This document shows positions 1 through 64,000 of a stretch of 64,000 nt of DNA, one piece after another (position 1 is the stretch's first letter; each line of letters begins with the position of its first letter). Source of the stretch: Atractiella rhizophila (Eukaryota); NCBI GenBank assembly GCA_021432655.1, contig MU271306.1, forward strand, positions 1-64,000, in the 5' to 3' direction. The position numbers were made by a program, and so were the translations under genes. The notes beneath the pieces were generated by a model. It saw nothing but the letters and a program-made list of their open reading frames with translations, had not been told where the DNA came from and did not search any database.

Positions 1-124
1 CGAGTTTGGGAAGGAGCGGGAGCATTACGAGTGTGGGAAGGTCGGGGATGGATGGAGTGAGAGAGGAGGGAGGGGTTGGGGAGGAGGAGAGGGGGAGAAA
101 GTGATTCACGTTCCTCATTTTTAA
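1..124 (+). CDS. Possible 3' end of an unknown gene entering from the left edge
   Basis: Frame 2 is open from the window edge (EFGKEREHYECGKVGDGW...VIHVPHF*) to TAA at about 122-124 and is followed by T-rich UTR-like sequence. No recognisable domain. Confidence 0.3.
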   Translation, partial: EFGKEREHYECGKVGDGWSERGGRGWGGGEGEKVIHVPHF

Positions 125-689
125 CGTCAAAAGAGCATCAGAGCTCCTGGATCCACAGGGCTCGTTATTGGGTTTCGATTTGATTGCCTATTGATCGTTG
201 TGCAGTACCCGCTTTGTCACATTCAGAGCTGTGTTGTTTGTTATTCTCATTTTATACACGTCGCTCTGTGCTTGTTTGGCTTCAAGATAAGCATTGTATG
301 TCACGTGTAATGGATATGGGCGGTGCAGCAACGCTCACAAATTTATTCATAACCTGGTGCTAGCTTGCTAACATCATGATTCCAGCGCAACATTCCAGCA
401 GACAGTTCTCTCCTGGCGAGGTCTGGAGCTTAGAATGCGTGCTTTAACGTCTCAGGTTTCCATCAGCTTGTGAGCCACCATCCAATATACCAATATACAT
501 GATATCCAAAGATTGCCCGCCTGCTGTGACCGATGTCCACCATGGATGGACTCCATTGTTTATCGTTCTCTCACGAAATGATTAAGCCACCAATCTTTTT
601 CTCCATCCTCAGTTTTGATTCTGTTCACCATCCTGAGAAAGAGTCAAACTTCGTCCTCCGAGTGTGACAATGTCTAGGCTGACAAATGT

Positions 690-935
690 ATGAGCGCTGC
701 GAAGTGCGAGAATACAATGAGTATATTCTCTGCTGATGGCAATGTATCCATCCTACCAGTTCCGCTCAATTTGTCACACCTCACTGCGTGGTGGAGGGAT
801 GAAGATGAAGATGGATTTAGACCAGCGAAAGAACGGGATTTAATTGTCCTTCTATTCTTTGGCGAGTGGCGCGAGGACTGCCAGGACAACGATGCGAGAC
901 TGTTCAGCATCAGTGGGCCAGTGGAACGTGACTGA
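690..935 (+). pseudogene. Internally deleted relic of the C-terminus of the expanded F-box/LRR-like family (copy 0)
   Basis: FSADGNVSILPVPLNLSHLT and IVLLFFGEW match FSTDGITSILPTPFDLSHLQ and RVLLFFGEW of the copy at 48386-50112. The segment between them (LDGG..FPDFIxWFFG) is missing. Confidence 0.75.
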
Positions 936-1552
936 TATACTTACTTTCACCCAAAGAAGACGCACGAAAGTCGCTGGCGCAACCCGCAAAGGGGATTACT
1001 ATCAATGTCGTAATGTACATGTCCAAGACGACAACTATGGCCTGTGAGCTGTTCATTTCTCAATTCTTGGTAATATCAGGTCCTGCTTCCGTCTTGTGAT
1101 GTTGCCACTGGGTCGTGTAAATAGAGCGCGTCTACAGATTCGTACGGAAGGGGCGAACTGCTCACATGAAAGCAGCCGTTGACATCGTGCGTTCTGCCCT
1201 AGGACCCCTTACGCCTTCATGCATCATCATTTGCATGATCCCATTAATATCATACAACCTTTCACTCAACACTGCCCGGTAATCATCCTGCCAGTAATCC
1301 TGTCCACAAGAACAGGGTCAACATCCTTGGTTGCCTCTCGGCTCCTCGATCTGTTGTGTCGAAATAGAGAAGAGGGACCTTCAGATAAGCTTCGGATAAC
1401 GATCAAAGCCCTACGTCCGGACGATGTTGCCTTTCTGGACGTTCACTTGTCTCCTGACGGTTGAACTTGTTAAGTATCAAAAATGCCATAGCGTTCCACT
1501 CCATCGCCCACAAACAGCTGCCTCCAACATAGATCTCACACGACCACGAGCG

Positions 1553-4269
1553 ATGGCAAGCGGAGCCATCATATGCGAGTTGGTGGAAGCGACTAAGAGG
1601 GTAAGTCTTTATGACTATTGTGCCAGGTCCAACTGAGATTGCCTACCTTAGGCAGAGGGCGAGATGATAGATATTCTTTCAGACCTACGTTCTCGGCAGC
1701 CTTCAATGATCTTCGGACTGAATGGGGAAGAAGCAGATAATGCTGATAGCCTGCTGGGTGGTGAGCATGAGCTGGCTACGCATCCACGAGTCATCTTCGA
1801 TAAGGAGTATCTCACATCAAGACTCTCGCTACTCGTTGAGAACGTTCATATGTGTGTCCCCTTCTCATCCTAACCACAACGTATTCAAATCTCTCCAGTG
1901 CAGCGGGTGGACCAACGTTAGTCCCTATCAACTGCGTTCCGAGAATACCGACTAAAGGGGACTGACTTTCTTACATCACTTAGAGACCTGATATTCCGGT
2001 GAGGAGAATTCTCTTCCTCAGGACTCGGTTCACTGCATCATCTAGGCTTCTCGTCCAAAATGGCTTCGATATCATGATCACAAGCGTTCAGCTTTCCTAC
2101 TTCCTTCAGCCAATTTCCGCTCCGCGGCATTCAGGTATTACGTGTGTCCTCCTCCTCCCCTCTACTATCATTTCTTTTGGTAACGAGTCCAGTAAATGTC
2201 TTATTTAGCGTAAGAGAATCTGCTCCACGCATTCACACAGGAGAAGATGTGGGTGCGGGTGGTATTCAGATAAAATGCAATCGCGGCCCCTCAGGCGTTA
2301 ATGGATCTTTCAAAATTGGCCTCGCAGGGGATGGTAGTGATGTGCCTTTTACTGTCCCCTTTGCTTTAAGTTTGTGAGTTTCTGTCATCGCGATTTCTTC
2401 TTCAACTTGATCAAGAAACGAGAGTCCAGGAACCACACGTCTGATGTCGCCGTCTCGTTTCAGCTTCAAGTCACGGTAGCATCGTCAATGCAGCGTGCAG
2501 AGAGGATGGTGGCAGAAGATCTGTTGGTTCGTACCATCAAAATCGAAGCCGGAAAGGATGAGGCGTATATCAATAAGAGCCTGATGAACAAGAACTGGAA
2601 CACTATTCTGGACGACGTCAACGTGGAGTGGAAGGAAGCTGGCTTTACGCTTGGTCAAGATATTGACATCCCTTTGCTCCAGGCGCAGCACCTTCAGAAA
2701 TACTCGATGCCAAGATGGAGCACTTTGATACAGGCGCGAGATCCTCAGGAATCATCAGTACTGGTCAACCTCATCACCACAGCAAGACACAGCAGTTCGC
2801 TCCATATCTCCATCCTTCCCTCGTTCTTATCCCGACTACCTCCATCAATTCACACAATCCAGCTCTCTTTGATGTTACCTGTCGGATTCACGGCTTCTGA
2901 TCTGACTTTGGTGTCATCGAAATTGTCCTACTCTTCCCTCCAAACTGTCGAACATGCTCTCGATAACTCTGGTGTAGCAAATCTTTTGGTCACCTTCACC
3001 AAGCAACGTGTCATCGTAAACTTTGAGGCTGGGGACCAGCGTCTGGCTCTGACTCGTGACACAAAGTATTTCAGTGATGTATTTCCTCTCTTTCGTCACT
3101 CTGGGGCAGTCTTGGCTCCAGTCGCTCGGTACCATTGGGGCGAACATCGCTTCGTCCCAATCAGTGATGAATCACCGCTCTCAACCTTCTCCCAGAGTGC
3201 TGCAAACATTATTCAGCTGTCATTCCCTCCTGTGCCTGGGGCTTGCACCATCTCGTTCCTACCTACTGAGATCCTCTCTTTAATCTTTGATTTCTTCTTG
3301 GCAAACAGCGAAGTCGAAGACTATCCTATCCTATCTAGTGTTTGCCAGCTATGGAGAGTCGTTTCGACTCCATATTGGAACGTGCCTTATACTCGCTTGC
3401 AATGGTATTCTAATGCTGGGAGTTGGTGGACCGGACTGCACATCGAAGAAGGCATCAGCATCAGGATGGTGAAAGACCTCATGGCGGGTTCCCCAAATTT
3501 GACGTCTTTGCAATTGCAAGCATTCTGGAATGAGGAAGAGGCGCAAATTGTGTTGAATGGAATTCAGCGCCTGACAAAGGTATCCACTGTAATGTTTGGA
3601 GACCAGGGTTCGAGGAAGTGGAGGAAGGGGGAGGTCGAGATATTTACGCGGAGGATGGGTGGGAGAATCAGAGAACTTGTCTCTTACGGCGGGAAGAAAT
3701 TTTCTTCGTTCTCCGCTCCTTTGGTGTCGGCAGGGCTTCAATCAGCTCCAGGACTGACACAGCTAACACTTCGTCTTTCTAATCTGTATCCCCTTCCACC
3801 ATCTGCCTCGAGCTCCTCATTGCCACCTCTTCTGGAACATCTCGAGGTCCACATCTCCCCGTTGCAGCACGATGTAAAGATCTCCATCTTACCCAGTCCC
3901 CTGGACTTATCACATCTCTTGTACCTCACATCCCTCTACCTCGATGGTGGCGAGGAACCTTTCAACCTGGTCACCCTCCAGTTCTTCCCCACTCTCAAAA
4001 TTGCCGGAGCTATTAGACACCTGGATATTGCGTATTGTGTGCTGGACTCGTTCGATTTACCAGATTTCGTCCGCTGGTTCTTTGGGAATCGGCGAATGAA
4101 GGCAGCCAACAAGGGGGACGTGGCTGAGGAGGATGGATCAGAAGAGGAATGGACGAGAGGACGCAGTTTAAGTATCATCTTGTTCTTCGGAGATTGGGGT
4201 GAGGAGGACATTACCATTGCGAGATTGTGGTGTGAGCGAGACGGACAGGTTTCATCAGTTAGTGAGTGA
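1553..4269 (+). CDS. F-box/LRR-like family copy 1, fused to an extra intron-rich N-terminal module (5' end uncertain, may extend to about 1020)
   Basis: Long ORF 2374-4269 carries the family motifs ISILPSFLSRLPP, GVANLLVTF, F-box-like ISFLPTEILSLIFDF..LSSVCQLWR, SPNLT..AFW, GSRKWRK, LDLSHL, PDFVRWFFG and LFFGDW. In-frame introns at 2374-2429 (GTGAGT..CCAG, phase 2), 2142-2208 and 1601-1651 link it to upstream exons. Confidence 0.7.
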
Positions 4270-5914
4270 GGGGAGCTTGTGGAGGAGTGTGAAGTGGTGG
4301 TGAGTCTGAGGAGATCGGAGGGGAACCTGAGGTGATAGCAGATGTCGGCATGAAAACGCGATATCATTTCAACAGATCCTGAGGGCATGTGTCTCAGGGG
4401 GTCGTCAGATCACAGTTGGCACTTGGCAGGGATGAATGGGACCGTCTGAGGACAAAATAGAAGTCAACAGTTCGAATTGGTGTCCACTTTCCTTCAAATT
4501 GACATCAACATTAAACTCTTCGCGTCCTTTCTGCTGGTATGCGTAATCTATTTTAGTAGATTCCTTTAACTCTATCGGCTCGCGAAACGGTGTGATTGTC
4601 TACTCAAGGCGAATTTTCCCAGGTATCCAGACAGTCCTCGATAGTTCCATACTTCGTTCTCTCGCCTTGAACCGCATGCTGTCCAGGACCTAGCCTGGGA
4701 TGGGAGGAAAGCGCAAGGGTAGGCGAGGACGCTTAAGCACGGGCCCTGCAGACTCTTTACCTCCCCAAACTCCTTCGCAACCCACTCGATGCCAGAGCGA
4801 TCGTAACCTCCTTAAGCAGAGTGGTCTCGCAGTTTGGTGGATCTTTTTTGACGCCTAAGCGGTGCGAGCCTTGGACGTGGGAAGACCAAGGACGACAGGG
4901 TGAGAGGATATCTTCTTCGGTATCCCTACCATAAAGCCAAACAGAGTCAACAGAGCTTTTATGAGGAGAGGTATTAGGACCAGGATAGAGATTGGGTGAA
5001 ATGAAAGTGCGCTTTGGATTCGTCGGTGACTCACTCTGCTGGGAGGGTGTTGCTTACATGAGAACAGCATCACCTGTGGCTCGGAGTATGTCTAGCTGGT
5101 CTAGGATGCTGAATTGAAGCTCTTGCATCTTGTCCAATGTAGACACCAAATGTCTACCTCATATAATTAGGCGATGGCGAGTAAACTTCAAGCCAAGGTA
5201 ACACTGCGGTCGGGCGGTCGGCAATGCTATTGATGCATGCAGAATGGAATATGACTAACCTGACACTACCCCGGTAGTCTCCAGCCTACAAGAACGCGAC
5301 TGATGCTATGTCCCCTCCAACAGCAATCCAAGCGCGCCGTCTGATCCATCGGCACCACCACTCCCTCACGAACGGCACCTTCTGGGCCGTCTTCTTCTTC
5401 TCCATCCTCACCGTTTCCATTTCCGTCCATCGCGCAGAAAACGGTAAACGGCCACTGGGTAAGTCTCTGTCCATTCCCTGAGTGGTGTTTATGTACCTGT
5501 GCACCGCGAAATATACGGTATGATGGTTAACTTTGGGTATGATGTGTAGGATGTCCGGCGCCGGCCTCGCTCATGTTGGGATGGGGAGGAGGGAGAGGTG
5601 GATAGGAGGGTGGAGGAGAGGAAGGAGGAGAGGAGGAGGAAGTGGTTGAGGGAGGAATGGGATGATAGTGATTGGAGGTCGGGGTGGTGGAAGAGAATGA
5701 GCGGGAGACGGAAAGAGGAGTGAATATTCGAATTCCGTTCGTTCATTATTACCTTACTACTTTTGGGGATGACATTGCTTCTTCAAGGTTCTGGTCGACT
5801 TCTCGAGAAGGGTGTAAAAGCACATTGTGTGCACCTATGTGTACAAATACTTGCTAATCCTAATCTAAACACCTCCTCAATCACGCAGTAAAAATCGCAA
5901 CCAAAGCACAACTC

Positions 5915-6400
5915 CTCCTACCTCTTCCTCGCACCTCTTTAGTCCTCCTTTAAACCACTCCGCCACCTCTTTATTCGTCGCCTTCCCCTCCCACGTTCCA
6001 TTCCTCTCCTTCCATCCTCTCCTCCTCCTTCTCCTTCTCCCCAACAACCTCCCCTCACCTCTTATCACTCTACCCTCTTCCTCCCCTCCTCAACCACTCC
6101 CTCTCAAACTCGACCGGAAACAATCCAGACCCAAATCGTATCTCTCATCCTCTGGAATCACGTAGAAAATCCGCGTAGGCGAGCTGGATGATTGTTCTTC
6201 TGAGTTTCTGGTTGAAGCGGGAGGGAAGAGTGTGAGGTCGAAGAGGGATGGAGGTGCCCAGGCCTTCGACGTTGGTGGAGTTAACGAGAGCCGCTTTGAT
6301 GTGGATGTGGAGGTAGATTTGGACGCTTCAAATTGGGAAAGAACAGTCGAAGAGCGTACCGGAAGTTTTCCTCACCTCTCAACCTTCCGTCGACGACCTC
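5915..6400 (-). pseudogene. Degenerate duplicate of the 3' half of the TLS1/C9orf78-like gene
   Basis: Minus strand gives SKSTSTSTSK, FYVIPEDERYDLGLD and WEGKATNKEVAEWF, against SKSTSASTSK, FYVPPEDERHDLDLD and WEGKATDKEVAERF at 10112-10600. It has frameshifts and no 5' exons. Confidence 0.8.
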
Positions 6401-7252
6401 AACGCTTCTTCTCATCCTTCTCCTCCTCCTCTTCAAACTGGGGTCGCCTTCCAAACCGCACACCGGGAAAGGATATTGGAATACGATCTTCCGTGAAGAG
6501 TAACGCGAGCACTGATTTTTTGGTTCCGTCCCTGGGAGCGCGTCTCTGCCATTTCAAGCAAAAAATTCATTTGTACGATGGTAAATATTTATGGCGGCGC
6601 TTCTATCCTTTTACTCCGGCCAGCGCTTTCTTTAATCATCATGGTGGATCATGTCCTGATACAGCCCGCCCAGTTAAGACACAAAAAATGCTAGCGTTGG
6701 GCTTTTACAATTCAAGGTCGACTTCCCCTCGTAACTGTGTGTAAAGCTGGTATACGTCCTTCTAGTTCAGTCTGCTTCTAATGATTGGCGTGTTCTAATC
6801 AAGCGATAGACAGTCGGATTCCATGAGAGAAGTTCTTTCATGTCATCCGCCTTGGTTGATTGGTGCCCTGGTGCTCTGTTTGCTTCCTGATGACTATTGG
6901 GTTCCCTGAAGGTGATGCTGTACTATTGAGCAAACCATTGCTATGAGTGAGCTATTTATCGTTAAGCATTGCGTTGATACAATAGTGCACAAATAACTCG
7001 TGGTATAATATACAAATATCAAGTGGAAGATAGCGAAGATACAACAATCAATTCATTCCGGAATACCAATCCATGTTGTACAAACGGGAATATCGTGTCT
7101 GGGGTGAACAACGGAAACTTAGTCAGGCACAAGAATATGTTCAGATACATAAACAATTGGCGACCTGTGTCGCCTTTTTGGCATTTTTGGTGTAACTGCA
7201 GATAACTTTTAGGTTATGTACCGAGTGTTGAAGTGATATGAGAGACTCACCT

Positions 7253-9444
7253 TCATGTGAAATCTCTTCTAGAGTGTCTATCAACAATCGCATCACGGTA
7301 TTCCTCCCCACTCTCCCAAACTTTGTAAAATTTGTCCCCATCTCGCACGCCACATTCTCTCATCGTCCTCCTGGCAGCTTCAATCTCCTTCACGGACCAC
7401 TGTGCAAAGAATAAGCAAACACGTAAAAGGGATCCTCTCATTGTTCTCTCGACTTCAGATCCAGCATCATCCTCTGTTTCATCCCGCTGCTCGATTCTCG
7501 TTGTTGGGCGATGCGCAAAAAACCAGTAGATAAAGTCCGGGAAACCCAAGAATTCTACCTCACAGTACGCGATGTCTATTTCTTTTATCGCTTTTGCATT
7601 TTGAAGAGTGCGGAAAAGCTGGCGTGGAACAAGATTTGAGGTCTCTCCACCACCATCGATGAGGAGGGAGGTGAGGTGCGTGAGGCGGGATAAGTCGACA
7701 GGATTGGGTAGAACGACAGCAGACTTGTCAGGAGAGCAGGATGCGATCCCTAGCGCGAGATGTTCCAGAAGAGGAGGGAGATACGAACCCGAGATAGTCC
7801 AAGGGAGTTGAGGCAGATTGCAGAGAGTCAGTCGTTTGAGGCTATGTGGTAGGTAGAGGCATTCAAGAGTTGGGTACGTTTGAAGTGCTAGGGATACCAA
7901 GCCAGGATATAATTGAAAGCCTGTACGAACGCGCCGAGGGCGAGGAAGCAGAGTCCTCCACTTTGTATGCGGTGAGGTGTCTGAGGGTCCCACGCATCCG
8001 ATGTATAAAGTTCTCGACTTCGTCCTTCTTCCACTTCCTCCGACCTTCAGATCCAAAGGTTACCTCCACCAACCCTCTCAAACCTGAAATCGCATGCAGC
8101 ACAGTCTTCGCCTCCTCACTATCCCAACACGCGTCCAGGTACACTCGCGTCACATGCGGAGATGCGTCAATGACCGTTTTGACCATTTCGACTTTGACGA
8201 TTTCGACTTTGACCATTTCGACATTACTACGCCCTTGAAGCCACAGTGTGTTCCATAGACGTCCAGCACCAGGGTTTAATTGGACGCGATCATATTTCTC
8301 CTTGACAGATCCAGGTTCGTTCCCATAAGGGGCTGCAGCTTCTCTCCAGAGCTTGCACACGTCAGACAGAGTGGAACCTGTGTAGTGTCCGAGGAGAGAA
8401 TCTCCGACTTCGAGGAAAGCGAAGATGATAGACAAGAGCTCGATGGGTATGTGAGAGAAAGGGCTTCGAATAACCCCCCGAACGGGAGAGGCCGAGAGTT
8501 GTATGATGGCCGCTGCGTTTGAACGAGGGGACGGAAGTGATGATGATTCGTCATCCCTGAAAGGGACGAAACGTTGTTCAGTATCAGAGTACAGAGCAAT
8601 GGGGACGAAGATGGCTTCAGAGCGATATTCTGGCAGGAGACGAAATGTCCAAGTGGTGAGGTGTTCCACTTCCCTGGGCAGATCAGCTGAGTTGGCGGAT
8701 GAACCGACAGATAGATTGATAGATGAATCAGTACGTGAATTGATAGTTGGGTATGGGTTGAAAGGAGAGTCGAAAATTGAACCAAGCGACGAGTCGGAAA
8801 ATGAATGGGCAGTTGAATCAACAACTGGAGGAGGGCTAGCCGCCCCCCCTAAGCTGATGACAAGACTCGCTACACATACACGGTCCCCGTCGACTGTTTC
8901 TTCGAGATGCTGATGCTCAAGTGAGACGTGGGATAATTTCGAGGAGATCCAAGCGGGATCCTCATCCGTGAACCGAGATGGGACATCAAATTTGATCCAG
9001 AGCTCCCAAGTTGACGAAGGCAGGCCAGAGAGGAAAGAGCGAAGAATGGATAGGTAGAACAAACGGGTACGTTTCGCTGGCGTGATGAAATGGACAAGTG
9101 CCGTCGACTCTGATTGAGAATCATGGCGCGCGCCAGGTGCTTGTGGCCCAATTTCTTCACGAGAATCATGGTTTGAGATTTTTATTGGCTGCTCGATGTC
9201 TTCCCGAGAATGCTGGCTTGTGCAACGTGCTTGCTGCCCAAATTCTTCTCGAGAATGGGAATCATGGTGTAAGGAAACTGTTGACGGTTGGATGTCTTCC
9301 CGAGAATTCTGGTACGGGGTCTTCGTTTGCCGCTCGATCATTTCCTGAGAAGAGACGTCAAAGTATAGTCCATAATTTAGGTCAGATGAGAGGGGGAAAT
9401 ACCTGCGCTGTCGGGAAATCGTCAGATGATGAAGCTTGAACCAT
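7253..9444 (-). pseudogene. F-box/LRR-like family copy 2 with one frameshift (about 7925)
   Basis: Exon 1 at 9444-9403 (MVQASSSDDFPTAQ), intron 9402-9345, then a long exon. The motifs HIPIELLSIIF..LSDVCKLWR, AGRLW and RKWKKDEVENF continue after a frame change at about 7925 into LPPLLEHL, DLSRLTHLTSL, FPDFIYWFF and LFFAQW (ORF 7253-8056). Confidence 0.75.
8178..8222. repeat. 15-bp tandem repeat x3 inside copy 2 (VEMVK-VEIVK-VEMVK)
   Basis: tttgaccatttcgac-tttgacgatttcgac-tttgaccatttcgac. Paralogous copies carry this peptide once. Confidence 0.9.
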
Positions 9445-10111
9445 CTCAACCATTTTAAGGGCGAACAACATAATCAAAACTATGAAAACAGACAAGAAAA
9501 TAGACAAGAAAATGATGAACATTGTGACAGAACTACGCTTTGGAAAAGGTTAGCTTTTGGTGCTGTTGGATGGTGTTAGGTGATGGAAGTTGAAGCAGCA
9601 CTTCCAAACATCACCATTGGAAGGCGGTGCAATGTTGGGCATGGGCAAGAAAGTTGAGGACCTCACCAAACCCAGCCAAATCTTCTCATGTTTAAGGATA
9701 GTTGTTAGTTATTCGCTTTCGGTTCTCTTTCGCATCGGAGGTTCGCTTACGCGCGGTGGCTCTCCTAACTATTTGTGTGTTCTCCTCCATTGTAAAAAAT
9801 GCTGTTGCTTGTTGATGCGATGAATGACTATGCTTACACTACCCGGTAGTTCCTGTGCCTCTATTTCCGTTCGCCGAATCAGAATAATGGACAGGCAAAC
9901 CCTTGGCATGTTTATGCACTGATGTCCCTGCGGATGATCTGATGGGTTGACGTATGTAGGAGAGTCGGATAGGAAGGTAGACGAGATTACATGGGCATCT
10001 TCAGGGTACTGCTTGACTTCTGTAGGAGGCTGTAAAAGCACAATCTATGTACAAAGAATTTGCTCATCCAACGCTGTCATCAGGAAAAAAAGGGACCAAA
10101 AAGGACTACAA

Positions 10112-11547
10112 CTACCTCTTCCTCGCTCCCTCCCTCATCCTTCTCCTAAACCTCTCCGCCACCTCCTTATCCGTCGCCTTCCCTTCCCACGCCTTCCCCC
10201 CCTCCTTCCTCTCTCTCCTCTCCTCCGCATTCTTCTCTTTCTCACCCAACAGCCTCCCTCAACTTCCTCTCCCTCTCCATTCTCCTCCTCCCCTCCTCAA
10301 CCACCCTCTCCCTCTCAAACTCCACCGGATCAAAATCCAAGTCCAAATCGTGTCGCTCATCCTCCGGAGGGACGTAGAACCGCTGTGCGCGCCAGGTGGA
10401 CGAGTCTTCTTCTTGCCCTGTGGTTGGGAGAGGGGTGAGGGCAGGAAAGCGGTGGGAGGAGGAGGAGGGGACGGATGCGCTGAGGATCTCGAGGTCGGTG
10501 GACGTCAAAGAGAGACCTTTGGATGTGGATGCGGAGGTGGATTTGGATTGGGAACGAGAGTCGAAGAGGGCACGTTTGGCGATTTCGGTTTCGGAAATGG
10601 TCTTTAGGCGGTTGCTGTACACCCATTTCATGAATAGAGTACTTTGGGTAAAAGATAAGGGAGACACGCACTCGATTCCTAAGTCTACTTCTGGGATGTT
10701 GGTCAACATTCCCAGGCTCCCGCTGACCGTTCCTTCTTGAGCCTTAAACTATACCCATCCACATAACTCATCAACATGCCAACTATTCAGAAAGGGGAAA
10801 GGGAGCGCACCTTCTCCACCTTCCACGACTCCTGAATCTCATACAACTCATCCTTCTTCCCATTCTTCCCTCCCGAGCCTTGCTCCTCTTTTCCGCTAAC
10901 GCATCCCCAGCTGCACCCATGAGGAGCGCTTTCCGTTTGGGCAGCTCCGCTTCGATGTATGCCATCCTATCCTTCCTAGTTGAGCGTATGGGACAAAGAC
11001 AAAGGGAGTAGAGCGTACAGGTGTTTGTCTACGTCTAAGGCGTTCGTTTGTTGTGTGAAATTGTTGCTCTTCACACTTCTTCGCACCTTAGCTGCAGCTT
11101 CGTCCAGGTCCCTAGGCACAACAGAAACAGAAACAGAACAGAGTTACTACCTCCAAGAGAAAGATAGAGAAAGGAAAGAAATACGAACATCCCCTCCCAA
11201 TCTTTAACCCTATCCTTATCCCTCCTCATCCTCGTCAACCCACCCTTCACATCCTCCATCCCTTCCTCCTTCTCATCCGCCTTCTCCTCACCCGCATTCA
11301 ACACCTCCACATCGATGCCCCTCTTCGCACCTCCCACCAACTTCGCTAGCTTCCTGCGCAGGAGTATCTCCTCCACTCCTCCTCCTCCATTGCTCGCGCC
11401 TGGCCCGGAATCTTCAGCCGCTGAGGACGCACCGCCGGATGCGGCACCAGAGGCGGGAGAGGGAGAGCGCGGACGTGGGCGCTTGAGCGAGCGAGTGGGG
11501 GCAGACTTGCGTTTGAAGAGAGGAGCGGCGGTGGCGTCTGAGGACAT
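10112..11547 (-). CDS. TLS1: C9orf78/Tls1-like (Hep_59 domain) splicing-associated protein; two apparent single-base frameshifts
   Basis: Spliced motifs NNFTQQTNALDVDKH-xMAYIEAEL, DELYEIQESWKVEK, SLGMLTNIPEVDLGIDNRLKTISETEIAKR and C-terminal KATDKEVAERF are characteristic of the family. Frame breaks occur at about 10890 and about 10245. Confidence 0.85.
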
Positions 11548-11877
11548 TCTTTTCGCTGGTTTGTTAATGATTTGGGAGGATTAAACAATAATTATCGGCT
11601 AGTGTAATTCCGACCGGGCTGTTTAGTGGAGACACAATTAGTAGGTTGTGGTATTTTGATGCGCGTTATGATTTGCTTTCGAAATTATTCCAAAGATCAT
11701 TACCAGGTATCAAGAAGGTATCAATTTCTTTAAGTTTCTCTATGTAGCCTTCTCTGATCCAAACTCGTGGAATTCGAAGTGACAACCGGGCTGATTTGAA
11801 GCTGTCATCTAAGTTACAACCTTCATCCGACGTCGCCATTCACAAGGGAGCAGATAAGGGAAACGGAAACGAGGTAG

Positions 11878-12602
11878 TTAAGTCCCTCCCTCTTCTTTCT
11901 GAAACTCAGTATCCAACTCTGCCTTCCGTTTCACCACATCTTCCTTCAAATCCTTGCTCTTCGCAAGGTCCAAGAAAGTCTTCTTATACACATCTCGATC
12001 CACATACTCCTGACTTGTAGATGTGATTCTGTCGAACTCTTCCGAAATGAGTTTCGCCAGGAGTAGGTCGTGAGTTGTTAGTGAACTTGTAGCATGAGTT
12101 GTTAGCGTGATTTTGACGCTGTTGTATGGAATCAGGAAGTTTCAGATATCTGAGACTAGATGCGTACCCAAGGTAGGTGTTTTCTATTGTCGGATGGTGC
12201 TACACCAATTTGTCAATTATACGCAATTGCGGAGTCAGAAAGAGAAACAGAACGAACCGCAACAGAATGCGACAGGATACCGACTCGATAAATAAAGAAC
12301 ATGGCTTCAGAAAATCTAGTGAATTTGAACTCCCTCCCCATAGTCTGCGGTTCCGTCCCTGAAAACGAAAAGCCTGAACCATTCGAGTCTATTTGCCCCG
12401 CCGGTGGATGTACGACTTTGTAATCTGGCCGTTGAGATTTTCGTTTTGATTGAGGTTGAGAAGGAGAGGGCTCGGGATGCACGCAGTCGCATGATGTGGA
12501 CATTTTCAGGGTTTGTGAGAGTCGTGGAATTTGGCGAGAGCTTGGGAATAGCTGACGAGGTGATGAAGGATGGATGCGACGAAGAATGTCGGTAGATCTC
12601 AT
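11878..12602 (-). CDS. Pterin-4-alpha-carbinolamine dehydratase family protein, probable mitochondrial presequence
   Basis: Three exons: REFKFTRFSEAMFFIYRVGILSHSVA | HHPTIENTYLG | VKITLTTHATSSLTTHDLLLAKLI, matching the HHP...LTTH...D..LA signature of PCD. The N-terminus is Arg/Ser-rich (MRSTDILRRIHPSSPRQLF). Stop TAA at 11880-11878. Confidence 0.85.
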
Positions 12603-12862
12603 GGCAGCTTTTAAAATCAAAGGGCTAATCTTGAAATTACTGCACCCGTGAAAGTGTTCGGTTCCGGCCAAACAAGGATAATACCTGTTGACGTTTAACC
12701 TTATTCCCGTCAGAGAATCAGAAACATTGTCAACATCGACAGATCAGCGACTGCAGCGGAGTCGCGTCGTGAGAATATTGCGCGGACCCAATTACGTTTC
12801 TTCTTTGCCTTCACGCTCTTCTCATCCGCGCATTCGACTTTGCCTTGTTACCACCCAAATCG

Positions 12863-15800
12863 ATGCCCCCTAAGTATCGGGGAGAAGGGAATAGAGGCGG
12901 AACACGGAGAGGTAGAGGGAGAGGAAGGGATCAAAGAGAGAGACAAGAAAGTTTTGGGGAAGGTGGATCGAGGAGGTACGAGCAGGTATACCGACAGGAA
13001 AGACGGAGAGATTTTGGTTCAGGTGAGCCCTTTTCGTCCTGATTTGGTAGAGGGATTGCGTCTTATGTCTTGATACCTTTTGGCTGTATTTCCTGATCTG
13101 TCGATATTGTTTTTGTGTGATCCAATGTTTCAAAGTGTTTACTCCGCCTATTTAACATTAAATTGCGCCGATGTGGAAGGTTAAGCGAGCAAAAGCTGTC
13201 GCACTGACCGTTATCTGCTACATTTATCACTTGTGTGCAGCGAGAATGGCAGCAGGAATTATGATTATGTTGTTAACCTAAAAAGGCTAGGTTATCTCCC
13301 CGTTTCATTCTTGTGCCGGAGCAAAGTCTTGTTAGGCTAACTCCATGACGAGTAGGTTAGCAACATTAGCAACATTATTAAAAGACTTTTGCTTGACATA
13401 CCTCCTGTCAGATGTCGACTTCACCCCTTTCAAAGCATTGTGAAAATTGAATTTGGACCACAGCTAACCGTTTATTCAATTCTGAATTTGGCCACAGTTA
13501 AGAGTTTATTCAATTCTGAATTTCAGAGGCAGAAATTTTGCTTTTCCTACGGAAGTGCTGTTTTTGTGCACCTTTGCACATTGCATGGGATAACCGCCGT
13601 AACTGAATGTCCATTTGTTCTCACCGCTTCCCTGTGTCAATAATTTGTGGATAAACTGATTCATGAAAATAGCTACTCAGAGTCGTTCAGCATCATTGCC
13701 TACAGGCGTCAGTCACCCTCATAGAGAATCAGTGCTTAATCAGCGTCATGCGGCCTCATTTTCCCATGCCACTACTTTTGGGCAATCGCCTTATGATCAG
13801 TCACATGACCTGTCGGGAGAGCAATTTCCAAACCAAGTCCCACAGCCATTCGGATTGACACCGCTTTGGGATTATCCACCACATCCACTTGGACATCCTG
13901 CTTCTATCCTTCAACCCAATTATTGGACTACAATACCTCTCCCGCCTTCTCTCCCACCACCCGCTTGGACCCATCCTTTTACGCCAATATCATTCCAGTA
14001 TACGGAGCCTCAGCAAATTCAGGACGCCGAGTACACGCCATTTGAACCCTTGGCATTTCCACAACACCGATCTGTTGGCATGCACGGAGAACCTCATCTT
14101 CAAAAAGAGCCTCGGGCACCAGTGTCTCCAGTAGGCCCCAGAGTCACTCGCGAGCATCAGGCGACCGGGAAACCATCAATGTCATCGCTCCCGTCCGCAG
14201 CTTCGACATCCAAAACATCTATGCCAGTAGTTTTCAAAAGAGCTAGATCACCCAGCCCCGTTATCAAAGGACGCAGACTGAGCACCTTGACTGCCTCGCC
14301 CCGTGGGCGGGATGAGAAAGCCAACAATCTACGGTCGAAAGCTGCAGAGCTCAATGCTTCTGCACCACAACCTCAAAGGGCAAAAGATTCATTGAATGCA
14401 ACTATTTCTCCATTCGGTGAAGACTCCCCATCCACAATTCCCGTAGCTACCCCTTTGACGAGCGAGAAACCTCACTCTCCCAGCGTTCCGATCTTCTCTC
14501 GGAATACGGTGGCTTCTCTTGGATCTGATTATGGCGTCGTATACTCTGGGAGTAGGAAGCGCAGTTATGAAGAGATTGAGGATGAAGAGGGAGAAGACCT
14601 GAAGATCACAGCTGTTTTAGAGGTAGAAGGACTTGATAGCCCTTCTTCATCAGAACAGGAAAGCGAACATTTGAATTCAGACAAAGGTAATGGTGTTGCA
14701 TTAGGTGCTGGAGAAGAAAACAGTCTTTGGAAGCACATCATCGACCATTCCGGGAGATCAATACTTGTGGGAACGGATAACTCAAATCATTTGATAAAGA
14801 ATCAACAACCAGGTGCGAGCATGTATGCCCGTTGGAATTTCACGTTGTTGAAACTGAGTTGGTAGGAGAAGTCGATTATTCGCCTATCAAGGCGCCGCCA
14901 GATGGAGCAAATCCTGGAAGAAACCCCTTTGCTCGAGTTACGGATTCTTCAAATAGTGCTACCAAAAGTAAAAGAGGTCCTGTTACTCTGAATGTCGAAG
15001 AACTACTCGAGTCTGCTTTGGATCGAAAACGAGGCGAAGGCATCCCAACTCCTTATGCAGCCAGGTTGAGGCACTCGAAAAATCCCGATGAAGCCTCAAA
15101 ACCAGCCAATGTGGAGCAGACCGTTTCTCCCGCGCCAGGAAGACAGACCGAGTCCAGCGAGCAACAAAAACCATTGGCACCGTTCAGCATTGAAGCGCAA
15201 CAGTCAGTAGATGATAGAGACAAGGAAACGGAATTGGGTGTCCCGACTAGCGTAGATGAGGTTAATACAGAACGCTTGACCGAGAAGAGTTTTGATATGG
15301 ATCTTGGAGGAGATTTCGAAGATGCTACCTCAACAGGTGGACCACCCGAAATCCCAACTGCACAACCGGCTGATACCCATCTGTCCAATGCCGTGACAGC
15401 ATCACAGTTTCCTGATGTACCTGTTGCAACTGTTCGACTGCTACCACGAGACTCTTTGTCATCCCAACAATCAAAGTCAGAGTCAGAGCTATCACCCTCC
15501 TCGTTAGCTGAGATCGTTGTCGACAATACCGCCCCTCCAGACTCCCAACCACAAGCTCCTTCAACACGAGCTGCATCACCTCTTTCTCCCCCAATTAGCG
15601 AAACTTCAACCTCTCCACCAGAGTCTCCAGTACATATGCCTGCTGTGGGTCAAAATGTCGGCAAAATTGACGCTCCCAGGGAAGCTGATAGTGATTCGAG
15701 CGACGGCGACAGAAGCTTAACTCAGCCTCTACAGGATGCGGCGCAGAACACTCAGGATGGTTTTGCGACGAAACGTGGTCGGGGTCGTGGCAGAGGTCGA

Positions 15801-18312
15801 GGTCGTGTGGGTAGACCTAGGGGTTCACGAGGTGGGCGAACTATTACGCCAGATCCAGTAGAGATCAGCGATCAATCGTCTACTGGACCGAAGACCAGGA
15901 GGCTGGGAAAGACAGCTGCAGAATCTCGTAAGTATCATTAACATTGTCTCTAGGAAAACTAACTCGGTGAGAAAGGGCGTTTTTTCGCAAATACTGGAGC
16001 ATTGAACCATACTCCGAGGCACCCGCCTGTGACGACTCCATTAGCTCAACGCATATATCGCTCATTCCCAGACATCAAGGAAGTCACTCCATTGAGAACT
16101 AGTATAACCCTCCAGGAAGAAGAGCAACCTCCGGTTCCACCTCCTGATAACGACGCTGCCCGAAATCCAGAGGCAGTCCACAGCCCTACCAGACGCACAA
16201 TCACCTTCAAGGTTCCTTCGAAGTCAACGGACGAGATGAAGCGGGCGGTAACTTTCAACAGGGTAACCGATCCTGACTGGTCCCCGCGCGCGTTGCGAAA
16301 GTCCCAAACACCACCTCCAGCAATTAGTAAGCTGAAAGTTCAAAATGAACCTTGTAGTAGATTCTCAGACGCTGCCCCTTGTGTCAATTGCTACGAACTC
16401 CTTGGACCGCCTTGCAGATTTCACGGTATGCGGTGGTTTTCTTACGATCTCAGTGGCCGTGTGAAGGATGGACCGTTTTTTATGGGGACCACGGTACCTG
16501 ATCTCAACGTATCTTTTCTATTCGACTTTTTAGGGGATCCGACCCGTCAACAAGTAATGGAGGTATTCCTCGCAACCAGCGACAGCATTATGCTCAACCT
16601 CGACTCCGAAAAGGCAGCGATTTTTGACCCAGGCGCTGTTCGATGTCAAAAAGACAGCAGTGTTGTTACTACATGCGACGCTTGTCTATCTGGTACTTTT
16701 GCCTCATTCTGGCTCTGTCGACGATGCGGAAGGCGGCTTTGCTCAGCGTGTCTCAACGATTTGGATCACCGCGACTCTGCTGTTGTGCCACATCCTCAGA
16801 TCTGCATTCGGAGTTCTCATCACCAGCGCGAACATTTCGTACCATGTGTTTTTTTTGACATATGCGAAATTGATAACATGCGAGCCGCGATCCAGTCAAT
16901 TAGATTACAGGTCGCAAGTCATCCTTCTGCAACAACGTCAGCCGACACCGCTACTTTCGTCAATCAACTAGTTCCAAGAACATTTCCTGTTGAGAGGCTC
17001 TCGGATGAAACGTTTCGACAGTTTTGGGTAAAAAGGTGCCCCTTTGTAGTGGCCAACTTACCAATTACATCCAACCTATGGACGCCTGCCACTCTCCGCA
17101 CAAGCTTCGCCGCTTGGGCTGTGGCTAATGAACAGCTACTGGATGCGAATCGTCGTGACGCTGTTGCAGCTGTGCTGGAGTTGCTTCAAAAGGGTATTAA
17201 GCTTTACAAGAAACCGTTGGTCCGTTCTGCTCGTTTTCATGGTGCTCAACTAACCCACAGGTAGGTTCGCTCCGCCAGTTTGCCGCTCGAATTGTTTGCG
17301 GACCAACTCAAGGACTACAACACTTTCCTTCCTCTGCCGGCTATAACGCATTCGAAAGGACCCTCAAATGTCGCTGCATACCTCCCTAGCGACAATCTTC
17401 CCCCTGACAAGTCAGTTGTTCTTGATGTCCACATAGCAGAAACATCTCATCAATGCTTTCTGATAGTGGTCCTAAGCTGGACATTGCCTTTGAATCCCAG
17501 CCTGAACGGATTGCTGGGGTAATCGGACTGCACACAGTATGTTTTGTTTCTTTTTGATCTGAGTTCTCACTTTCGGAGCAGAATTTTGTGGACTGTCTGA
17601 GTATCATGGCATGGACTAGTGATGGTGGGAAAGCGGTGTGGGACGTGTTTCCAGTAGAGACTGCCTCTCGCGTTCGTTTCTTACCTTTGGATATCGTAAC
17701 ACTATTGACAATCCCTTTAGCTTCGTAGGTACATTCTTAGTGACCTCGCTAGCAAATTTGGTTGCTCCTATGAAGAAGCACAGAGGAGGTTTGGAGACCC
17801 GATTCACAGCTCTGAAGTCTACCTTAACGATGAGATGTTATCAAAGCTAAAGGAGGAAGGCATCGTCGCCTGGCGAATAGAACAAGCGCTGGGAGAAGGT
17901 GTCTTTCTCCCCGCTTCATCTATATACCAGGTACGGTCCTCGTCATTTAGCCTTGAATTTAGCTTAAGTTTTTCCATAGGTCTGCCCGCTAGCTAATTGC
18001 GTCCTCATTCGGACGCCATTCCTGAGTCCTCAGAGTATTACCACTTCGCTCCGCACGTTAGATAGCCTAAGGGAACTCAATCACAAGAAGAAATGGTGGC
18101 ACAGAGACGCTGTTCGCTTTCGATGGATGGTAGGTTTTTCTGACATTGGTTCTATCTTGACACCAAGGCAATAATAGCTTTACTTCGCGTGGGCTTGCGC
18201 ACGGTATATCCTCGACCACTGGCGACCACCTAATGAGGAGAGCATAGTCTTGCGTGAAGGCAATCAATTGATCAGTGACAGTTACTTGTCAGCTGTCTTA
18301 CTTCCATCCTGA
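12863..18312 (+). CDS. KDM3/JMJD1-type JmjC-domain chromatin protein with Cys-rich zinc finger; predicted catalytically inactive
   Basis: RG-rich exon 1 (12863-13022) joins in phase to 13673. A long disordered region has an AT-hook-like RGRGRVGRPRG. Then CDACLSGTFASFWLCRRCGRRLCSAC, FRQFW..PFVV, PLPAITHSKGPSNVAAYLP, GPKLDIAF, AVWDVF, DPIHSSEVYL, QALGEGVFLPA, FLSPQ and MLYFAW. Stop TGA at 18310-18312. Confidence 0.85.
13447..13523. repeat. Short imperfect tandem repeat (about 34-bp period) within the long first intron
   Basis: gtttattcaattctgaattt occurs twice about 34 bp apart, and tgaatttgg(a)ccacag(c/t)taa also occurs twice. Confidence 0.7.
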
Positions 18313-18502
18313 ACGTCCTGGAGTATGTTGGTGTGCTTGCATTGCATTTTGTTGCACATTTTGTTTTCCATCGTTTCGATTTGTTGCATATATAGCCTCA
18401 GCTGCCGAGGTGTCATCTGTATCAACCTGCATTTTCGCTCTGTAGAAGGACAAACATATTTGCATAACCTAACAACTTCTTGAAAACCCGAACACCAAAG
18501 AA

Positions 18503-21500
18503 CTAAATGAAACGTAAAGAATCTATGCCCAAACTTTTCCGTACTTGAATGATGGCGACCAGTTCTTTGATAGCTTCTTCTAACACTACAACGTTATCGA
18601 GGATGGTGGAGAGGGTGACATTGGGGCTTGAAGAAGACACAGATGCGTGTCCCACACTAGAATCATAAGGCGTTGATCGCCCACCAGAGGATAAGGCAGA
18701 CATATCCTTGATTGGAGCACCTTTTCGTTTAGTTGGAGTGTCCAGGCCACGTCCATCTTCCGAAGGATCTGGAGAGTTTGACGAGATAGGCGAAAGTCTG
18801 CCACTGCTTCCGCCGAATGTGCGTTTCTTACTTGATTTCGGTGTTGCCACCACTGGTGGCTTGATAGAAACAGACCCAGTTTCACGGTAGTGTACTACGA
18901 ATGGACTCGCTGGTCCGGCTGATGCCTGGGTTGATGACTGATGGGTCGAAGGGAGGAGAGACGAAATCGATGGTCTCCGAGCAAGAGGCTCAGGTGTCAG
19001 AAAACTGAGGACACTTGACGCTTTCACAGGAGTGGTTGAGACCGACAATTTCTGTTGAGGTTGGGTAGGCAGAACTAAGTGGTCACTTGGATCAAGAGCG
19101 TCTGCTAAATTTTCCGCAAACATGAGCCCTTGTCGTCGTTCGTTAAGGTATCGATCGAACATGGGAATTGTCTGCCGAAAATGTTCGACTTGACGTGTTA
19201 AATCTCGGAGCATGGAGAAGATGGCCCCTTTGCGTGTCCAACTGTCTGTCCCATCATGATTGTCCGCAAACAGCAGCCTGGAACGAATTTTCTCATTGTC
19301 TTGATGACTACCAGCACCGACAGTGGCGATAAGAGAGTCTTGTCTGGACAAATCTGCAATTTCAAAATCAACAGATCTGTCATCGCCGTCGTCTGATGCT
19401 CGGACGATTGGTTTGCCTGGCGACTCAGCCAGTAGTTGTGCGAGTGAAGTCTTCTCCTTTTCGACGATTTCGGGCAGCAACCAGCCAGACAGTGACCGAT
19501 ATGGGCACAGTGCTAGGCTCGCAATGACTTTGGTAAGAGCAAGATTGAGTTCGGGAGAATGTGCAAAGAATTGCGCAAGACTTTCGAGGATTCGTTCTAC
19601 GATGGGCGAGTAAATGTCGAGCTTGTGCCGAACCATGATTTCGTCGTCACCCTCTTCTGGTACAGAAAATCTGGGGAAAAGCGGTGTTGACCCTTTTCTC
19701 ATAAGTAACAAACTTCTACGCTTCTGCATCCCCGGTCGCATGGTAGGGAGGGGTGATTTCACTTTAAGCTTTGTGCTTGACGAACTGATACCTCGTCTGA
19801 AACTTGGCTCGCTTGCAATCGCTCGCTCTGCGTCCTTGATATAGTTATCAAAACCGGTACTGGAAATTTGGCTTTCGTTAGAATCAAGAGAAGATACAAA
19901 AGAGAGCAGCTCGGTTAGCTCTGACACATGACGCGTGATAGTTGGAATTGGCGTCAGGGCCGATGTAGACGGTGCAGGCGGAGCAGCAAACGGATCCGTT
20001 CTAGAAGGAGTCTGTAACGGGAAAGAATGTCGGGAAGGCATCGGGGTATGTTGAAGTTCATCCTCATCATCAGTAGGATAACGAAACTCTTCCTCCTCGC
20101 TCTCATCATCAGCTGCAGGATAAACAAAGACTTCCGACCCCGAATCGGACGCCTGGTCTTCCTCTTCTTCAATGCCTTTCCGAAACGGAAATGCTGTGGC
20201 GTTGGGATCAGGAATGATATCGAGTAAATCCAGACTCTCGCGATCATGGAGTGTAAGCAGTGTGCAGAGAAGCCTAAGGGCAGAAACCGCGGTCGGTTGG
20301 TTTTTGCAGTAGATGTTGGCCATCAGGAGATCGCGAAGAGAAAATCGCCCAATAGATGTGAAGTAGCCGCCGTCTAGTCCGGGACTCATCATAGGGGCAG
20401 GGGCAGCGGCCTCAACAAGGATCAACGCGGAGCTTTTCCGTCGATTCTTTTTGACTTCCTCGGGAGTCTTGCCTTCGTCCCTAAGAATTTTTGGTGGCGA
20501 CATCCCAGCGAGAAGCAGCGTTTCCGTTCGCTTTCGTTCGGACCTTTGAGGTGAAGGAGTGAGATCCTGTGGCTTTCTCTTCTCCTCCTCTTCCCCCATC
20601 AAGAAGTTTAAAACAGTTTCTGTCAACTTGCCCCCATCCTCGAGCACCGCTAGCATTGCATCGAGATAGCTGAGAACTGCAACAGCTGAGCCATCGCTTT
20701 CAGAACATTCGAGGATGGCGGTATACAGGACGCTTTCAAGAAAGATAGATCGGATGGCATCTAATATGCTAGTTGCGATCGCATTGCTGAGGAGGTGTGA
20801 TTCGGTGAAGGGTTCCTCGTCAAATGGATCGACGTCTTTGGCGGCTGTCGATGGACTCTTCCTCAAGATGTCTTGAGAGAATTCGATAAGTTTCAACCAG
20901 AGGTCCACCGCCTTTTTGACTTCAGGCCGAGACGATATTTCCACTCCAAGGCTCCTCATCTTGTCCTCTTCCTCCTCAGCCTTCAATCGAGCGTCTTCCC
21001 CTTCCTCTCCTCCCAAGCCACCAAGAACCATTGAAGCCCCGAAATCTACATTCCCAGACTCGTCTTCCACCTCACCCCCAACAGTTGCACTATCGTGAGC
21101 CCTGACAACTAACTTCTGGGGTAGGAGACCATAAAGAGCGCCGAGACCTGCTGCAAGCACATCTGAAAAATCAGATTGAAGAAAGAAAGAAGCAAGACTG
21201 AGTGCAGCCTCCTGAGAAGCCTCCGTAGCACGTTCGAAAAGGTCTGACGTCTTTTTCCTCTTCGAAGCATCCGGTGTGAGCGACGAAGATGCTCCGGTCA
21301 TCGCCAGTTCAATAAGGAAGAGCATTCCCGCCCGCGCGAAATCGCCAGTCTTTCCCTCTCGATGAAGGAATCGTAAGAGGTAAGAGAAGAGGAGGAACTC
21401 GTATTCTGGACCGCCTCCGTGTGGACTTCGTTTGGATGGACGTGTGATCGATGTCGATCCTGTAGCTGATGATCCATCCAGAGAGAAAGAGTCATTGGAA

Positions 21501-22935
21501 TCAGTAGGGCTATCCCTCCCAAACCTGTGGTCTGGCTTCCTCTTGTTGTCCCCCTTCTTCTCCGTCATGAAAATGACCAAAACTTCAGGAAGAGCCTTGA
21601 TCTTGCCACAGACACCACACATCAATTCCACAAGATCTTCCTCATATTCAGGATCTGCAGTCATCCAACCGCCTTCACCTCCTTTCTCCTCTCCGGTCCG
21701 GTCAGGAGTTACACATGCCCTGATGAGCCTGACAAGAGGCCGATGGACCTTGTCATGGACGAGAAAACGTTCGTCATCGACCTCGGAGACAGCACGAGCG
21801 AAGAATCGGACTGCAGCCGCTTTCGAACCTTTTGGACGGTCAGCGAGGCAGAGGCGGACGAGATTTGTGGGAATGGATTGTCGGAAGGTGTATTCGAGAC
21901 AGGGACCAAGGATGAGCGGCTCGCCGTGGAAAGAAGGATCGGGAGAGATGGGCACAGTCATCGACTCCGTAATGAGGATATTGATCAGAGTGGTAAGATT
22001 CGCTTCGAGGGAGACAACCATTGAAGGAACAGATGAAAGAGACTCGTTTTCCAAGATTGCCTGCAAGGTGCATCAGAGGGTTTGTCTTTTGTTGCAGGCA
22101 GGGAACGATAAAGACACCAGAAATATCGGCAGTTCTTCCCAGAAACATCAACCCATCTTATAAGGGCTGAGAGATGCAGCAGCGTCTTAGTGCGCACATA
22201 ACTAATGACAGGGATAAAAGTGCTGCGATGTTTTACGTCTCTGAATACCAAGGTATTTCCAGAAGAGCAACCAGCTTTAACAACGTAACTTAAGGCATAA
22301 ATGTCTGCCTTTTGCTATCGTTTCGCATTCCATGAAAGAAGCACAGTCCAATTGTACCTGAACATGCTTTAAGAACCAATATATTTCTCATGCACTTCGA
22401 ATGCTCGCACAAAAGAGCAGGTGTGTTGTAACTACGACCACTCCTCAAGCGTGACAACCAACTCAGACTGAAAGAAGAGATGATATCAACAGCTGAGGCA
22501 TCACAGTTCAACGTTCAATGTTGATGCAACATCCGTGCTGCAGCCATCTTGGTAACAGAGGAAGGCGGGCTCAATAGCATAGCGTTCTGCTGCAAGTCGG
22601 AGCTAGATCCGTTTTCACATCACCTCAGCTTCTTCAAACCATCTACGTGACCGTCTTCAAGGAGGAACCCTTCAACCAACGAGTGATGCCTAACTCTCCT
22701 CCCCAATGTCACATACTACATGCAACCCTTCCGATGCCAACGGGTAGCAGAAACGACGAACCTTACAGCTGTTCCATGCTTTCTCGAACCTCTCCAATCT
22801 CTCCTCTGGCCGAATCTCCTTCCCTGAATCCTTCTGTCCTTTCCTCACACCACCCGGACCACCTCCCCTAGACCGTGAAGACGATGCAGATTCGCCGAAT
22901 TGCAGGCGAGGAAATTGGGCGCGGAGCCAATCCAT
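18503..22935 (-). CDS. FHIP/FAM160 (RAI16-like) family protein
   Basis: Exon 1 (22935-22762, ..RLERFEKAWNSCK) joins in phase to a very long exon starting at 22060. Motifs GPCLEY, LLFSYLLRFLHREGKTGDFARAGMLFL, LAAGLGALYGLLP, FFAHSPELNLALTKVIASLALCP and LDNVVVLEEAIKELVAIIQVR are typical of FAM160/FHIP. Confidence 0.85.
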
Positions 22936-25110
22936 TTCTAAGCAATCATATCAGATGCATCTAGATAGACAAACGAAATGCTAACCTGACAAGTATTATG
23001 ATTCTCTCGAGCACTTGCAGCTGCCTCTCGTTGTTGCTAGTCTCATCTTTAGTCTCGTCGAACGGCATAATAAGGTTCCGGAGTGAAACTAAATTACCGG
23101 CATTCTGAAAGTTAATCTCGTCCGAACTAGCGGGTGGCAACATTGCAAGCAAAAAGTGAAACATCAAGACTCCTGCTCGCTTTCTTCCTCTTCAGTCCAG
23201 TTCTTGTGAGCAAAGAACCCATCCTCCCACCAATTCTCGCGATCAGAGCCGATCTCCCTCCAAGCCAGCACAACAGAGAATCCGGATGCATGTAACGGTG
23301 ACGCCACAAACAAATGGCATTAATGACCTTTCAGAAATTCAGCCATAAAAGTCTTATGTCCAGCAATCTCGAGTTGTTATTCCTCCGAAAGCAGCATAGA
23401 AGCGAAGCGAAGCGGGTGAGAGATTGAAGAAGGGCGAGACGCGGGAAAGGTGGCGGAATAACGGGGACTGCGACCTGCTGCACAACGCTCTTGCTCACGG
23501 GACGAGGCAGCACGACTTGAGCACGACGCGGGACGATTCTCAGAGCTCGACATCACTGCGTACATGGTGGGCTGGAGGGGAGGGATAAAAAAAGGAGGGA
23601 CCACTCGATCGAAATTGAGATCGTGATAAGAAATGGCAATAGCTGTGTTGGATCATGATAGAGGGGGATGGAGATACTTAGTTAGGACAGGCTTGTTCAG
23701 TTCAGAGAAAGGTGCGCCGTCTGTTTGCGGTGTTTGGGATAGAAGGATTTCCGTGTCCTCTCAAGTCATGTCTCAAATTTGAGCTGGAGAAGAGCGTCGA
23801 CCGCTCCTCCGTATGTCTCGACACTGTCTGCGTCATCGCGTGGGTTACTCCGGTCATGTTTCAAGTTGGATACTGTATACAATCATCTTTCTGCATGTTA
23901 AAATCGGCGCAACAATCCGGTTGGAGAACTTAGGAGGTAACGATCGACTGAAAGCTGGTGTTTTGAGAACTCGGACGGTGTCTCCTTGCATTTTCTGTAG
24001 CGTTCGTACGTGCATACGTCATGGAAGCTTTTTGTTCAGCAGCTCAGCTGGATTCTCCCGCCTAGTTGCGCCGCCAAAGGGATCTCATCTTGAGGTCCGC
24101 GAAGAGCTCTTATTCCAGTGTTCTTTGAAATAGGAGCCTACCGTATGCCCTTTGTCCTTCCAATATGTATTATGACCGCCCCAGTTTGTGACACTAGTAC
24201 TTTCTACCGTGGGCGAGATTGTTAGAGCAACTGTTGCTTCACGCTTTGCCTGAACTGGAGATCATCCTAGGGGGATGTAGGCTAGTCCCCAAATAGCGGA
24301 TTCAGATAGGGAACAGCGACCTTTTTCTGCGCCAATTGTTTTCATATTTTACATTTCTTTACACAATTGAGCACGCTCCAGAAGCAGTTACAACCATAAA
24401 TCCCGTTATGGCGCGCGTTTTATTTTTGGTTTACGGAGGCATTGATCGAAAATCGAAAAGAAGCGCTTGAGACGCGTGTTGCCCCAGCCTGCAATGAATG
24501 CATCTCTTTAGCTTTTTGGAAGAGTTGAAAGCCACGGATTTTATGAGCGTGGAAAGTAGGATCAGAACTGGAAGCGATTCTGCTGTCGTGTTGTGTGAAG
24601 CACATTATAACGTATCCATTTGGTACATTTCGATACAGCCAGGCATGCATGCTTTTGTCGCTGGAAGCTTAGATTAGGAGTATGCCAGGCGATTGTATGA
24701 TTGTCAAAAAGAATTTCGTGATGAGTCTCGCGAACAAAATGATGGATGGAAGAAAGCCCTTTCAAAGTTTGCGGCTAAGCGGGCGATCTCAAGGTCAACG
24801 GGGCAGCGCATGAGAACCAGATTTCAAGTGCCTCAAATGTTTCTCTCGCGCACCTAAGCACAGTATTGAGTGAGCTTTTGGAGGCGGAATCGGTTCGCGC
24901 AAGTTGAACGATCAAAGTACGAACTTAGGTGCTCATGATTCGCTCGTGACCGCAGCTGCGATCTGTCGGTGCTGCTCCCTAAATACCTGAGTAGTGTTGA
25001 GATGTCGCCCTTGGTATGACAGCATCAAGCAAGGGTCTTCGACTTGACGTTATCATTTCTGCCTGACCAAATAAGAGGAGCTTGGTGGAGTTGAAGCACA
25101 ACACAACACA

Positions 25111-28100
25111 ATGTTTTCCGCAGCAAACGGATACATGTGGCTCGGGGTTCCGATCGAACCGGAAGACCTTGACCAGCTTCAACCGCGCCCATTCGGTTTT
25201 ACAGGCGGGAGAAGTTCAACCATCACCAGAGCGAAGCGAGCAATGATATCAGCATCTCCTCTTCCTTTCGCTATTTCAGAGAGCTTCGTCTCCCGTCGTT
25301 TCAATTCCTCCGCCTCGAGTCCCACTTCGCTGTCGTTCGGCACCCTATCTGCATCCTCAAAGCACGCCTTTGATCGAAACCTCGCACAGATCAACGAAAA
25401 ATATGTGAACGGTTCCCTCTGCTTGGGAGAGAAGAGGGAATTCGATTGCATAAGCAGCAGCGGGAGCAGCGAGATGTCATCGTCTGGATCGTCGAGGCGA
25501 CAAAACCTCTCCAGTATTCCGTCCCAAACCCGGTATCCACTCTCCACCGCGCCCACTGCTGCACGATCACATTCAGGCAGCTCCCACGAAAGCCCTTCGA
25601 ATCCCACTTCAACTTCTCCTTACTTGCCCGGAAATGCGCCGGCCGCCGCGCTCAGGGAACTAGTCAGCACAGGCGGCATCGACATGGCACTTGAGCAACT
25701 TCTTCGAGCTTCTGGTAGCGGGTACAGTCAACACGGAACCGGAGGGACCCGTTCGCAGAATTTCGGGAGAACTCTTGACGTCAGGTGAGTGATCCTTATT
25801 CTACAATGGGGACTGGAGTGGGGTGCGAATACAAGCATGTTTAACGGCTTCAATTGGCCGGCGCTGCATTTGATATCAGTCGCGAAACTACAATACGGCC
25901 TGATTCAATGTTCCGCGTCCATTTTCTCAAGCACTGCCTTGTGCGCTGTTTGGCTGGGATGAATCCTTTGTACTAGCCATCCTCAAAATAGGCGGAAACT
26001 CTGCATGAGGTCTAACATGAAACTATCAAACAGGCAAACCTATAGCACCAACACACCACTTTCTCGACCTTCACGCCCAATTTCAGAACGTAGTAGCGCT
26101 CGTCATAATGTACGGAGAGCGCATTCTTCCTCTTCATCGAACAACTCGTCCCCACTTCATGAGCGAGACCGACATACAAGATTATCCTCCACATCCACCG
26201 AATCCCGAATGGCGCGATCAGAATTACGAGACATGACCTCTTACCAATTTGCGAAGGATTGTGTGGATTGCTGGCCACGCCCAATCTCATATTTCTGTTG
26301 GCCAAATTTTTTGAGCGATTTCAATCGCTTGGGTCGTAGAGGAGAGGGATTGGGACGTTATGGAGATGTATTTATCTTTCTATTCCTCCTACCTCCTTCT
26401 GACATTATTCCAGGTAATCTTGGCTTGGTGAGTAGATGCTTGTCCCAATAACGCTTCTGAACATACTCCAGCCATGTAACAATGGGAGCAAAATTCACAG
26501 CCCATTCTGTAAGCATATTTGACGTCACTGTGCCCTTCTCTGATCAGGGATAAAGGCTATTCTTGGGGACTCGGTTGTCGCGCGACTAGGCAAAAATCTT
26601 CGGCTGACAGGAGATCTTCTCATGGTGGGGAAGTCACGGAGTGGCCAGTGCAAACGTCTATTGGACCGCTGCCTCAACATCGCTCGGTTATCAGGATTGT
26701 TCGATGAAGGGCCGGCGTCGAAGGAAGGCATTTGCGCATTGCTCATGTTGGAATCTGTGGTCACTCGTAGGTTTCTTTTCTTTCAACAACGCTCCCTCAT
26801 TGTTCTCCAGTGTTCAACTCCGTGACAATGACTAGCAAGGAGTTAATCGACAGGGCGGCAAGACAACTACTTGCCATGGTGCAGGACCCTAACGTCGCAC
26901 CAGAAGACCTGCGGCCAGTACTTGAGCCGTTAGGCCTGGCACATTGGGTTTTTGTATGCAGTTCATTGACGACGTTCTTGTCTTGACATTTCATATAGTC
27001 TCGAGACGCCATCGTTGCTGCTGGTCTCTGTCAAGTTCCATCGTTAAGGAACGACCAACTTGCCGTCATATTCAACAATCCTCTCCACCCACGCACGATT
27101 GGCTTCAGCCATTATATATCCGGCGCTGATTCGTTATTATCATACGATGCTACTAAGGATATCGAAGGACATCTAGAAATCGTACAGGTTTGCGGAAGGA
27201 GTATGGATCGAGAGGTTTTGATAAACCTTTTAAACGGTACAGATCCACAATCTCGTGCGTGTGACTTGACTAAATATGAGCCAGCTCAATCAATGACCGA
27301 AGTGGAAACCTTTGTCCGGGCACTTTGGAAAAAGCAAGATTCTCTCAAGGCATGGTTCAGCTTGCATTACCGCTTCGCAAAGCAAGATGACGCTGAACCA
27401 AAGATCGGTCCTCGCAAGCTTCAGGCAGACCGAATTAGAGCCGAAATGCTAATACAAAGCAAGCTTGGTGTGTTAACTCTAGTTACCACAAAAGAAGTTG
27501 CCCTCAATTATTTCCAGTGTTCATTTGCCACCGTGTGATGGATGAAAAGATCAATGGAATGACCACTTCGATTGGGCCGGATTCAAGTGCTCTAGGCTTG
27601 TGGTCCGAATCGAAGCAAAGGGTTGCAGAGCAACTTGGTCAATTGGCCCTTTTCATTCGCGATCTTTTAGAAGTATGCCCTTGCTTTCCGTGCTTCGGAT
27701 GATGGACTTAAAGTACAACAGGCTGCATACGACATCAACTCTCCTCGTCTTCTCAGCCTACGCACAGCTTGCGTTATCCAAAACTTATTGCCTCGCGGAC
27801 TTCGTTACCTCGTCGATTATCTCGCTGACGATACGCTACAACAAACTCTTGCAATTCGAGTAAACAATATTCGAGCGTATGTATCTGCTGCTCCTACGAG
27901 CAACCCGGCTTATTAGGGTTTAGGCTCGTCATGGGATGGAAATGTTGTGGGTGGTCCTGGTGCGATGAGTATGGAGACGTCGCAATTGTAGAGCTTATTC
28001 TCCGACGATGCGAGAAGACGCTTGCGCCTCCTCAACCACTTTCTGCCCTTTTGCTCTCCACTGCTGCTTCTCAGTCTCACTCTACGCCTCCATTATCATC

Positions 28101-28848
28101 TCGGGGGGATACTCAAACGTCTCAAGCAACCACGTCTTATGCTTCGAGCAACGTCTGGTCTGCACCAAGTAGGAAAGATAGCACATCCACTTTTGACGAC
28201 AGTTGGACCCCTTCCGGTCCACCTGTCCCAACCGGGACACACCTCGTTCGTCGGTCGACTTTGAACTTCGACAATAGGCCAGCTGTATCGCAAGAACAGC
28301 GGAGGTCTCTCACGAATCCCACGAATCCGTCCAAGGTTCAAGATTTTTTCTCGCCGACATTTTTCTCGACTGCGCTGTCAGTCGATTCGACTGATGCCGT
28401 CACAATGGCGCCTTCAAACCCTACGAGCTTGAACCCTTTTACTTCTCAAACTCAACCCTCCGATCCAACGAACGATATTCCCTGGTACCCGAGCACGAGC
28501 ACGAGCAGAGTGATTGACCAGAGTACGATGCCATCTTCGAACCAGCCCAATCAATACCTTCCTTCCGATTCAGGTCACTTTCAGACCGAACCACATTCCC
28601 ACTCCGCGACATTCTTGTCTTCAAACATGGGGTTCAATAATGCGGCGTATATGCAGCACACCCAATCAGCTGAAGGCTGGGCAGAAGTAGGAGACCAATA
28701 TCTCCCCCAGTCGACTGCGAGCTGGGGCTTTTCCAATGAGCCGATATATCCTCAGCACTATCCCTTTGTCCCACGCCCTCCCGATGGTACCGACAACTGT
28801 TCAGGAAACGATACCTTACAGTACCTTGGTTGGTACTCGGCTATTTAA
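25111..28848 (+). CDS. Multi-exon protein resembling a fungal transcription factor (middle-homology-like region, S/T/P/Q-rich C-terminus); no intact Zn2Cys6 seen
   Basis: ORFs at 25111, 26005, 26622, 27203 and 27931 are linked by GT-AG introns (25785-25991 is in phase). Helical core: GKSRSGQCKRLLDRCLNIARLSGLFDEGPASKEGICALLMLE. Low-complexity activation-like tail. The TF call is an inference. Confidence 0.5.
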
Positions 28849-29307
28849 TTTTCAGTACTCTGACTCCGAACTAGGCGATTGGCGTAACAATACTTCAAGT
28901 TAAAATGGAAGGATTGATTCCCTTTTAGTTTTTTCGAATAGATGTTTGTTCAGTTGGAGCTGATTTCTGCGTGTTGTTGTTTACTTATCGAGCCTCATCT
29001 CCTTTCAAACGTCGCTGTTGCCACTTACTCGTTATTTATTCTTCAACACCATTAATCTTTCCGGTATTCAATGAATTGCATCTAAGAAAAAGTTTCATAG
29101 TTTCGTGATAATAATGATGACGGGCTGCTTTCAATGAAATGACATTGTCACACTAGAGTATCAGAGTAATCAAAATCTGAAGATGTTTCAAACATTGGCT
29201 GGTTGCACATTCAAATGTGAGAATTTGGTGATAGTATAAACTCTAGGCACCGCCTAGCAATGTCAAACAATCGTGAACACATTGAGAGAAAAACCTCCTT
29301 CATCGCG

Positions 29308-31351
29308 TTAAGGTTGAATATAAAAATTGGTGACTCTGGGAGGAGCGAAGAAATTATTTGGGTCAAACTTGCTTTTTGCGGCTCTGGCTAAGGCACGAGA
29401 AGCATCCTTGAGTCGTCCCCAATAATCCTGAATTTACAATGACAAGCTGCTCAAAAAAACGAAAGCTCGCTTACCTGGTCGTAGTGAGCGTCATTCATAA
29501 AAAGGGGACTGTAGGTATTAGGCAAGTTTCCAGAGGCCTGCTCCTCCAAAACGCGGCGTTGGATCGTTGTTGATATATTTTTCAGCCCAGCATCGATCAC
29601 ACCATCATCACTGCTAACTTGACACACCGAAAATCCCTTCACTAAACTCCAACATTGCATGGGAATAAGAGCAACTCACACAAGTATGAAAAATCGAACT
29701 CGATCACGAAATGCCAAGTATCCCTGTCGAAGGCAAGGAGATCTCCGCCGCGGTCAATGGCCTTGTTGACGATATTTGGAGGCATAGGCTGGACAGCCAT
29801 GGAGGCCAGAAGACCAGGAACGCTAAGGAGCGCACTCGTCTGGTCGTAAAAGATCTGGTGAATCTCCTCCATGAAGTTTGAGCTCGCGGGAGGGAGGGGA
29901 ATCGTCTCACTCCCCATGTTGTATTGCATGCCATTGATGACACCGAAGCTGTTGGTCGAGAGCTAGGCATGCGAAATAATCAGTTAAAGAAATAGGGGGA
30001 TATACGGCATATGGATCATCACATATTCGGAGTAAGATCGAGTTTTAGCTCCATTGGTCAACGGTCCTGTGGTGCGTCAGCTTCTGGACTCGCAGCGACT
30101 GGTCGATGGAGAACGCACCGATATCGGTGAAGTTGTCGAATACTCCCGGAGGAGGTTCAGGGCCGTTGTAGTACAGGAAGACAAGCCAAATATCGATGAG
30201 AGCTCCTCGATCCCTCGTGGGGATAATACCTTGTCCAATTTGAGCGCTTGCAATGAAAGGCCAAACGCTCACCTGCTTTATCATCAGGATAATATTCATT
30301 GAAATCTCGTATTGCCTTCAACATCCTATCCGTCTTATCGGCAGTGTAGGTAACCATCCCTCCCCACACCTCCTGATTGTATCACTAAACTCGTCAATGC
30401 AGCACGAAGGAGCTCACCTGCCCTTGATCATAGGCGTAAATGGTGTACGTCGTCACGATACCAAAGTTTAGTCCACCTCCTTTGAGAACTTTGAAGAGGT
30501 CGGCATTCTCTTCTGGGTTGGCATGGACAACTGTTCCATCAGCGAGAACAACTTCCATATCTGCGCTTTATTGATAGGCAGTTCAGCCTATTGCCTAAAA
30601 CTCGAGAGAAACAAGAGCACGTACACGTTGTTCATGGCCCAACCATATTCGGAGGACATGAAAGAGAGACCACCGCCCACCTCCCAAAACGTCAGAAAGA
30701 ACCTAACTTGGGACAGCACAATTGGAGCGCACAATATAGCCGCCAACCCCAACGTGACCTACACCAATGATCAGCTCAGCTTCGTAAGCGAAAAAGAGCA
30801 AAGCGACAAACCTATTCTACCTCCAATAACTGTCTTCCCTGTCCCTTCGAGCTTCTTGTGTATGTCTTGCCATCTATTTCCAGGGCCGACGCGCACTGTT
30901 TTACCGTCGTCTCCCAGCGTAATCTCATTCAGCTTTGTCAAGCTGACTAGTACTCCGCCATCATTGCTTGAAAACCCTTTATTAGGTGAATGCCCTCCAG
31001 ACTGTACACAATTGCACCGATTAGATTGGCATTAAAGGGCAATCAGAAGAAGCCGTTGCAAACCTTGATGGCAAAAGTTTCATTCGTTTGCCTAAGTTGC
31101 TTTACCACCAAAGACACCTCGTCTGCATTCTTAGGGAAAAGGATACAGGCAGGCTTGAGAGCTGCACAGCCTGCATTCCAATACACCAAGTCGGTCTGGT
31201 AGTCCAGAGACAGAAAATAATCGACGTCGACTTGGTTGTTGCCAGAAAAGTATTCACAGGTAGCTGAGGAGCGGATGGACTCAGTGCTAGCATTCTGAGC
31301 CTGAGAAACGGTTGCGAAAACGAGAGTGGAGAGCAAAAGCAGCGACACCAT
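29308..31351 (-). CDS. Secreted FAD-linked oxidoreductase (FAD_binding_4/BBE-like)
   Basis: Signal peptide MVSLLLLSTLVFATVSQA; PACILFPKNADEV; FAIK-SGGHSPN (flavinylation His motif); VGPGNRW; VIGGRIG-HVGVGG; GGGLSFMSSEYGWAMNN; LKGGGLNFGIVT; C-terminal KFDPNNFF. Confidence 0.9.
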
Positions 31352-32610
31352 TTCTCCAAAAACCAATAGAGAGCGGAAGCTCATCTTCTTTGCAATCGTC
31401 TTTCACAACATCTTATACGAGCGTAGAAACAGAATCCGCCGGAGAGGCTTCTTAGTCTGTCTCACCTCACCACTAGGCGACACGCGAACAAACAGTTGAA
31501 GGCGACAGCTCTGACCCAGCTCTGACGAAAGTCGGTGAGGGGAAAGCCGCTTCCTAAAAACCGTACCGTCACCCGTCAACCCGTGAGTATTGTCCACTTT
31601 CACACTTGCAAGCGACAGCATCTGCACGATAACGCTTGGTAAGGGTTGCAGCACCTCATAAAATTTAGAGAATCGGCTAGCTGATTATAGCTCGACTGTC
31701 ACTCATCTGCGCTGTCAGCATTCCCTCTTTCACATACCCATGGTACGTTTCGTCAATGCAGTGGAGATGTCACATCGCCCATCACCAGGAGATGAGGCAG
31801 TACTAAAAGTTCTGATTTGATGATCTAGGTTCAGAGTGTATGTGGGGTCAAGTTGCTCTACCCCTACCCCAACGATAGCTACCTTTGGCAAAATACGATG
31901 CGTCACGCCATCTCCCTATGTGATGGTTCGCGTGCACAACCTGAATGGCCGCATCCTCAGCCGGTCAAAAGAGAAACAAGACTGGACGTGTTTCGTCTTA
32001 CTCTCGATCCATTCTCGCGACGAGTAATGAGGATGTGCTATTCTCATCATGCCCCTCCGTCCATTCGCATGCTTTTGCAGTCAGAAAAAGCAACAAACAG
32101 CATGCAATTCTCATTTACTACTCCCATGTCTCATTCTAACCAACATCAATCAAAGCTTGAAGTAGGTGATGGCTTCAACGCGTCCTTATGGTTCTGCGTA
32201 CAGAGAGAACGGCAATAACATACAACTGACATCCCAAAGCCGTGAAGGGCTCCAAACAATATCATGGACTGCTCACTGCTTTGTGCTGTTCCCGGTCAAA
32301 CAGCGTATTCATTTATTGCCTTCCCTTCATTCTCTCCAGTAATTCCTGACCATATACCTCCAGCTTAACGGCATACTATTGAATGACCTCCAATGATTTC
32401 GTTTCCCTTATATCTGAGTTCCAGCCACACTCCAACTAGTCCCAAAACAACACAAATTGAAATTCACGCAATCGTAAACGCCGATGCTAACACCTACGTG
32501 CGGGATGCCTTCCCCAGATTCTCGCTCAAAAACAACGACATTCGCTTGTTGACAGCCTCCACATCGCGTTGTTGGTGCGACCAGGATCGTTTATCTCTCA
32601 CGCAACCAGG

Positions 32611-34572
32611 ATGCAATCTCTCCGCCGCCTCTCTACGACTACAATCCGTCGCTCATCATCAGCACCACCAGTGAACTCCCACGTACCATACTTCTTCAGC
32701 TCGCTCAATGTCCCTTTCGAGGGCACAATACCAGCCTTTCGTGTGTTAGACTCGAAGGGAGAAGTGTTGAAAGAAGTCCAAGAGGGAGAGGAGTGGGTGA
32801 GGAAAGGTGTCGAAGAGGTGTGTTTTGATGACATCGTTTGCCTGAGCTTCTTTAAACGAAGAGTGCATTCTCTCGTTGTCTATCCCCTCTTTGAAGCACC
32901 CAGCAATGTGCATAGATTCTTGCACATTCATTACATTTGATAAGACGATGACGAAAGGGCCAGCCGCTTGTGCCTGATGCAGTTCTTCTGCTGTTTGCTT
33001 GAAGGTTTCCTTCTTTCGAAGCCATTCCTTTTGAGTAAAAACCACTAATCTGTCTTGATCCCAGATCTCTGAATCTCTTGCTGTTAACATGTACACCACC
33101 ATGCTAAAACTTCCAATCGTCGATTCAATTCTCTACAACTCTCAGCGTCAAGGAAAGATCGCCTTTTATATGTTGGTCCTCTGTTTATTCAAATATCTTT
33201 CTCTGACTGCACTACCACAGGACTTCACATGGAGAGGAAGGGGCAGTTGTAGGCAGCGCTGCCGCTTTTTCGCCGACGGATGAGGTTTTCGCTCAGTACA
33301 GGGAGGTGGGAGTATTACTATGGCGCGGATTTTCGTGAGTCTTGATCCCTTTCCTGAAAAAGCAGAGTTGACGGTTGGACGAAGGTTGACGCAAGTCATG
33401 GCACAATGCTTCGCCTCCAATTCCGACGACAGTACAGGCGGGAAACAGATGCCGATGCACTTTGGGAGCAAGCGGTTGCATTATCAGACTATCAGTTCTC
33501 CGCTAGCAACGCAGATTCCTCAGGTAAGTTCCTCCTTGATCCTTGCTATCTAGCTGAAGCACTCTTGTAAGGCGGCAGGAGCCGCTTACGCTATCAAGAG
33601 GATGAAACAGAGGGGAGAGAAGAGAGGATCTGATTGCGTCGTTTGTTATTTCGGCGACGGAGCAGCGAGTGAGGTATGTTTCCCACTATTTCTTGAAGAA
33701 ATAGACGTTGCTTAAAATGAGGGTAAAGGGTGACTTTCACGCCGGTCTTAACATGGCTTCTGTCCTCGGGGGACCTATAGTGTTTTTTGTCCGGGTGCGA
33801 CTCTCATTTCTTCTGCCTCATGGAAAACCCGTATTGATTGATAGTGGCATCATGATGTCTAGAATAACGGGTTCGCAATCTCAACCCCGACGACAGAACA
33901 GTTTAGAGGTGATGGAATCGCGAGTCGGGGACCGGGCTATGGGATCGAAACTATTCGAGGTTTGTCCAGCACCTCCACCCTCCCTTGTGTGAAGCACTGG
34001 GCTGATGTGACGATGAAGTCGATGGGAACGATCCCATAGCGGTTTATCTCGCGACGAAAGAGGCTCGCAGGCGGGCTACCGAAGGAGAGAAGCCTGTGTT
34101 GATCGAGGCGTTGTCGTACCGTGTTGGACATCATTCCACGTTCGTAGTCTTTCATTCTGTTCTTCAGTGATAAAGGACACGTTGACGAGCGCTTCGTGTG
34201 AACAGATCGGATGACTCTAGTGCCTACCGGAGTTCAACCGAAGTTGAGAATTGGAAGAAGGCGGATAATCCGATCTATCGCATGCGTCACTTCCTTCAAG
34301 CCTCTGAGCGTAAATGGTGGGACGACGAACGAGAAGAAAGTGTGAAAAAGGAGTGGAGGAAGGAGGTGTTGAAAGAACTGGGGATACGAGAGAGGGAGCG
34401 CAAGCCCCCGCTGCAGAAGCTGTTTGAAGACGTTTGGGCGGGAGAAGAGCGGCCGATGAGGGAACAAAAGGAGGAGTTGAAGAGGTTGGTGAGGAAGTGG
34501 GGTGAGGATGAGAATTGGAAGAGGGAGCTAGCGTCATTTGAAGGGGGAAAGGATAAGTTTTTAAAGAGCTGA
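32611..34572 (+). CDS. BCKDHA: Branched-chain 2-oxo-acid dehydrogenase E1 alpha subunit, mitochondrial
   Basis: Presequence [77 protein letters not shown] (TPP motif); [25 protein letters not shown]. Confidence 0.95.
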
Positions 34573-34809
34573 ATAGTTATTTCAGGTCAGCATGAAAGGT
34601 TGTAATTTTACCACATCCCTTCCCGTCAACAACTCTCTTACCGTCTCAATATGTGATATCGTGTGAGTATGGATGAGATGGAGAAGGTTATCTAATCGAA
34701 AAGTGCGTGTGGACTTCCTCCTCATTTGTCAGTGCTTCAGCCACTTTACTTATACTCTTATTGATCTATTTATCAAAATATTGATTCCTATTTCTACTGC
34801 CACAAGTCA

Positions 34810-36167
34810 CTACAAGACTACCACTACCTTTCCTTCATTTCTGCCCTGCACCATCTATCAGCGTCGGCACTTTAGGGCAATTTGTAGGACAAACCCTCAG
34901 CACGTCATCCAACGCTTGCGGCCCTTTATCCAGGCCGTGATATGTAGTTTGCCTGTGCTTTATCTCACCACTGAGAACTTTGGCCGGGAAGGTTGCGTAG
35001 AAGTCTTGCAGATATTTTGGCATAAGCTCAAGAATGGTAAAGCCGTGTACGGTCAATCTCTTGTGCATAATTTGTGACCAATTCTGTTGAACGCACCGTC
35101 ATGACGGTTCTTCCATGGGAGAAAATATACTTTGATGCCCTTGGGGTGATCAGAATATTCTGATGCTGCTCCAGACACAATAATACGTCCATGAGGCCTC
35201 ATATTTGCCAGAGCAGCATCAGTTTGAGCTCCCGATACGGCGTCCAAGTAGATGTCGATCCCTCCGAACTCCTTCAGCGCTTCTTCAGTTGATGCCTTCT
35301 TGTAGTTGAAGGAGACGTCGGCTCCACACTCGCGCATGAACTGCAACTTCTCGTCTGATCCGCCAGAAGCGATCACGCGACAACCGTCCAGTTTGGCGAG
35401 CTGGATTATGACAGAACCAACAGCTCCTGTGCCAAATTCAGCCTCACTCCGTGGAACGTTGCAGATTACCTGCTCCGGTGGTGATAAACACCTTTTCTCC
35501 CTATGAACGTCGCTTCGATTGCTTTTCGAAAAGTGAAGCAGAATGCGTACTTGCTTCGCATGACTGTACTCTTTCCAAGCCGCGAACGCTGTCAATCCGG
35601 GGGCACCTAAGACTCCAAGCCAGGTGGCGTGTGGAACGGGAAGCGCAGGCAACGGATTGATAGAAACGTCATTTGCATCCAAGATCAAATATTGTTGAAA
35701 GCCTGTTGTGCGTAAGCAGCTTCACCTTGCTACCTCATGGACCTACCTGCAAAAGCAGAGATAAGCTGTCCAGGCTGAAACTTGTTCGATTCGGAGCGTA
35801 AGATCTCTCCCACAAGAGAACCAACAATACTAGAGCGGTGACGTGAGACGGGTACGATTCGTTGGCCCAGAGAAGGAAGCTTTACTTCTCTCCTACCACA
35901 AACGGGTCTATGTAACTTTCTCCACCATTTCGCATCCGTCCTCTAAGCCATTAATCATCAAATGCGCGCGTTGAAAAAAAAAGCCCACCTTAAATAGGGA
36001 TCGATGGCAACGCAAAGTACCTTAACCAGGATACCTCCACTCAAGGAAATGACCTCTGGGTCGATTTCTTCGCTGGCATCGTGCGCCAAATGTTGTCCAG
36101 GGATCGGATACTCGCCTTCTTCGACAGATGCCTTTAGATAAAGTCTAGGATTGCTGATTGGACCCAT
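34810..36167 (-). CDS. NADP-dependent alkenal/one reductase (PTGR/AER-like, zinc-independent MDR)
   Basis: VLCVAIDPYLRGRM, WLGVLGAPGLTAF, GAVGSVIIQLAKLDGCRVIASGGSDEK, GIDIYLDAVSG, GRIIVSGAASEY and terminal GRNEGKVVVVL*. Confidence 0.9.
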
Positions 36168-36739
36168 CGTGGCGCGTGGATGCCTCATGAGGAAGCCCAT
36201 CTGCTTTTATATCGCGGCCTCGTTCTCCTTACCGCTGTTCAGAAATCCGTGACCCTGTTTACATTTTCAGGAATTATCTTCCTCATCGCAGATAGACCGT
36301 GACAGAGATGCAGGAGGCATAACACTATAATGGGAGATCATTCAAGAGTATTGGTCAGTCAGTAGATTGACCGCTCGGCAGTACGGAGGACAGTGCAGCG
36401 TCAGCAAAGGTGAGATACTCTTCTTTGATTTGGTGTGAGCAAGTACGAGGATTCCCGTGTTCAGATTTTCACTGTCTTCCACAACGCTATCGCTCATAAC
36501 TTTACGAGAGATCTATCTGTCTGTCTCAACGGCTCCAAGGACCGAATTATCCGCGTTCAGATTTCCTGGGTAGCGCAAGAGTCCACTTTACCTTCTGGTA
36601 GTAACCCTTCGCCAAGATATCGCTTCATTTCGTCGGTCGGTTCATGAAAGCCACCGAAGACCTTTGACTATTTAATGCGACAATTCTTGCTGGCTTTCTC
36701 CCCGACAAATAACGGGCACGACGATAACAGTTACAGAGA

Positions 36740-38509
<1,770 letters not shown>

Positions 38510-39408
38510 AAACTTTGTGAATGTGCAATACTATAGAAAGAAAGCTCGGGAGAATAAAGAACTACAATCAACCACCAATAATTGTAACTGGATCGTACGC
38601 TGAGTTTCTGCCGTGACCCTTCAATTCCGTCCCATCCCTTCTTCGTTGCGGCTTCGAAGGTGCCTCATAGCTTTACGATTCCTTCTTTGGCTCGGAATGT
38701 CTTTCTCCTGGCTTCGTAGTTTTGGATTCACGCGTGATCAATGGAAACTGGTAAGGCGAAGACGCCCACATTCGCAGCAATTGAAGTTGCAGTGAGGAAC
38801 CGTTAGGAGTAAATAGGATTGGATTTGCAATCTTTGGAATGTGACGGTTTGATAACCGCTCGAGAGCGGAGGAGTAGGATATGATCCATCTCCTGTCGTT
38901 TTTCGTTCAACGATGCTGCGTCCAAACGGAAGAAGTGGACGACGGAGACATTGAATGCAGGAGGTAAAGCGTTGAGAGACCATCTCAGGCATAAACTTGT
39001 GGTGTAGCTGATGCTGACAGTCAGAATGCTAAGCTGAGCGGGCTTGCATGACCTTATAAGGGCCAGGGTAACAGGAACCTCGGCTGTACATGAACCAACC
39101 AAGATGGAGAGAAGAGCTCTCAGGTGGGAAGAGGAGAACTGGGAGGATGGGCAAGAATAGAAACAAGAGAAGATAACGATACAGGTAGCAGTATGCGTAC
39201 GCGTAAGGAAGGCTGACAAAGAGATACCAGTAGCCTGTTGGAAAATATCTTTCGTGGTGTTCGTGGTATGACAAGGCAGTGGACGTAGTTCAGTGAACGA
39301 CGATGCCATAATCAACAAGTATGATTGTCATTGAGAAAAAAGGCATGTATTGAGACTCACTACACGGAAGCTAAGGAAAACATGAACGCCATGATCACCT
39401 CAAATCTG

Positions 39409-41397
39409 TCATGTCTCGCCATAAATTCCTTCCGTTCCAGACGAGGTCGATACAACAGGTTTAGATTTGTATCGCGACTTCTTTGGAGTCCACGGAGTGC
39501 GACTTGGAAAACTTTCTGCGTCTTCTGATTCACTCCTCCCACCACCCTCCCTAACTCTTGATGGTCCATCAGTGACACCACACTCTCTCAGCGTCCTCCT
39601 AGAAATGTCGATTCCCTCCTCGTTCCACTCTCCGAAGAATAAAAGAACACTTAAACTACCTCCAACCACCCAGTTCTGCTTGTTCGTCATCGTGCCACCC
39701 TCCGCAGCTGTGTTCGACTCTCGGTCCCCATAGAACCAACGGATGAAGTCCGGGAAATCAAAAGATTCTGTCATACAGTAAGCAAGCTCCATGTGACTTA
39801 ACCCTTTCGCATTCTTCAGAGTGCTGAAGAAGTGACGGCAAACAAGATCGAACATTCTTCCGCACCATCGAGGTTAAGGTAGGTGAGTTGTTTGAGGCGC
39901 GATAAGTCAAGAGGAGTGGGAAGGACGGATGTCTTTCCATGGACGGAGAAAGAGCCCTGCCGGAGATAGTTTAGCTGAGGAGGCAGAGGGGAGCTCGAGA
40001 TGGAGGGATGAGTGGACATAGATCGCTGACCGCCAAGTGCCTGAGCGTGGGTGGGAGCGAGAGGGGAAGAAAATGCGGATACCTTCGAAGTTCGAGGGCT
40101 ATGAGCCCAGGAGGTAATTGAAGGCCCACTGATGACGAAGTGGTAGAGGAGGAGAAACGATCCTTCACTGCGTAAGCGAACAGCTGTTTATTCGGAGGAC
40201 GGCTGCGAGCATCAAAAGTTCTCCACCTCCTCCTTCCACCAATATCCGGGGTCCGTGTGTGTGAAATTTACCTTCTCCAGATGTCTCAAGCCTTCAGTCC
40301 TGTTCAATACAAGCTTCGTCGCATCCGTGCACCTAGCGACACTTCCGTAACATTTAGAGAGCCCATGATGACCTCTTTTGCCATTTCAACTCCAAAATCA
40401 TCTTCAAAGCTCAGCCTCTTCCACAGACGTCCAGGACCAGTATAATCCTTCAGGCGAGCATGTTTCTTGTGCACAGAATGAGTCTCCTTTACATGAGAAA
40501 CTGAAACTAGCCTCCAGAGCTGGCAGACGCGAGATAGGGTGGAAGAAATGTTATAGTTGCCCTGATACTCGCTCTCGCTAAATACGATGAAATCGAATAT
40601 GAGAGAAAGAAGTTCGACATGCAATTTGGAGATAGAGCATACGGTATCTCCTGTTGTTGGTAAGCATGAAACTTGGATGATGGTGGTAGCGTTCTGACAT
40701 TGGGATAATTCGTCGTCAGTGGTTGGGATAAAGCGTCGATCGTTGAAAGAGTATAAAGCGATAGGGGCGAAGATAGCTTGAGAACGATGTTCTGGGAGAA
40801 GAGGAAATATGCGCGTGAAGGATTCCGTGTGAGTGAAGGGCTGAGGAACAATCCATTCCTTCTTCAAGCCAGATGCTTTCAAGAACCACGCTGGATAGTC
40901 CGAATCCACAGCTGCATCAATAGATGCCCGCTGATCGACCTCCCCAAATGTTACTGTGACGCCTATGTAGTCGGATGTGACGCAAAGATTCGCCACACCA
41001 TCGTCTTGGGCTGCATTTTCAGGGTGCCCAAGTGAGAAATGAAGTAGGCCAGTTTGGAGAACACTCTTGGAGGGATGAAATCCTCTGTTCGAAGTCGTAA
41101 GATAAAGGTAATTTGGAGTGTGTGAATTGACGAAGGCAGGCAAGATAGGAAGGATGTAAGAATGCTGAGATGGAAAGAAGTGATACTTTCGTTCAGAGTG
41201 ATGAGATTGACGAGTGCAGCCGCATCTGACTGAGCTTGAGACTTCTTCAGCGCACCTTAGATAGTTGCTGCTCAACCACTACCTGAGAAAAGACACTGGA
41301 CTGCAGCCTATGTTAGAAAGAACGCAGCTAAAGACAGAGATCAGATCATGCCTCTATTGCTGGAGTTTACATTGTCACTTAAGGAAGCTTGAACCAT
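39409..41397 (-). pseudogene. F-box/LRR-like family copy 3, multiple frameshifts
   Basis: Begins MVQASLSD, with the same start context as copy 2. Motifs DDGVANLCVT, FPLLPEHRSQAIFAPIALY, ISKLHVELLSLIFDF..LSRVCQLWR, PGRLW, LPTPLDLSRL, FPDFIRWFYG and LLFFGEW are spread over at least 4 ORFs in different frames. Confidence 0.85.
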
Positions 41398-42019
41398 CTC
41401 AACAAGTTTCAGGATAAACAAAGGTCGAGAGCGTGAGATGGAAATCACCACTCGAATCGCTCTTGGGATGGAATTGATAGCACCTTTCGCCGCGCGGATG
41501 GTGAACGAGAATGTCCGAACATTGTATCTTTATTCCCACAAAACTTCGCGGGGAAAGGTCAAGGAGGAGACATGTCGCACCGCCTGTTGAAATTGAACGC
41601 ATAAATAGAAGGTCATTGATGTACTGATAATTGATATTACGTTCTGTTGAACAGGTCCCATGAACCTTGGAAGAGTGTGTGTACCGTGATCACGACCAGC
41701 TGGGAAGGACAGGCTGCTCAGTGCGTCAACGTCGATAGCAAGGAGCCTATTGGATTCATGATGTGAGGAGAGGAGCCTGAGGCACGGGAGGATCCTCGAT
41801 TCGACAGAGTGGATTCTACGGGCCTTCCCTGTTGTCTAAGAGCTCAAAAGTTAGTCAACATGTTTGTTCTACCAATGAAATTTCGTCAAATTATTGTGGA
41901 CATACATAGCACGGCCCATTGTGTGGAACGACTTAAGTGTCGACTTTCGAACTTAGCGATGCTCGATTGAATGATACGGTACAACATCCGTAGCTTGGAA
42001 TTTGCATGTGACTGTTCCG

Positions 42020-42954
42020 TTACAATTTCGGTTTCTTCTCCAACAAGTCAACCTCGATGCTACAATACAGAAGAGTATCCTCCAATGCCTGCCCCATAAT
42101 CACATCAGTCTTCGTGCTCATCTCTTCGGAAAAATCGAACAAGGAAATACGAAGAAGCACGAGGAAAGAAGGGAGACGTACACCCAAACGATGCTTCCTA
42201 TTAATTTCCTGATAATCCTCTCCACAAAGCATGTCCATAAAATGATTAATGCTCGGATAATGCACGATCGAGACCTCATCCCATCCGTCCTTCCTGCCAA
42301 GCACACTACCTAAGATCTTCGCTTGCCCTCCCCTCTTCCCTCCAACCATAGCGAACTCCTGTGCGCAAGTAACTCATTCAAAACGTTTGAGAAACTGAAG
42401 GAGAGAGGGAACCACCTTGCCATATTTGTGATAGCTCTCCCGAGCCCATTCTCCCTCTTGGAACCGCATGAGGTTAAACATTGTCACTGGCCCATCGTAC
42501 CTGTTCTGCAACGCCTCTCCCTTCTCCAACAGCTCCTTTGACAACTCCAAACTCTGTCCCTCGCCTTCCCCGCCTTTCTTCTGCTTCAACATGGCGAGGA
42601 ACTTTTCGAGTGAACCTGTGAGTGGGACACCCTTCGCCTCATTCCTCAATCTCTCCGATGTCGTTTCGTATTCCTGCACCAGGTTTTTTGGGACACCAAT
42701 TGGCAAAGTGTACACATCCGCCTTCTCCAGGATCTCTGGTGGGAGTTGTGACGTATTGGACTGTGGAGGAGATGGCAGGAGGAGAAGGATGGATGGAAAG
42801 TGCGACGGGAGGGGGAGAGGGAAGGGCTAACGACGGGGAATTGGAAGGAGGAGAGGACGAGGGAGGTGGGAAGGAGTGTCTGGACGAGGAGGAGGACAGA
42901 GTTGGGTGTACTCGAAGGCTTGTGAGTGAGTAGGTGTAATGTGAGTGCTGGCAT
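42020..42954 (-). CDS. Conserved fungal protein with a C-terminal DUF1330-like alpha/beta barrel and possible PTS1 (-PKL); apparent frameshift near 42810
   Basis: MPALTLHLL...; PVTMFNLMRF..ESYHKYGK; GGKRGGQAKILGSV..WDEVSIVHYPSINHFMDML..DYQEINRKHRLG-ALEDT; ends KKPKL*. Confidence 0.65.
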
Positions 42955-43570
42955 GGGTCCCGCTAGTCCGCTTCGATATTCTTGAGGGATAAATCTGCAA
43001 AGGAGCGGCCGTGCAAGGGGCAAGTTCAAGGAAGGCTGGTAATATACAAGCCAACTTGAAGTTCGTCGTTACTTCAGGGTTAGATTATGCTTTCACCGTT
43101 GGTCGGTGCAGCATCTCCAGAAACGATAGGCGTTTGGGTTGCATATTAGATGCTAGCAGTGCTGTAATATGATGGGAGCAAATGATGAACGGCTTCGTAG
43201 GTGAGAGTTAGTATGAACTCGGAACATCAGTATCGACGGCGTCGCAATAGGTTTCATTAAGTCCTAACTTTACTACTAGTACTCAACAATCTTCGATGAA
43301 CGTTTCCCAAATACTGAGATGTGAATGCACGGTACTTATACGGATTCAGTATTCATGATTTGATGAATGAATGTCAAACACTGGGGTTGGAACGATTGGC
43401 TGGCTGCTGGCGGTAGTATATATCCTTCCAGCGTAGCATGTCCGATTAGCACGTGAACCCCACATCGAGCCCTATCCCAAGTCTCCTTTTCAATACTGTA
43501 TGGAGGAGGATGATACGAGTCTCACCTTCGTGTCAATGTCTTATTTAGATTGTAAGTCAGATATCCGACA

Positions 43571-45217
43571 TCATTCTCCACACTCCCGAATCCAACTAAC
43601 ACCGTCCTCCTCACTCACCCCTACATCTTTCATCGTGATCCGGGCGATATCGATATCCTCCTCGCGCCACCACCCATAGAATAGGCGAACTCTCAGCTCA
43701 CGTAGTCGCGCCATTGTTTCCGCTTCACATACATCCATCATATGCTCGACCTCGAACCCCCTGTTTCCGAAGAACCAAAGGATGAATTCTGGGAATACGA
43801 AGTCCGGGAAACAGGACCAGGCGACGGGACAGTATTGAACATCTATTCTTTCAATGCACTCTGCATTTGTCAGGGTTTGGAAGAGCTGTGGGTAAGCAAG
43901 GTTTGACTCTTCCTGGGCACCGTGGAGGACGAGGGAGGTGAGGTGTGTAAGGTGCGATAAATCAAGTGAGTTGGGTAGGATAGAACTCCCATCGAGTATG
44001 ATCGTGCAATCTTCTAGAAGGGGAGGTAGAGCGGTGCTTGAAATGCAAGGAGGGAGTGGACACATGTTGGAGAGATGCAAGTATTTGAGGGTGTGCGGAA
44101 GCGGCATTGATGAGACAGGCGGATAAGTGTGAAGCCGCAGGGATATTAGGTCATGAGGTAATTGGAGGGAGGTCGGTGCTGAAGGGGAAGAGTTCTCTAC
44201 TCTGTCAGCGGTGAAGTGTCTGATCCTCCCACCCATCCTCCACATAAAATTCTCGACCTCCTCCTTCCTCCATTTCCTAGAGCCCTTGTTCGAGCTCTTC
44301 AAGTTGTGTGCAAACACTACGGTATCTAGCTTCGGCAAGCCTCCCAATGTATTCCACACCGTCTCCATCTCGTTGTCGTCCCAAAACGCATGAACCTCCA
44401 AAGAAGTAACATTCGGCGAGCCCTGGATGAGCTCTTTCATCATCTTGACGCTCATATACTCTGTAAACACCAACTTCTTCCACAAAACGCCGGCACTAGG
44501 AAAGATCCTCAAACGAGCGTGCTGTTCCTTCGCAGTGTTAGGAGTATGCCAAAGAGCAACTGACACCTTTCCCCAATGGGGGCAGACATCAGGGAGCCTG
44601 TACACTGTTTTCTCCCAGTGCGAATATTCATCGGCATCGCCACGTGTGAGATTATCGAAGATGCAGGAGAGGAGCTCGTCTGGCAGAAAGGAGATGTAGC
44701 TAACCGCGGAATTTTGGGAGAGCGAGAGTTGGACAATGTTCGGTTCGCCTCTTTTAAGGCGGGGTGAAAGGTACTCGTCATTGTGATGGATTGGGGTGCA
44801 GAAGTTGTGTGCGTCGTATTCGGCTACAGGGACGAAGATCGCCTCCGAGCGATTTTCCGGGACAAGAACTATGCGAGTGAAGGATAAACGAAAGGACCAA
44901 TGGTCAAGTCCTGGCTGCTCTGCCTCCCCAAAGGTTGCGGTGATATTTTCCTCGTTTATAGTGACGGAAAGATTCTCCACAGCGCGGTTGTCGGCTGCAA
45001 TTTCGAGATTTCGAAGTGAGAATTCGGACAACATGGAGAGTGGCGCAACAGGTCCGACAGCCCCATCATAAAGGGGTATTAGATAGTTGAAAGTGATGCG
45101 GAGCGTATGGATTGGAGGAGGTAGGGAAGATAGGAAGGAGGGAAGAATGGAGAGGTAGAGATCACGAGCTGCTGGTGTTGAGGTGATGAAAAGGACAAGT
45201 GCGCTCGAGTCTAGTTC
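43571..45217 (-). CDS. F-box/LRR-like family copy 4, apparently intact main exon (first exon not located)
   Basis: Continuous frame from a TACAG acceptor at about 45218 (ELDSSALVLFIT..LYLSILPSFLSSLPP) through ISFLPDELLSCIF..LPDVCPHW, SPNVT, GSRKWRKEEVENF, LDLSHLTHLTSL, FILWFFG and LFYGWW to the stop at 43571. Confidence 0.8.
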   Translation of the reverse strand, partial: ELDSSALVLFITSTPAARDLYLSILPSFLSSLPPPIHTLRITFNYLIPLYDGAVGPVAPLSMLSEFSLRNLEIAADNRAVENLSVTINEENITATFGEAEQPGLDHWSFRLSFTRIVLVPENRSEAIFVPVAEYDAHNFCTPIHHNDEYLSPRLKRGEPNIVQLSLSQNSAVSYISFLPDELLSCIFDNLTRGDADEYSHWEKTVYRLPDVCPHWGKVSVALWHTPNTAKEQHARLRIFPSAGVLWKKLVFTEYMSVKMMKELIQGSPNVTSLEVHAFWDDNEMETVWNTLGGLPKLDTVVFAHNLKSSNKGSRKWRKEEVENFMWRMGGRIRHFTADRVENSSPSAPTSLQLPHDLISLRLHTYPPVSSMPLPHTLKYLHLSNMCPLPPCISSTALPPLLEDCTIILDGSSILPNSLDLSHLTHLTSLVLHGAQEESNLAYPQLFQTLTNAECIERIDVQYCPVAWSCFPDFVFPEFILWFFGNRGFEVEHMMDVCEAETMARLRELRVRLFYGWWREEDIDIARITMKDVGVSEEDGVSWIRECGE

Positions 45218-46519
45218 CTGTATATCCCATAAATCAATGTGGGGTCAAACAGGATAAGGAGAAAGCTAGCAACAGCAATCATATCATCCATGCGTTGCCG
45301 CGTCACACGCGGAAATCCAAACGATGGAGCATACTCCATGCACAAAGGGCAGAGGTCGAAACTGTAAGGATGTAGAAAGGATTGCTGGATCCTGGGCTGG
45401 ACCCTAATGAGATCGATGGAGCGATGTTGTCGATGGATTAGGAGGGTCCTTGAATGGGAAACGTCCACACGTCCGGACGTTGGAGTTTGCATCGCGAACG
45501 TGGACGTGGAGAAGGACTTCATGGAGGCTACAGAGGAGAGTTTGTGCCAAGTTATTAAAAGTGCAGCCTAACATCATTCTTCAGCTTGACCTTTTGGAAA
45601 TTGAGTACAGGCATCTTGAATGGAAACCGGCGACAGGAAGGCTGGCTTCGTTTCACTGCAACAGAAGCTGGTTTAATCACGAGATACGATGATGCACGGA
45701 TGTGGCCGTCGCGCAATGGGATTTCGTCTGTTGATGACGACTCTCGCACAAAGGAGCGCATATGTTGTCTTTTATTTGACAACGACACTCGGCTTGAGAG
45801 CACTGACCAGAAATCAGAAGTGGGCTCGTGACACTTTGTCAACCTAAACGTATGTTGTGAACGGTACGGATGAAGAGAATGGTAAGCTCAAACACTCACC
45901 GATCCTAACAAGTGTTTGAGATAGGAAAGAAGAGAGTTTGGTTGTGAGACGACAAAGGCAGAAAGTGAACGGAGGAAGAAAATAGGACATGTAACCCTGG
46001 AATAAATTTTGCCACCGCCAGGAAGTTGAGGAGGGTAGGCGAAACTCACTGGCGCGGGAGGCACCGGAGACACAGAATATAGTAATTATCGGTTTAGGCC
46101 TGAAGACGCTAATTTCTTCCAGAGGGATAGCTCTTCAGGAAACTCCAATTCCAAGGCCACGAGGCAAGAAACAAGAACGCATCCTAGGGCCTTGGATTGC
46201 GGTTGAGGGATCGCAAAGACAACGCCCGTTCATCGTCACTTTTTCTGATTTGGTTACGCCTTCCGGAAACAGGTGGTTGAACTTTCGCTGGTTCCTCTTT
46301 CTCTTCAAAATCTCCCTCTCTCTTTCTCACGAACCTCGTAAGGTAAAACATGTTCGCAGCCGTGATATCTTTTCATGACTTCGGCAGCTCCCTCCATACT
46401 GGTCGCACATTTCCTTTGATTCTGTGCCGATATCAGCCACGTGGCCGTCATGTCGCTCGCTTTTGACTCTAAGTCGAAATGACTGTGTTCTTCCACATCG
46501 CTCCTCCCCAGCCTCCCAG

Positions 46520-48000
46520 ACTCGCGTCCAGTTGAAGTCACGGTCTCAGGCTCCCCGTGCAAATCTCAATCTTCTCCTCGTTCCACCCTCCATAGAATAA
46601 AAAGATCGTTAAAAGTCCTCCATTCATACTTTTCGATCAATCGTCTTCACTCCAACCCACTAGAGCTTTTGCCACCAGCCGATCTCCAAAGAACTAGCGG
46701 ATGAAATCTGCGAAATCGTCCAACTCCACCAAATTGTACGCGAGATCTATCCGCCTCACTCCTCACGCATTTTTAGTTTGTGGAAGAAATGTGGGCAACT
46801 AGTTTCGAATTTTCGTCGGTACGGAGGGAGATGAGATGTTTCAGGTGCGATAGGTCGGGTCGGGTCGGTAGGGTAGAGGTGGTTCCATTAGTCGAGTAGG
46901 GGGAGCTGGGCCGAGAGGTCTTTGTAGGAGACATGAGCCTGAGACAGAGATAGGGAGTGGTCGTAGATTGCTGACCGTCTGGCGCTGAGCTTTGTGGGAG
47001 AGCGAACCATGGAAGAGGTACCTTTTGAAGTGTTAGATCTGTGAGACCATGCAGCAATTGAAGTCCCGCTGACGCTCAGGCAAGCAGGGAAGTGCGACAC
47101 GCTGACCACTCTGACGCTCCTACTCATCCTGTGCGCAAAGTCCTCCACCTCGTCCTTGTCCCACTTTCTTGAACCCTGATCTCCAAAGTTAGATCTCCTA
47201 CCCTCTTCAAGCCTTCAGTCAACACGGCCATGGCTTTCTCTTCGTGCCAAAGTGCATCCAACCACAGCTCTGTAACATTCGGTGAGCCGGCAATAACCTC
47301 TTTTGACATCCCAACACCAATATGTCGGTTGAACAACAGCCTCCCGCACAGTCGTCCGCGCCATAACAGAGTTTCAAACCGGCGTGCTTTGTTCCACAGA
47401 GTCAGGTACGTGCTGATATCCAACTGAAACAGCCTTCCAGAGCTGCCAGACGTCAGAGACAGAATGGAACGGAGGTCTGTGTCCTCTTCTTCGATTGATG
47501 CGATGGATTCGGAGATGACAGACAGAAGCTCCATTGACAAGCAGGAGATACAGCATGGGGCAGCCGCTAGTTTTGGGCGGAGGGACAATTCTTTAATGTC
47601 CACAGTGCTCGAATGGAGAGATATTGAGAGGGGTGTCATCATTCGCCATCACTGAGAGGGACGAACCCTCGTTCCTTGCTAGAGTGTGAGGCTATGAGAG
47701 CGAAAGATAGCCTGACAACGATTTTCTGGAAGGAGAGGAGATATGCAACTGAAGATCTTGGTCCGTGGTGGCACATGGACAAGTGTCAGTCATTCCCCAA
47801 CACGTACTGTAACGTATTCCCAGTCAAGGTTGGCGCAAACGTTCGCAACGCTATCCTTTGACAGTGCAGAGGCAGAGGCAATGGGGTAATGTTCACCCAC
47901 TTAGGGATTGCTTGAAATCCAGGAAAAGTTGAATAGCTGGCGAATATTGAGTCGTTCGAAATCATGATGTTGTCAAAACAAAGGAGGGAAGCGAAGGTAC
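46520..48000 (-). pseudogene. F-box/LRR-like family copy 5, heavily degraded
   Basis: Fragments CISCLSMELLSVI, EVIAGSPNVTELWLDALW, LPTRPDLSHLKHLISL, FADFIR*FFGDR (TGG to TAG) and LFYGGWNEEKIEI lie in shifting frames. Confidence 0.8.
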
Positions 48001-48385
48001 ATCCTGTCCACATGAATCAAAATGTGTAGTTTGTCGGACGATGTGACCGCCTACGATGGATCCCTAAAGCATGAACAACATTGAGATTTTGAGTTTCTCA
48101 CGAACTTAAGACCATGTACTTACAATTTGTCCGACTCTAAAGAATGGTGACCTGGCCACAGTAGAAGGGCTTATTGCTCAGGTAACGGCCCATTCTTTAT
48201 TTTCCCAACAGTACCTGAGTGTCTAATGAATAAAAGGCTTCATAGAGTTGTTGCTGAATTGAAAGAAGATTTTATCCCAGCTCGTAAGTATAGGTGATCC
48301 CGCCGTCAACAACTCCTCAGGGAATTTCATTCCGTGAGAGAGTTTGACCCTCTTCTTTGGAGCGTAATACGAAAATCCCGTCACG

Positions 48386-50112
48386 TTACTCTTCCGGGTC
48401 GTCTCGACACTGCCCCCAACAAATCCCTGCCCCTTTGGCGCTCGACGAACACGCCATCATCGTCCTCCTCGCAATCCAGATCTCCTCCTCAGCCCACTCT
48501 CCAAAAAACAAAAGAACACGTAAAATAGATCGGCTCCTCACTTTTCCCCCTTCAGACCTAGATCCATCTTCCATATCCGCATCGTTCTTCTTAGGTTTCT
48601 CAGCCCTTCGATCTCCAAAGAACCAATGGATGAAGTCTGGGAAATCGAAAGAGCTCACGAAGCAGTAGGAAATCTCTATCAATTCTATGGACTTAGCGTT
48701 TTTGAGAGTACTGAAGAACTCTCGCGAAACTAGGTTTGAAGTGTCCTTTCCACCATCGAGTATGAGCACAGTGAGATGTTGGAGGTGTGATAAGTCAAAC
48801 GGGGTGGGTAGGATGGAGGTAATTCCATCAGTCGAGAACGGCGCGAGCTCGATATGGAGGTATTCTAGAAGAGGTGGCAGAGGGAAAGCCGAGAGGGATG
48901 GAGGGAGGGGGCATAAATTGGAGAGTTTCAAGCGCAGGAGGGTGCGCGGGAGAGAGAGGATCGGTGGAGGCGGATAATTTTCGAGCGTGACCGAAGTGAA
49001 CCCCAGAGGTAAGTGGAGGCCATTTGACACGGAACGGGCAGAGGAGGAGGAAGAGAGCTCCTCGACTTCGTAAGCAGTGAGCCGTCGGAGCCTTCCACTC
49101 GTCCTCCAAGTAAAATCCTCTATCTCCTCCTTCCTCCACTTTCTCGAACCCTTATTGCCAAAGGTCACTTGCTCCAACTTCTTTAAGCTTTCGATTGCCC
49201 TCAAAACTATCCTCGCCTCCTGTTCATTCCAAAACGCATCCAGCCACACGTAAGTAACGTTCGGCGAGCCCGTGATGACCTCCTTCACCATCTCTACGCT
49301 GATATTTTGTTCAAACTCCAATCCATTCCATAGACGCCCAGCGTGAGGATACACCCTCAAACGAGCATGTTTCCCTTTCGCAGAAGAAGGTGGATTTGAA
49401 TGAGCAACCGAAACTGCCTCCCAGAGCCGGCAGACTGCATGGAGCCTGGAAGATGCGTGAGAAGAGAAGGGGAAATCTCTATCTTCGTCAAATTTCAAGA
49501 AATCGAAGATGATGGAGAGGAGCTCGACGGGTAAGCATGCGATGGAGCAAACCTCTGACAGTGGGGGAAGCGAAAGTTGGATAATGGTTGCAGAGTTCTC
49601 ACGGAGGGATGAGAGGCATGCCGATTCGTCGTCGCTGATGGGGATAAAGCGCTCTTCTTTCCTGGAATGTAAGGCGATGGGGCGGAAGATAGCCTGAGAG
49701 CGAAGCAGAGGAAATGTGCATGTAAAGGGTTCCGCAAAAGTGAAGGTCGATCTGCCCCAGAACCAGAGGAGGTATTCCGGATCAACAGGCTCGGGTTTTT
49801 CGATCCCAAAGTTTACCGCGACTGTTTTGAAGTTGAAGGTAACGCGAAGATTCGCTACCCCGTCCTTTTCCAGTGCATTTTCGAGACCTTCAAGTGAGAT
49901 ATGGGACAATTTCGAGGATACTCGTGCAGGGGCATCTTCCTTGAGTCCAAGTGGGAGCGCAAACGTGATGCGTAGGGTGTGAATGGAGGGGGTAGGCTAG
50001 ATAGAAAAGAGGGAAGAATTGAGAGGTGAAGCGAAGCGATATTTTCCGACGGAGTTATAAAATTGACTATTGCGGTCGAGTCTCGCTCGTAAATAGCTTG
50101 CTGGCCAGTCAT
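48386..50112 (-). CDS. F-box/LRR-like family copy 6; single frameshift in a G5 run (49988-49992), either pseudogene or assembly error
   Basis: ORF 49855-50112 (DSTAIVNFITP..LHLSILPSFLSSLP) shifts into the frame of ORF 48386-49909, which has all family motifs (IACLPVELLSIIFDF..VCRLW, AGRLW, GSRKWRKEE, FPDFIHWFFG, LLFFGEW). Confidence 0.75.
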
Positions 50113-50198
50113 TTCCTCGTCAGAGATGTAGACTAACTAGATGAAAGAAAAGAACAGGAATGCGAAAGTTAAAGTGGATGACAAAGTCGGCAAAAATT

Positions 50199-50270
50199 CT
50201 CCCGGACGGGGAATCGAACCCCGATCTCCAGAGTGAGAGTCTGACGTGTTAACCGTTTCACTATCCGGGA
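50199..50270 (-). tRNA. tRNA-Glu (anticodon CTC), intronless
   Basis: TCCCGGA-TA-GTGAAACGGTTAACAC-G-TCAGA-CTCTCAC-TCTGG-AGAT-CGGGG-TTCGATT-CCCCG-TCCGGGA-G. 72 nt, perfect acceptor stem, B-box GGTTCGATTCC, followed by a T5 Pol III terminator (50196-50192). Confidence 0.95.
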
Positions 50271-50756
50271 TAATCTGGACACTGTTGTCCGGATATACAC
50301 TCAGATCTTACGACCCATGATGCAAACCTGGGGGAACGCTCTTTGCCTTGATTGATCCCGAAAAGCAAGTGTGGCTCGACGAGACGAAGCGCCTTCCCTG
50401 CCTTGGGCTGGAGGCGTTGACGGTAGTTTTAGAGGAAGAGGCTGCCTTGCTTCTGCGCAGGTCGAGTTTTCAGATCGCGTCTCTCTCGTGGGTCCGAGTC
50501 TCCTCCAAATACGCCGCACGACCTACGCAGCGGAACTCACGAACGTTCCCACCTCATCTCCTCTGCTATAAACCTTCTGTTACTCCTGGAACGCCGCCTA
50601 GAAGAGTGCCTGAAGCGAAAGTCAAGTTATCTGCATTGTTGCAGCCAGAATCCGAATTCTAGTCCAGCGTTCGTACCTCACCTGTTGACATCTTTACCCT
50701 GCTGCTTCTTACCTAGAAACACGAAAGCTGATATGAATGTGTGATGGAGCAGCGCG

Positions 50757-53189
50757 ATGAACAGAACAACACCAGCGAAGGGAACGATACAAGTGAGTGG
50801 GGTCGATCCACCTCCATATTCCTATCCACCACAGCTTCCACCAACTCCTCAATCTCCCACACATCCACAGGACTATCCATGGCCAGAATACGTCTACTCT
50901 GCCCACCAGCTCCCTTCTCCCTCCCTGCAGCAACAATCGCCAATGCAAGTAGAGAGAGGGAGCATGCTCGACTCCATCTTTCAACGCATCGCCAGAATCA
51001 AACCACAACTCAACTCCACACCTTCTCCCGGCTCACCTCCATCGCCACAGTCACCCCGTTCACCACTTTCAACTCGCTCGCCGCATGCTGATCATGCAGT
51101 TTCGTATCATTCTCATCCACAGTCCCTTCCTCTCACAGACTCAAATTCCGGAGGTGCTGGTGTCAGGAACGAAAGACCTGCGTGGTGGCCGTCTCGACAG
51201 GCGCAGGAACGGGAACTTGAAATAGGAAGCGACCACCATCCTACTCAGCGCGGTGGCTATGGCACATTGGCGAATATTCCATTTCGACGTACTCTCCCGC
51301 AAGATCCTATAGAGGAGGAGGTTGCACCGAATCCATCATACCGTGCGGGAAGCGGAAACCGTCATGCACGCGCTCCTGAGAGAGATGAGGAGAGCGAGGA
51401 GTCGAGAAAGTGGAGGTGGGAGGAAACAGAATCAAGAAACGGCGAGTTCCAGAGAAGGCAAGAAGAGAGAAACAGGCATCATGGAATAACGAAACGGAAC
51501 GGTGTGGGGATGGATCTTAGAACACATTTTGAGCCTGAAGACACGTCAGGGGATTTCGATCTCGCCCTCCGATACGCGATGGAAGGCATGTCATACTCTC
51601 CTCCTCCCTCTCCCACGCCACATACTGCGTCGAATCGCTCAGCTGGTGACTTCGACATGGAAGGGGAGGAAGAACAAATGGAAGCGATGAGGAGATTCGA
51701 GAGCGATCGAGAGATGGCTTTGAGGATGAGTATGGAGGATGAGGAGATGACTACCACTCTATTGGGGCTAAAGGATGAGGGATTCGAGGTGCCTGACTTT
51801 GTTGAACCTCCTCCCGTTCCTCCAAAGGAAAGGAAAGTTAGTTCGGAGTTTGAGATGGCCATGCCAGGTGGATGGCAAGATGAACGCGGAAAGGGTAAAG
51901 GGAAAGGTAAACAGAGAGCTGAACAGAGCGAGGAGGAATATCCGGCGCTGTGGACGAGAACCGCGCTGCGTCCTGACAAAGAGCTGGAAGGGAAGGTGAG
52001 AGTATTCTCTCCTTTCTTTCTTTCTTGACAATCTAACGATGACCTCGAAGCCGAAAACGACTTGTCAAATCTGCTTCGACCCTTTCATCTCCGTTCCGCA
52101 ACCCTACGAACAGATGTTTGATTTCATCCCTTTTGCATCTCGACTTACCATCCACTCTCAGCCCCACCTCCACCGAGCTGGGACCTCGAGAGGAACCCAG
52201 GAAGGCAAGACCGCTATGGTGGGCTCGATCCTTCCCACCTGCAACGTTGGTCCCCTTTCCCTATCACAGGAAGGATGTACTGACGAAGTAGACCGCTGGT
52301 CACTTCAGCATTCATTCTGTATCTCTTGTCTAACGGAATACATCGATTCCAAACTAGCAGATCCTAACCCTTTCCCAATAAGATGCCCATTCCCAAAGGT
52401 CATACTTTTTCTTCCGATAAATAATATTAATTGTGTGGCAATGATAGTGCGAAACACGAATTGACGATAGTATGGCGGAGAAGGTACTGGGGAGAGAGAA
52501 CATGGATGTATGGCACTTTAAAGCATTAGTAGAGAGCACACCAAAGGTATTTCTTCCCTCTTTATCATCCAATATACATGGCTGACGGAAATTCATTTAG
52601 ATTTACTGTCCTTTCAAATCGTGCTCTCACCCAGTCACCATAGTTGAGGGCACAACAAGGGCCACCTGCCCCAATTGCAGGAAGGAAGTGTGCTGGGCTT
52701 GTAGAACCGAATGGCACGACGGCTACACGTGCGCGCAGTTCAAGGTGTGCTTATTCCAGCTTCTCCATCGCTCCTGTACTCACGATCTACATGGAATGGT
52801 GACGAAAGAATCTACCGCCTCGAGAGACGAAAGACGATGATGAGACGTTCAGAAGGTTTGTGGCGATGAAGAAGTGGCAGAAGTGCCCACACTGTGGGGT
52901 ACGCCTTCCTTTCCTCTCTTTCTCATCTCCTGCTTGCTGATGGGACATGAACAGAATGTGGTGGAGAAGAGTAGTGGTTGCGATCATATGTCTTGTCGAG
53001 TACGTATTTCTCACATACTTCTTGCCGTTATTCGTTAAGAGTTGGAGCTGATTTCTTCCAAAAGTGCAAGAAGGAATGGTGCTACCGCGTAAGCACTTTT
53101 CGCTCTATGCCCACATTCGCTAACTCATGAGGGAACAACAGTGCGGCGGAGATTACAGAAATGGATGTTTGACGAGAGGGTGCAGGTAG
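50757..53189 (+). CDS. RBR (RING-IBR-RING) E3 ubiquitin ligase with a long disordered N-terminus
   Basis: RING1 CQICFD..HSFCISCLTEYI..IRCP; IBR YCPFKSC..CPNCRKEVCWACRTEWHDGYTC; RING2 KCPHCG-NVVEKSSGCDHMSCR-CKKEWCYR-CG with the catalytic GCDHM motif. Confidence 0.92.
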
Positions 53190-53614
53190 TGAACATGCAT
53201 GATCTTGCATCTGAAAGAAACAAAGCGTCATGAACGAAATGAAACATTTGTTGTAGTAACAATATCTGGCTGTTTTAGGCCTTTGTTGTGCTTGTCCAGT
53301 TGATGTTGTATGTCTCCATTTACGCACGTATCAGTGTTCTCCAGACCAGGTTGCAAGCCATTAAATCATTTGAGTTACCACACACACGAAGGAAGCCTCA
53401 GGGCAATCTCCGAGTGTTTCGTGTAAGCGGTTGATCCTTATTTGTGTATCACTTCAACTCCAATAGCGAATCTTCCATACCGCAATGCTCCCGATTAACA
53501 ACACAAATAGATTACTACCACTATACTAAACCAACCAGCCCAATCCAAATCGTCAAAGCGTGTCCGTCCAAAACATAGCAATCCATACACCTCCAGCCCT
53601 CCCTCCACACCGCC

Positions 53615-55339
53615 TCATCCCTCCTTCAAACCCGCGGGTCTCAAATCCGGGCTCCTGCCATCCGTCTTCATCCTATGCCTCGTTTCCGCGCCTTCCACCC
53701 TCAACGAGAACCTCTCCTTCTCCTCCTGGTCCGCGTACTCCCGTAAACTCTCGCTCCTTTCCCTTCCATTCGAGGAGTGAGTAGAGGAGGATGAAGAGGA
53801 GGAGGAGAGGGCGGAAGTGGGGACGAAGCGGATGGGGAGGTAGTAGAGGAATCCTTGGGAGTCGCTTCCGTTCCCAGTACCTCCTGTGGCGTGAGGGGTG
53901 GGACTTGAGGAGGTGGGAAGGGAGATGGGGAGGGAGGAGAGGGTTGGGAGGGGGATTGTGACTGTTGTTGGATTGTTGGAGCCGTTGGAGGTGGGGAAGA
54001 GGAGGGAAGGACGGGAGCGACGGGTGAGGTAGAGACGGAGACAGCCTAGGAAGACGAGGAGACTGCCGAGGCGGAGGATGACTTTTCCATTCCTTCCCAA
54101 GAAGTTGATGAACCCCGCATCGGAGCTAGATTTGTCAAACGAGAGGGAAAGAGTTAGTATAGACCTCTTTGCTCGGACGAGAAGAAAAAGAAGGAAGAAG
54201 AGAGACGCACTCGTGCCAACTGCTGCCATAATAATGTTTCCAAAACGCCTCATCCGCGCTCTCCCCCTTTCCCATATTCTTCCCATACCATTTCCTAGGC
54301 AAGACCCTAACTTCCCTTTCCTCCTCCCTCCTGTCTCCCCACCACTCCTCATTCCCTCTCTTAGCTCCATGGGTGTAGGGCCACTGTCCATATTGGAAGG
54401 AGAGGAACATGGGGCCGGTGGAGAACATGACGGTGGGATAGTTCGAGCCGTAGTTGCGGTCGAAGGAGGGGAGGTTGTGGATGGCCATGAGCCAGAAGGG
54501 ATGGGAGGGGATGGAGGACATGATGTCGTTGGAGATGCCGACGGGGAAAGTTTGGGGTAGAATCAATGGCGCGTATCTGGGAGATTATGCGTTCATTAAC
54601 ATGAGATATATGAGTTGGAGAGAGGGAAAGGAATACCTTAAGGGCTCCATGGATCGTTTGCAGCCTACGTCAAGGTCGAGGTAGAAACCCCCATATCGAT
54701 GGAGGATGAAGTAGCGGATGGCGTCGGCGCGTTGGATGGGATAGGTGTACCCTTCGAAGGTGGAGAGGAACCAGGGGTAGTTGGTACGTATGAAATCGAG
54801 CGACATGGCGTCTGTCCACAACTTGTACTCACTAGCCATTCACATCTCAATTCATTCGCCCAAGCACAAAAATAGAAATAGAAGCAAAAGACGTACTAGT
54901 TGGGATGCATCCTCCTGCACTCCTCTGAGACAGCCTTGTACTTCTCTGGCAACCTATCGTCCTTCCAAGTCTGATGAATGATCCTAGGCACCAGAGTCTC
55001 CTCCTCCGGTTTCTTCGGGAGCATGTACCCCATCTCATCCGCAAACACTCCACCGCCATTATTCGCCGTCTCCTTAACATCCTTCACCTCATACGTGCTC
55101 CCCAAGATCCTCTCCCACTCCTCAGTGCCCATCGCGCCCTCCTCGACCCTGTGCTGTTCCTGTGCGAGGGAGACGGGCGGGAGCCGTGCCCAGCCTTCCC
55201 ACAGCGAGATCTCGGAGGCGACGATGAGGTCGGCGGAGCGGATGCCGAAGAACTGGACGACGGTGGTGAGGACGATGAAGGTGCCGAGGAGGATGAGTGC
55301 GAGGAGGGAGAGCAGGAACGGGAGCAGTCGACGGGCCAT
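53615..55339 (-). CDS. SUR1: Mannosyl-phosphorylinositol ceramide synthase (glycosyltransferase family 32)
   Basis: N-terminal TM anchor; VPRIIHQTWK; YPWFLSTFEGYTYPIQRADAIRYFILHRYGGFYLDLDVGC (DXD motif); PVGISND; PTVMFSTGPMFLS; HYYGSSWH; C-terminal TM. Confidence 0.93.
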
Positions 55340-55534
55340 GGTGTGGCCTTTTGGTGAATTGGATGATTAGTGGGAGGCTCTACCTATTTTTATACGGCCT
55401 TTTATATATTTTAACGAGGGATTGAAAGATGAGTTCTATTACTCGCGACTTCGGACTTTGCTGGAATAACTACGGCACAACTACGGGAAGAGAAGACAAA
55501 TAACGCCAACCAATTTTCCAACAACGATAACAGA

Positions 55535-56247
55535 ATGTCAGAAAAGCGTCCGCTCTCGCCCTCTGCGCCTGCTCCACCGATAAAACGCGTCTCCCTCTCC
55601 ACTCCCCTCCAAATCAAGCGTCTCACGCCCACCGCCACCGTTCCCACACGAGGAAGCGCCTTCGCCGCCGGATACGACATCTACGCGTTCGTCTCCTTCC
55701 TTTTTTTCTAGACAGTAGAGCGAGGGTTGATTGTAATTCGGAGGAAGGGATGAGGATGTGGAGATTGCGGCCGGCGCTCGACACCTCGTTAAGACCGGAA
55801 TGGCAATCGCCGTCCCGTCTGGATGCTATGGACGCGTCGCGCCGCGCTCGGGTCTTGGTGTGTTCTCTCTTGCCAAAAATCCGGTTATGTGATGGAGGGA
55901 ATGGATGGTGAAGCTGTCAAACATGGGATCACGACTGGAGCGGGGGTGGTGGACGAAGACTACCGTGGCGAAGTCCGCGTGTTGTTGTTCAACTTGGCCA
56001 CGGAATCTTTCTCGAGTTCGCCTCCTTCCCTTCCCCTCGAAATTTCGAATAAGTGGATCTGATGTCGGTGTGGTTAGTCAAGAGAGGCGATCGCATCGCT
56101 CAGCTTGTGCTTGAGCGGATTTACACTCCAGAAGTCGTCGAGGTGCAGGAGCTGAGTGAGACGGTTAGAGGAGAGGGTGGGTTTGGGAGTACTGGAGGGT
56201 TCGGAATGGTTGGCGCTGTTCCGGTGGAGGTTGATGCGAAGCCGTAG
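55535..56247 (+). CDS. DUT1: dUTP diphosphatase, copy 1 (4 exons)
   Basis: All five motifs present: [43 protein letters not shown]. Confidence 0.95.
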
Positions 56248-56418
56248 TGTTGAGGTGTTGAGACGCGTTCGAGTGCAGCGAGTTCTTGCTTTGCTGGGTT
56301 ATTCTAGTTAGATGTGGTAGAGAGTCTTATATGGGCAATGAAGCAAAAAGCGACACGAGAACAAAACGTATTTGATACCATTTAACCAAGAAAGAAGGTC
56401 CATAAATTTGAAGAGATG

Positions 56419-57837
56419 TTATGATATCCTGCACTCTTCCCTCGCACTCTGTCGAGGCGCAGGTCGCTTTCCTATCTTCTCTACGACCTCGAGAAAACAC
56501 ACGTTCCACTTCCGTCCACATTCTTCCAACTCTGTCACCAATGCACCTCGCTCATTCTTCCAATTTTCTTCCATGCCTTCATCCACTTCAGCTCCCTCTA
56601 CCTCGTCGTCATCCTCGCCTTTAACCAGAACGTCGACGTAAAGCGCGAGATGTTCCAAAGCCGGGAGATAACGTTCTGCTTCGTACCTTCGAATGAAACA
56701 TTCTCGAATGACAGAAGGTCCAATCCTATCCTTCCCATCCCACCAAGGACAAGAAATCCGAGCCTCCAGAGCTCGAAGACTCGACGGCAAAGCATGAAAG
56801 AGGAGTTGGTCGAATCTATCGCCTCCCACGATGAGAGAATGGAGGTTAGGGCAAGAGGAAACGAGGTCGAGGACCGTGAAACAGTCCGAAGAGGTGCCTT
56901 TTCCTTTGAGACACATCTCCAGGTGCGAGAGAGCTTGGAAATGGTAGGCTGGAAGACGCGGAAAGTCTAGTCCGCCGAAGAGACGCAAGCGTTTGATGCT
57001 GGGTATGTATCCGAGGATCCAGGATATGGTGCCGAAGATCTCTCGATCTGAACATCGGAGCGTGAGGTCCTCGATGAGCAGGTTCTCACTTTCCGAGCCC
57101 TCTCGAAAGTCGATAATCTCGGAGTCGTTCGTCCATTCGAAAAATAAATCTTCTAATACCAATCCCTTGAGGTTCCTCCCATTGTTGACGAGATCAAACA
57201 CCTGGTGAGTCTTGAAATATCCAGAGTCGAGATGCAAAATGGGGAAGGTCAAGCCCTTGAGAGACTCGAGGACGTGCGAGGGCACGATTTCACAATTCGA
57301 AGTATCGACCAATGGCACAGGTGCGGAATAAGGACCTTCGATCTTCACCCTCCGTAGACGCTCCAGACTGAACAAGCGCCTCCTCAGCGTTTCGAAAGCG
57401 ACTGGGTCCCCACTGTATGTTGTGATCGAAAGAGTGACGATGGCATGGCGGAGCCATTCGTATCTTTGGCAGGCGCTCTCGAAGGTGAGGGATGAAGGAT
57501 AGCCGCTGTTTTCTGGACCGACGTGGATGTTGACGTTGGCGAATCCTATCCTTCGTACAGGTTCTATCCATGCCTTACAACTAGAAACATGTCGGTGCGA
57601 ATGCGGTAAATGAGCGATGCAAGTCGTAAACTGGTCGATTACTCACATCAACGCCAGGCGTATGAACTTTCGTTCCGCCATGCGCCTCTGTTCTAAAGGC
57701 ACAATGACCCGTGCTGATGGTAAACCATTGTTTTGCGCGCGTTGCGGCAATGATGGATTAGGGTGGCCGTAAAGCTCAAACAGCTCCTCCAAGATGCGAT
57801 GGATGAGTTCTGGAGGAATAAACGCCATGTCGTTCAC
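56419..57837 (-). CDS. F-box/RNI-like LRR protein, copy A
   Basis: N-terminal F-box-like FIPPELIHRILEEL..LALI-CKAW (one intron at about 57582-57646). LRR-like IPSIKRLRL, LSHLEM, CPNLHSLIV, LPSSLRALE and LPALEHL. Confidence 0.7.
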
Positions 57838-58005
57838 ATCATCACATCAAGTCAGAGCCAGACTCCTATGCAGCGGCGGATATGTGGGAGAGCAACACTG
57901 CCGCGGAAATTACTTAGAGTGGTACACGGCGCCACTTATTGTCGAATAGAGGGGGATTGGCTTTTGACATAATATCACAAACGATCATAGAAAGCATATT
58001 GAAAC

Positions 58006-58253
58006 ATGTCCATTTCCCCTTCTCCTGCTGCCCAAGCTCCGAGTCGTGCTCTGCTGACTCTCCCAGTTGAGCTTTTGCGCCTGATCTTTCAGGTAGCTAT
58101 CGCCAGCTCCTGTGAGGCGCTTTCGGATCCAAACTCCCTCTCGACCACTGCACCTGTGTTTCCAGACCGTTCCAATCTCAGTTTACGCCTAGTCAATCGT
58201 TTTGTCTGCGGCCTTTGCACTCCATTTCTTTACCAAACCGTCTCATTACCTAC
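58006..58253 (+). pseudogene. 5' fragment of the F-box gene at 61039, truncated at the duplication junction (chimeric ORF continues to 58404)
   Basis: Identical to 61039-61286, then reads into antisense SUR1 sequence. Confidence 0.85.
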
Positions 58254-58373
58254 GACGATGAGGTCGGGGGAGCGGATGCCGAAGAACTGGACGACGGTGG
58301 TGAGGACGATGAAGGTGCCGAGGAGGATGAGTGCGAGGAGGGAGAGCAGGAAGGGGAGCAGTCGACGGGCCAT
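58230..58373 (-). pseudogene. Truncated SUR1 5' end (signal-anchor only, 47-aa chimeric ORF)
   Basis: MARRLLPFLLSLLALILLGTFIVLTTVVQFFGIRSPDLIV followed by junction-derived VGNETVW*. Confidence 0.85.
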
Positions 58374-58568
58374 GGTGCGGCCTTTTGGGGAATTGGATGA
58401 TTAGTGGGAGGCTCTACCTATTTTTATACGGCCGTTTATATATTTTAACGAGGGATTGAAAGATGAGTTCTATTACTCGCGACTTCGGACTTTGCTGGAA
58501 TAACTACGGCAAAACTACGGGAAGAAAAGACAAATAACGCCAACCAATCCTCCAACAACGATAACAAA

Positions 58569-59278
58569 ATGTCAGAAAAGCGTCCCCTCTCGCCCTCTGC
58601 GCCTGCTCCACCGACAAAACGCGTGTCCCTCTCCACTCCCCTCCAAATCAAGCGTCTCACGCCCACCGCCACCGTTCCCACGCGAGGAAGCGCCTTCGCC
58701 GCCGGATACGACATTTACGCGTTCGTCTCCTTCTTCTTTTCTACACAGTAGGATGAGGTTGATAGTGGTTGGAGGAAGGGATGAGGATGTGGAGATAGCG
58801 GCTGGCGCTCGACACCTCGTTAAGACCGGAATGGCCATCGCCGTCCCGTCTGGATGCTATGGACGCGTCGCGCCGCGCTCGGGTCTTGGTACGTTCCTCT
58901 CGTGAAAGAATCCGGTTATCTGATGGAGGGAATGGATGGTGAAGCGGTCAAACATGGGATCACGACTGGAGCGGGCGTGGTGGACGAAGACTACCGGGGC
59001 GAAGTCCGCGTGTTGTTGTTCAACTTGGCCACGGAATCTTTCTCAAGTTCGCCTCCTTCCCTTCCTTCGAACTTTCGAATAATTTGACCTGATGTCGGTG
59101 TGGTATAGTTAAGAGAGGCGATCGTATCGCTCAGCTTGTGCTTGAACGGATTTATACTCCCGAAGTCGTCGAGGTGCAGGAGCTGAGTGAGACCGTTAGA
59201 GGAGAGGGTGGGTTTGGGAGTACTGGAGGGTTCGGAATGGTTGGTGCTGTTCCGGTGGAGGTTGAGACAAAACCTTAG
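58569..59278 (+). CDS. DUT1: dUTP diphosphatase, copy 2 (4 exons, intact)
   Basis: Same exon structure and all five motifs. Differs from copy 1 by I/T near the N-terminus, DA/ET at the C-terminus, and many synonymous and intronic changes. Confidence 0.95.
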
Positions 59279-59451
59279 TATTAAGTTGTTGAGACGCGTT
59301 CGAGTGCAGTGAGTTCTTGCTTTACTGGGTTATTCTAGTTAGATGTGGTAGAGACTCTTAGATGGGCAATGAAGCAAGAAGCGACGCGAGAACAAAACGT
59401 ATTTGATACCATTTAACCAAGAAAAGGGGCGTCCATAAATTTGAAGAGATG

Positions 59452-60870
59452 TTATGATATCCTACACTCTTCCCTCGCACTCTGTCGAGGCGCAGGTCGC
59501 TCCCCTATCTTCTCTATGACCTGGAGAAAGCACACGTTCCACTTCCGTCCACATCCTCCCAACTCTCTCACCAATTCACCTTGCTCATCCTTCCAATTTT
59601 CTTCCATGCTTTCATCCACTTCAGCTCCCTCTACCTCGCCGTCATCCTCGCCTTTAACTAGAACGTCAACGTAAAGAGCGAGGTGCACCAAAGCCGGGAC
59701 ATAACGTTCTGCTTCGTACCTTTGAACGAAACATTCTCGAATGACAGAAGGTCCGATCCTATCCTTCCCATCCCACCAAGGACAGGAAATCCGAGCCTCC
59801 AGAGCTCGAAGACTCGCCGGCAAAGCATGAAAGAGGAGTTGGTCGAATCTATCGCCTCCCACGATGAGAGAATGGAGGTTAGGGCAAGAGGAAACGAGGT
59901 CTAGGACCGTGAAACAGTCCGAAGAGGTGCCTTTTCCTTTGAGACGTATCTCCAGGTGCGAGAGAGCTTGGAAATGGTAGGCTGGAAGACGGGGAAAGTC
60001 TAGTCCGCCGAAGAGACGCAGACGCTTGACGCTGGGTATGTATCCGAGGATCCAGGATATGGTGCCGAAGATCTCTCGGTCTGAACATCGGAGCGTGAGG
60101 TCTTCAATGAGCAGGTTCTCACTTTCCGAGTCCGCTCGATATTCACTAATCTCAGAGTCGTTTGTCCATTCGAAGAATAAATCTTCTAATACCAATCCCT
60201 TAAGGTTCCTCCCGTTGTTGACAAGATCAAACACTTGGTGAGTCTTGAAATATCCAGAATCGAGATGCAAAACGGGGAACGTCAAGCCCTTGAGAGACTC
60301 GAGGACGTGGGAGGGCACGATTTCACAATTCGAGGTATCGACCAATGGCACAGGTGCGGAATAAGGACCTTCGATCTTCACCCTCCGTAGACGCTCCAGA
60401 CTGAACAAGCGCCTCCTCAGCGTTTCGAAAGCGACTGGGTCCCCACTGTATGTCGTGATCGAAAGAGTGACGATGGCATGGCGGAGCCATTCGTATCTTT
60501 GGCAGGCGCTCTCGAAGGTGAGGGATGAAGGATAGCCGCTGTTCTCTGGACCGACGTGGATGTTGACGTTGGCGAATCCTATCCTTCGTACAGGTTCTAT
60601 CCATGCCTTACAACTAGAAACATGTCGGTGCGAATGCGGTAAATTAGCGATGCAAGTCGTAAACTGGTCAACTGCTCACATCAACGCCAGGCGTATGAAC
60701 TTTCGTTCCGCCATGCGCCTCTGTTCTAAAGGCACAATGACCCGTGCTGATGGTAAACCATTGTTTTGCGCGCGTTGCGGCAATGATGGATTAGGGTGGC
60801 CGTAAAGCTCAAACAGCTCCTCCAAGATGCGATGGATGAGTTCTGGAGGAATAAACGCCATGTCGTTCAC
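59452..60870 (-). CDS. F-box/RNI-like LRR protein, copy B
   Basis: Paralogue of 56419-57837 with the same length and intron. Substitutions fall mostly in the C-terminal half. Confidence 0.7.
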
Positions 60871-61038
60871 ATCATCACATCAAGTCAGAGCCAGACTCCT
60901 ATGCAGCGGCGGATATGTGGGAGAGCAACACTGCCGCGGAAATTACTTAGAGTGGTACACGGCGCCACTTATTGTCGAATAGAGGGGGATTGGCTTTTGA
61001 CATAATATCACAAACGATCATAGAAAGCATATTGAAAC

Positions 61039-61965
61039 ATGTCCATTTCCCCTTCTCCTGCTGCCCAAGCTCCGAGTCGTGCTCTGCTGACTCTCCCAGT
61101 TGAGCTTTTGCGCCTGATCTTTCAGGTAGCTATCGCCAGCTCCTGTGAGGCGCTTTCGGATCCAAACTCCCTCTCGACCACTGCACCTGTGTTTCCAGAC
61201 CGTTCCAATCTCAGTTTACGCCTAGTCAATCGTTTTGTCTGCGGCCTTTGCACTCCATTTCTTTACCAAACCGTCTCATTACCTACACCCGCTCTCGTTC
61301 GCAACTTCCTATCCATCCCCAACGCTCTTGCTCTTCGAGGAAAAGTTCGAAACTGGGTGGGAATAGAAGGACAAAACCCTTTGGTACCTTTCAAATACGT
61401 CGGAACGCTCGTCGTGTTATGGAAAGTGGATCGAGTTACAAATGCGCAGTTAGATCTTTTAGTTGATCTTTTCGGAAAGCTCTCGAGTGTGAAGCATCTC
61501 GTTTTAGGTTATCAAGGAGAGACATACGACACTTACAACCAAGCCATCCATAAGGCACTCGCGGGATGGAATCTCAAGACCGCACGTCTTCATGTCGTTG
61601 GCTGGCAAGGGTTAGGACTCTCGTGGTTCACCCCAGAGGATTTGGTGGACCTTCCTGAGACATGGGGAGAAACTTTGGAAGAGCTCGCTATTCAGTTGTC
61701 CGAAGTTCCACGCTATGCCTCGAGAATGAAGAAATTGAAGCGATTGAGGATATTGGCCCAGCAGCCTCGATGGATGGAAGAAGCAAACTTTCAGGTCTTA
61801 CGACAAGTTATTCCGACCTTGCAAGAAGTGGAAATTTATTGGGCATGGACGAAAGTCACAACACAGTTGAAAGAGGATGGACTGGGGCTAATGCACCGGA
61901 ACAAGTGGAGGATCTTTACTTATAATTATGTGAGTCCCCTCCTTTGGTCCTGGCACATTATTTAA
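61039..61965 (+). CDS. F-box/LRR-like protein (distinct family)
   Basis: LLTLPVELLRLIF..LSLRLVNRFVCGLCTPFLYQTVSL is a typical basidiomycete F-box-like motif. LRR-like LSSVKHLVL, TLEELAI, MKKLKRLRI and IPTLQEV. A GTGAGT near 61931 suggests a possible further exon. Confidence 0.7.
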   Translation: MSISPSPAAQAPSRALLTLPVELLRLIFQVAIASSCEALSDPNSLSTTAPVFPDRSNLSLRLVNRFVCGLCTPFLYQTVSLPTPALVRNFLSIPNALALRGKVRNWVGIEGQNPLVPFKYVGTLVVLWKVDRVTNAQLDLLVDLFGKLSSVKHLVLGYQGETYDTYNQAIHKALAGWNLKTARLHVVGWQGLGLSWFTPEDLVDLPETWGETLEELAIQLSEVPRYASRMKKLKRLRILAQQPRWMEEANFQVLRQVIPTLQEVEIYWAWTKVTTQLKEDGLGLMHRNKWRIFTYNYVSPLLWSWHII

Positions 61966-62487
61966 CAGTTTAAAAGTTTGACGGTGACAAAATAATACCA
62001 TTGGAGGAGGTATCGTTGTAACGAACCCCGGAGCTGAGTGGACAATCGCCATCCATGATTTCCTTCCCATAGTCATTTGCTCTTTTATTCCGCTTTTTGG
62101 ACACGCTGAAACAGGTGGCAACTCGTGAGCCTCCATATACTCGTCGACTACTTGCAGGTCGAAGAGTGAATACTTCAAATGCGTTTCATGGTTACTAAGA
62201 GAAACTTTCTACGCGCAACAAGGAGAAGAGGCGACAAGAGCTGCTCCCAAAGAATTCCCATTTCATCAAAAGACTCACTAAGATGTATCTTCTTTTTCCA
62301 CCACATATGCATCTTTTGACAGCCCGCCCTGTTCATCTGTTTCCGCCACTAAGTCTACCACACCAAAGATAAACAACATTGTTGAGTCGTGACTCACACC
62401 TGTGGCTGTTGGCTGAAAACTCAAGGCAAGGAACGACGAGATCTGCTTAGAAGCCTCCCTCTTTCACCACTTTCATTCTCGAGCCTC

Positions 62488-63392
62488 ATGGAATCACTCT
62501 CCCACCTCTCAGACTCCCTCAGTGCCGCGGACAAGGGCGGAAGACACGATTATACGCCACAAGATCTGACGAATCAGTTCAAACAGGCGGCAGCAGGAAT
62601 CAGCGTGCTTTACACTGAGGCTGCTAAGGCATCGAAGAAAGGTATGTCCTTGCTCTTGTCTGTTATGATCCGAGGATATTTCTTGATATTGCTTTGTTAA
62701 AGCTTACAGCACCGGTTATGCTTCTGCGATGAAGGATGTCCTCGAGTTCCTTCAGCATGGGTTAGACCATCGGCCTCCCCAACATGTTCACGGTTCTCGG
62801 GGGAGATCAAGGGCTGACCACAACGCCATCACGATTGAGAGAGTGATAGATTACATTGAGGTGCGTGTTTCCATTTTCAAGGGGAACGAGGCTTGACATC
62901 ACCTGACTGCGTTACTGTCTGCAGGCACGGCAAGAAACCGTTCGCTCGCTTTGGGAAGAACAATTCGGAGGCGAACCGCCAGTGGCTCCTCATCAATCTG
63001 CACGACCTACTGAAATGGCGCACGTCCCCGCTCAAGCTCCGTCTGCGAAATATGCAGCTCCTCCCGCACCCGCAGCCGAAAATGCTTCCTCTTCTCGCCC
63101 CAAGCCCGCTGTATCAGCACCAAGACGGACGTCCCCATCCACCCGCTCTTCCCCACTCCAGGAACGGGATAGGAAAGCGAGAGCTAGTGGAAATACCGCG
63201 AGTGGACACAAGCGACGCAGGAGTCCCGACGTCGTTCCCGTCGTCCCTACCCTGGTTGATTCGGATATGAAGGTCACGGAGATTCTGATGGGTGAGAATG
63301 AGGAGGGGATGACGGAACAAGGAGGTAGTTATGGCAATGAGTGGGCCGAAGTGAGGGGCGAACGGCCGTTCAAGAGGTTGAATCGGAGGTAG
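62488..63392 (+). CDS. Conserved protein, probable HAPSTR1/C16orf72 (DUF4588)-like
   Basis: Three exons: LTNQFKQAAAGISVLYTEAAKASKK-AYSTGYASAMKDVLEFL..TIERVIDYIE-ARQE. Basic C-terminal NLS-like RPFKRLNRR. Family assignment is from recalled motif similarity only. Confidence 0.55.
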
Positions 63393-64000
63393 AGGTATGT
63401 CTGTTGCTTTTGTTATTACCTTATGAATGGGTTTAAATGCATTTTTATGTGCAAAGGTTGTTTAAGGTTGTTTACTTAATGGTTTTTGCATGTGATATGG
63501 TCCGACTTACTGAACACACGAGGAGTTTCTCGACGACGTTTTACTCATCTGACGATCAACCGACATCAAACAATACAGCCACAATCAATCAAAGGCAATC
63601 CAGTTCCTTGTACCAGATATTCGAGCAGATCTCGTACTTCGCTTCATCCTCCCAACGAATTATTCCCATGTTCCTTCCGTTCGATTTCTGGAAGCCATCG
63701 CCTCTTCCTTCGAGATTTGTTGCCCCTAATTTGTACTCTGGTTGATTTTCAGTTCCAGCATGTGATATTTGTACCCACTTTCTTCATCTCCCTGCTTCTC
63801 GGTTTTCCTTTGCTTGTCCTGTTCCTCCTTGATCGCTTCAGATTCAGTTGGTCACCTTTTACAATACATCTCTCTTCTGCAACGCAATGTCCTATGCTCC
63901 CATGCATTTCTCGTCCCCGATGTTACTCTAAATTGCTAAGTACTTGTATGTCGCTGGGTGAGCATTGTGGTCTCAAGTTCAAGCAGGATTCGTGACAACT

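Follow-up and report, generated by a model that had tools for sequence, protein, structure and literature searches.

A genome-wide gene family seen through one window

The window analysed here, a stretch of 64,000 nucleotides of Atractiella rhizophila DNA, holds seven copies of one gene family (Table 1). Family genes consist of a short first exon and then one long exon that codes for an N-domain, an F-box and an LRR part. We mapped the copies with a profile of 91 family members on six frames, plus tblastn. All seven copies of the original prediction proved to be real and to lie at about the places given there, and the shared motifs and their order hold. The prediction that only two copies look intact agrees with this map, in which five of the seven are broken.

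Table 1. Positions of the family copies and associated features in the window
Feature	Position	Strand	Basis
Copy 1, relic, two short LRR-region pieces (SILP-DLSHL, LLFFGEW)	714-878	+	tblastn and profile matches
Upstream exons from another small gene family, reading on in frame into copy 2	1553-2745	+	predicted fusion; paralogues, gene model P0022
Copy 2, family part, open frame, one LRR turn lacking about 18 residues	2746-4269	+	
Copy 2, N-domain	about 2740-3225	+	
Copy 2, F-box	about 3238-3384	+	
Copy 3, family part, one frameshift near 7920	7253-9116	-	profile on six frames
Copy 3, whole, including short first exon near 9400-9450	7253-9450	-	
Copy 4, pseudogene, several stops and frameshifts, family profile to about 41232	about 39412-41278	-	tblastn and profile matches
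Copy 5, main exon, N-domain, F-box and LRR all intact	43571-45217	-	profile; public contigs
Copy 5, intron, 56 nt, GT-AG	45218-45273	-	absent from public contigs; sequence
Copy 5, first coding exon, 22 codons from first ATG	45274-45339	-	in frame once spliced; start codon inferred
Copy 6, pseudogene, heavy decay, many stops	about 46493-47870	-	tblastn and profile matches
Copy 7, 536-codon open frame and short 5' piece, one frameshift near 49987	48386-50112	-	

The region 1553-4269 had been taken for a single copy. The family part of copy 2 is indeed open, but the exons in front of it belong to a different small gene family, which has stand-alone paralogues on contigs C135 and C855. The fusion predicted for copy 2 recurs on contigs C177 and C584. 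On contig C1 an NLR abuts a family gene. A general link to patatin-NB-ARC-TPR NLRs was considered and rejected, since a count by eye found such a match within 5 kb of about 3 copies out of some 150, roughly the chance level; two of these (on C1 and C811) are sister copies.

Copy 3 has an insertion in its N-domain and a leader expanded by repeats. The frameshift of copy 7 falls within a run of C, and a public contig (run X19) has one extra base there. Other alleles or strains may therefore carry an unbroken copy 7, or the assembly may be wrong at this point. Pairwise identity among the window copies is only 27-46%, and the branches leading to five of them are long (0.58-1.14; the median is 0.26). 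The window copies are therefore old, and the window shows an old corner, largely in decay, of a genome-wide family.

Expression of the family, on which the original prediction depended, is seen for copy 5, whose spliced form occurs in public RNA data, among them a root metatranscriptome. The splice joint (45216-45273) occurs in contigs from X4 (RNA on record) and X19, and the main exon is covered by contigs from all four public runs compared, out of 22 listed, this evidence consisting of single low-depth contigs and small-share runs being given no weight.

The F-box, the LRR solenoid and the N-domain

Sequence profiles and structural models indicate that the F-box is genuine and that the LRR part is an RNI-type solenoid like those of FBXL17, FBXL2 and Skp2, in line with what had been proposed. 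PF12937, the F-box-like family of Pfam, is matched at E<=0.001 by 69 of 84 members. Several members pass the curated Pfam cut-off of 24.3; the window copies score 16-17 bits, under this cut-off. When the PDB was searched with the family F-box profile, 16 of the 17 matches were F-box proteins, the best being FBXL5 (E 0.0011). An E and a W are invariant (91/91 members), while a P and a C are kept in 89 and 85 of the 91. In many members the F-box is interrupted by up to about 15 inserted residues. Skp1 matches lie at three places in the genome. An internal F-box had been thought unusual, yet among the PDB profile matches those of Dia2, FBH1 and Skp2 begin 100-210 residues in, and in FBXL5 an N-terminal sensor domain comes first.

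The model has high pLDDT at residues about 240-560, i.e. in the LRR part C-terminal to the F-box. This part resembles RanGAP (Z 17.4, rmsd 3.6, 273 aligned), FBXL17 (Z 17.2, rmsd 4.6, 288 aligned) and Skp2 (Z 14.1), and the range 185-562, which includes the F-box, resembles FBXL2 (Z 16.9, rmsd 3.2, 274 aligned).

The N-domain had been put at about 200 residues; the folded domain is about 165 residues long and a leader of 20-35 residues comes in addition. Its prediction is confident (pLDDT 83) and mainly beta when folded with 112 sequences, whereas the full-length model, made with 22 sequences, left it unfolded. As originally noted, no library recognises this domain. No usable match came from sequence searches against Pfam, the PDB or the ESM Atlas (in the Atlas, feature scores of at most 0.80 and a best TM of 0.52, on a poor model), Foldseek gave no match at E<=0.001, and the best structural match among 48,161 solved chains reached Z 2.9 (rmsd 3.4, 42 aligned). 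Judged from its model, the N-domain is a candidate new fold, although a missing match is no proof of one. A hemerythrin-like helical domain with His/Glu iron ligands was rejected, since the model is mainly beta and the residues conserved in at least 90% of the 112 sequences are I, S, F, L, A and Q. A second LRR solenoid was rejected as well: compared as profiles, the N-domain and the LRR of the family match with a probability of 0.5%, and no LRR chain was among the 7 chains at Z>=2. The N-domain does begin with a stretch like a single LRR turn, through which an LRR protein of Polarella was matched. With a confident prediction, no solved look-alike and more than 100 paralogues of one genome that keep it, this domain of roughly 165 residues invites structure determination; its origin or its divergence may also have taken place inside a single lineage.

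Turnover and selection in the genome

The A. rhizophila genome holds at least 154 family matches, and the homologue searches (40 of 40 and 15 of 15) named A. rhizophila. No member of the F-box expansion of Agaricomycetes was matched by the family profiles, and none of 54 pattern matches in metagenome contigs was confirmed. Going by these searches, the family was found only in A. rhizophila, as its predicted lineage-specificity would have it. Open frames of at least 500 aa hold 112 of the 150 N-domain matches listed, an intact fraction that is biased upward because the searches score the best candidates only.

The copies had been described as dispersed, which holds within the window; recent births elsewhere form tandem arrays with a unit of 6-7 kb. 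These arrays, together with the broken copies of the window, bear out the proposed birth-and-death turnover. The array spacers are homologous to each other, with few long open frames and mostly short ones. A fixed partner gene in the arrays was therefore rejected, the 4 long spacer frames that were scanned being without a Pfam match. A 5' donor motif, CAG|G[C/T], lies upstream in 51 of 94 members. An origin as retrogenes was rejected because the 5' intron is conserved, and it is spliced in public contigs.

Site-level selection was measured in a 36-member subfamily of close paralogues, with our own grid model on a fixed tree. A site class with omega>1 is favoured by a 2dL of 1246, against at most 3.0 in null simulations (n=20), although gene conversion between tandem copies can inflate the signal in such a model. 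The originally proposed test of LRR surface residues gave this pattern: 27 of 50 exposed strand positions are positively selected, against none of 30 buried and 12 of 245 other positions (Fisher p 1e-15, the ten LRR strand motifs having been chosen after the site scores were seen). Each LRR turn has exposed strand sites with an omega of about 3 to 8. Over whole genes dN/dS is 0.56-0.71 (31 disjoint pairs).

The F-box has 2 selected sites in 48. In the N-domain none of 68 strand positions is selected, against 11 of 97 in loops or helices; five of these 11 adjoin indels, where the alignment is doubtful, and six do not. Away from indels the selected sites number 6 of 132 in the N-domain and 29 of 289 in the LRR part. 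The aligned sequences thus indicate that the N-domain strands are conserved and that variation is confined to loops, while dN/dS of the N-domain (0.71) is the highest of the three parts.

A putative repertoire of SCF receptors

We give a probability of about 0.6 to the reading that the intact genes form a diversifying repertoire of SCF substrate receptors, with the N-domain as a constant accessory module. They would encode cytoplasmic receptors of SCF ubiquitin ligases, in which the F-box would dock on Skp1-Cul1 and the concave face of the ten-turn LRR solenoid, variable as described above, would bind a target specific to each copy. Ubiquitination and degradation of targets are established for FBXL proteins, and the bound target would meet the same fate here. 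Tandem duplication of segments, followed by the positive selection seen on exposed LRR strands, gives rise to new specificities, and unneeded copies decay, like the five broken ones in the window. By analogy, the fast-changing targets would most likely be foreign or selfish intracellular proteins, e.g. of viruses, bacteria or mobile elements, and the immune or host-interaction role first suggested for the family is likewise an inference. In the weakest step of this scheme, the N-domain with its conserved beta core would most likely serve to pair receptors or to anchor them to a constant partner or place, and would not be the main specificity surface. Its loop variation and high dN/dS also fit a binding role.

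That last point leads to a reading we find unlikely, that the N-domain of the same SCF adaptor is a second variable recognition surface or a bait, its loops touching the target or imitating a protein that an invader attacks, and that N-domain and LRR set specificity in combination. The six selected loop sites away from indels, the dN/dS of 0.71, the further domains in front of some copies (copy 2, C177 and C584) and the NLR abutting on C1 argue for it. The strands however are conserved, the other five sites adjoin indels, the proportion of selected sites away from indels is below that of the LRR part, and structure searches found no likeness to any solved host protein. A distinctly unlikely alternative is that the receptors tune the fungus's own proteins, in development, root colonisation or nutrient switches, and that their variation tracks fast-evolving endogenous partners. 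Agaricomycetes F-box genes are reported to be developmentally regulated and tandemly expanded (bioRxiv 10.1101/349894), and copy 5 is spliced in the root metatranscriptome; an arms race nevertheless fits better than stable regulation, because omega is so high at the exposed strands of every LRR turn and gene death is frequent.

It is very improbable that these proteins are F-box effectors that hijack SCF ligases in a plant host. The organism is root-associated, with RNA from roots, and the public model P0040 of copy 3 has a hydrophobic N-terminus, but copy 3 has a frameshift, no hydrophobic stretch can be seen by eye in the N-terminus of spliced copy 5, and the proteins are about 570 aa long. 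The idea of a mobile-element ORF, or of passively duplicated DNA without function, is largely refuted. High copy number, many broken copies and local segmental duplications in which decayed neighbours were copied too would suit it. Against this, the 22 full-length and 112 N-domain members gave no Pfam match to a transposase, RT, integrase or Rep/helicase, and the flank matches listed share no family-wide ends, being similar only among close paralogues. The 5' intron is conserved, the core is under purifying selection and positive selection is structured. Neither a transposon nor a widespread known family, either of which would have undone the original prediction, came up.

Accounts of fungal non-self recognition centre on NLRs and cell-death proteins, and the text of a 2023 review of fungal immunity contains neither 'F-box' nor 'ubiquitin'. 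The SCF receptor reading can be extended, tentatively, to a degradation-based intracellular immunity: more than 100 antibody-like receptors, with a hypervariable LRR and a new beta fold as co-sensor, bait or platform, might remove viral, bacterial or transposon proteins and be joined in frame to NLRs or other modules. With its arms-race signature, a large F-box/LRR repertoire would point to a second, degradation-based arm of fungal non-self recognition.

Comparison with known F-box systems

FBXL17, FBXL2, Skp2, Dia2, TIR1, COI1 and MAX2 are conserved genes with fixed targets. These FBXL receptors, yeast Dia2 and plant TIR1, COI1 and MAX2 included, share with the Atractiella family an F-box followed by an RNI-type LRR solenoid, and the F-box is likewise internal in Dia2, FBH1 and Skp2. 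The Atractiella family differs in its more than 150 copies in one genome, its want of sequence relatives elsewhere, its hypervariable LRR face and its unmatched N-domain. The layout of a separate folded N-terminal domain, in that case a hemerythrin domain, followed by F-box and LRR is shared by FBXL5 (PMC6381054). The N-terminal domain of FBXL5 is a helical di-iron sensor, whereas that of the family is beta-rich, with no metal ligands among its invariant residues.

In the F-box families of Caenorhabditis, the substrate-binding domains are FTH/FBA2. One study, referring to earlier work, describes birth-death evolution of these expanded families, with positive selection in the substrate-binding and not the ligase-binding part, much as in Atractiella, and the proposal that they degrade foreign proteins (PMC4334554). 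In contrast to the Atractiella family, which is fungal and uses an LRR, they have other substrate-binding domains, and no sequence relation was found. Atractiella is a relative of the rust fungi, and Agaricomycetes are a different class. In mushroom-forming fungi, recent tandem duplication has expanded F-box genes to 67-1,199 copies, a pattern similar in mode and copy number to that of the Atractiella family; the accessible part of that paper reads them as developmental and reports no site-level selection (bioRxiv 10.1101/349894). Internal F-boxes and fungal F-box expansions are thus already known and, with positively selected birth-death F-box families published for nematodes, the claim of an undescribed system is not supported for the whole. 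On our best reading, the Atractiella repertoire would resemble the diversifying F-box repertoires of nematodes and plants.

A large family restricted to one species

The family to which the seven window copies belong, with an N-domain, an F-box and an RNI-type LRR part, is real, expressed and under diversifying selection. The proposal that it is lineage-specific is borne out by the profile searches, each of which scored 8000 candidates within a length window: all 40 proteins matched by a full-length profile are named as Atractiella rhizophila hypothetical proteins, as are all 15 matched at E<=1 by an N-domain profile of 112 sequences. A 20-sequence N-domain profile run against 1.84 billion representatives (unindexed) gave 31 matches. 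Ten of these were looked up, nine being from A. rhizophila and one a Polarella LRR protein that was matched via a short repeat; 14 more are named as A. rhizophila in the other two profile searches, and seven are left without a name. Relatives may exist in unsampled sister taxa.

The 51.5 Mb genome yielded at least 81 matches to a long query (81 scored of 477 candidates), and at least 151 and 154 to two N-domain queries, counts that are lower bounds with 150 of 255 and 150 of 283 candidates scored. Among the 150 N-domain matches listed, which are biased towards intact copies, 112 are held in an open frame of at least 500 aa and 86 are on 16 contigs that carry at least three copies each. The clustered copies are mostly on the same strand, e.g. 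11/11 on contig C39 and 8/8 on both C184 and C88. Units of 6-7 kb are seen in thirteen stretches taken from these contigs, with spacer DNA (65-97% identity) duplicated along with the gene; in the units listed the spacers have few long frames, whereas the family frame is open. The clustering and the co-duplicated spacers therefore show that the family grows by tandem segmental duplication. The genome also holds at least 148 F-box-like matches, and in two cases (L088, a stretch from contig C374, and the protein P0001) a single open frame carries two N-domains, fused head to tail.

F-box, LRR surface and N-domain

The window copies match Pfam F-box-like weakly (E 0.004-0.01, below the cut-off). 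The F-box is nevertheless a real one. Scans of this segment by itself give a match at E<=0.001 for 69 of 84 members. Its core residues are nearly invariant across the family, and of 17 matches between the family F-box profile and PDB sequences (E<=10) 16 are F-box proteins, headed by FBXL5, FBH1, Dia2 and Skp2. The full-length model has a mean pLDDT of 66.6, high from residue 240 onward, and resembles RanGAP (Z 17.4), FBXL17 (17.2), FBXL2 (16.9, F-box included) and Skp2 (14.1). Both the motif and the fold of FBXL-type proteins are found. The internal position of the F-box had been considered unusual, but this does not hold: the F-box begins at residue 212 of the Dia2 chain, at 139 of FBH1 and near 100 of Skp2. 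Skp1 is present in the genome as three matches on contigs C110 and C301, two of them 11 kb apart; as paralogues, the Skp1 proteins could serve separate F-box families.

Selection on the LRR surface is evident. The N-domain, F-box and LRR part have dN/dS values of 0.71, 0.63 and 0.56, respectively, over 31 disjoint close pairs. Under a codon mixture model (our own implementation, with a fixed tree and without gene conversion), site classes with omega (dN/dS)>1 are strongly preferred both for all 91 members (likelihood-ratio statistic, 2dL, 1591) and for a subfamily of 36 with >=78% DNA identity (2dL 1246), for which 20 null simulations gave 2dL <=3.0 and zero selected sites. The selected sites alternate along the LRR strands: among exposed positions 27 of 50 are selected (mean omega 3.2), among buried ones 0 of 30 and among the remainder 12 of 245 (p 1e-15), where exposed and buried are defined on ten LxxLxLxx motifs chosen after the site scores were known. 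These exposed positions form the concave face, which is the ligand-binding face in LRR proteins.

The N-domain, not recognised at the outset, went unrecognised in the searches as well. A model built on 112 sequences shows a compact domain in which three short helices accompany ten strands (pTM 0.80; pLDDT 83.3, the five models ranging from 81.6 to 83.3). In a comparison with 48,161 solved representatives the best Z is 2.9 over 42 residues, with only seven chains reaching Z 2, where the same tool's unmatched models typically give 7 to 8. Foldseek at E<=0.001 gave no match in PDB or viral models, and searches of Pfam, PDB sequences and the ESM Atlas gave no usable match. As the model was built on paralogues alone and compared with solved chains and viral models, we consider the domain at most a candidate new fold. 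The strands, with 0 of 68 sites selected and a mean omega of 0.47, are conserved, and we take the domain to be a constant accessory module. The main rival is that it provides a second binding surface; outside the strands 11 of 97 sites are selected, six of them away from indels.

The window copies, their expression and surroundings

All seven copies were recovered with copy 7 as the query, and were mapped in detail with a profile built from 91 full-length members. As claimed, they are highly diverged (27-46% pairwise identity) and lie between ordinary genes: Hep_59, RAI16-like, E1 dehydrogenase, zinc dehydrogenase, flavin oxidoreductase, a RING fragment and tRNA-Glu. In a tree of the 91 members plus three of the broken window copies, which excludes copies 1 and 6, they are scattered with no common group, and the five that were placed have terminal branches of 0.58-1.14 vs a median of 0.26. 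The long branches, low identity and lack of a common group therefore mark the window members as old and diverged.

Features of the window, in order of position
Feature	Position	Strand	State or content
Copy 1	714-878		relic
Exons upstream of copy 2	1553-2745	+	other small family
Copy 2, family part	2746-4269	+	open frame; one LRR turn lacks about 18 residues
Hep_59 gene piece, duplicated	5768-6354, 9985-10568		70% identity, flanking copy 3
Copy 3			one frameshift near 7920
Copy 4			several stops and frameshifts
Copy 5	43571-45217		intact
Copy 5 intron	45218-45273
Copy 6			several stops and frameshifts
Copy 7			536-codon open frame, preceded by one frameshift near 49987
tRNA-Glu gene	50199-50270	-	87 bases upstream of copy 7 ATG
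Direct tandem duplication	55219-61286		3.0 kb, 95.6% identity
LRR-like frame, duplicated	56422-57642, 59455-60675		407 codons
Truncated F-box-like duplicate	58003-58401	+
Separate F-box-like frame	61036-61962	+	motif N-terminal

In many members the long exon is preceded by a short coding exon, with an intron of about 60 nt between them; the donor is often GC, and its motif is found in 51 of 94 members. Copy 5 is expressed, since its intron is removed in contigs of two public sequencing runs, X4, a root metatranscriptome recorded as RNA (one contig, depth 3.8), and X19; once spliced, the frame is open from an ATG at 45339. This evidence comes from contigs of 4 of 22 listed runs and concerns presence, not expression levels. 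At the break in copy 7 an X19 contig has one extra base. As nearby sites also differ, either the contig comes from a different allele, strain or close paralogue, or a base run in the window contains an error. Over 45916-48003 an X19 contig covers the wrecked copy 6 and has two GT-AG introns on the + strand, which suggests a spliced antisense transcript.

The duplicated Hep_59 piece is a trace of local segmental duplication. The tRNA-Glu gene sits where other members carry their first exon. The 3.0 kb duplication carries, besides the LRR-like frame, the start of a gene that we take to be dUTPase-like and a piece of a neighbouring gene. Neither F-box-like frame has a match in Pfam.

Fusions and likeness to known systems

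Copy 2 forms the 3′ portion of a gene predicted to be chimeric. The family of its upstream exons (multi-exon, about 260 aa, with no match in Pfam or PDB) has stand-alone paralogues on contigs C135 and C855, and occurs both alone in tandem and fused in frame to an F-box family gene. The same in-frame fusion is found on C177 and C584, where the fused exons are 55-64% identical. On contig C1 (L138, 2242-8776) a patatin, NB-ARC, TPR gene ends a few bases from a family member's open frame, and the public model P0044 joins TPRs to this member; a sister copy on C811 also adjoins a patatin, NB-ARC, TPR NLR. Fusions of both kinds are single events, not the rule.

In the open literature, the scope of our search, we found no work on the family, nor any on fungal F-box/LRR genes under positive selection, and 'F-box' and 'ubiquitin' are absent from the text of a fungal immunity review (PMC10197012). 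New here is a large family, restricted to this species, whose N-domain, predicted to be well folded, is matched by nothing. Earlier reports describe sets of 67-1,199 F-box genes for mushroom-forming fungi, most of which arose by recent tandem duplication (bioRxiv 10.1101/349894), F-box expansion with fast evolution (PMC10282164) and, for FBXL5, a sensor domain that precedes the F-box (PMC6381054). Another presents birth-death evolution of nematode F-box genes and a foreign-protein hypothesis (PMC4334554). By analogy, the family would work like a putative FBXL receptor repertoire of the nematode arms-race type.

Follow-up and report, generated by a model that had tools for sequence, protein, structure and literature searches.

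A KDM3-type JmjC protein with replaced cofactor residues, predicted to be non-catalytic, in the fungus Atractiella rhizophila

The 64,000 nucleotides analysed here (the window; positions 1 to 64,000 of Atractiella rhizophila contig MU271306.1) carry a gene for a KDM3-type JmjC protein that, according to an earlier note on this DNA, lacks most of the residues by which such enzymes bind iron and 2-oxoglutarate. The locus raises two questions: whether the substitutions are real features of an expressed gene, and what a KDM3 protein without its cofactor residues might be doing. Inactive JmjC chromatin factors are an established class, with JARID2 as the textbook case (PMC11241480), and pseudo-KDM3s are known within it (Hairless, JMJ24). 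We refer to the A. rhizophila gene and its product as pseudo-KDM3.

Gene structure and cofactor residues

The gene is divided as follows:

12863..18312, + strand: complete gene for pseudo-KDM3 (1468 aa, 10 exons)
12863-13022, 13673-14812, 14866-15927, 15976-17219 and 17265-17410, + strand: exons 1-5
17467-17536, 17582-17671, 17721-17930, 17980-18129 and 18178-18312 (stop), + strand: exons 6-10
17537-17581, + strand: intron between the His-Thr and Asn codons, 45 nt, GT..AG, joined in contigs X7 and X1
17672-17720, + strand: third intron within the span of the earlier note, 17467..18060
17931-17979, + strand: intron after the Tyr-Gln codons, 49 nt, joined in X7 and X2

From the frame, we infer a start ATG at 12863; the X7 contig piece over the gene starts at 12872. 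After splicing, 1468 codons remain open without a stop and all nine introns have GT..AG ends, in agreement with the intact splice sites and long reading frame described earlier. We compared contigs from four of the seven listed runs. X7, a single transcript-like contig, skips 9/9 introns, X1 six of the nine, X2 four and X3 one. The library type of X7 is not on record and it may come from the source organism's own data, X1 is RNA by our guess, and X2 is a root metatranscriptome; the contigs show splicing and give no expression levels. Both introns named in the earlier note are real, and because these introns are skipped in the contigs, both motifs stand in the spliced frame exactly as it wrote them. 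A loose end of 9 letters in X2 agrees with the exon following intron 17537-17581, and the X7 and X2 pieces across 17721-17928 contain 0 differing letters, so the Tyr codon at 17925-17927 is present in both contigs. The joints in the contigs rule out mis-splicing as the cause of the ligand substitutions. As these spliced contigs attest, pseudo-KDM3 is real and expressed, and it is probably functional. The public annotation breaks it into two proteins, one of 624 aa and a partial one of 134 aa, and leaves the first ligand motif outside both; KAH8923991.1 (A. rhizophila) is identical to part of it.

We then placed the spliced protein among JmjC families. A hidden Markov model (HMM) of 25 intact fungal homologues matched the spliced frame at E 2.9e-52, Pfam JmjC scored 27.1 bits on one exon (cut-off 24), and the best PDB sequence match was KDM3B (E 5.8e-05), with JMJD1C also matched. 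The family assignment made earlier is borne out, and on this sequence evidence pseudo-KDM3 is a KDM3/JHDM2 protein by descent. The JmjC region and the residues that bear on catalysis are:

16995..18210, + strand: KDM3-type JmjC region, residues 1128-1435, over seven exons, matched by the HMM of intact homologues
17208..17276, + strand: strand carrying KLKDWPP in the family, here KKPL|VRSA across intron 17220-17264, exact register uncertain
17522..17524, + strand: Ile1270 (ATC) for the 2-oxoglutarate-binding Thr
17531..17533, + strand: His1273 (CAC), the sole cofactor residue kept
17582..17584, + strand: Asn1275 (AAT) for the Fe-binding Asp
17600, + strand: Ser1281 (AGT) for the invariant Asn of DAVN
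17925..17927, + strand: Tyr1373 (TAC) for the distal Fe-binding His
18004..18006, + strand: Leu1383 (CTC) for the 2-oxoglutarate-binding Lys

The five cofactor residues of the KDM3 subfamily are H, D, H, T and K (PMC9029850), and the Fe ligands of KDM3B are H1560/D1562/H1689 (PMC5933860). We set the ligand register by the HMM, by direct alignment to human KDM3B, which puts Tyr1373 on the His of PAGAPH, and by an intact paralogue that aligns to KDM3B across both motifs at E 3e-48. Four of the five residues are replaced in pseudo-KDM3 (T>I, D>N, distal H>Y, K>L): the Fe(II) triad H-x-D/E...H is absent and reads H1273, N1275, Y1373, and the 2-oxoglutarate anchors Thr/Lys are absent and read I1270, L1383. 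The 51-Mb assembly contains several genes in near-identical pairs, which we read as two haplotypes, and the second haplotype (C584) has the same codons at 6/6 sites, ruling out a lesion confined to one haplotype. The four substitutions claimed in the earlier note thus hold in the spliced frame, under both the HMM and the KDM3B alignment, and in both haplotypes. We aligned three gene models with 116 database homologues; a motif is covered in 72 rows, 63 of which have residues at all six columns (9 were dropped for gaps). Among the 60 database homologues with all six columns filled, 53 keep H-D/E-H, so the ligand loss in pseudo-KDM3 is not chance.

Single His substitutions abolish the activity of KDM3A and KDM3B (PMC3623819), and H1120Y, a His-to-Tyr change at the first ligand, serves as an inactive KDM3A mutant (PMC13149330). 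With four of five cofactor residues lost, pseudo-KDM3 is very probably unable to bind Fe(II) and 2-oxoglutarate productively, and hence would not demethylate.

The losses extend beyond the cofactor residues. Compared with 39 intact rows, the JmjC region keeps 36/62 near-invariant positions, a count that drops by one when the intron is used to register the KDWPP strand. The positions kept are mostly Gly, Pro, Trp and core. Beyond the cofactor residues, the losses take in KDWPP, the PKMY Tyr and the DFVS Asp. KDWPP, the PKMY Tyr, the DAVN Asn and the DFVS Asp are each at least 95% conserved among the 39 intact homologues, and all are replaced in pseudo-KDM3.

Paralogues, relatives and origin

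The earlier note had suggested looking for an active paralogue. The genome holds one intact KDM3 (C157/C349; P0069, KAH8922964.1), which keeps T-H-D-N-H-K and thus all ligands, and two further ligand-less KDM3 paralogues, C209 and C110. At the same six positions C209 has F,Q,D,D,K,H and C110 has S,R,D,N,K,N, and the predicted models of both are open in frame, with canonical splice sites. Y>D in the PKMY motif is common to the three dead paralogues, as is an intron missing from P0069. Three intron positions of pseudo-KDM3, and probably a fourth, are exactly common with the intact gene; intron 17931-17979 has the same position and phase in both, and intron 17537-17581 lies 13 nt upstream of its counterpart. 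These common positions may simply be old. Other candidate chromatin genes include a Pre-SET+SET gene (E 3e-12), which we take to be Clr4-like, and a gene on C17 with adjacent chromo and chromoshadow matches below the Pfam cut-offs (19 bits against 22.4 and 24.7 against 25.1), which we take to be HP1-like; both labels are our own reading of the motifs. C380 carries a separate PHD+JmjC gene with His ligands intact as read by eye, which is the likelier member here of Epe1's KDM2/PHF group.

A search of 1.84 billion representatives returned 117 matches and no pseudo-KDM3 orthologue outside the species (best non-self identity 32%; about 27% to the nearest homologues), so the dead state of this gene is seen in one species. 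ESM Atlas returned plant KDM3-like clusters with a recognition score below threshold, a lead only. The 117 matches did include degenerate KDM3s of other fungi. A search from one of these, P0107, yielded 22 of the 7998 candidates scored: 21 Sporidiobolales proteins with 44-62% identity to P0107 and a single plant protein. All 21 Sporidiobolales proteins have another residue for the distal His (Tyr in 19, Phe in 2), and the Lys is lost in 21/21. Distal Phe is also found in KDM3s of Microbotryum and another Microbotryomycete and in an Apophysomyces KDM3 protein, distal Tyr in the plant protein, which is from a grass, and Rhodosporidiobolus nylandii has one dead and one intact KDM3 copy. The Microbotryomycetes pseudo-KDM3s (for example GAA5941971.1, KPV78548.1, KDE08213.1) resemble ours in architecture, in distal His to Tyr/Phe and in the loss of the Lys; they differ in the first His, which A. 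rhizophila pseudo-KDM3 keeps and 17 of the 21 have lost, and in their origin.

We built trees with the six trait columns removed and with no non-KDM3 outgroup. In all three (54, 28 and 18 rows) the nearest row to pseudo-KDM3 is the intact paralogue. The 28-row tree groups the four Atractiella genes (90/92) and, among them, the three dead ones (95/87); the 18-row tree joins pseudo-KDM3 and the intact gene (93/95). This grouping with P0069 is not starred, and the quick 54-row tree leaves the link unresolved. The dead proteins of Microbotryomycetes cluster together (100/99) beside intact R. nylandii and Rhodotorula copies. Placing pseudo-KDM3 inside that group, which we had fixed as a constraint before viewing any tree, was rejected (AU p=0.0015, lnL 18.6 lower). 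This exclusion upholds the independent origin that the earlier note proposed and implies at least two independent KDM3 ligand losses in Pucciniomycotina. Because the branch of pseudo-KDM3, at 2.95-4.7 changes per column, is very long, we are less certain of where exactly the protein belongs than of its exclusion from the Microbotryomycetes clade. Judging by the trees, duplication of the lineage's own active KDM3 is the best explanation of its origin.

Zinc finger, N-terminal region and allelic variation

Upstream of the JmjC region lie the following features:

12905..12931, + strand: N-terminal Arg-Gly repeat, residues 15-23, putatively nucleic-acid-binding
13673..16340, + strand: long low-complexity N-terminal region, about residues 54-910, holding most allelic differences
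15774..15824, + strand: RG repeat, then a GRP (AT-hook-like) motif, together residues 737-753
16353..16823, + strand: KDM3-type Cys-rich region, with Cys cluster C914, C923, C926, C934 and cross-brace finger C1021-C1046, C1064, H1070

The C2HC4-type zinc finger keeps 15/15 near-invariant family positions and is intact, as had been claimed; C110 scores 10/15, its first Cys cluster lying in an exon outside the gene model. AlphaFold2 models reached pLDDT 82.8 for the Cys-rich exon and 89.3 for the finger alone. In a fold search with the finger, ZZ domains (RSC, Ada2, Nbr1, BIG) accounted for three of the four best matches (Z 5.6-6.0, with an rmsd of 1.9-2.8 over 48-55 residues), level with other zinc domains: regions of KDM5B (Z 5.5) and KDM6B (Z 5.4), presumably their zinc domains, and U-box/RING domains (Z 4.2-5.4), all matches being below Z 8. 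A 293-residue model gave mostly helical matches, Foldseek with both AlphaFold2 models gave no match at E <0.001, and Pfam found neither RING nor zf-4CXXC_R1 in pseudo-KDM3. ZZ domains that read H3 require two acidic residues, which cage H3 Ala1 (PMC6138639); in a register set by eye, D1022 is kept and the other position, within CGRRLC, lacks an acidic residue. KDM3A requires the finger for activity, and the finger also influences which substrate is chosen (PMC3623819; PMC13632499). Its retention alongside the loss of the cofactor residues suggests that chromatin docking, not chemistry, has been retained. When proteins of 759-2165 aa were searched for homologues of the zinc-finger region, 0/1992 candidates passed, a result that carries little weight.

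The N-terminal region is probably disordered, judging from its composition. No RG/GRP motif like that at residues 737-753 occurs in the intact paralogue P0069 as annotated, and GRP motifs occur in two of the three Sporidiobolales pseudo-proteins scanned (P0107, P0023).

Between the two alleles, pN/pS is 0.35 (21.5 non-synonymous and 19.5 synonymous differences; binomial p 0.0005-0.0015), with 18 differences at 2819 0-fold sites versus 14 at 769 4-fold sites (Fisher p 0.004), and neither haplotype has a stop or indel in the frame. Residues 1-900 hold 16.5 non-synonymous and 16.5 synonymous differences and residues 901-1440 only 4 and 2, numbers that are uninformative for the folded region; the selection signal is therefore that of the low-complexity N-terminus. 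The zinc-finger part alone gives pN/pS 0.89, and pN is not significantly lower than intron divergence (p 0.30). The intact paralogue is under tighter constraint (pN/pS 0.22 overall, 0.12 in JmjC). We regard the long-term pattern of conservation, complete in the finger and partial in the JmjC region at about 27% identity, as stronger evidence of maintenance than the alleles.

Possible roles of a KDM3 protein without its cofactor residues

We favour, as fairly probable, the reading that pseudo-KDM3 is an expressed, maintained, non-catalytic chromatin adaptor that works beside active KDM3 in the H3K9-methylation pathway. The protein, which its basic motifs predict to be nuclear, would dock on chromatin through its zinc-finger module and its basic RG/AT-hook-like stretches, and its JmjC barrel would stay as a folded protein-binding surface. 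It could then act as an adaptor or modulator beside the active enzyme, as Hairless and JMJ24 do elsewhere, in either an anti-silencing or a repressive sense.

Pseudo-KDM3 shares with KDM3A/KDM3B (JHDM2/JMJD1) and their fungal orthologues the order of domains, with a Cys-rich finger ahead of a KDM3-type JmjC at the C-terminus, and differs from them in the replacement of four cofactor residues and of KDWPP/PKMY and in its low-complexity N-terminus of about 900 residues with RG/GRP motifs. Hairless is a nuclear-receptor co-repressor. As the fourth vertebrate KDM3 member, with catalytic residues replaced, it is generally taken as inactive (PMC3623819), and it resembles pseudo-KDM3 in being a KDM3-subfamily protein with such replacements, presumably of separate origin, our trees having been built without it. 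Arabidopsis JMJ24 and JMJ28 are KDM3/JHDM2 proteins with an atypical JmjC that occur beside active IBM1/JMJ25 (PMC4743055, PMC9029850) and bind COMPASS subunits (PMC9824250). JMJ24 acts through a RING E3 on CMT3 (PMC4743055), whereas pseudo-KDM3 has no RING match. Being inside KDM3, Hairless and JMJ24 are closer precedents than Epe1.

Schizosaccharomyces pombe Epe1 is a KDM2/PHF-type JmjC protein, and this subfamily sets it apart from pseudo-KDM3, whose sequence matches are KDM3B and JMJD1C. The earlier note had called pseudo-KDM3 Epe1-like, and the likeness it cited is there: both have Tyr at the distal Fe ligand, which in Epe1 is Y370, its sole natural triad change, and a non-enzymatic function has been proposed for Epe1 (PMC7192584). 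Beyond analogy the label fails, because Epe1 carries that one change and requires H297, Y307 and Y370 (PMC7192584), whereas pseudo-KDM3 is a KDM3 that has also lost Asp, Thr and Lys. The shared Tyr says little about mechanism, since several unrelated KDM3 lineages have changed the distal His to Tyr/Phe, and His-to-Tyr takes a single transition (CAY>TAY). A boundary factor of the Epe1/DMM-1 type, one that HP1 brings to the edges of heterochromatin and that stops its spread non-catalytically, would be a special case of the adaptor reading, and we consider it rather unlikely. The distal Tyr and the candidate Clr4-like and HP1-like genes would fit it, as would the precedent of Epe1 and DMM-1, HP1-dependent boundary JmjC proteins without shown activity (PMC9023284); Epe1 binds the HP1 protein Swi6 directly (PMC7192584). 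However, the subfamily differs and C380 holds the separate PHD+JmjC gene; pseudo-KDM3 has only loose PxVx[IV] matches and no canonical PxVxL HP1-binding motif; the remaining ligands that Epe1 needs are mostly gone; and the HP1-like matches fall below the Pfam cut-offs. Neurospora DMM-1 itself, a fungal protein with JmjC plus Cys-rich regions that limits heterochromatin spread, with no demethylase activity shown (PMC9023284), is described as having an N-terminal JmjC and a diverged zf-4CXXC_R1 (10.1101/2023.01.30.526367), and by this description differs from pseudo-KDM3.

The other readings strike us as less plausible still. An emptied JmjC pocket that reads H3K9me, shielding the mark from active KDM3 or competing with it, would draw on D1278 of DxxDAVN and most core positions, which are kept, and on a Ser at the position matching KDM3A T667 (PMC3623819). 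This idea, put forward in the earlier note, is weakened because the motifs around the pocket are gone: KDWPP, the PKMY Tyr, the DAVN Asn and the DFVS Asp probably line the substrate site (according to PMC13632499 there is no reported KDM3-H3 structure), and the loss of the invariant KDWPP and PKMY motifs makes a reading pocket doubtful and, in our view, improbable. We give a similarly low chance to a still transcribed duplicate that is decaying because selection on it has relaxed. Its very long branch without an orthologue found, the uninformative polymorphism of the folded region and the presence of three such copies in one genome agree with decay, but at about 27% identity the gene has kept every near-invariant finger position, its full frame and nine canonical introns, and pN/pS is below 1. 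That the finger is a RING/U-box-like ubiquitin ligase module, with the JmjC picking substrates, has a precedent in JMJ24 (PMC4743055) and U-box and RING domains among the fold matches; it is nonetheless very improbable, as ZZ and KDM5/KDM6 zinc domains score equal or higher with all Z below 8, active KDM3s carry the same finger, and the JMJ24 RING is called a plant-specific gain (PMC4743055). About as improbable is a metal-dependent oxygenase with the unusual ligands His/Asn/Tyr, perhaps activated by modification as in PHF2, whose latent activity is stimulated by phosphorylation (PMC4743055): His1273 is kept, but there is no carboxylate ligand and both 2-oxoglutarate anchors are hydrophobic.

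We found no account of a fungal or basidiomycete pseudo-KDM3 in the literature searched, most subscription journals being outside its coverage. What appears to be new is the fungal pseudo-KDM3 itself, the depth of its ligand loss and the repeated origin of such proteins beside an intact copy. Whether Epe1-type JmjC proteins act catalytically or non-catalytically is still debated, in part because Epe1 retains most of its ligands; here, four of five ligands are gone and an active sister is present in the genome, so separate genes would carry the catalytic and the non-catalytic role of an H3K9 demethylase. This split into enzyme and dead copy has occurred at least twice in Pucciniomycotina, one instance being conserved across red yeasts, a laboratory species among them. 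Counting three dead partners in Atractiella and one conserved Microbotryomycetes clade, we tentatively raise a broader possibility, on balance doubtful: that Pucciniomycotina repeatedly split a single H3K9 demethylase into an active enzyme and dead partners, which would make up an arm of heterochromatin control devoted to non-catalytic functions and would target or restrain active KDM3 through finger docking. If true, that would make it the first KDM3 enzyme/pseudoenzyme pair in fungi, amenable to tests in Rhodotorula toruloides.

As a separate observation on the A. rhizophila genome, its H3 genes are interrupted by an intron inside the N-terminal tail.

Annotation and ligand-site introns of the pseudo-KDM3 gene

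The public annotation divides the pseudo-KDM3 gene (12863-18312) into two pieces, NCBI KAH8923991.1 (624 amino acids, ending ahead of the JmjC core) and the partial KAH8923992.1 (134 amino acids), and the first ligand motif is absent from both.

The intron at 17537-17581 lies 13 nt upstream of the corresponding intron in the intact paralogue, and the codon that changed from Asp to Asn is the first of the exon that follows. This offset, together with the position of the Asn codon, raises the possibility that the substitution arose through intron sliding. In the intact KDM3 gene (contig C157, locus L025), a GC..AG intron (7931-7990) directly follows the distal His-Gln codons.

A structure model of the C2HC4 finger (16632-16910) predicts a ZZ-like cross-brace, with weak scores, and also resembles the zinc domains of KDM5 and KDM6, again weakly. 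Such a predicted fold may be general to the whole KDM3 family.

Degenerate KDM3 genes in this and other genomes

Searches of the A. rhizophila assembly (G000) revealed two further KDM3 paralogues of the ligand-less kind, in each of which Lys replaces the distal His:

C209 (L027), minus strand, ligand-less KDM3 paralogue
C110 (L028), about 6300-8300, ligand-less KDM3 paralogue

No second-haplotype copy of either was found in searches of the genome.

Ligands have also changed, separately in each case, in KDM3 homologues from Entrophospora (P0010; D to N), Apophysomyces (P0068; all ligands lost) and the grass Eleusine (P0139; distal Tyr). Within the separately derived clade of catalytically dead KDM3 proteins, the Rhodotorula proteins P0129, P0131 and P0135-P0138 are 1736-1966 amino acids long and carry additional PF12222/PF25156 domains; they are probably fused gene models. 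Several are named 'proteophosphoglycan ppg4'.

Neighbouring and chromatin genes

The following genes were also located, the first in the window and the others elsewhere in the assembly:

18503-22072, minus strand, RAI16-like (FHIP) gene, convergent neighbour of the pseudo-KDM3 gene (E 5.8e-58)
C17, about 49600-52100 (L039, L040), HP1-like gene, weak chromo and chromoshadow matches
C195, C82, C215 and C45 (L052-L056), histone H3 genes

The transcript-like contig from sequencing run X7 extends from the pseudo-KDM3 gene over the intergenic gap into the RAI16-like gene. The 3' part of the HP1-like gene is repeated in tandem about 1.7 kb downstream. The H3 genes are of two types, with tails differing near K27, and each is split by an intron within the first residues.
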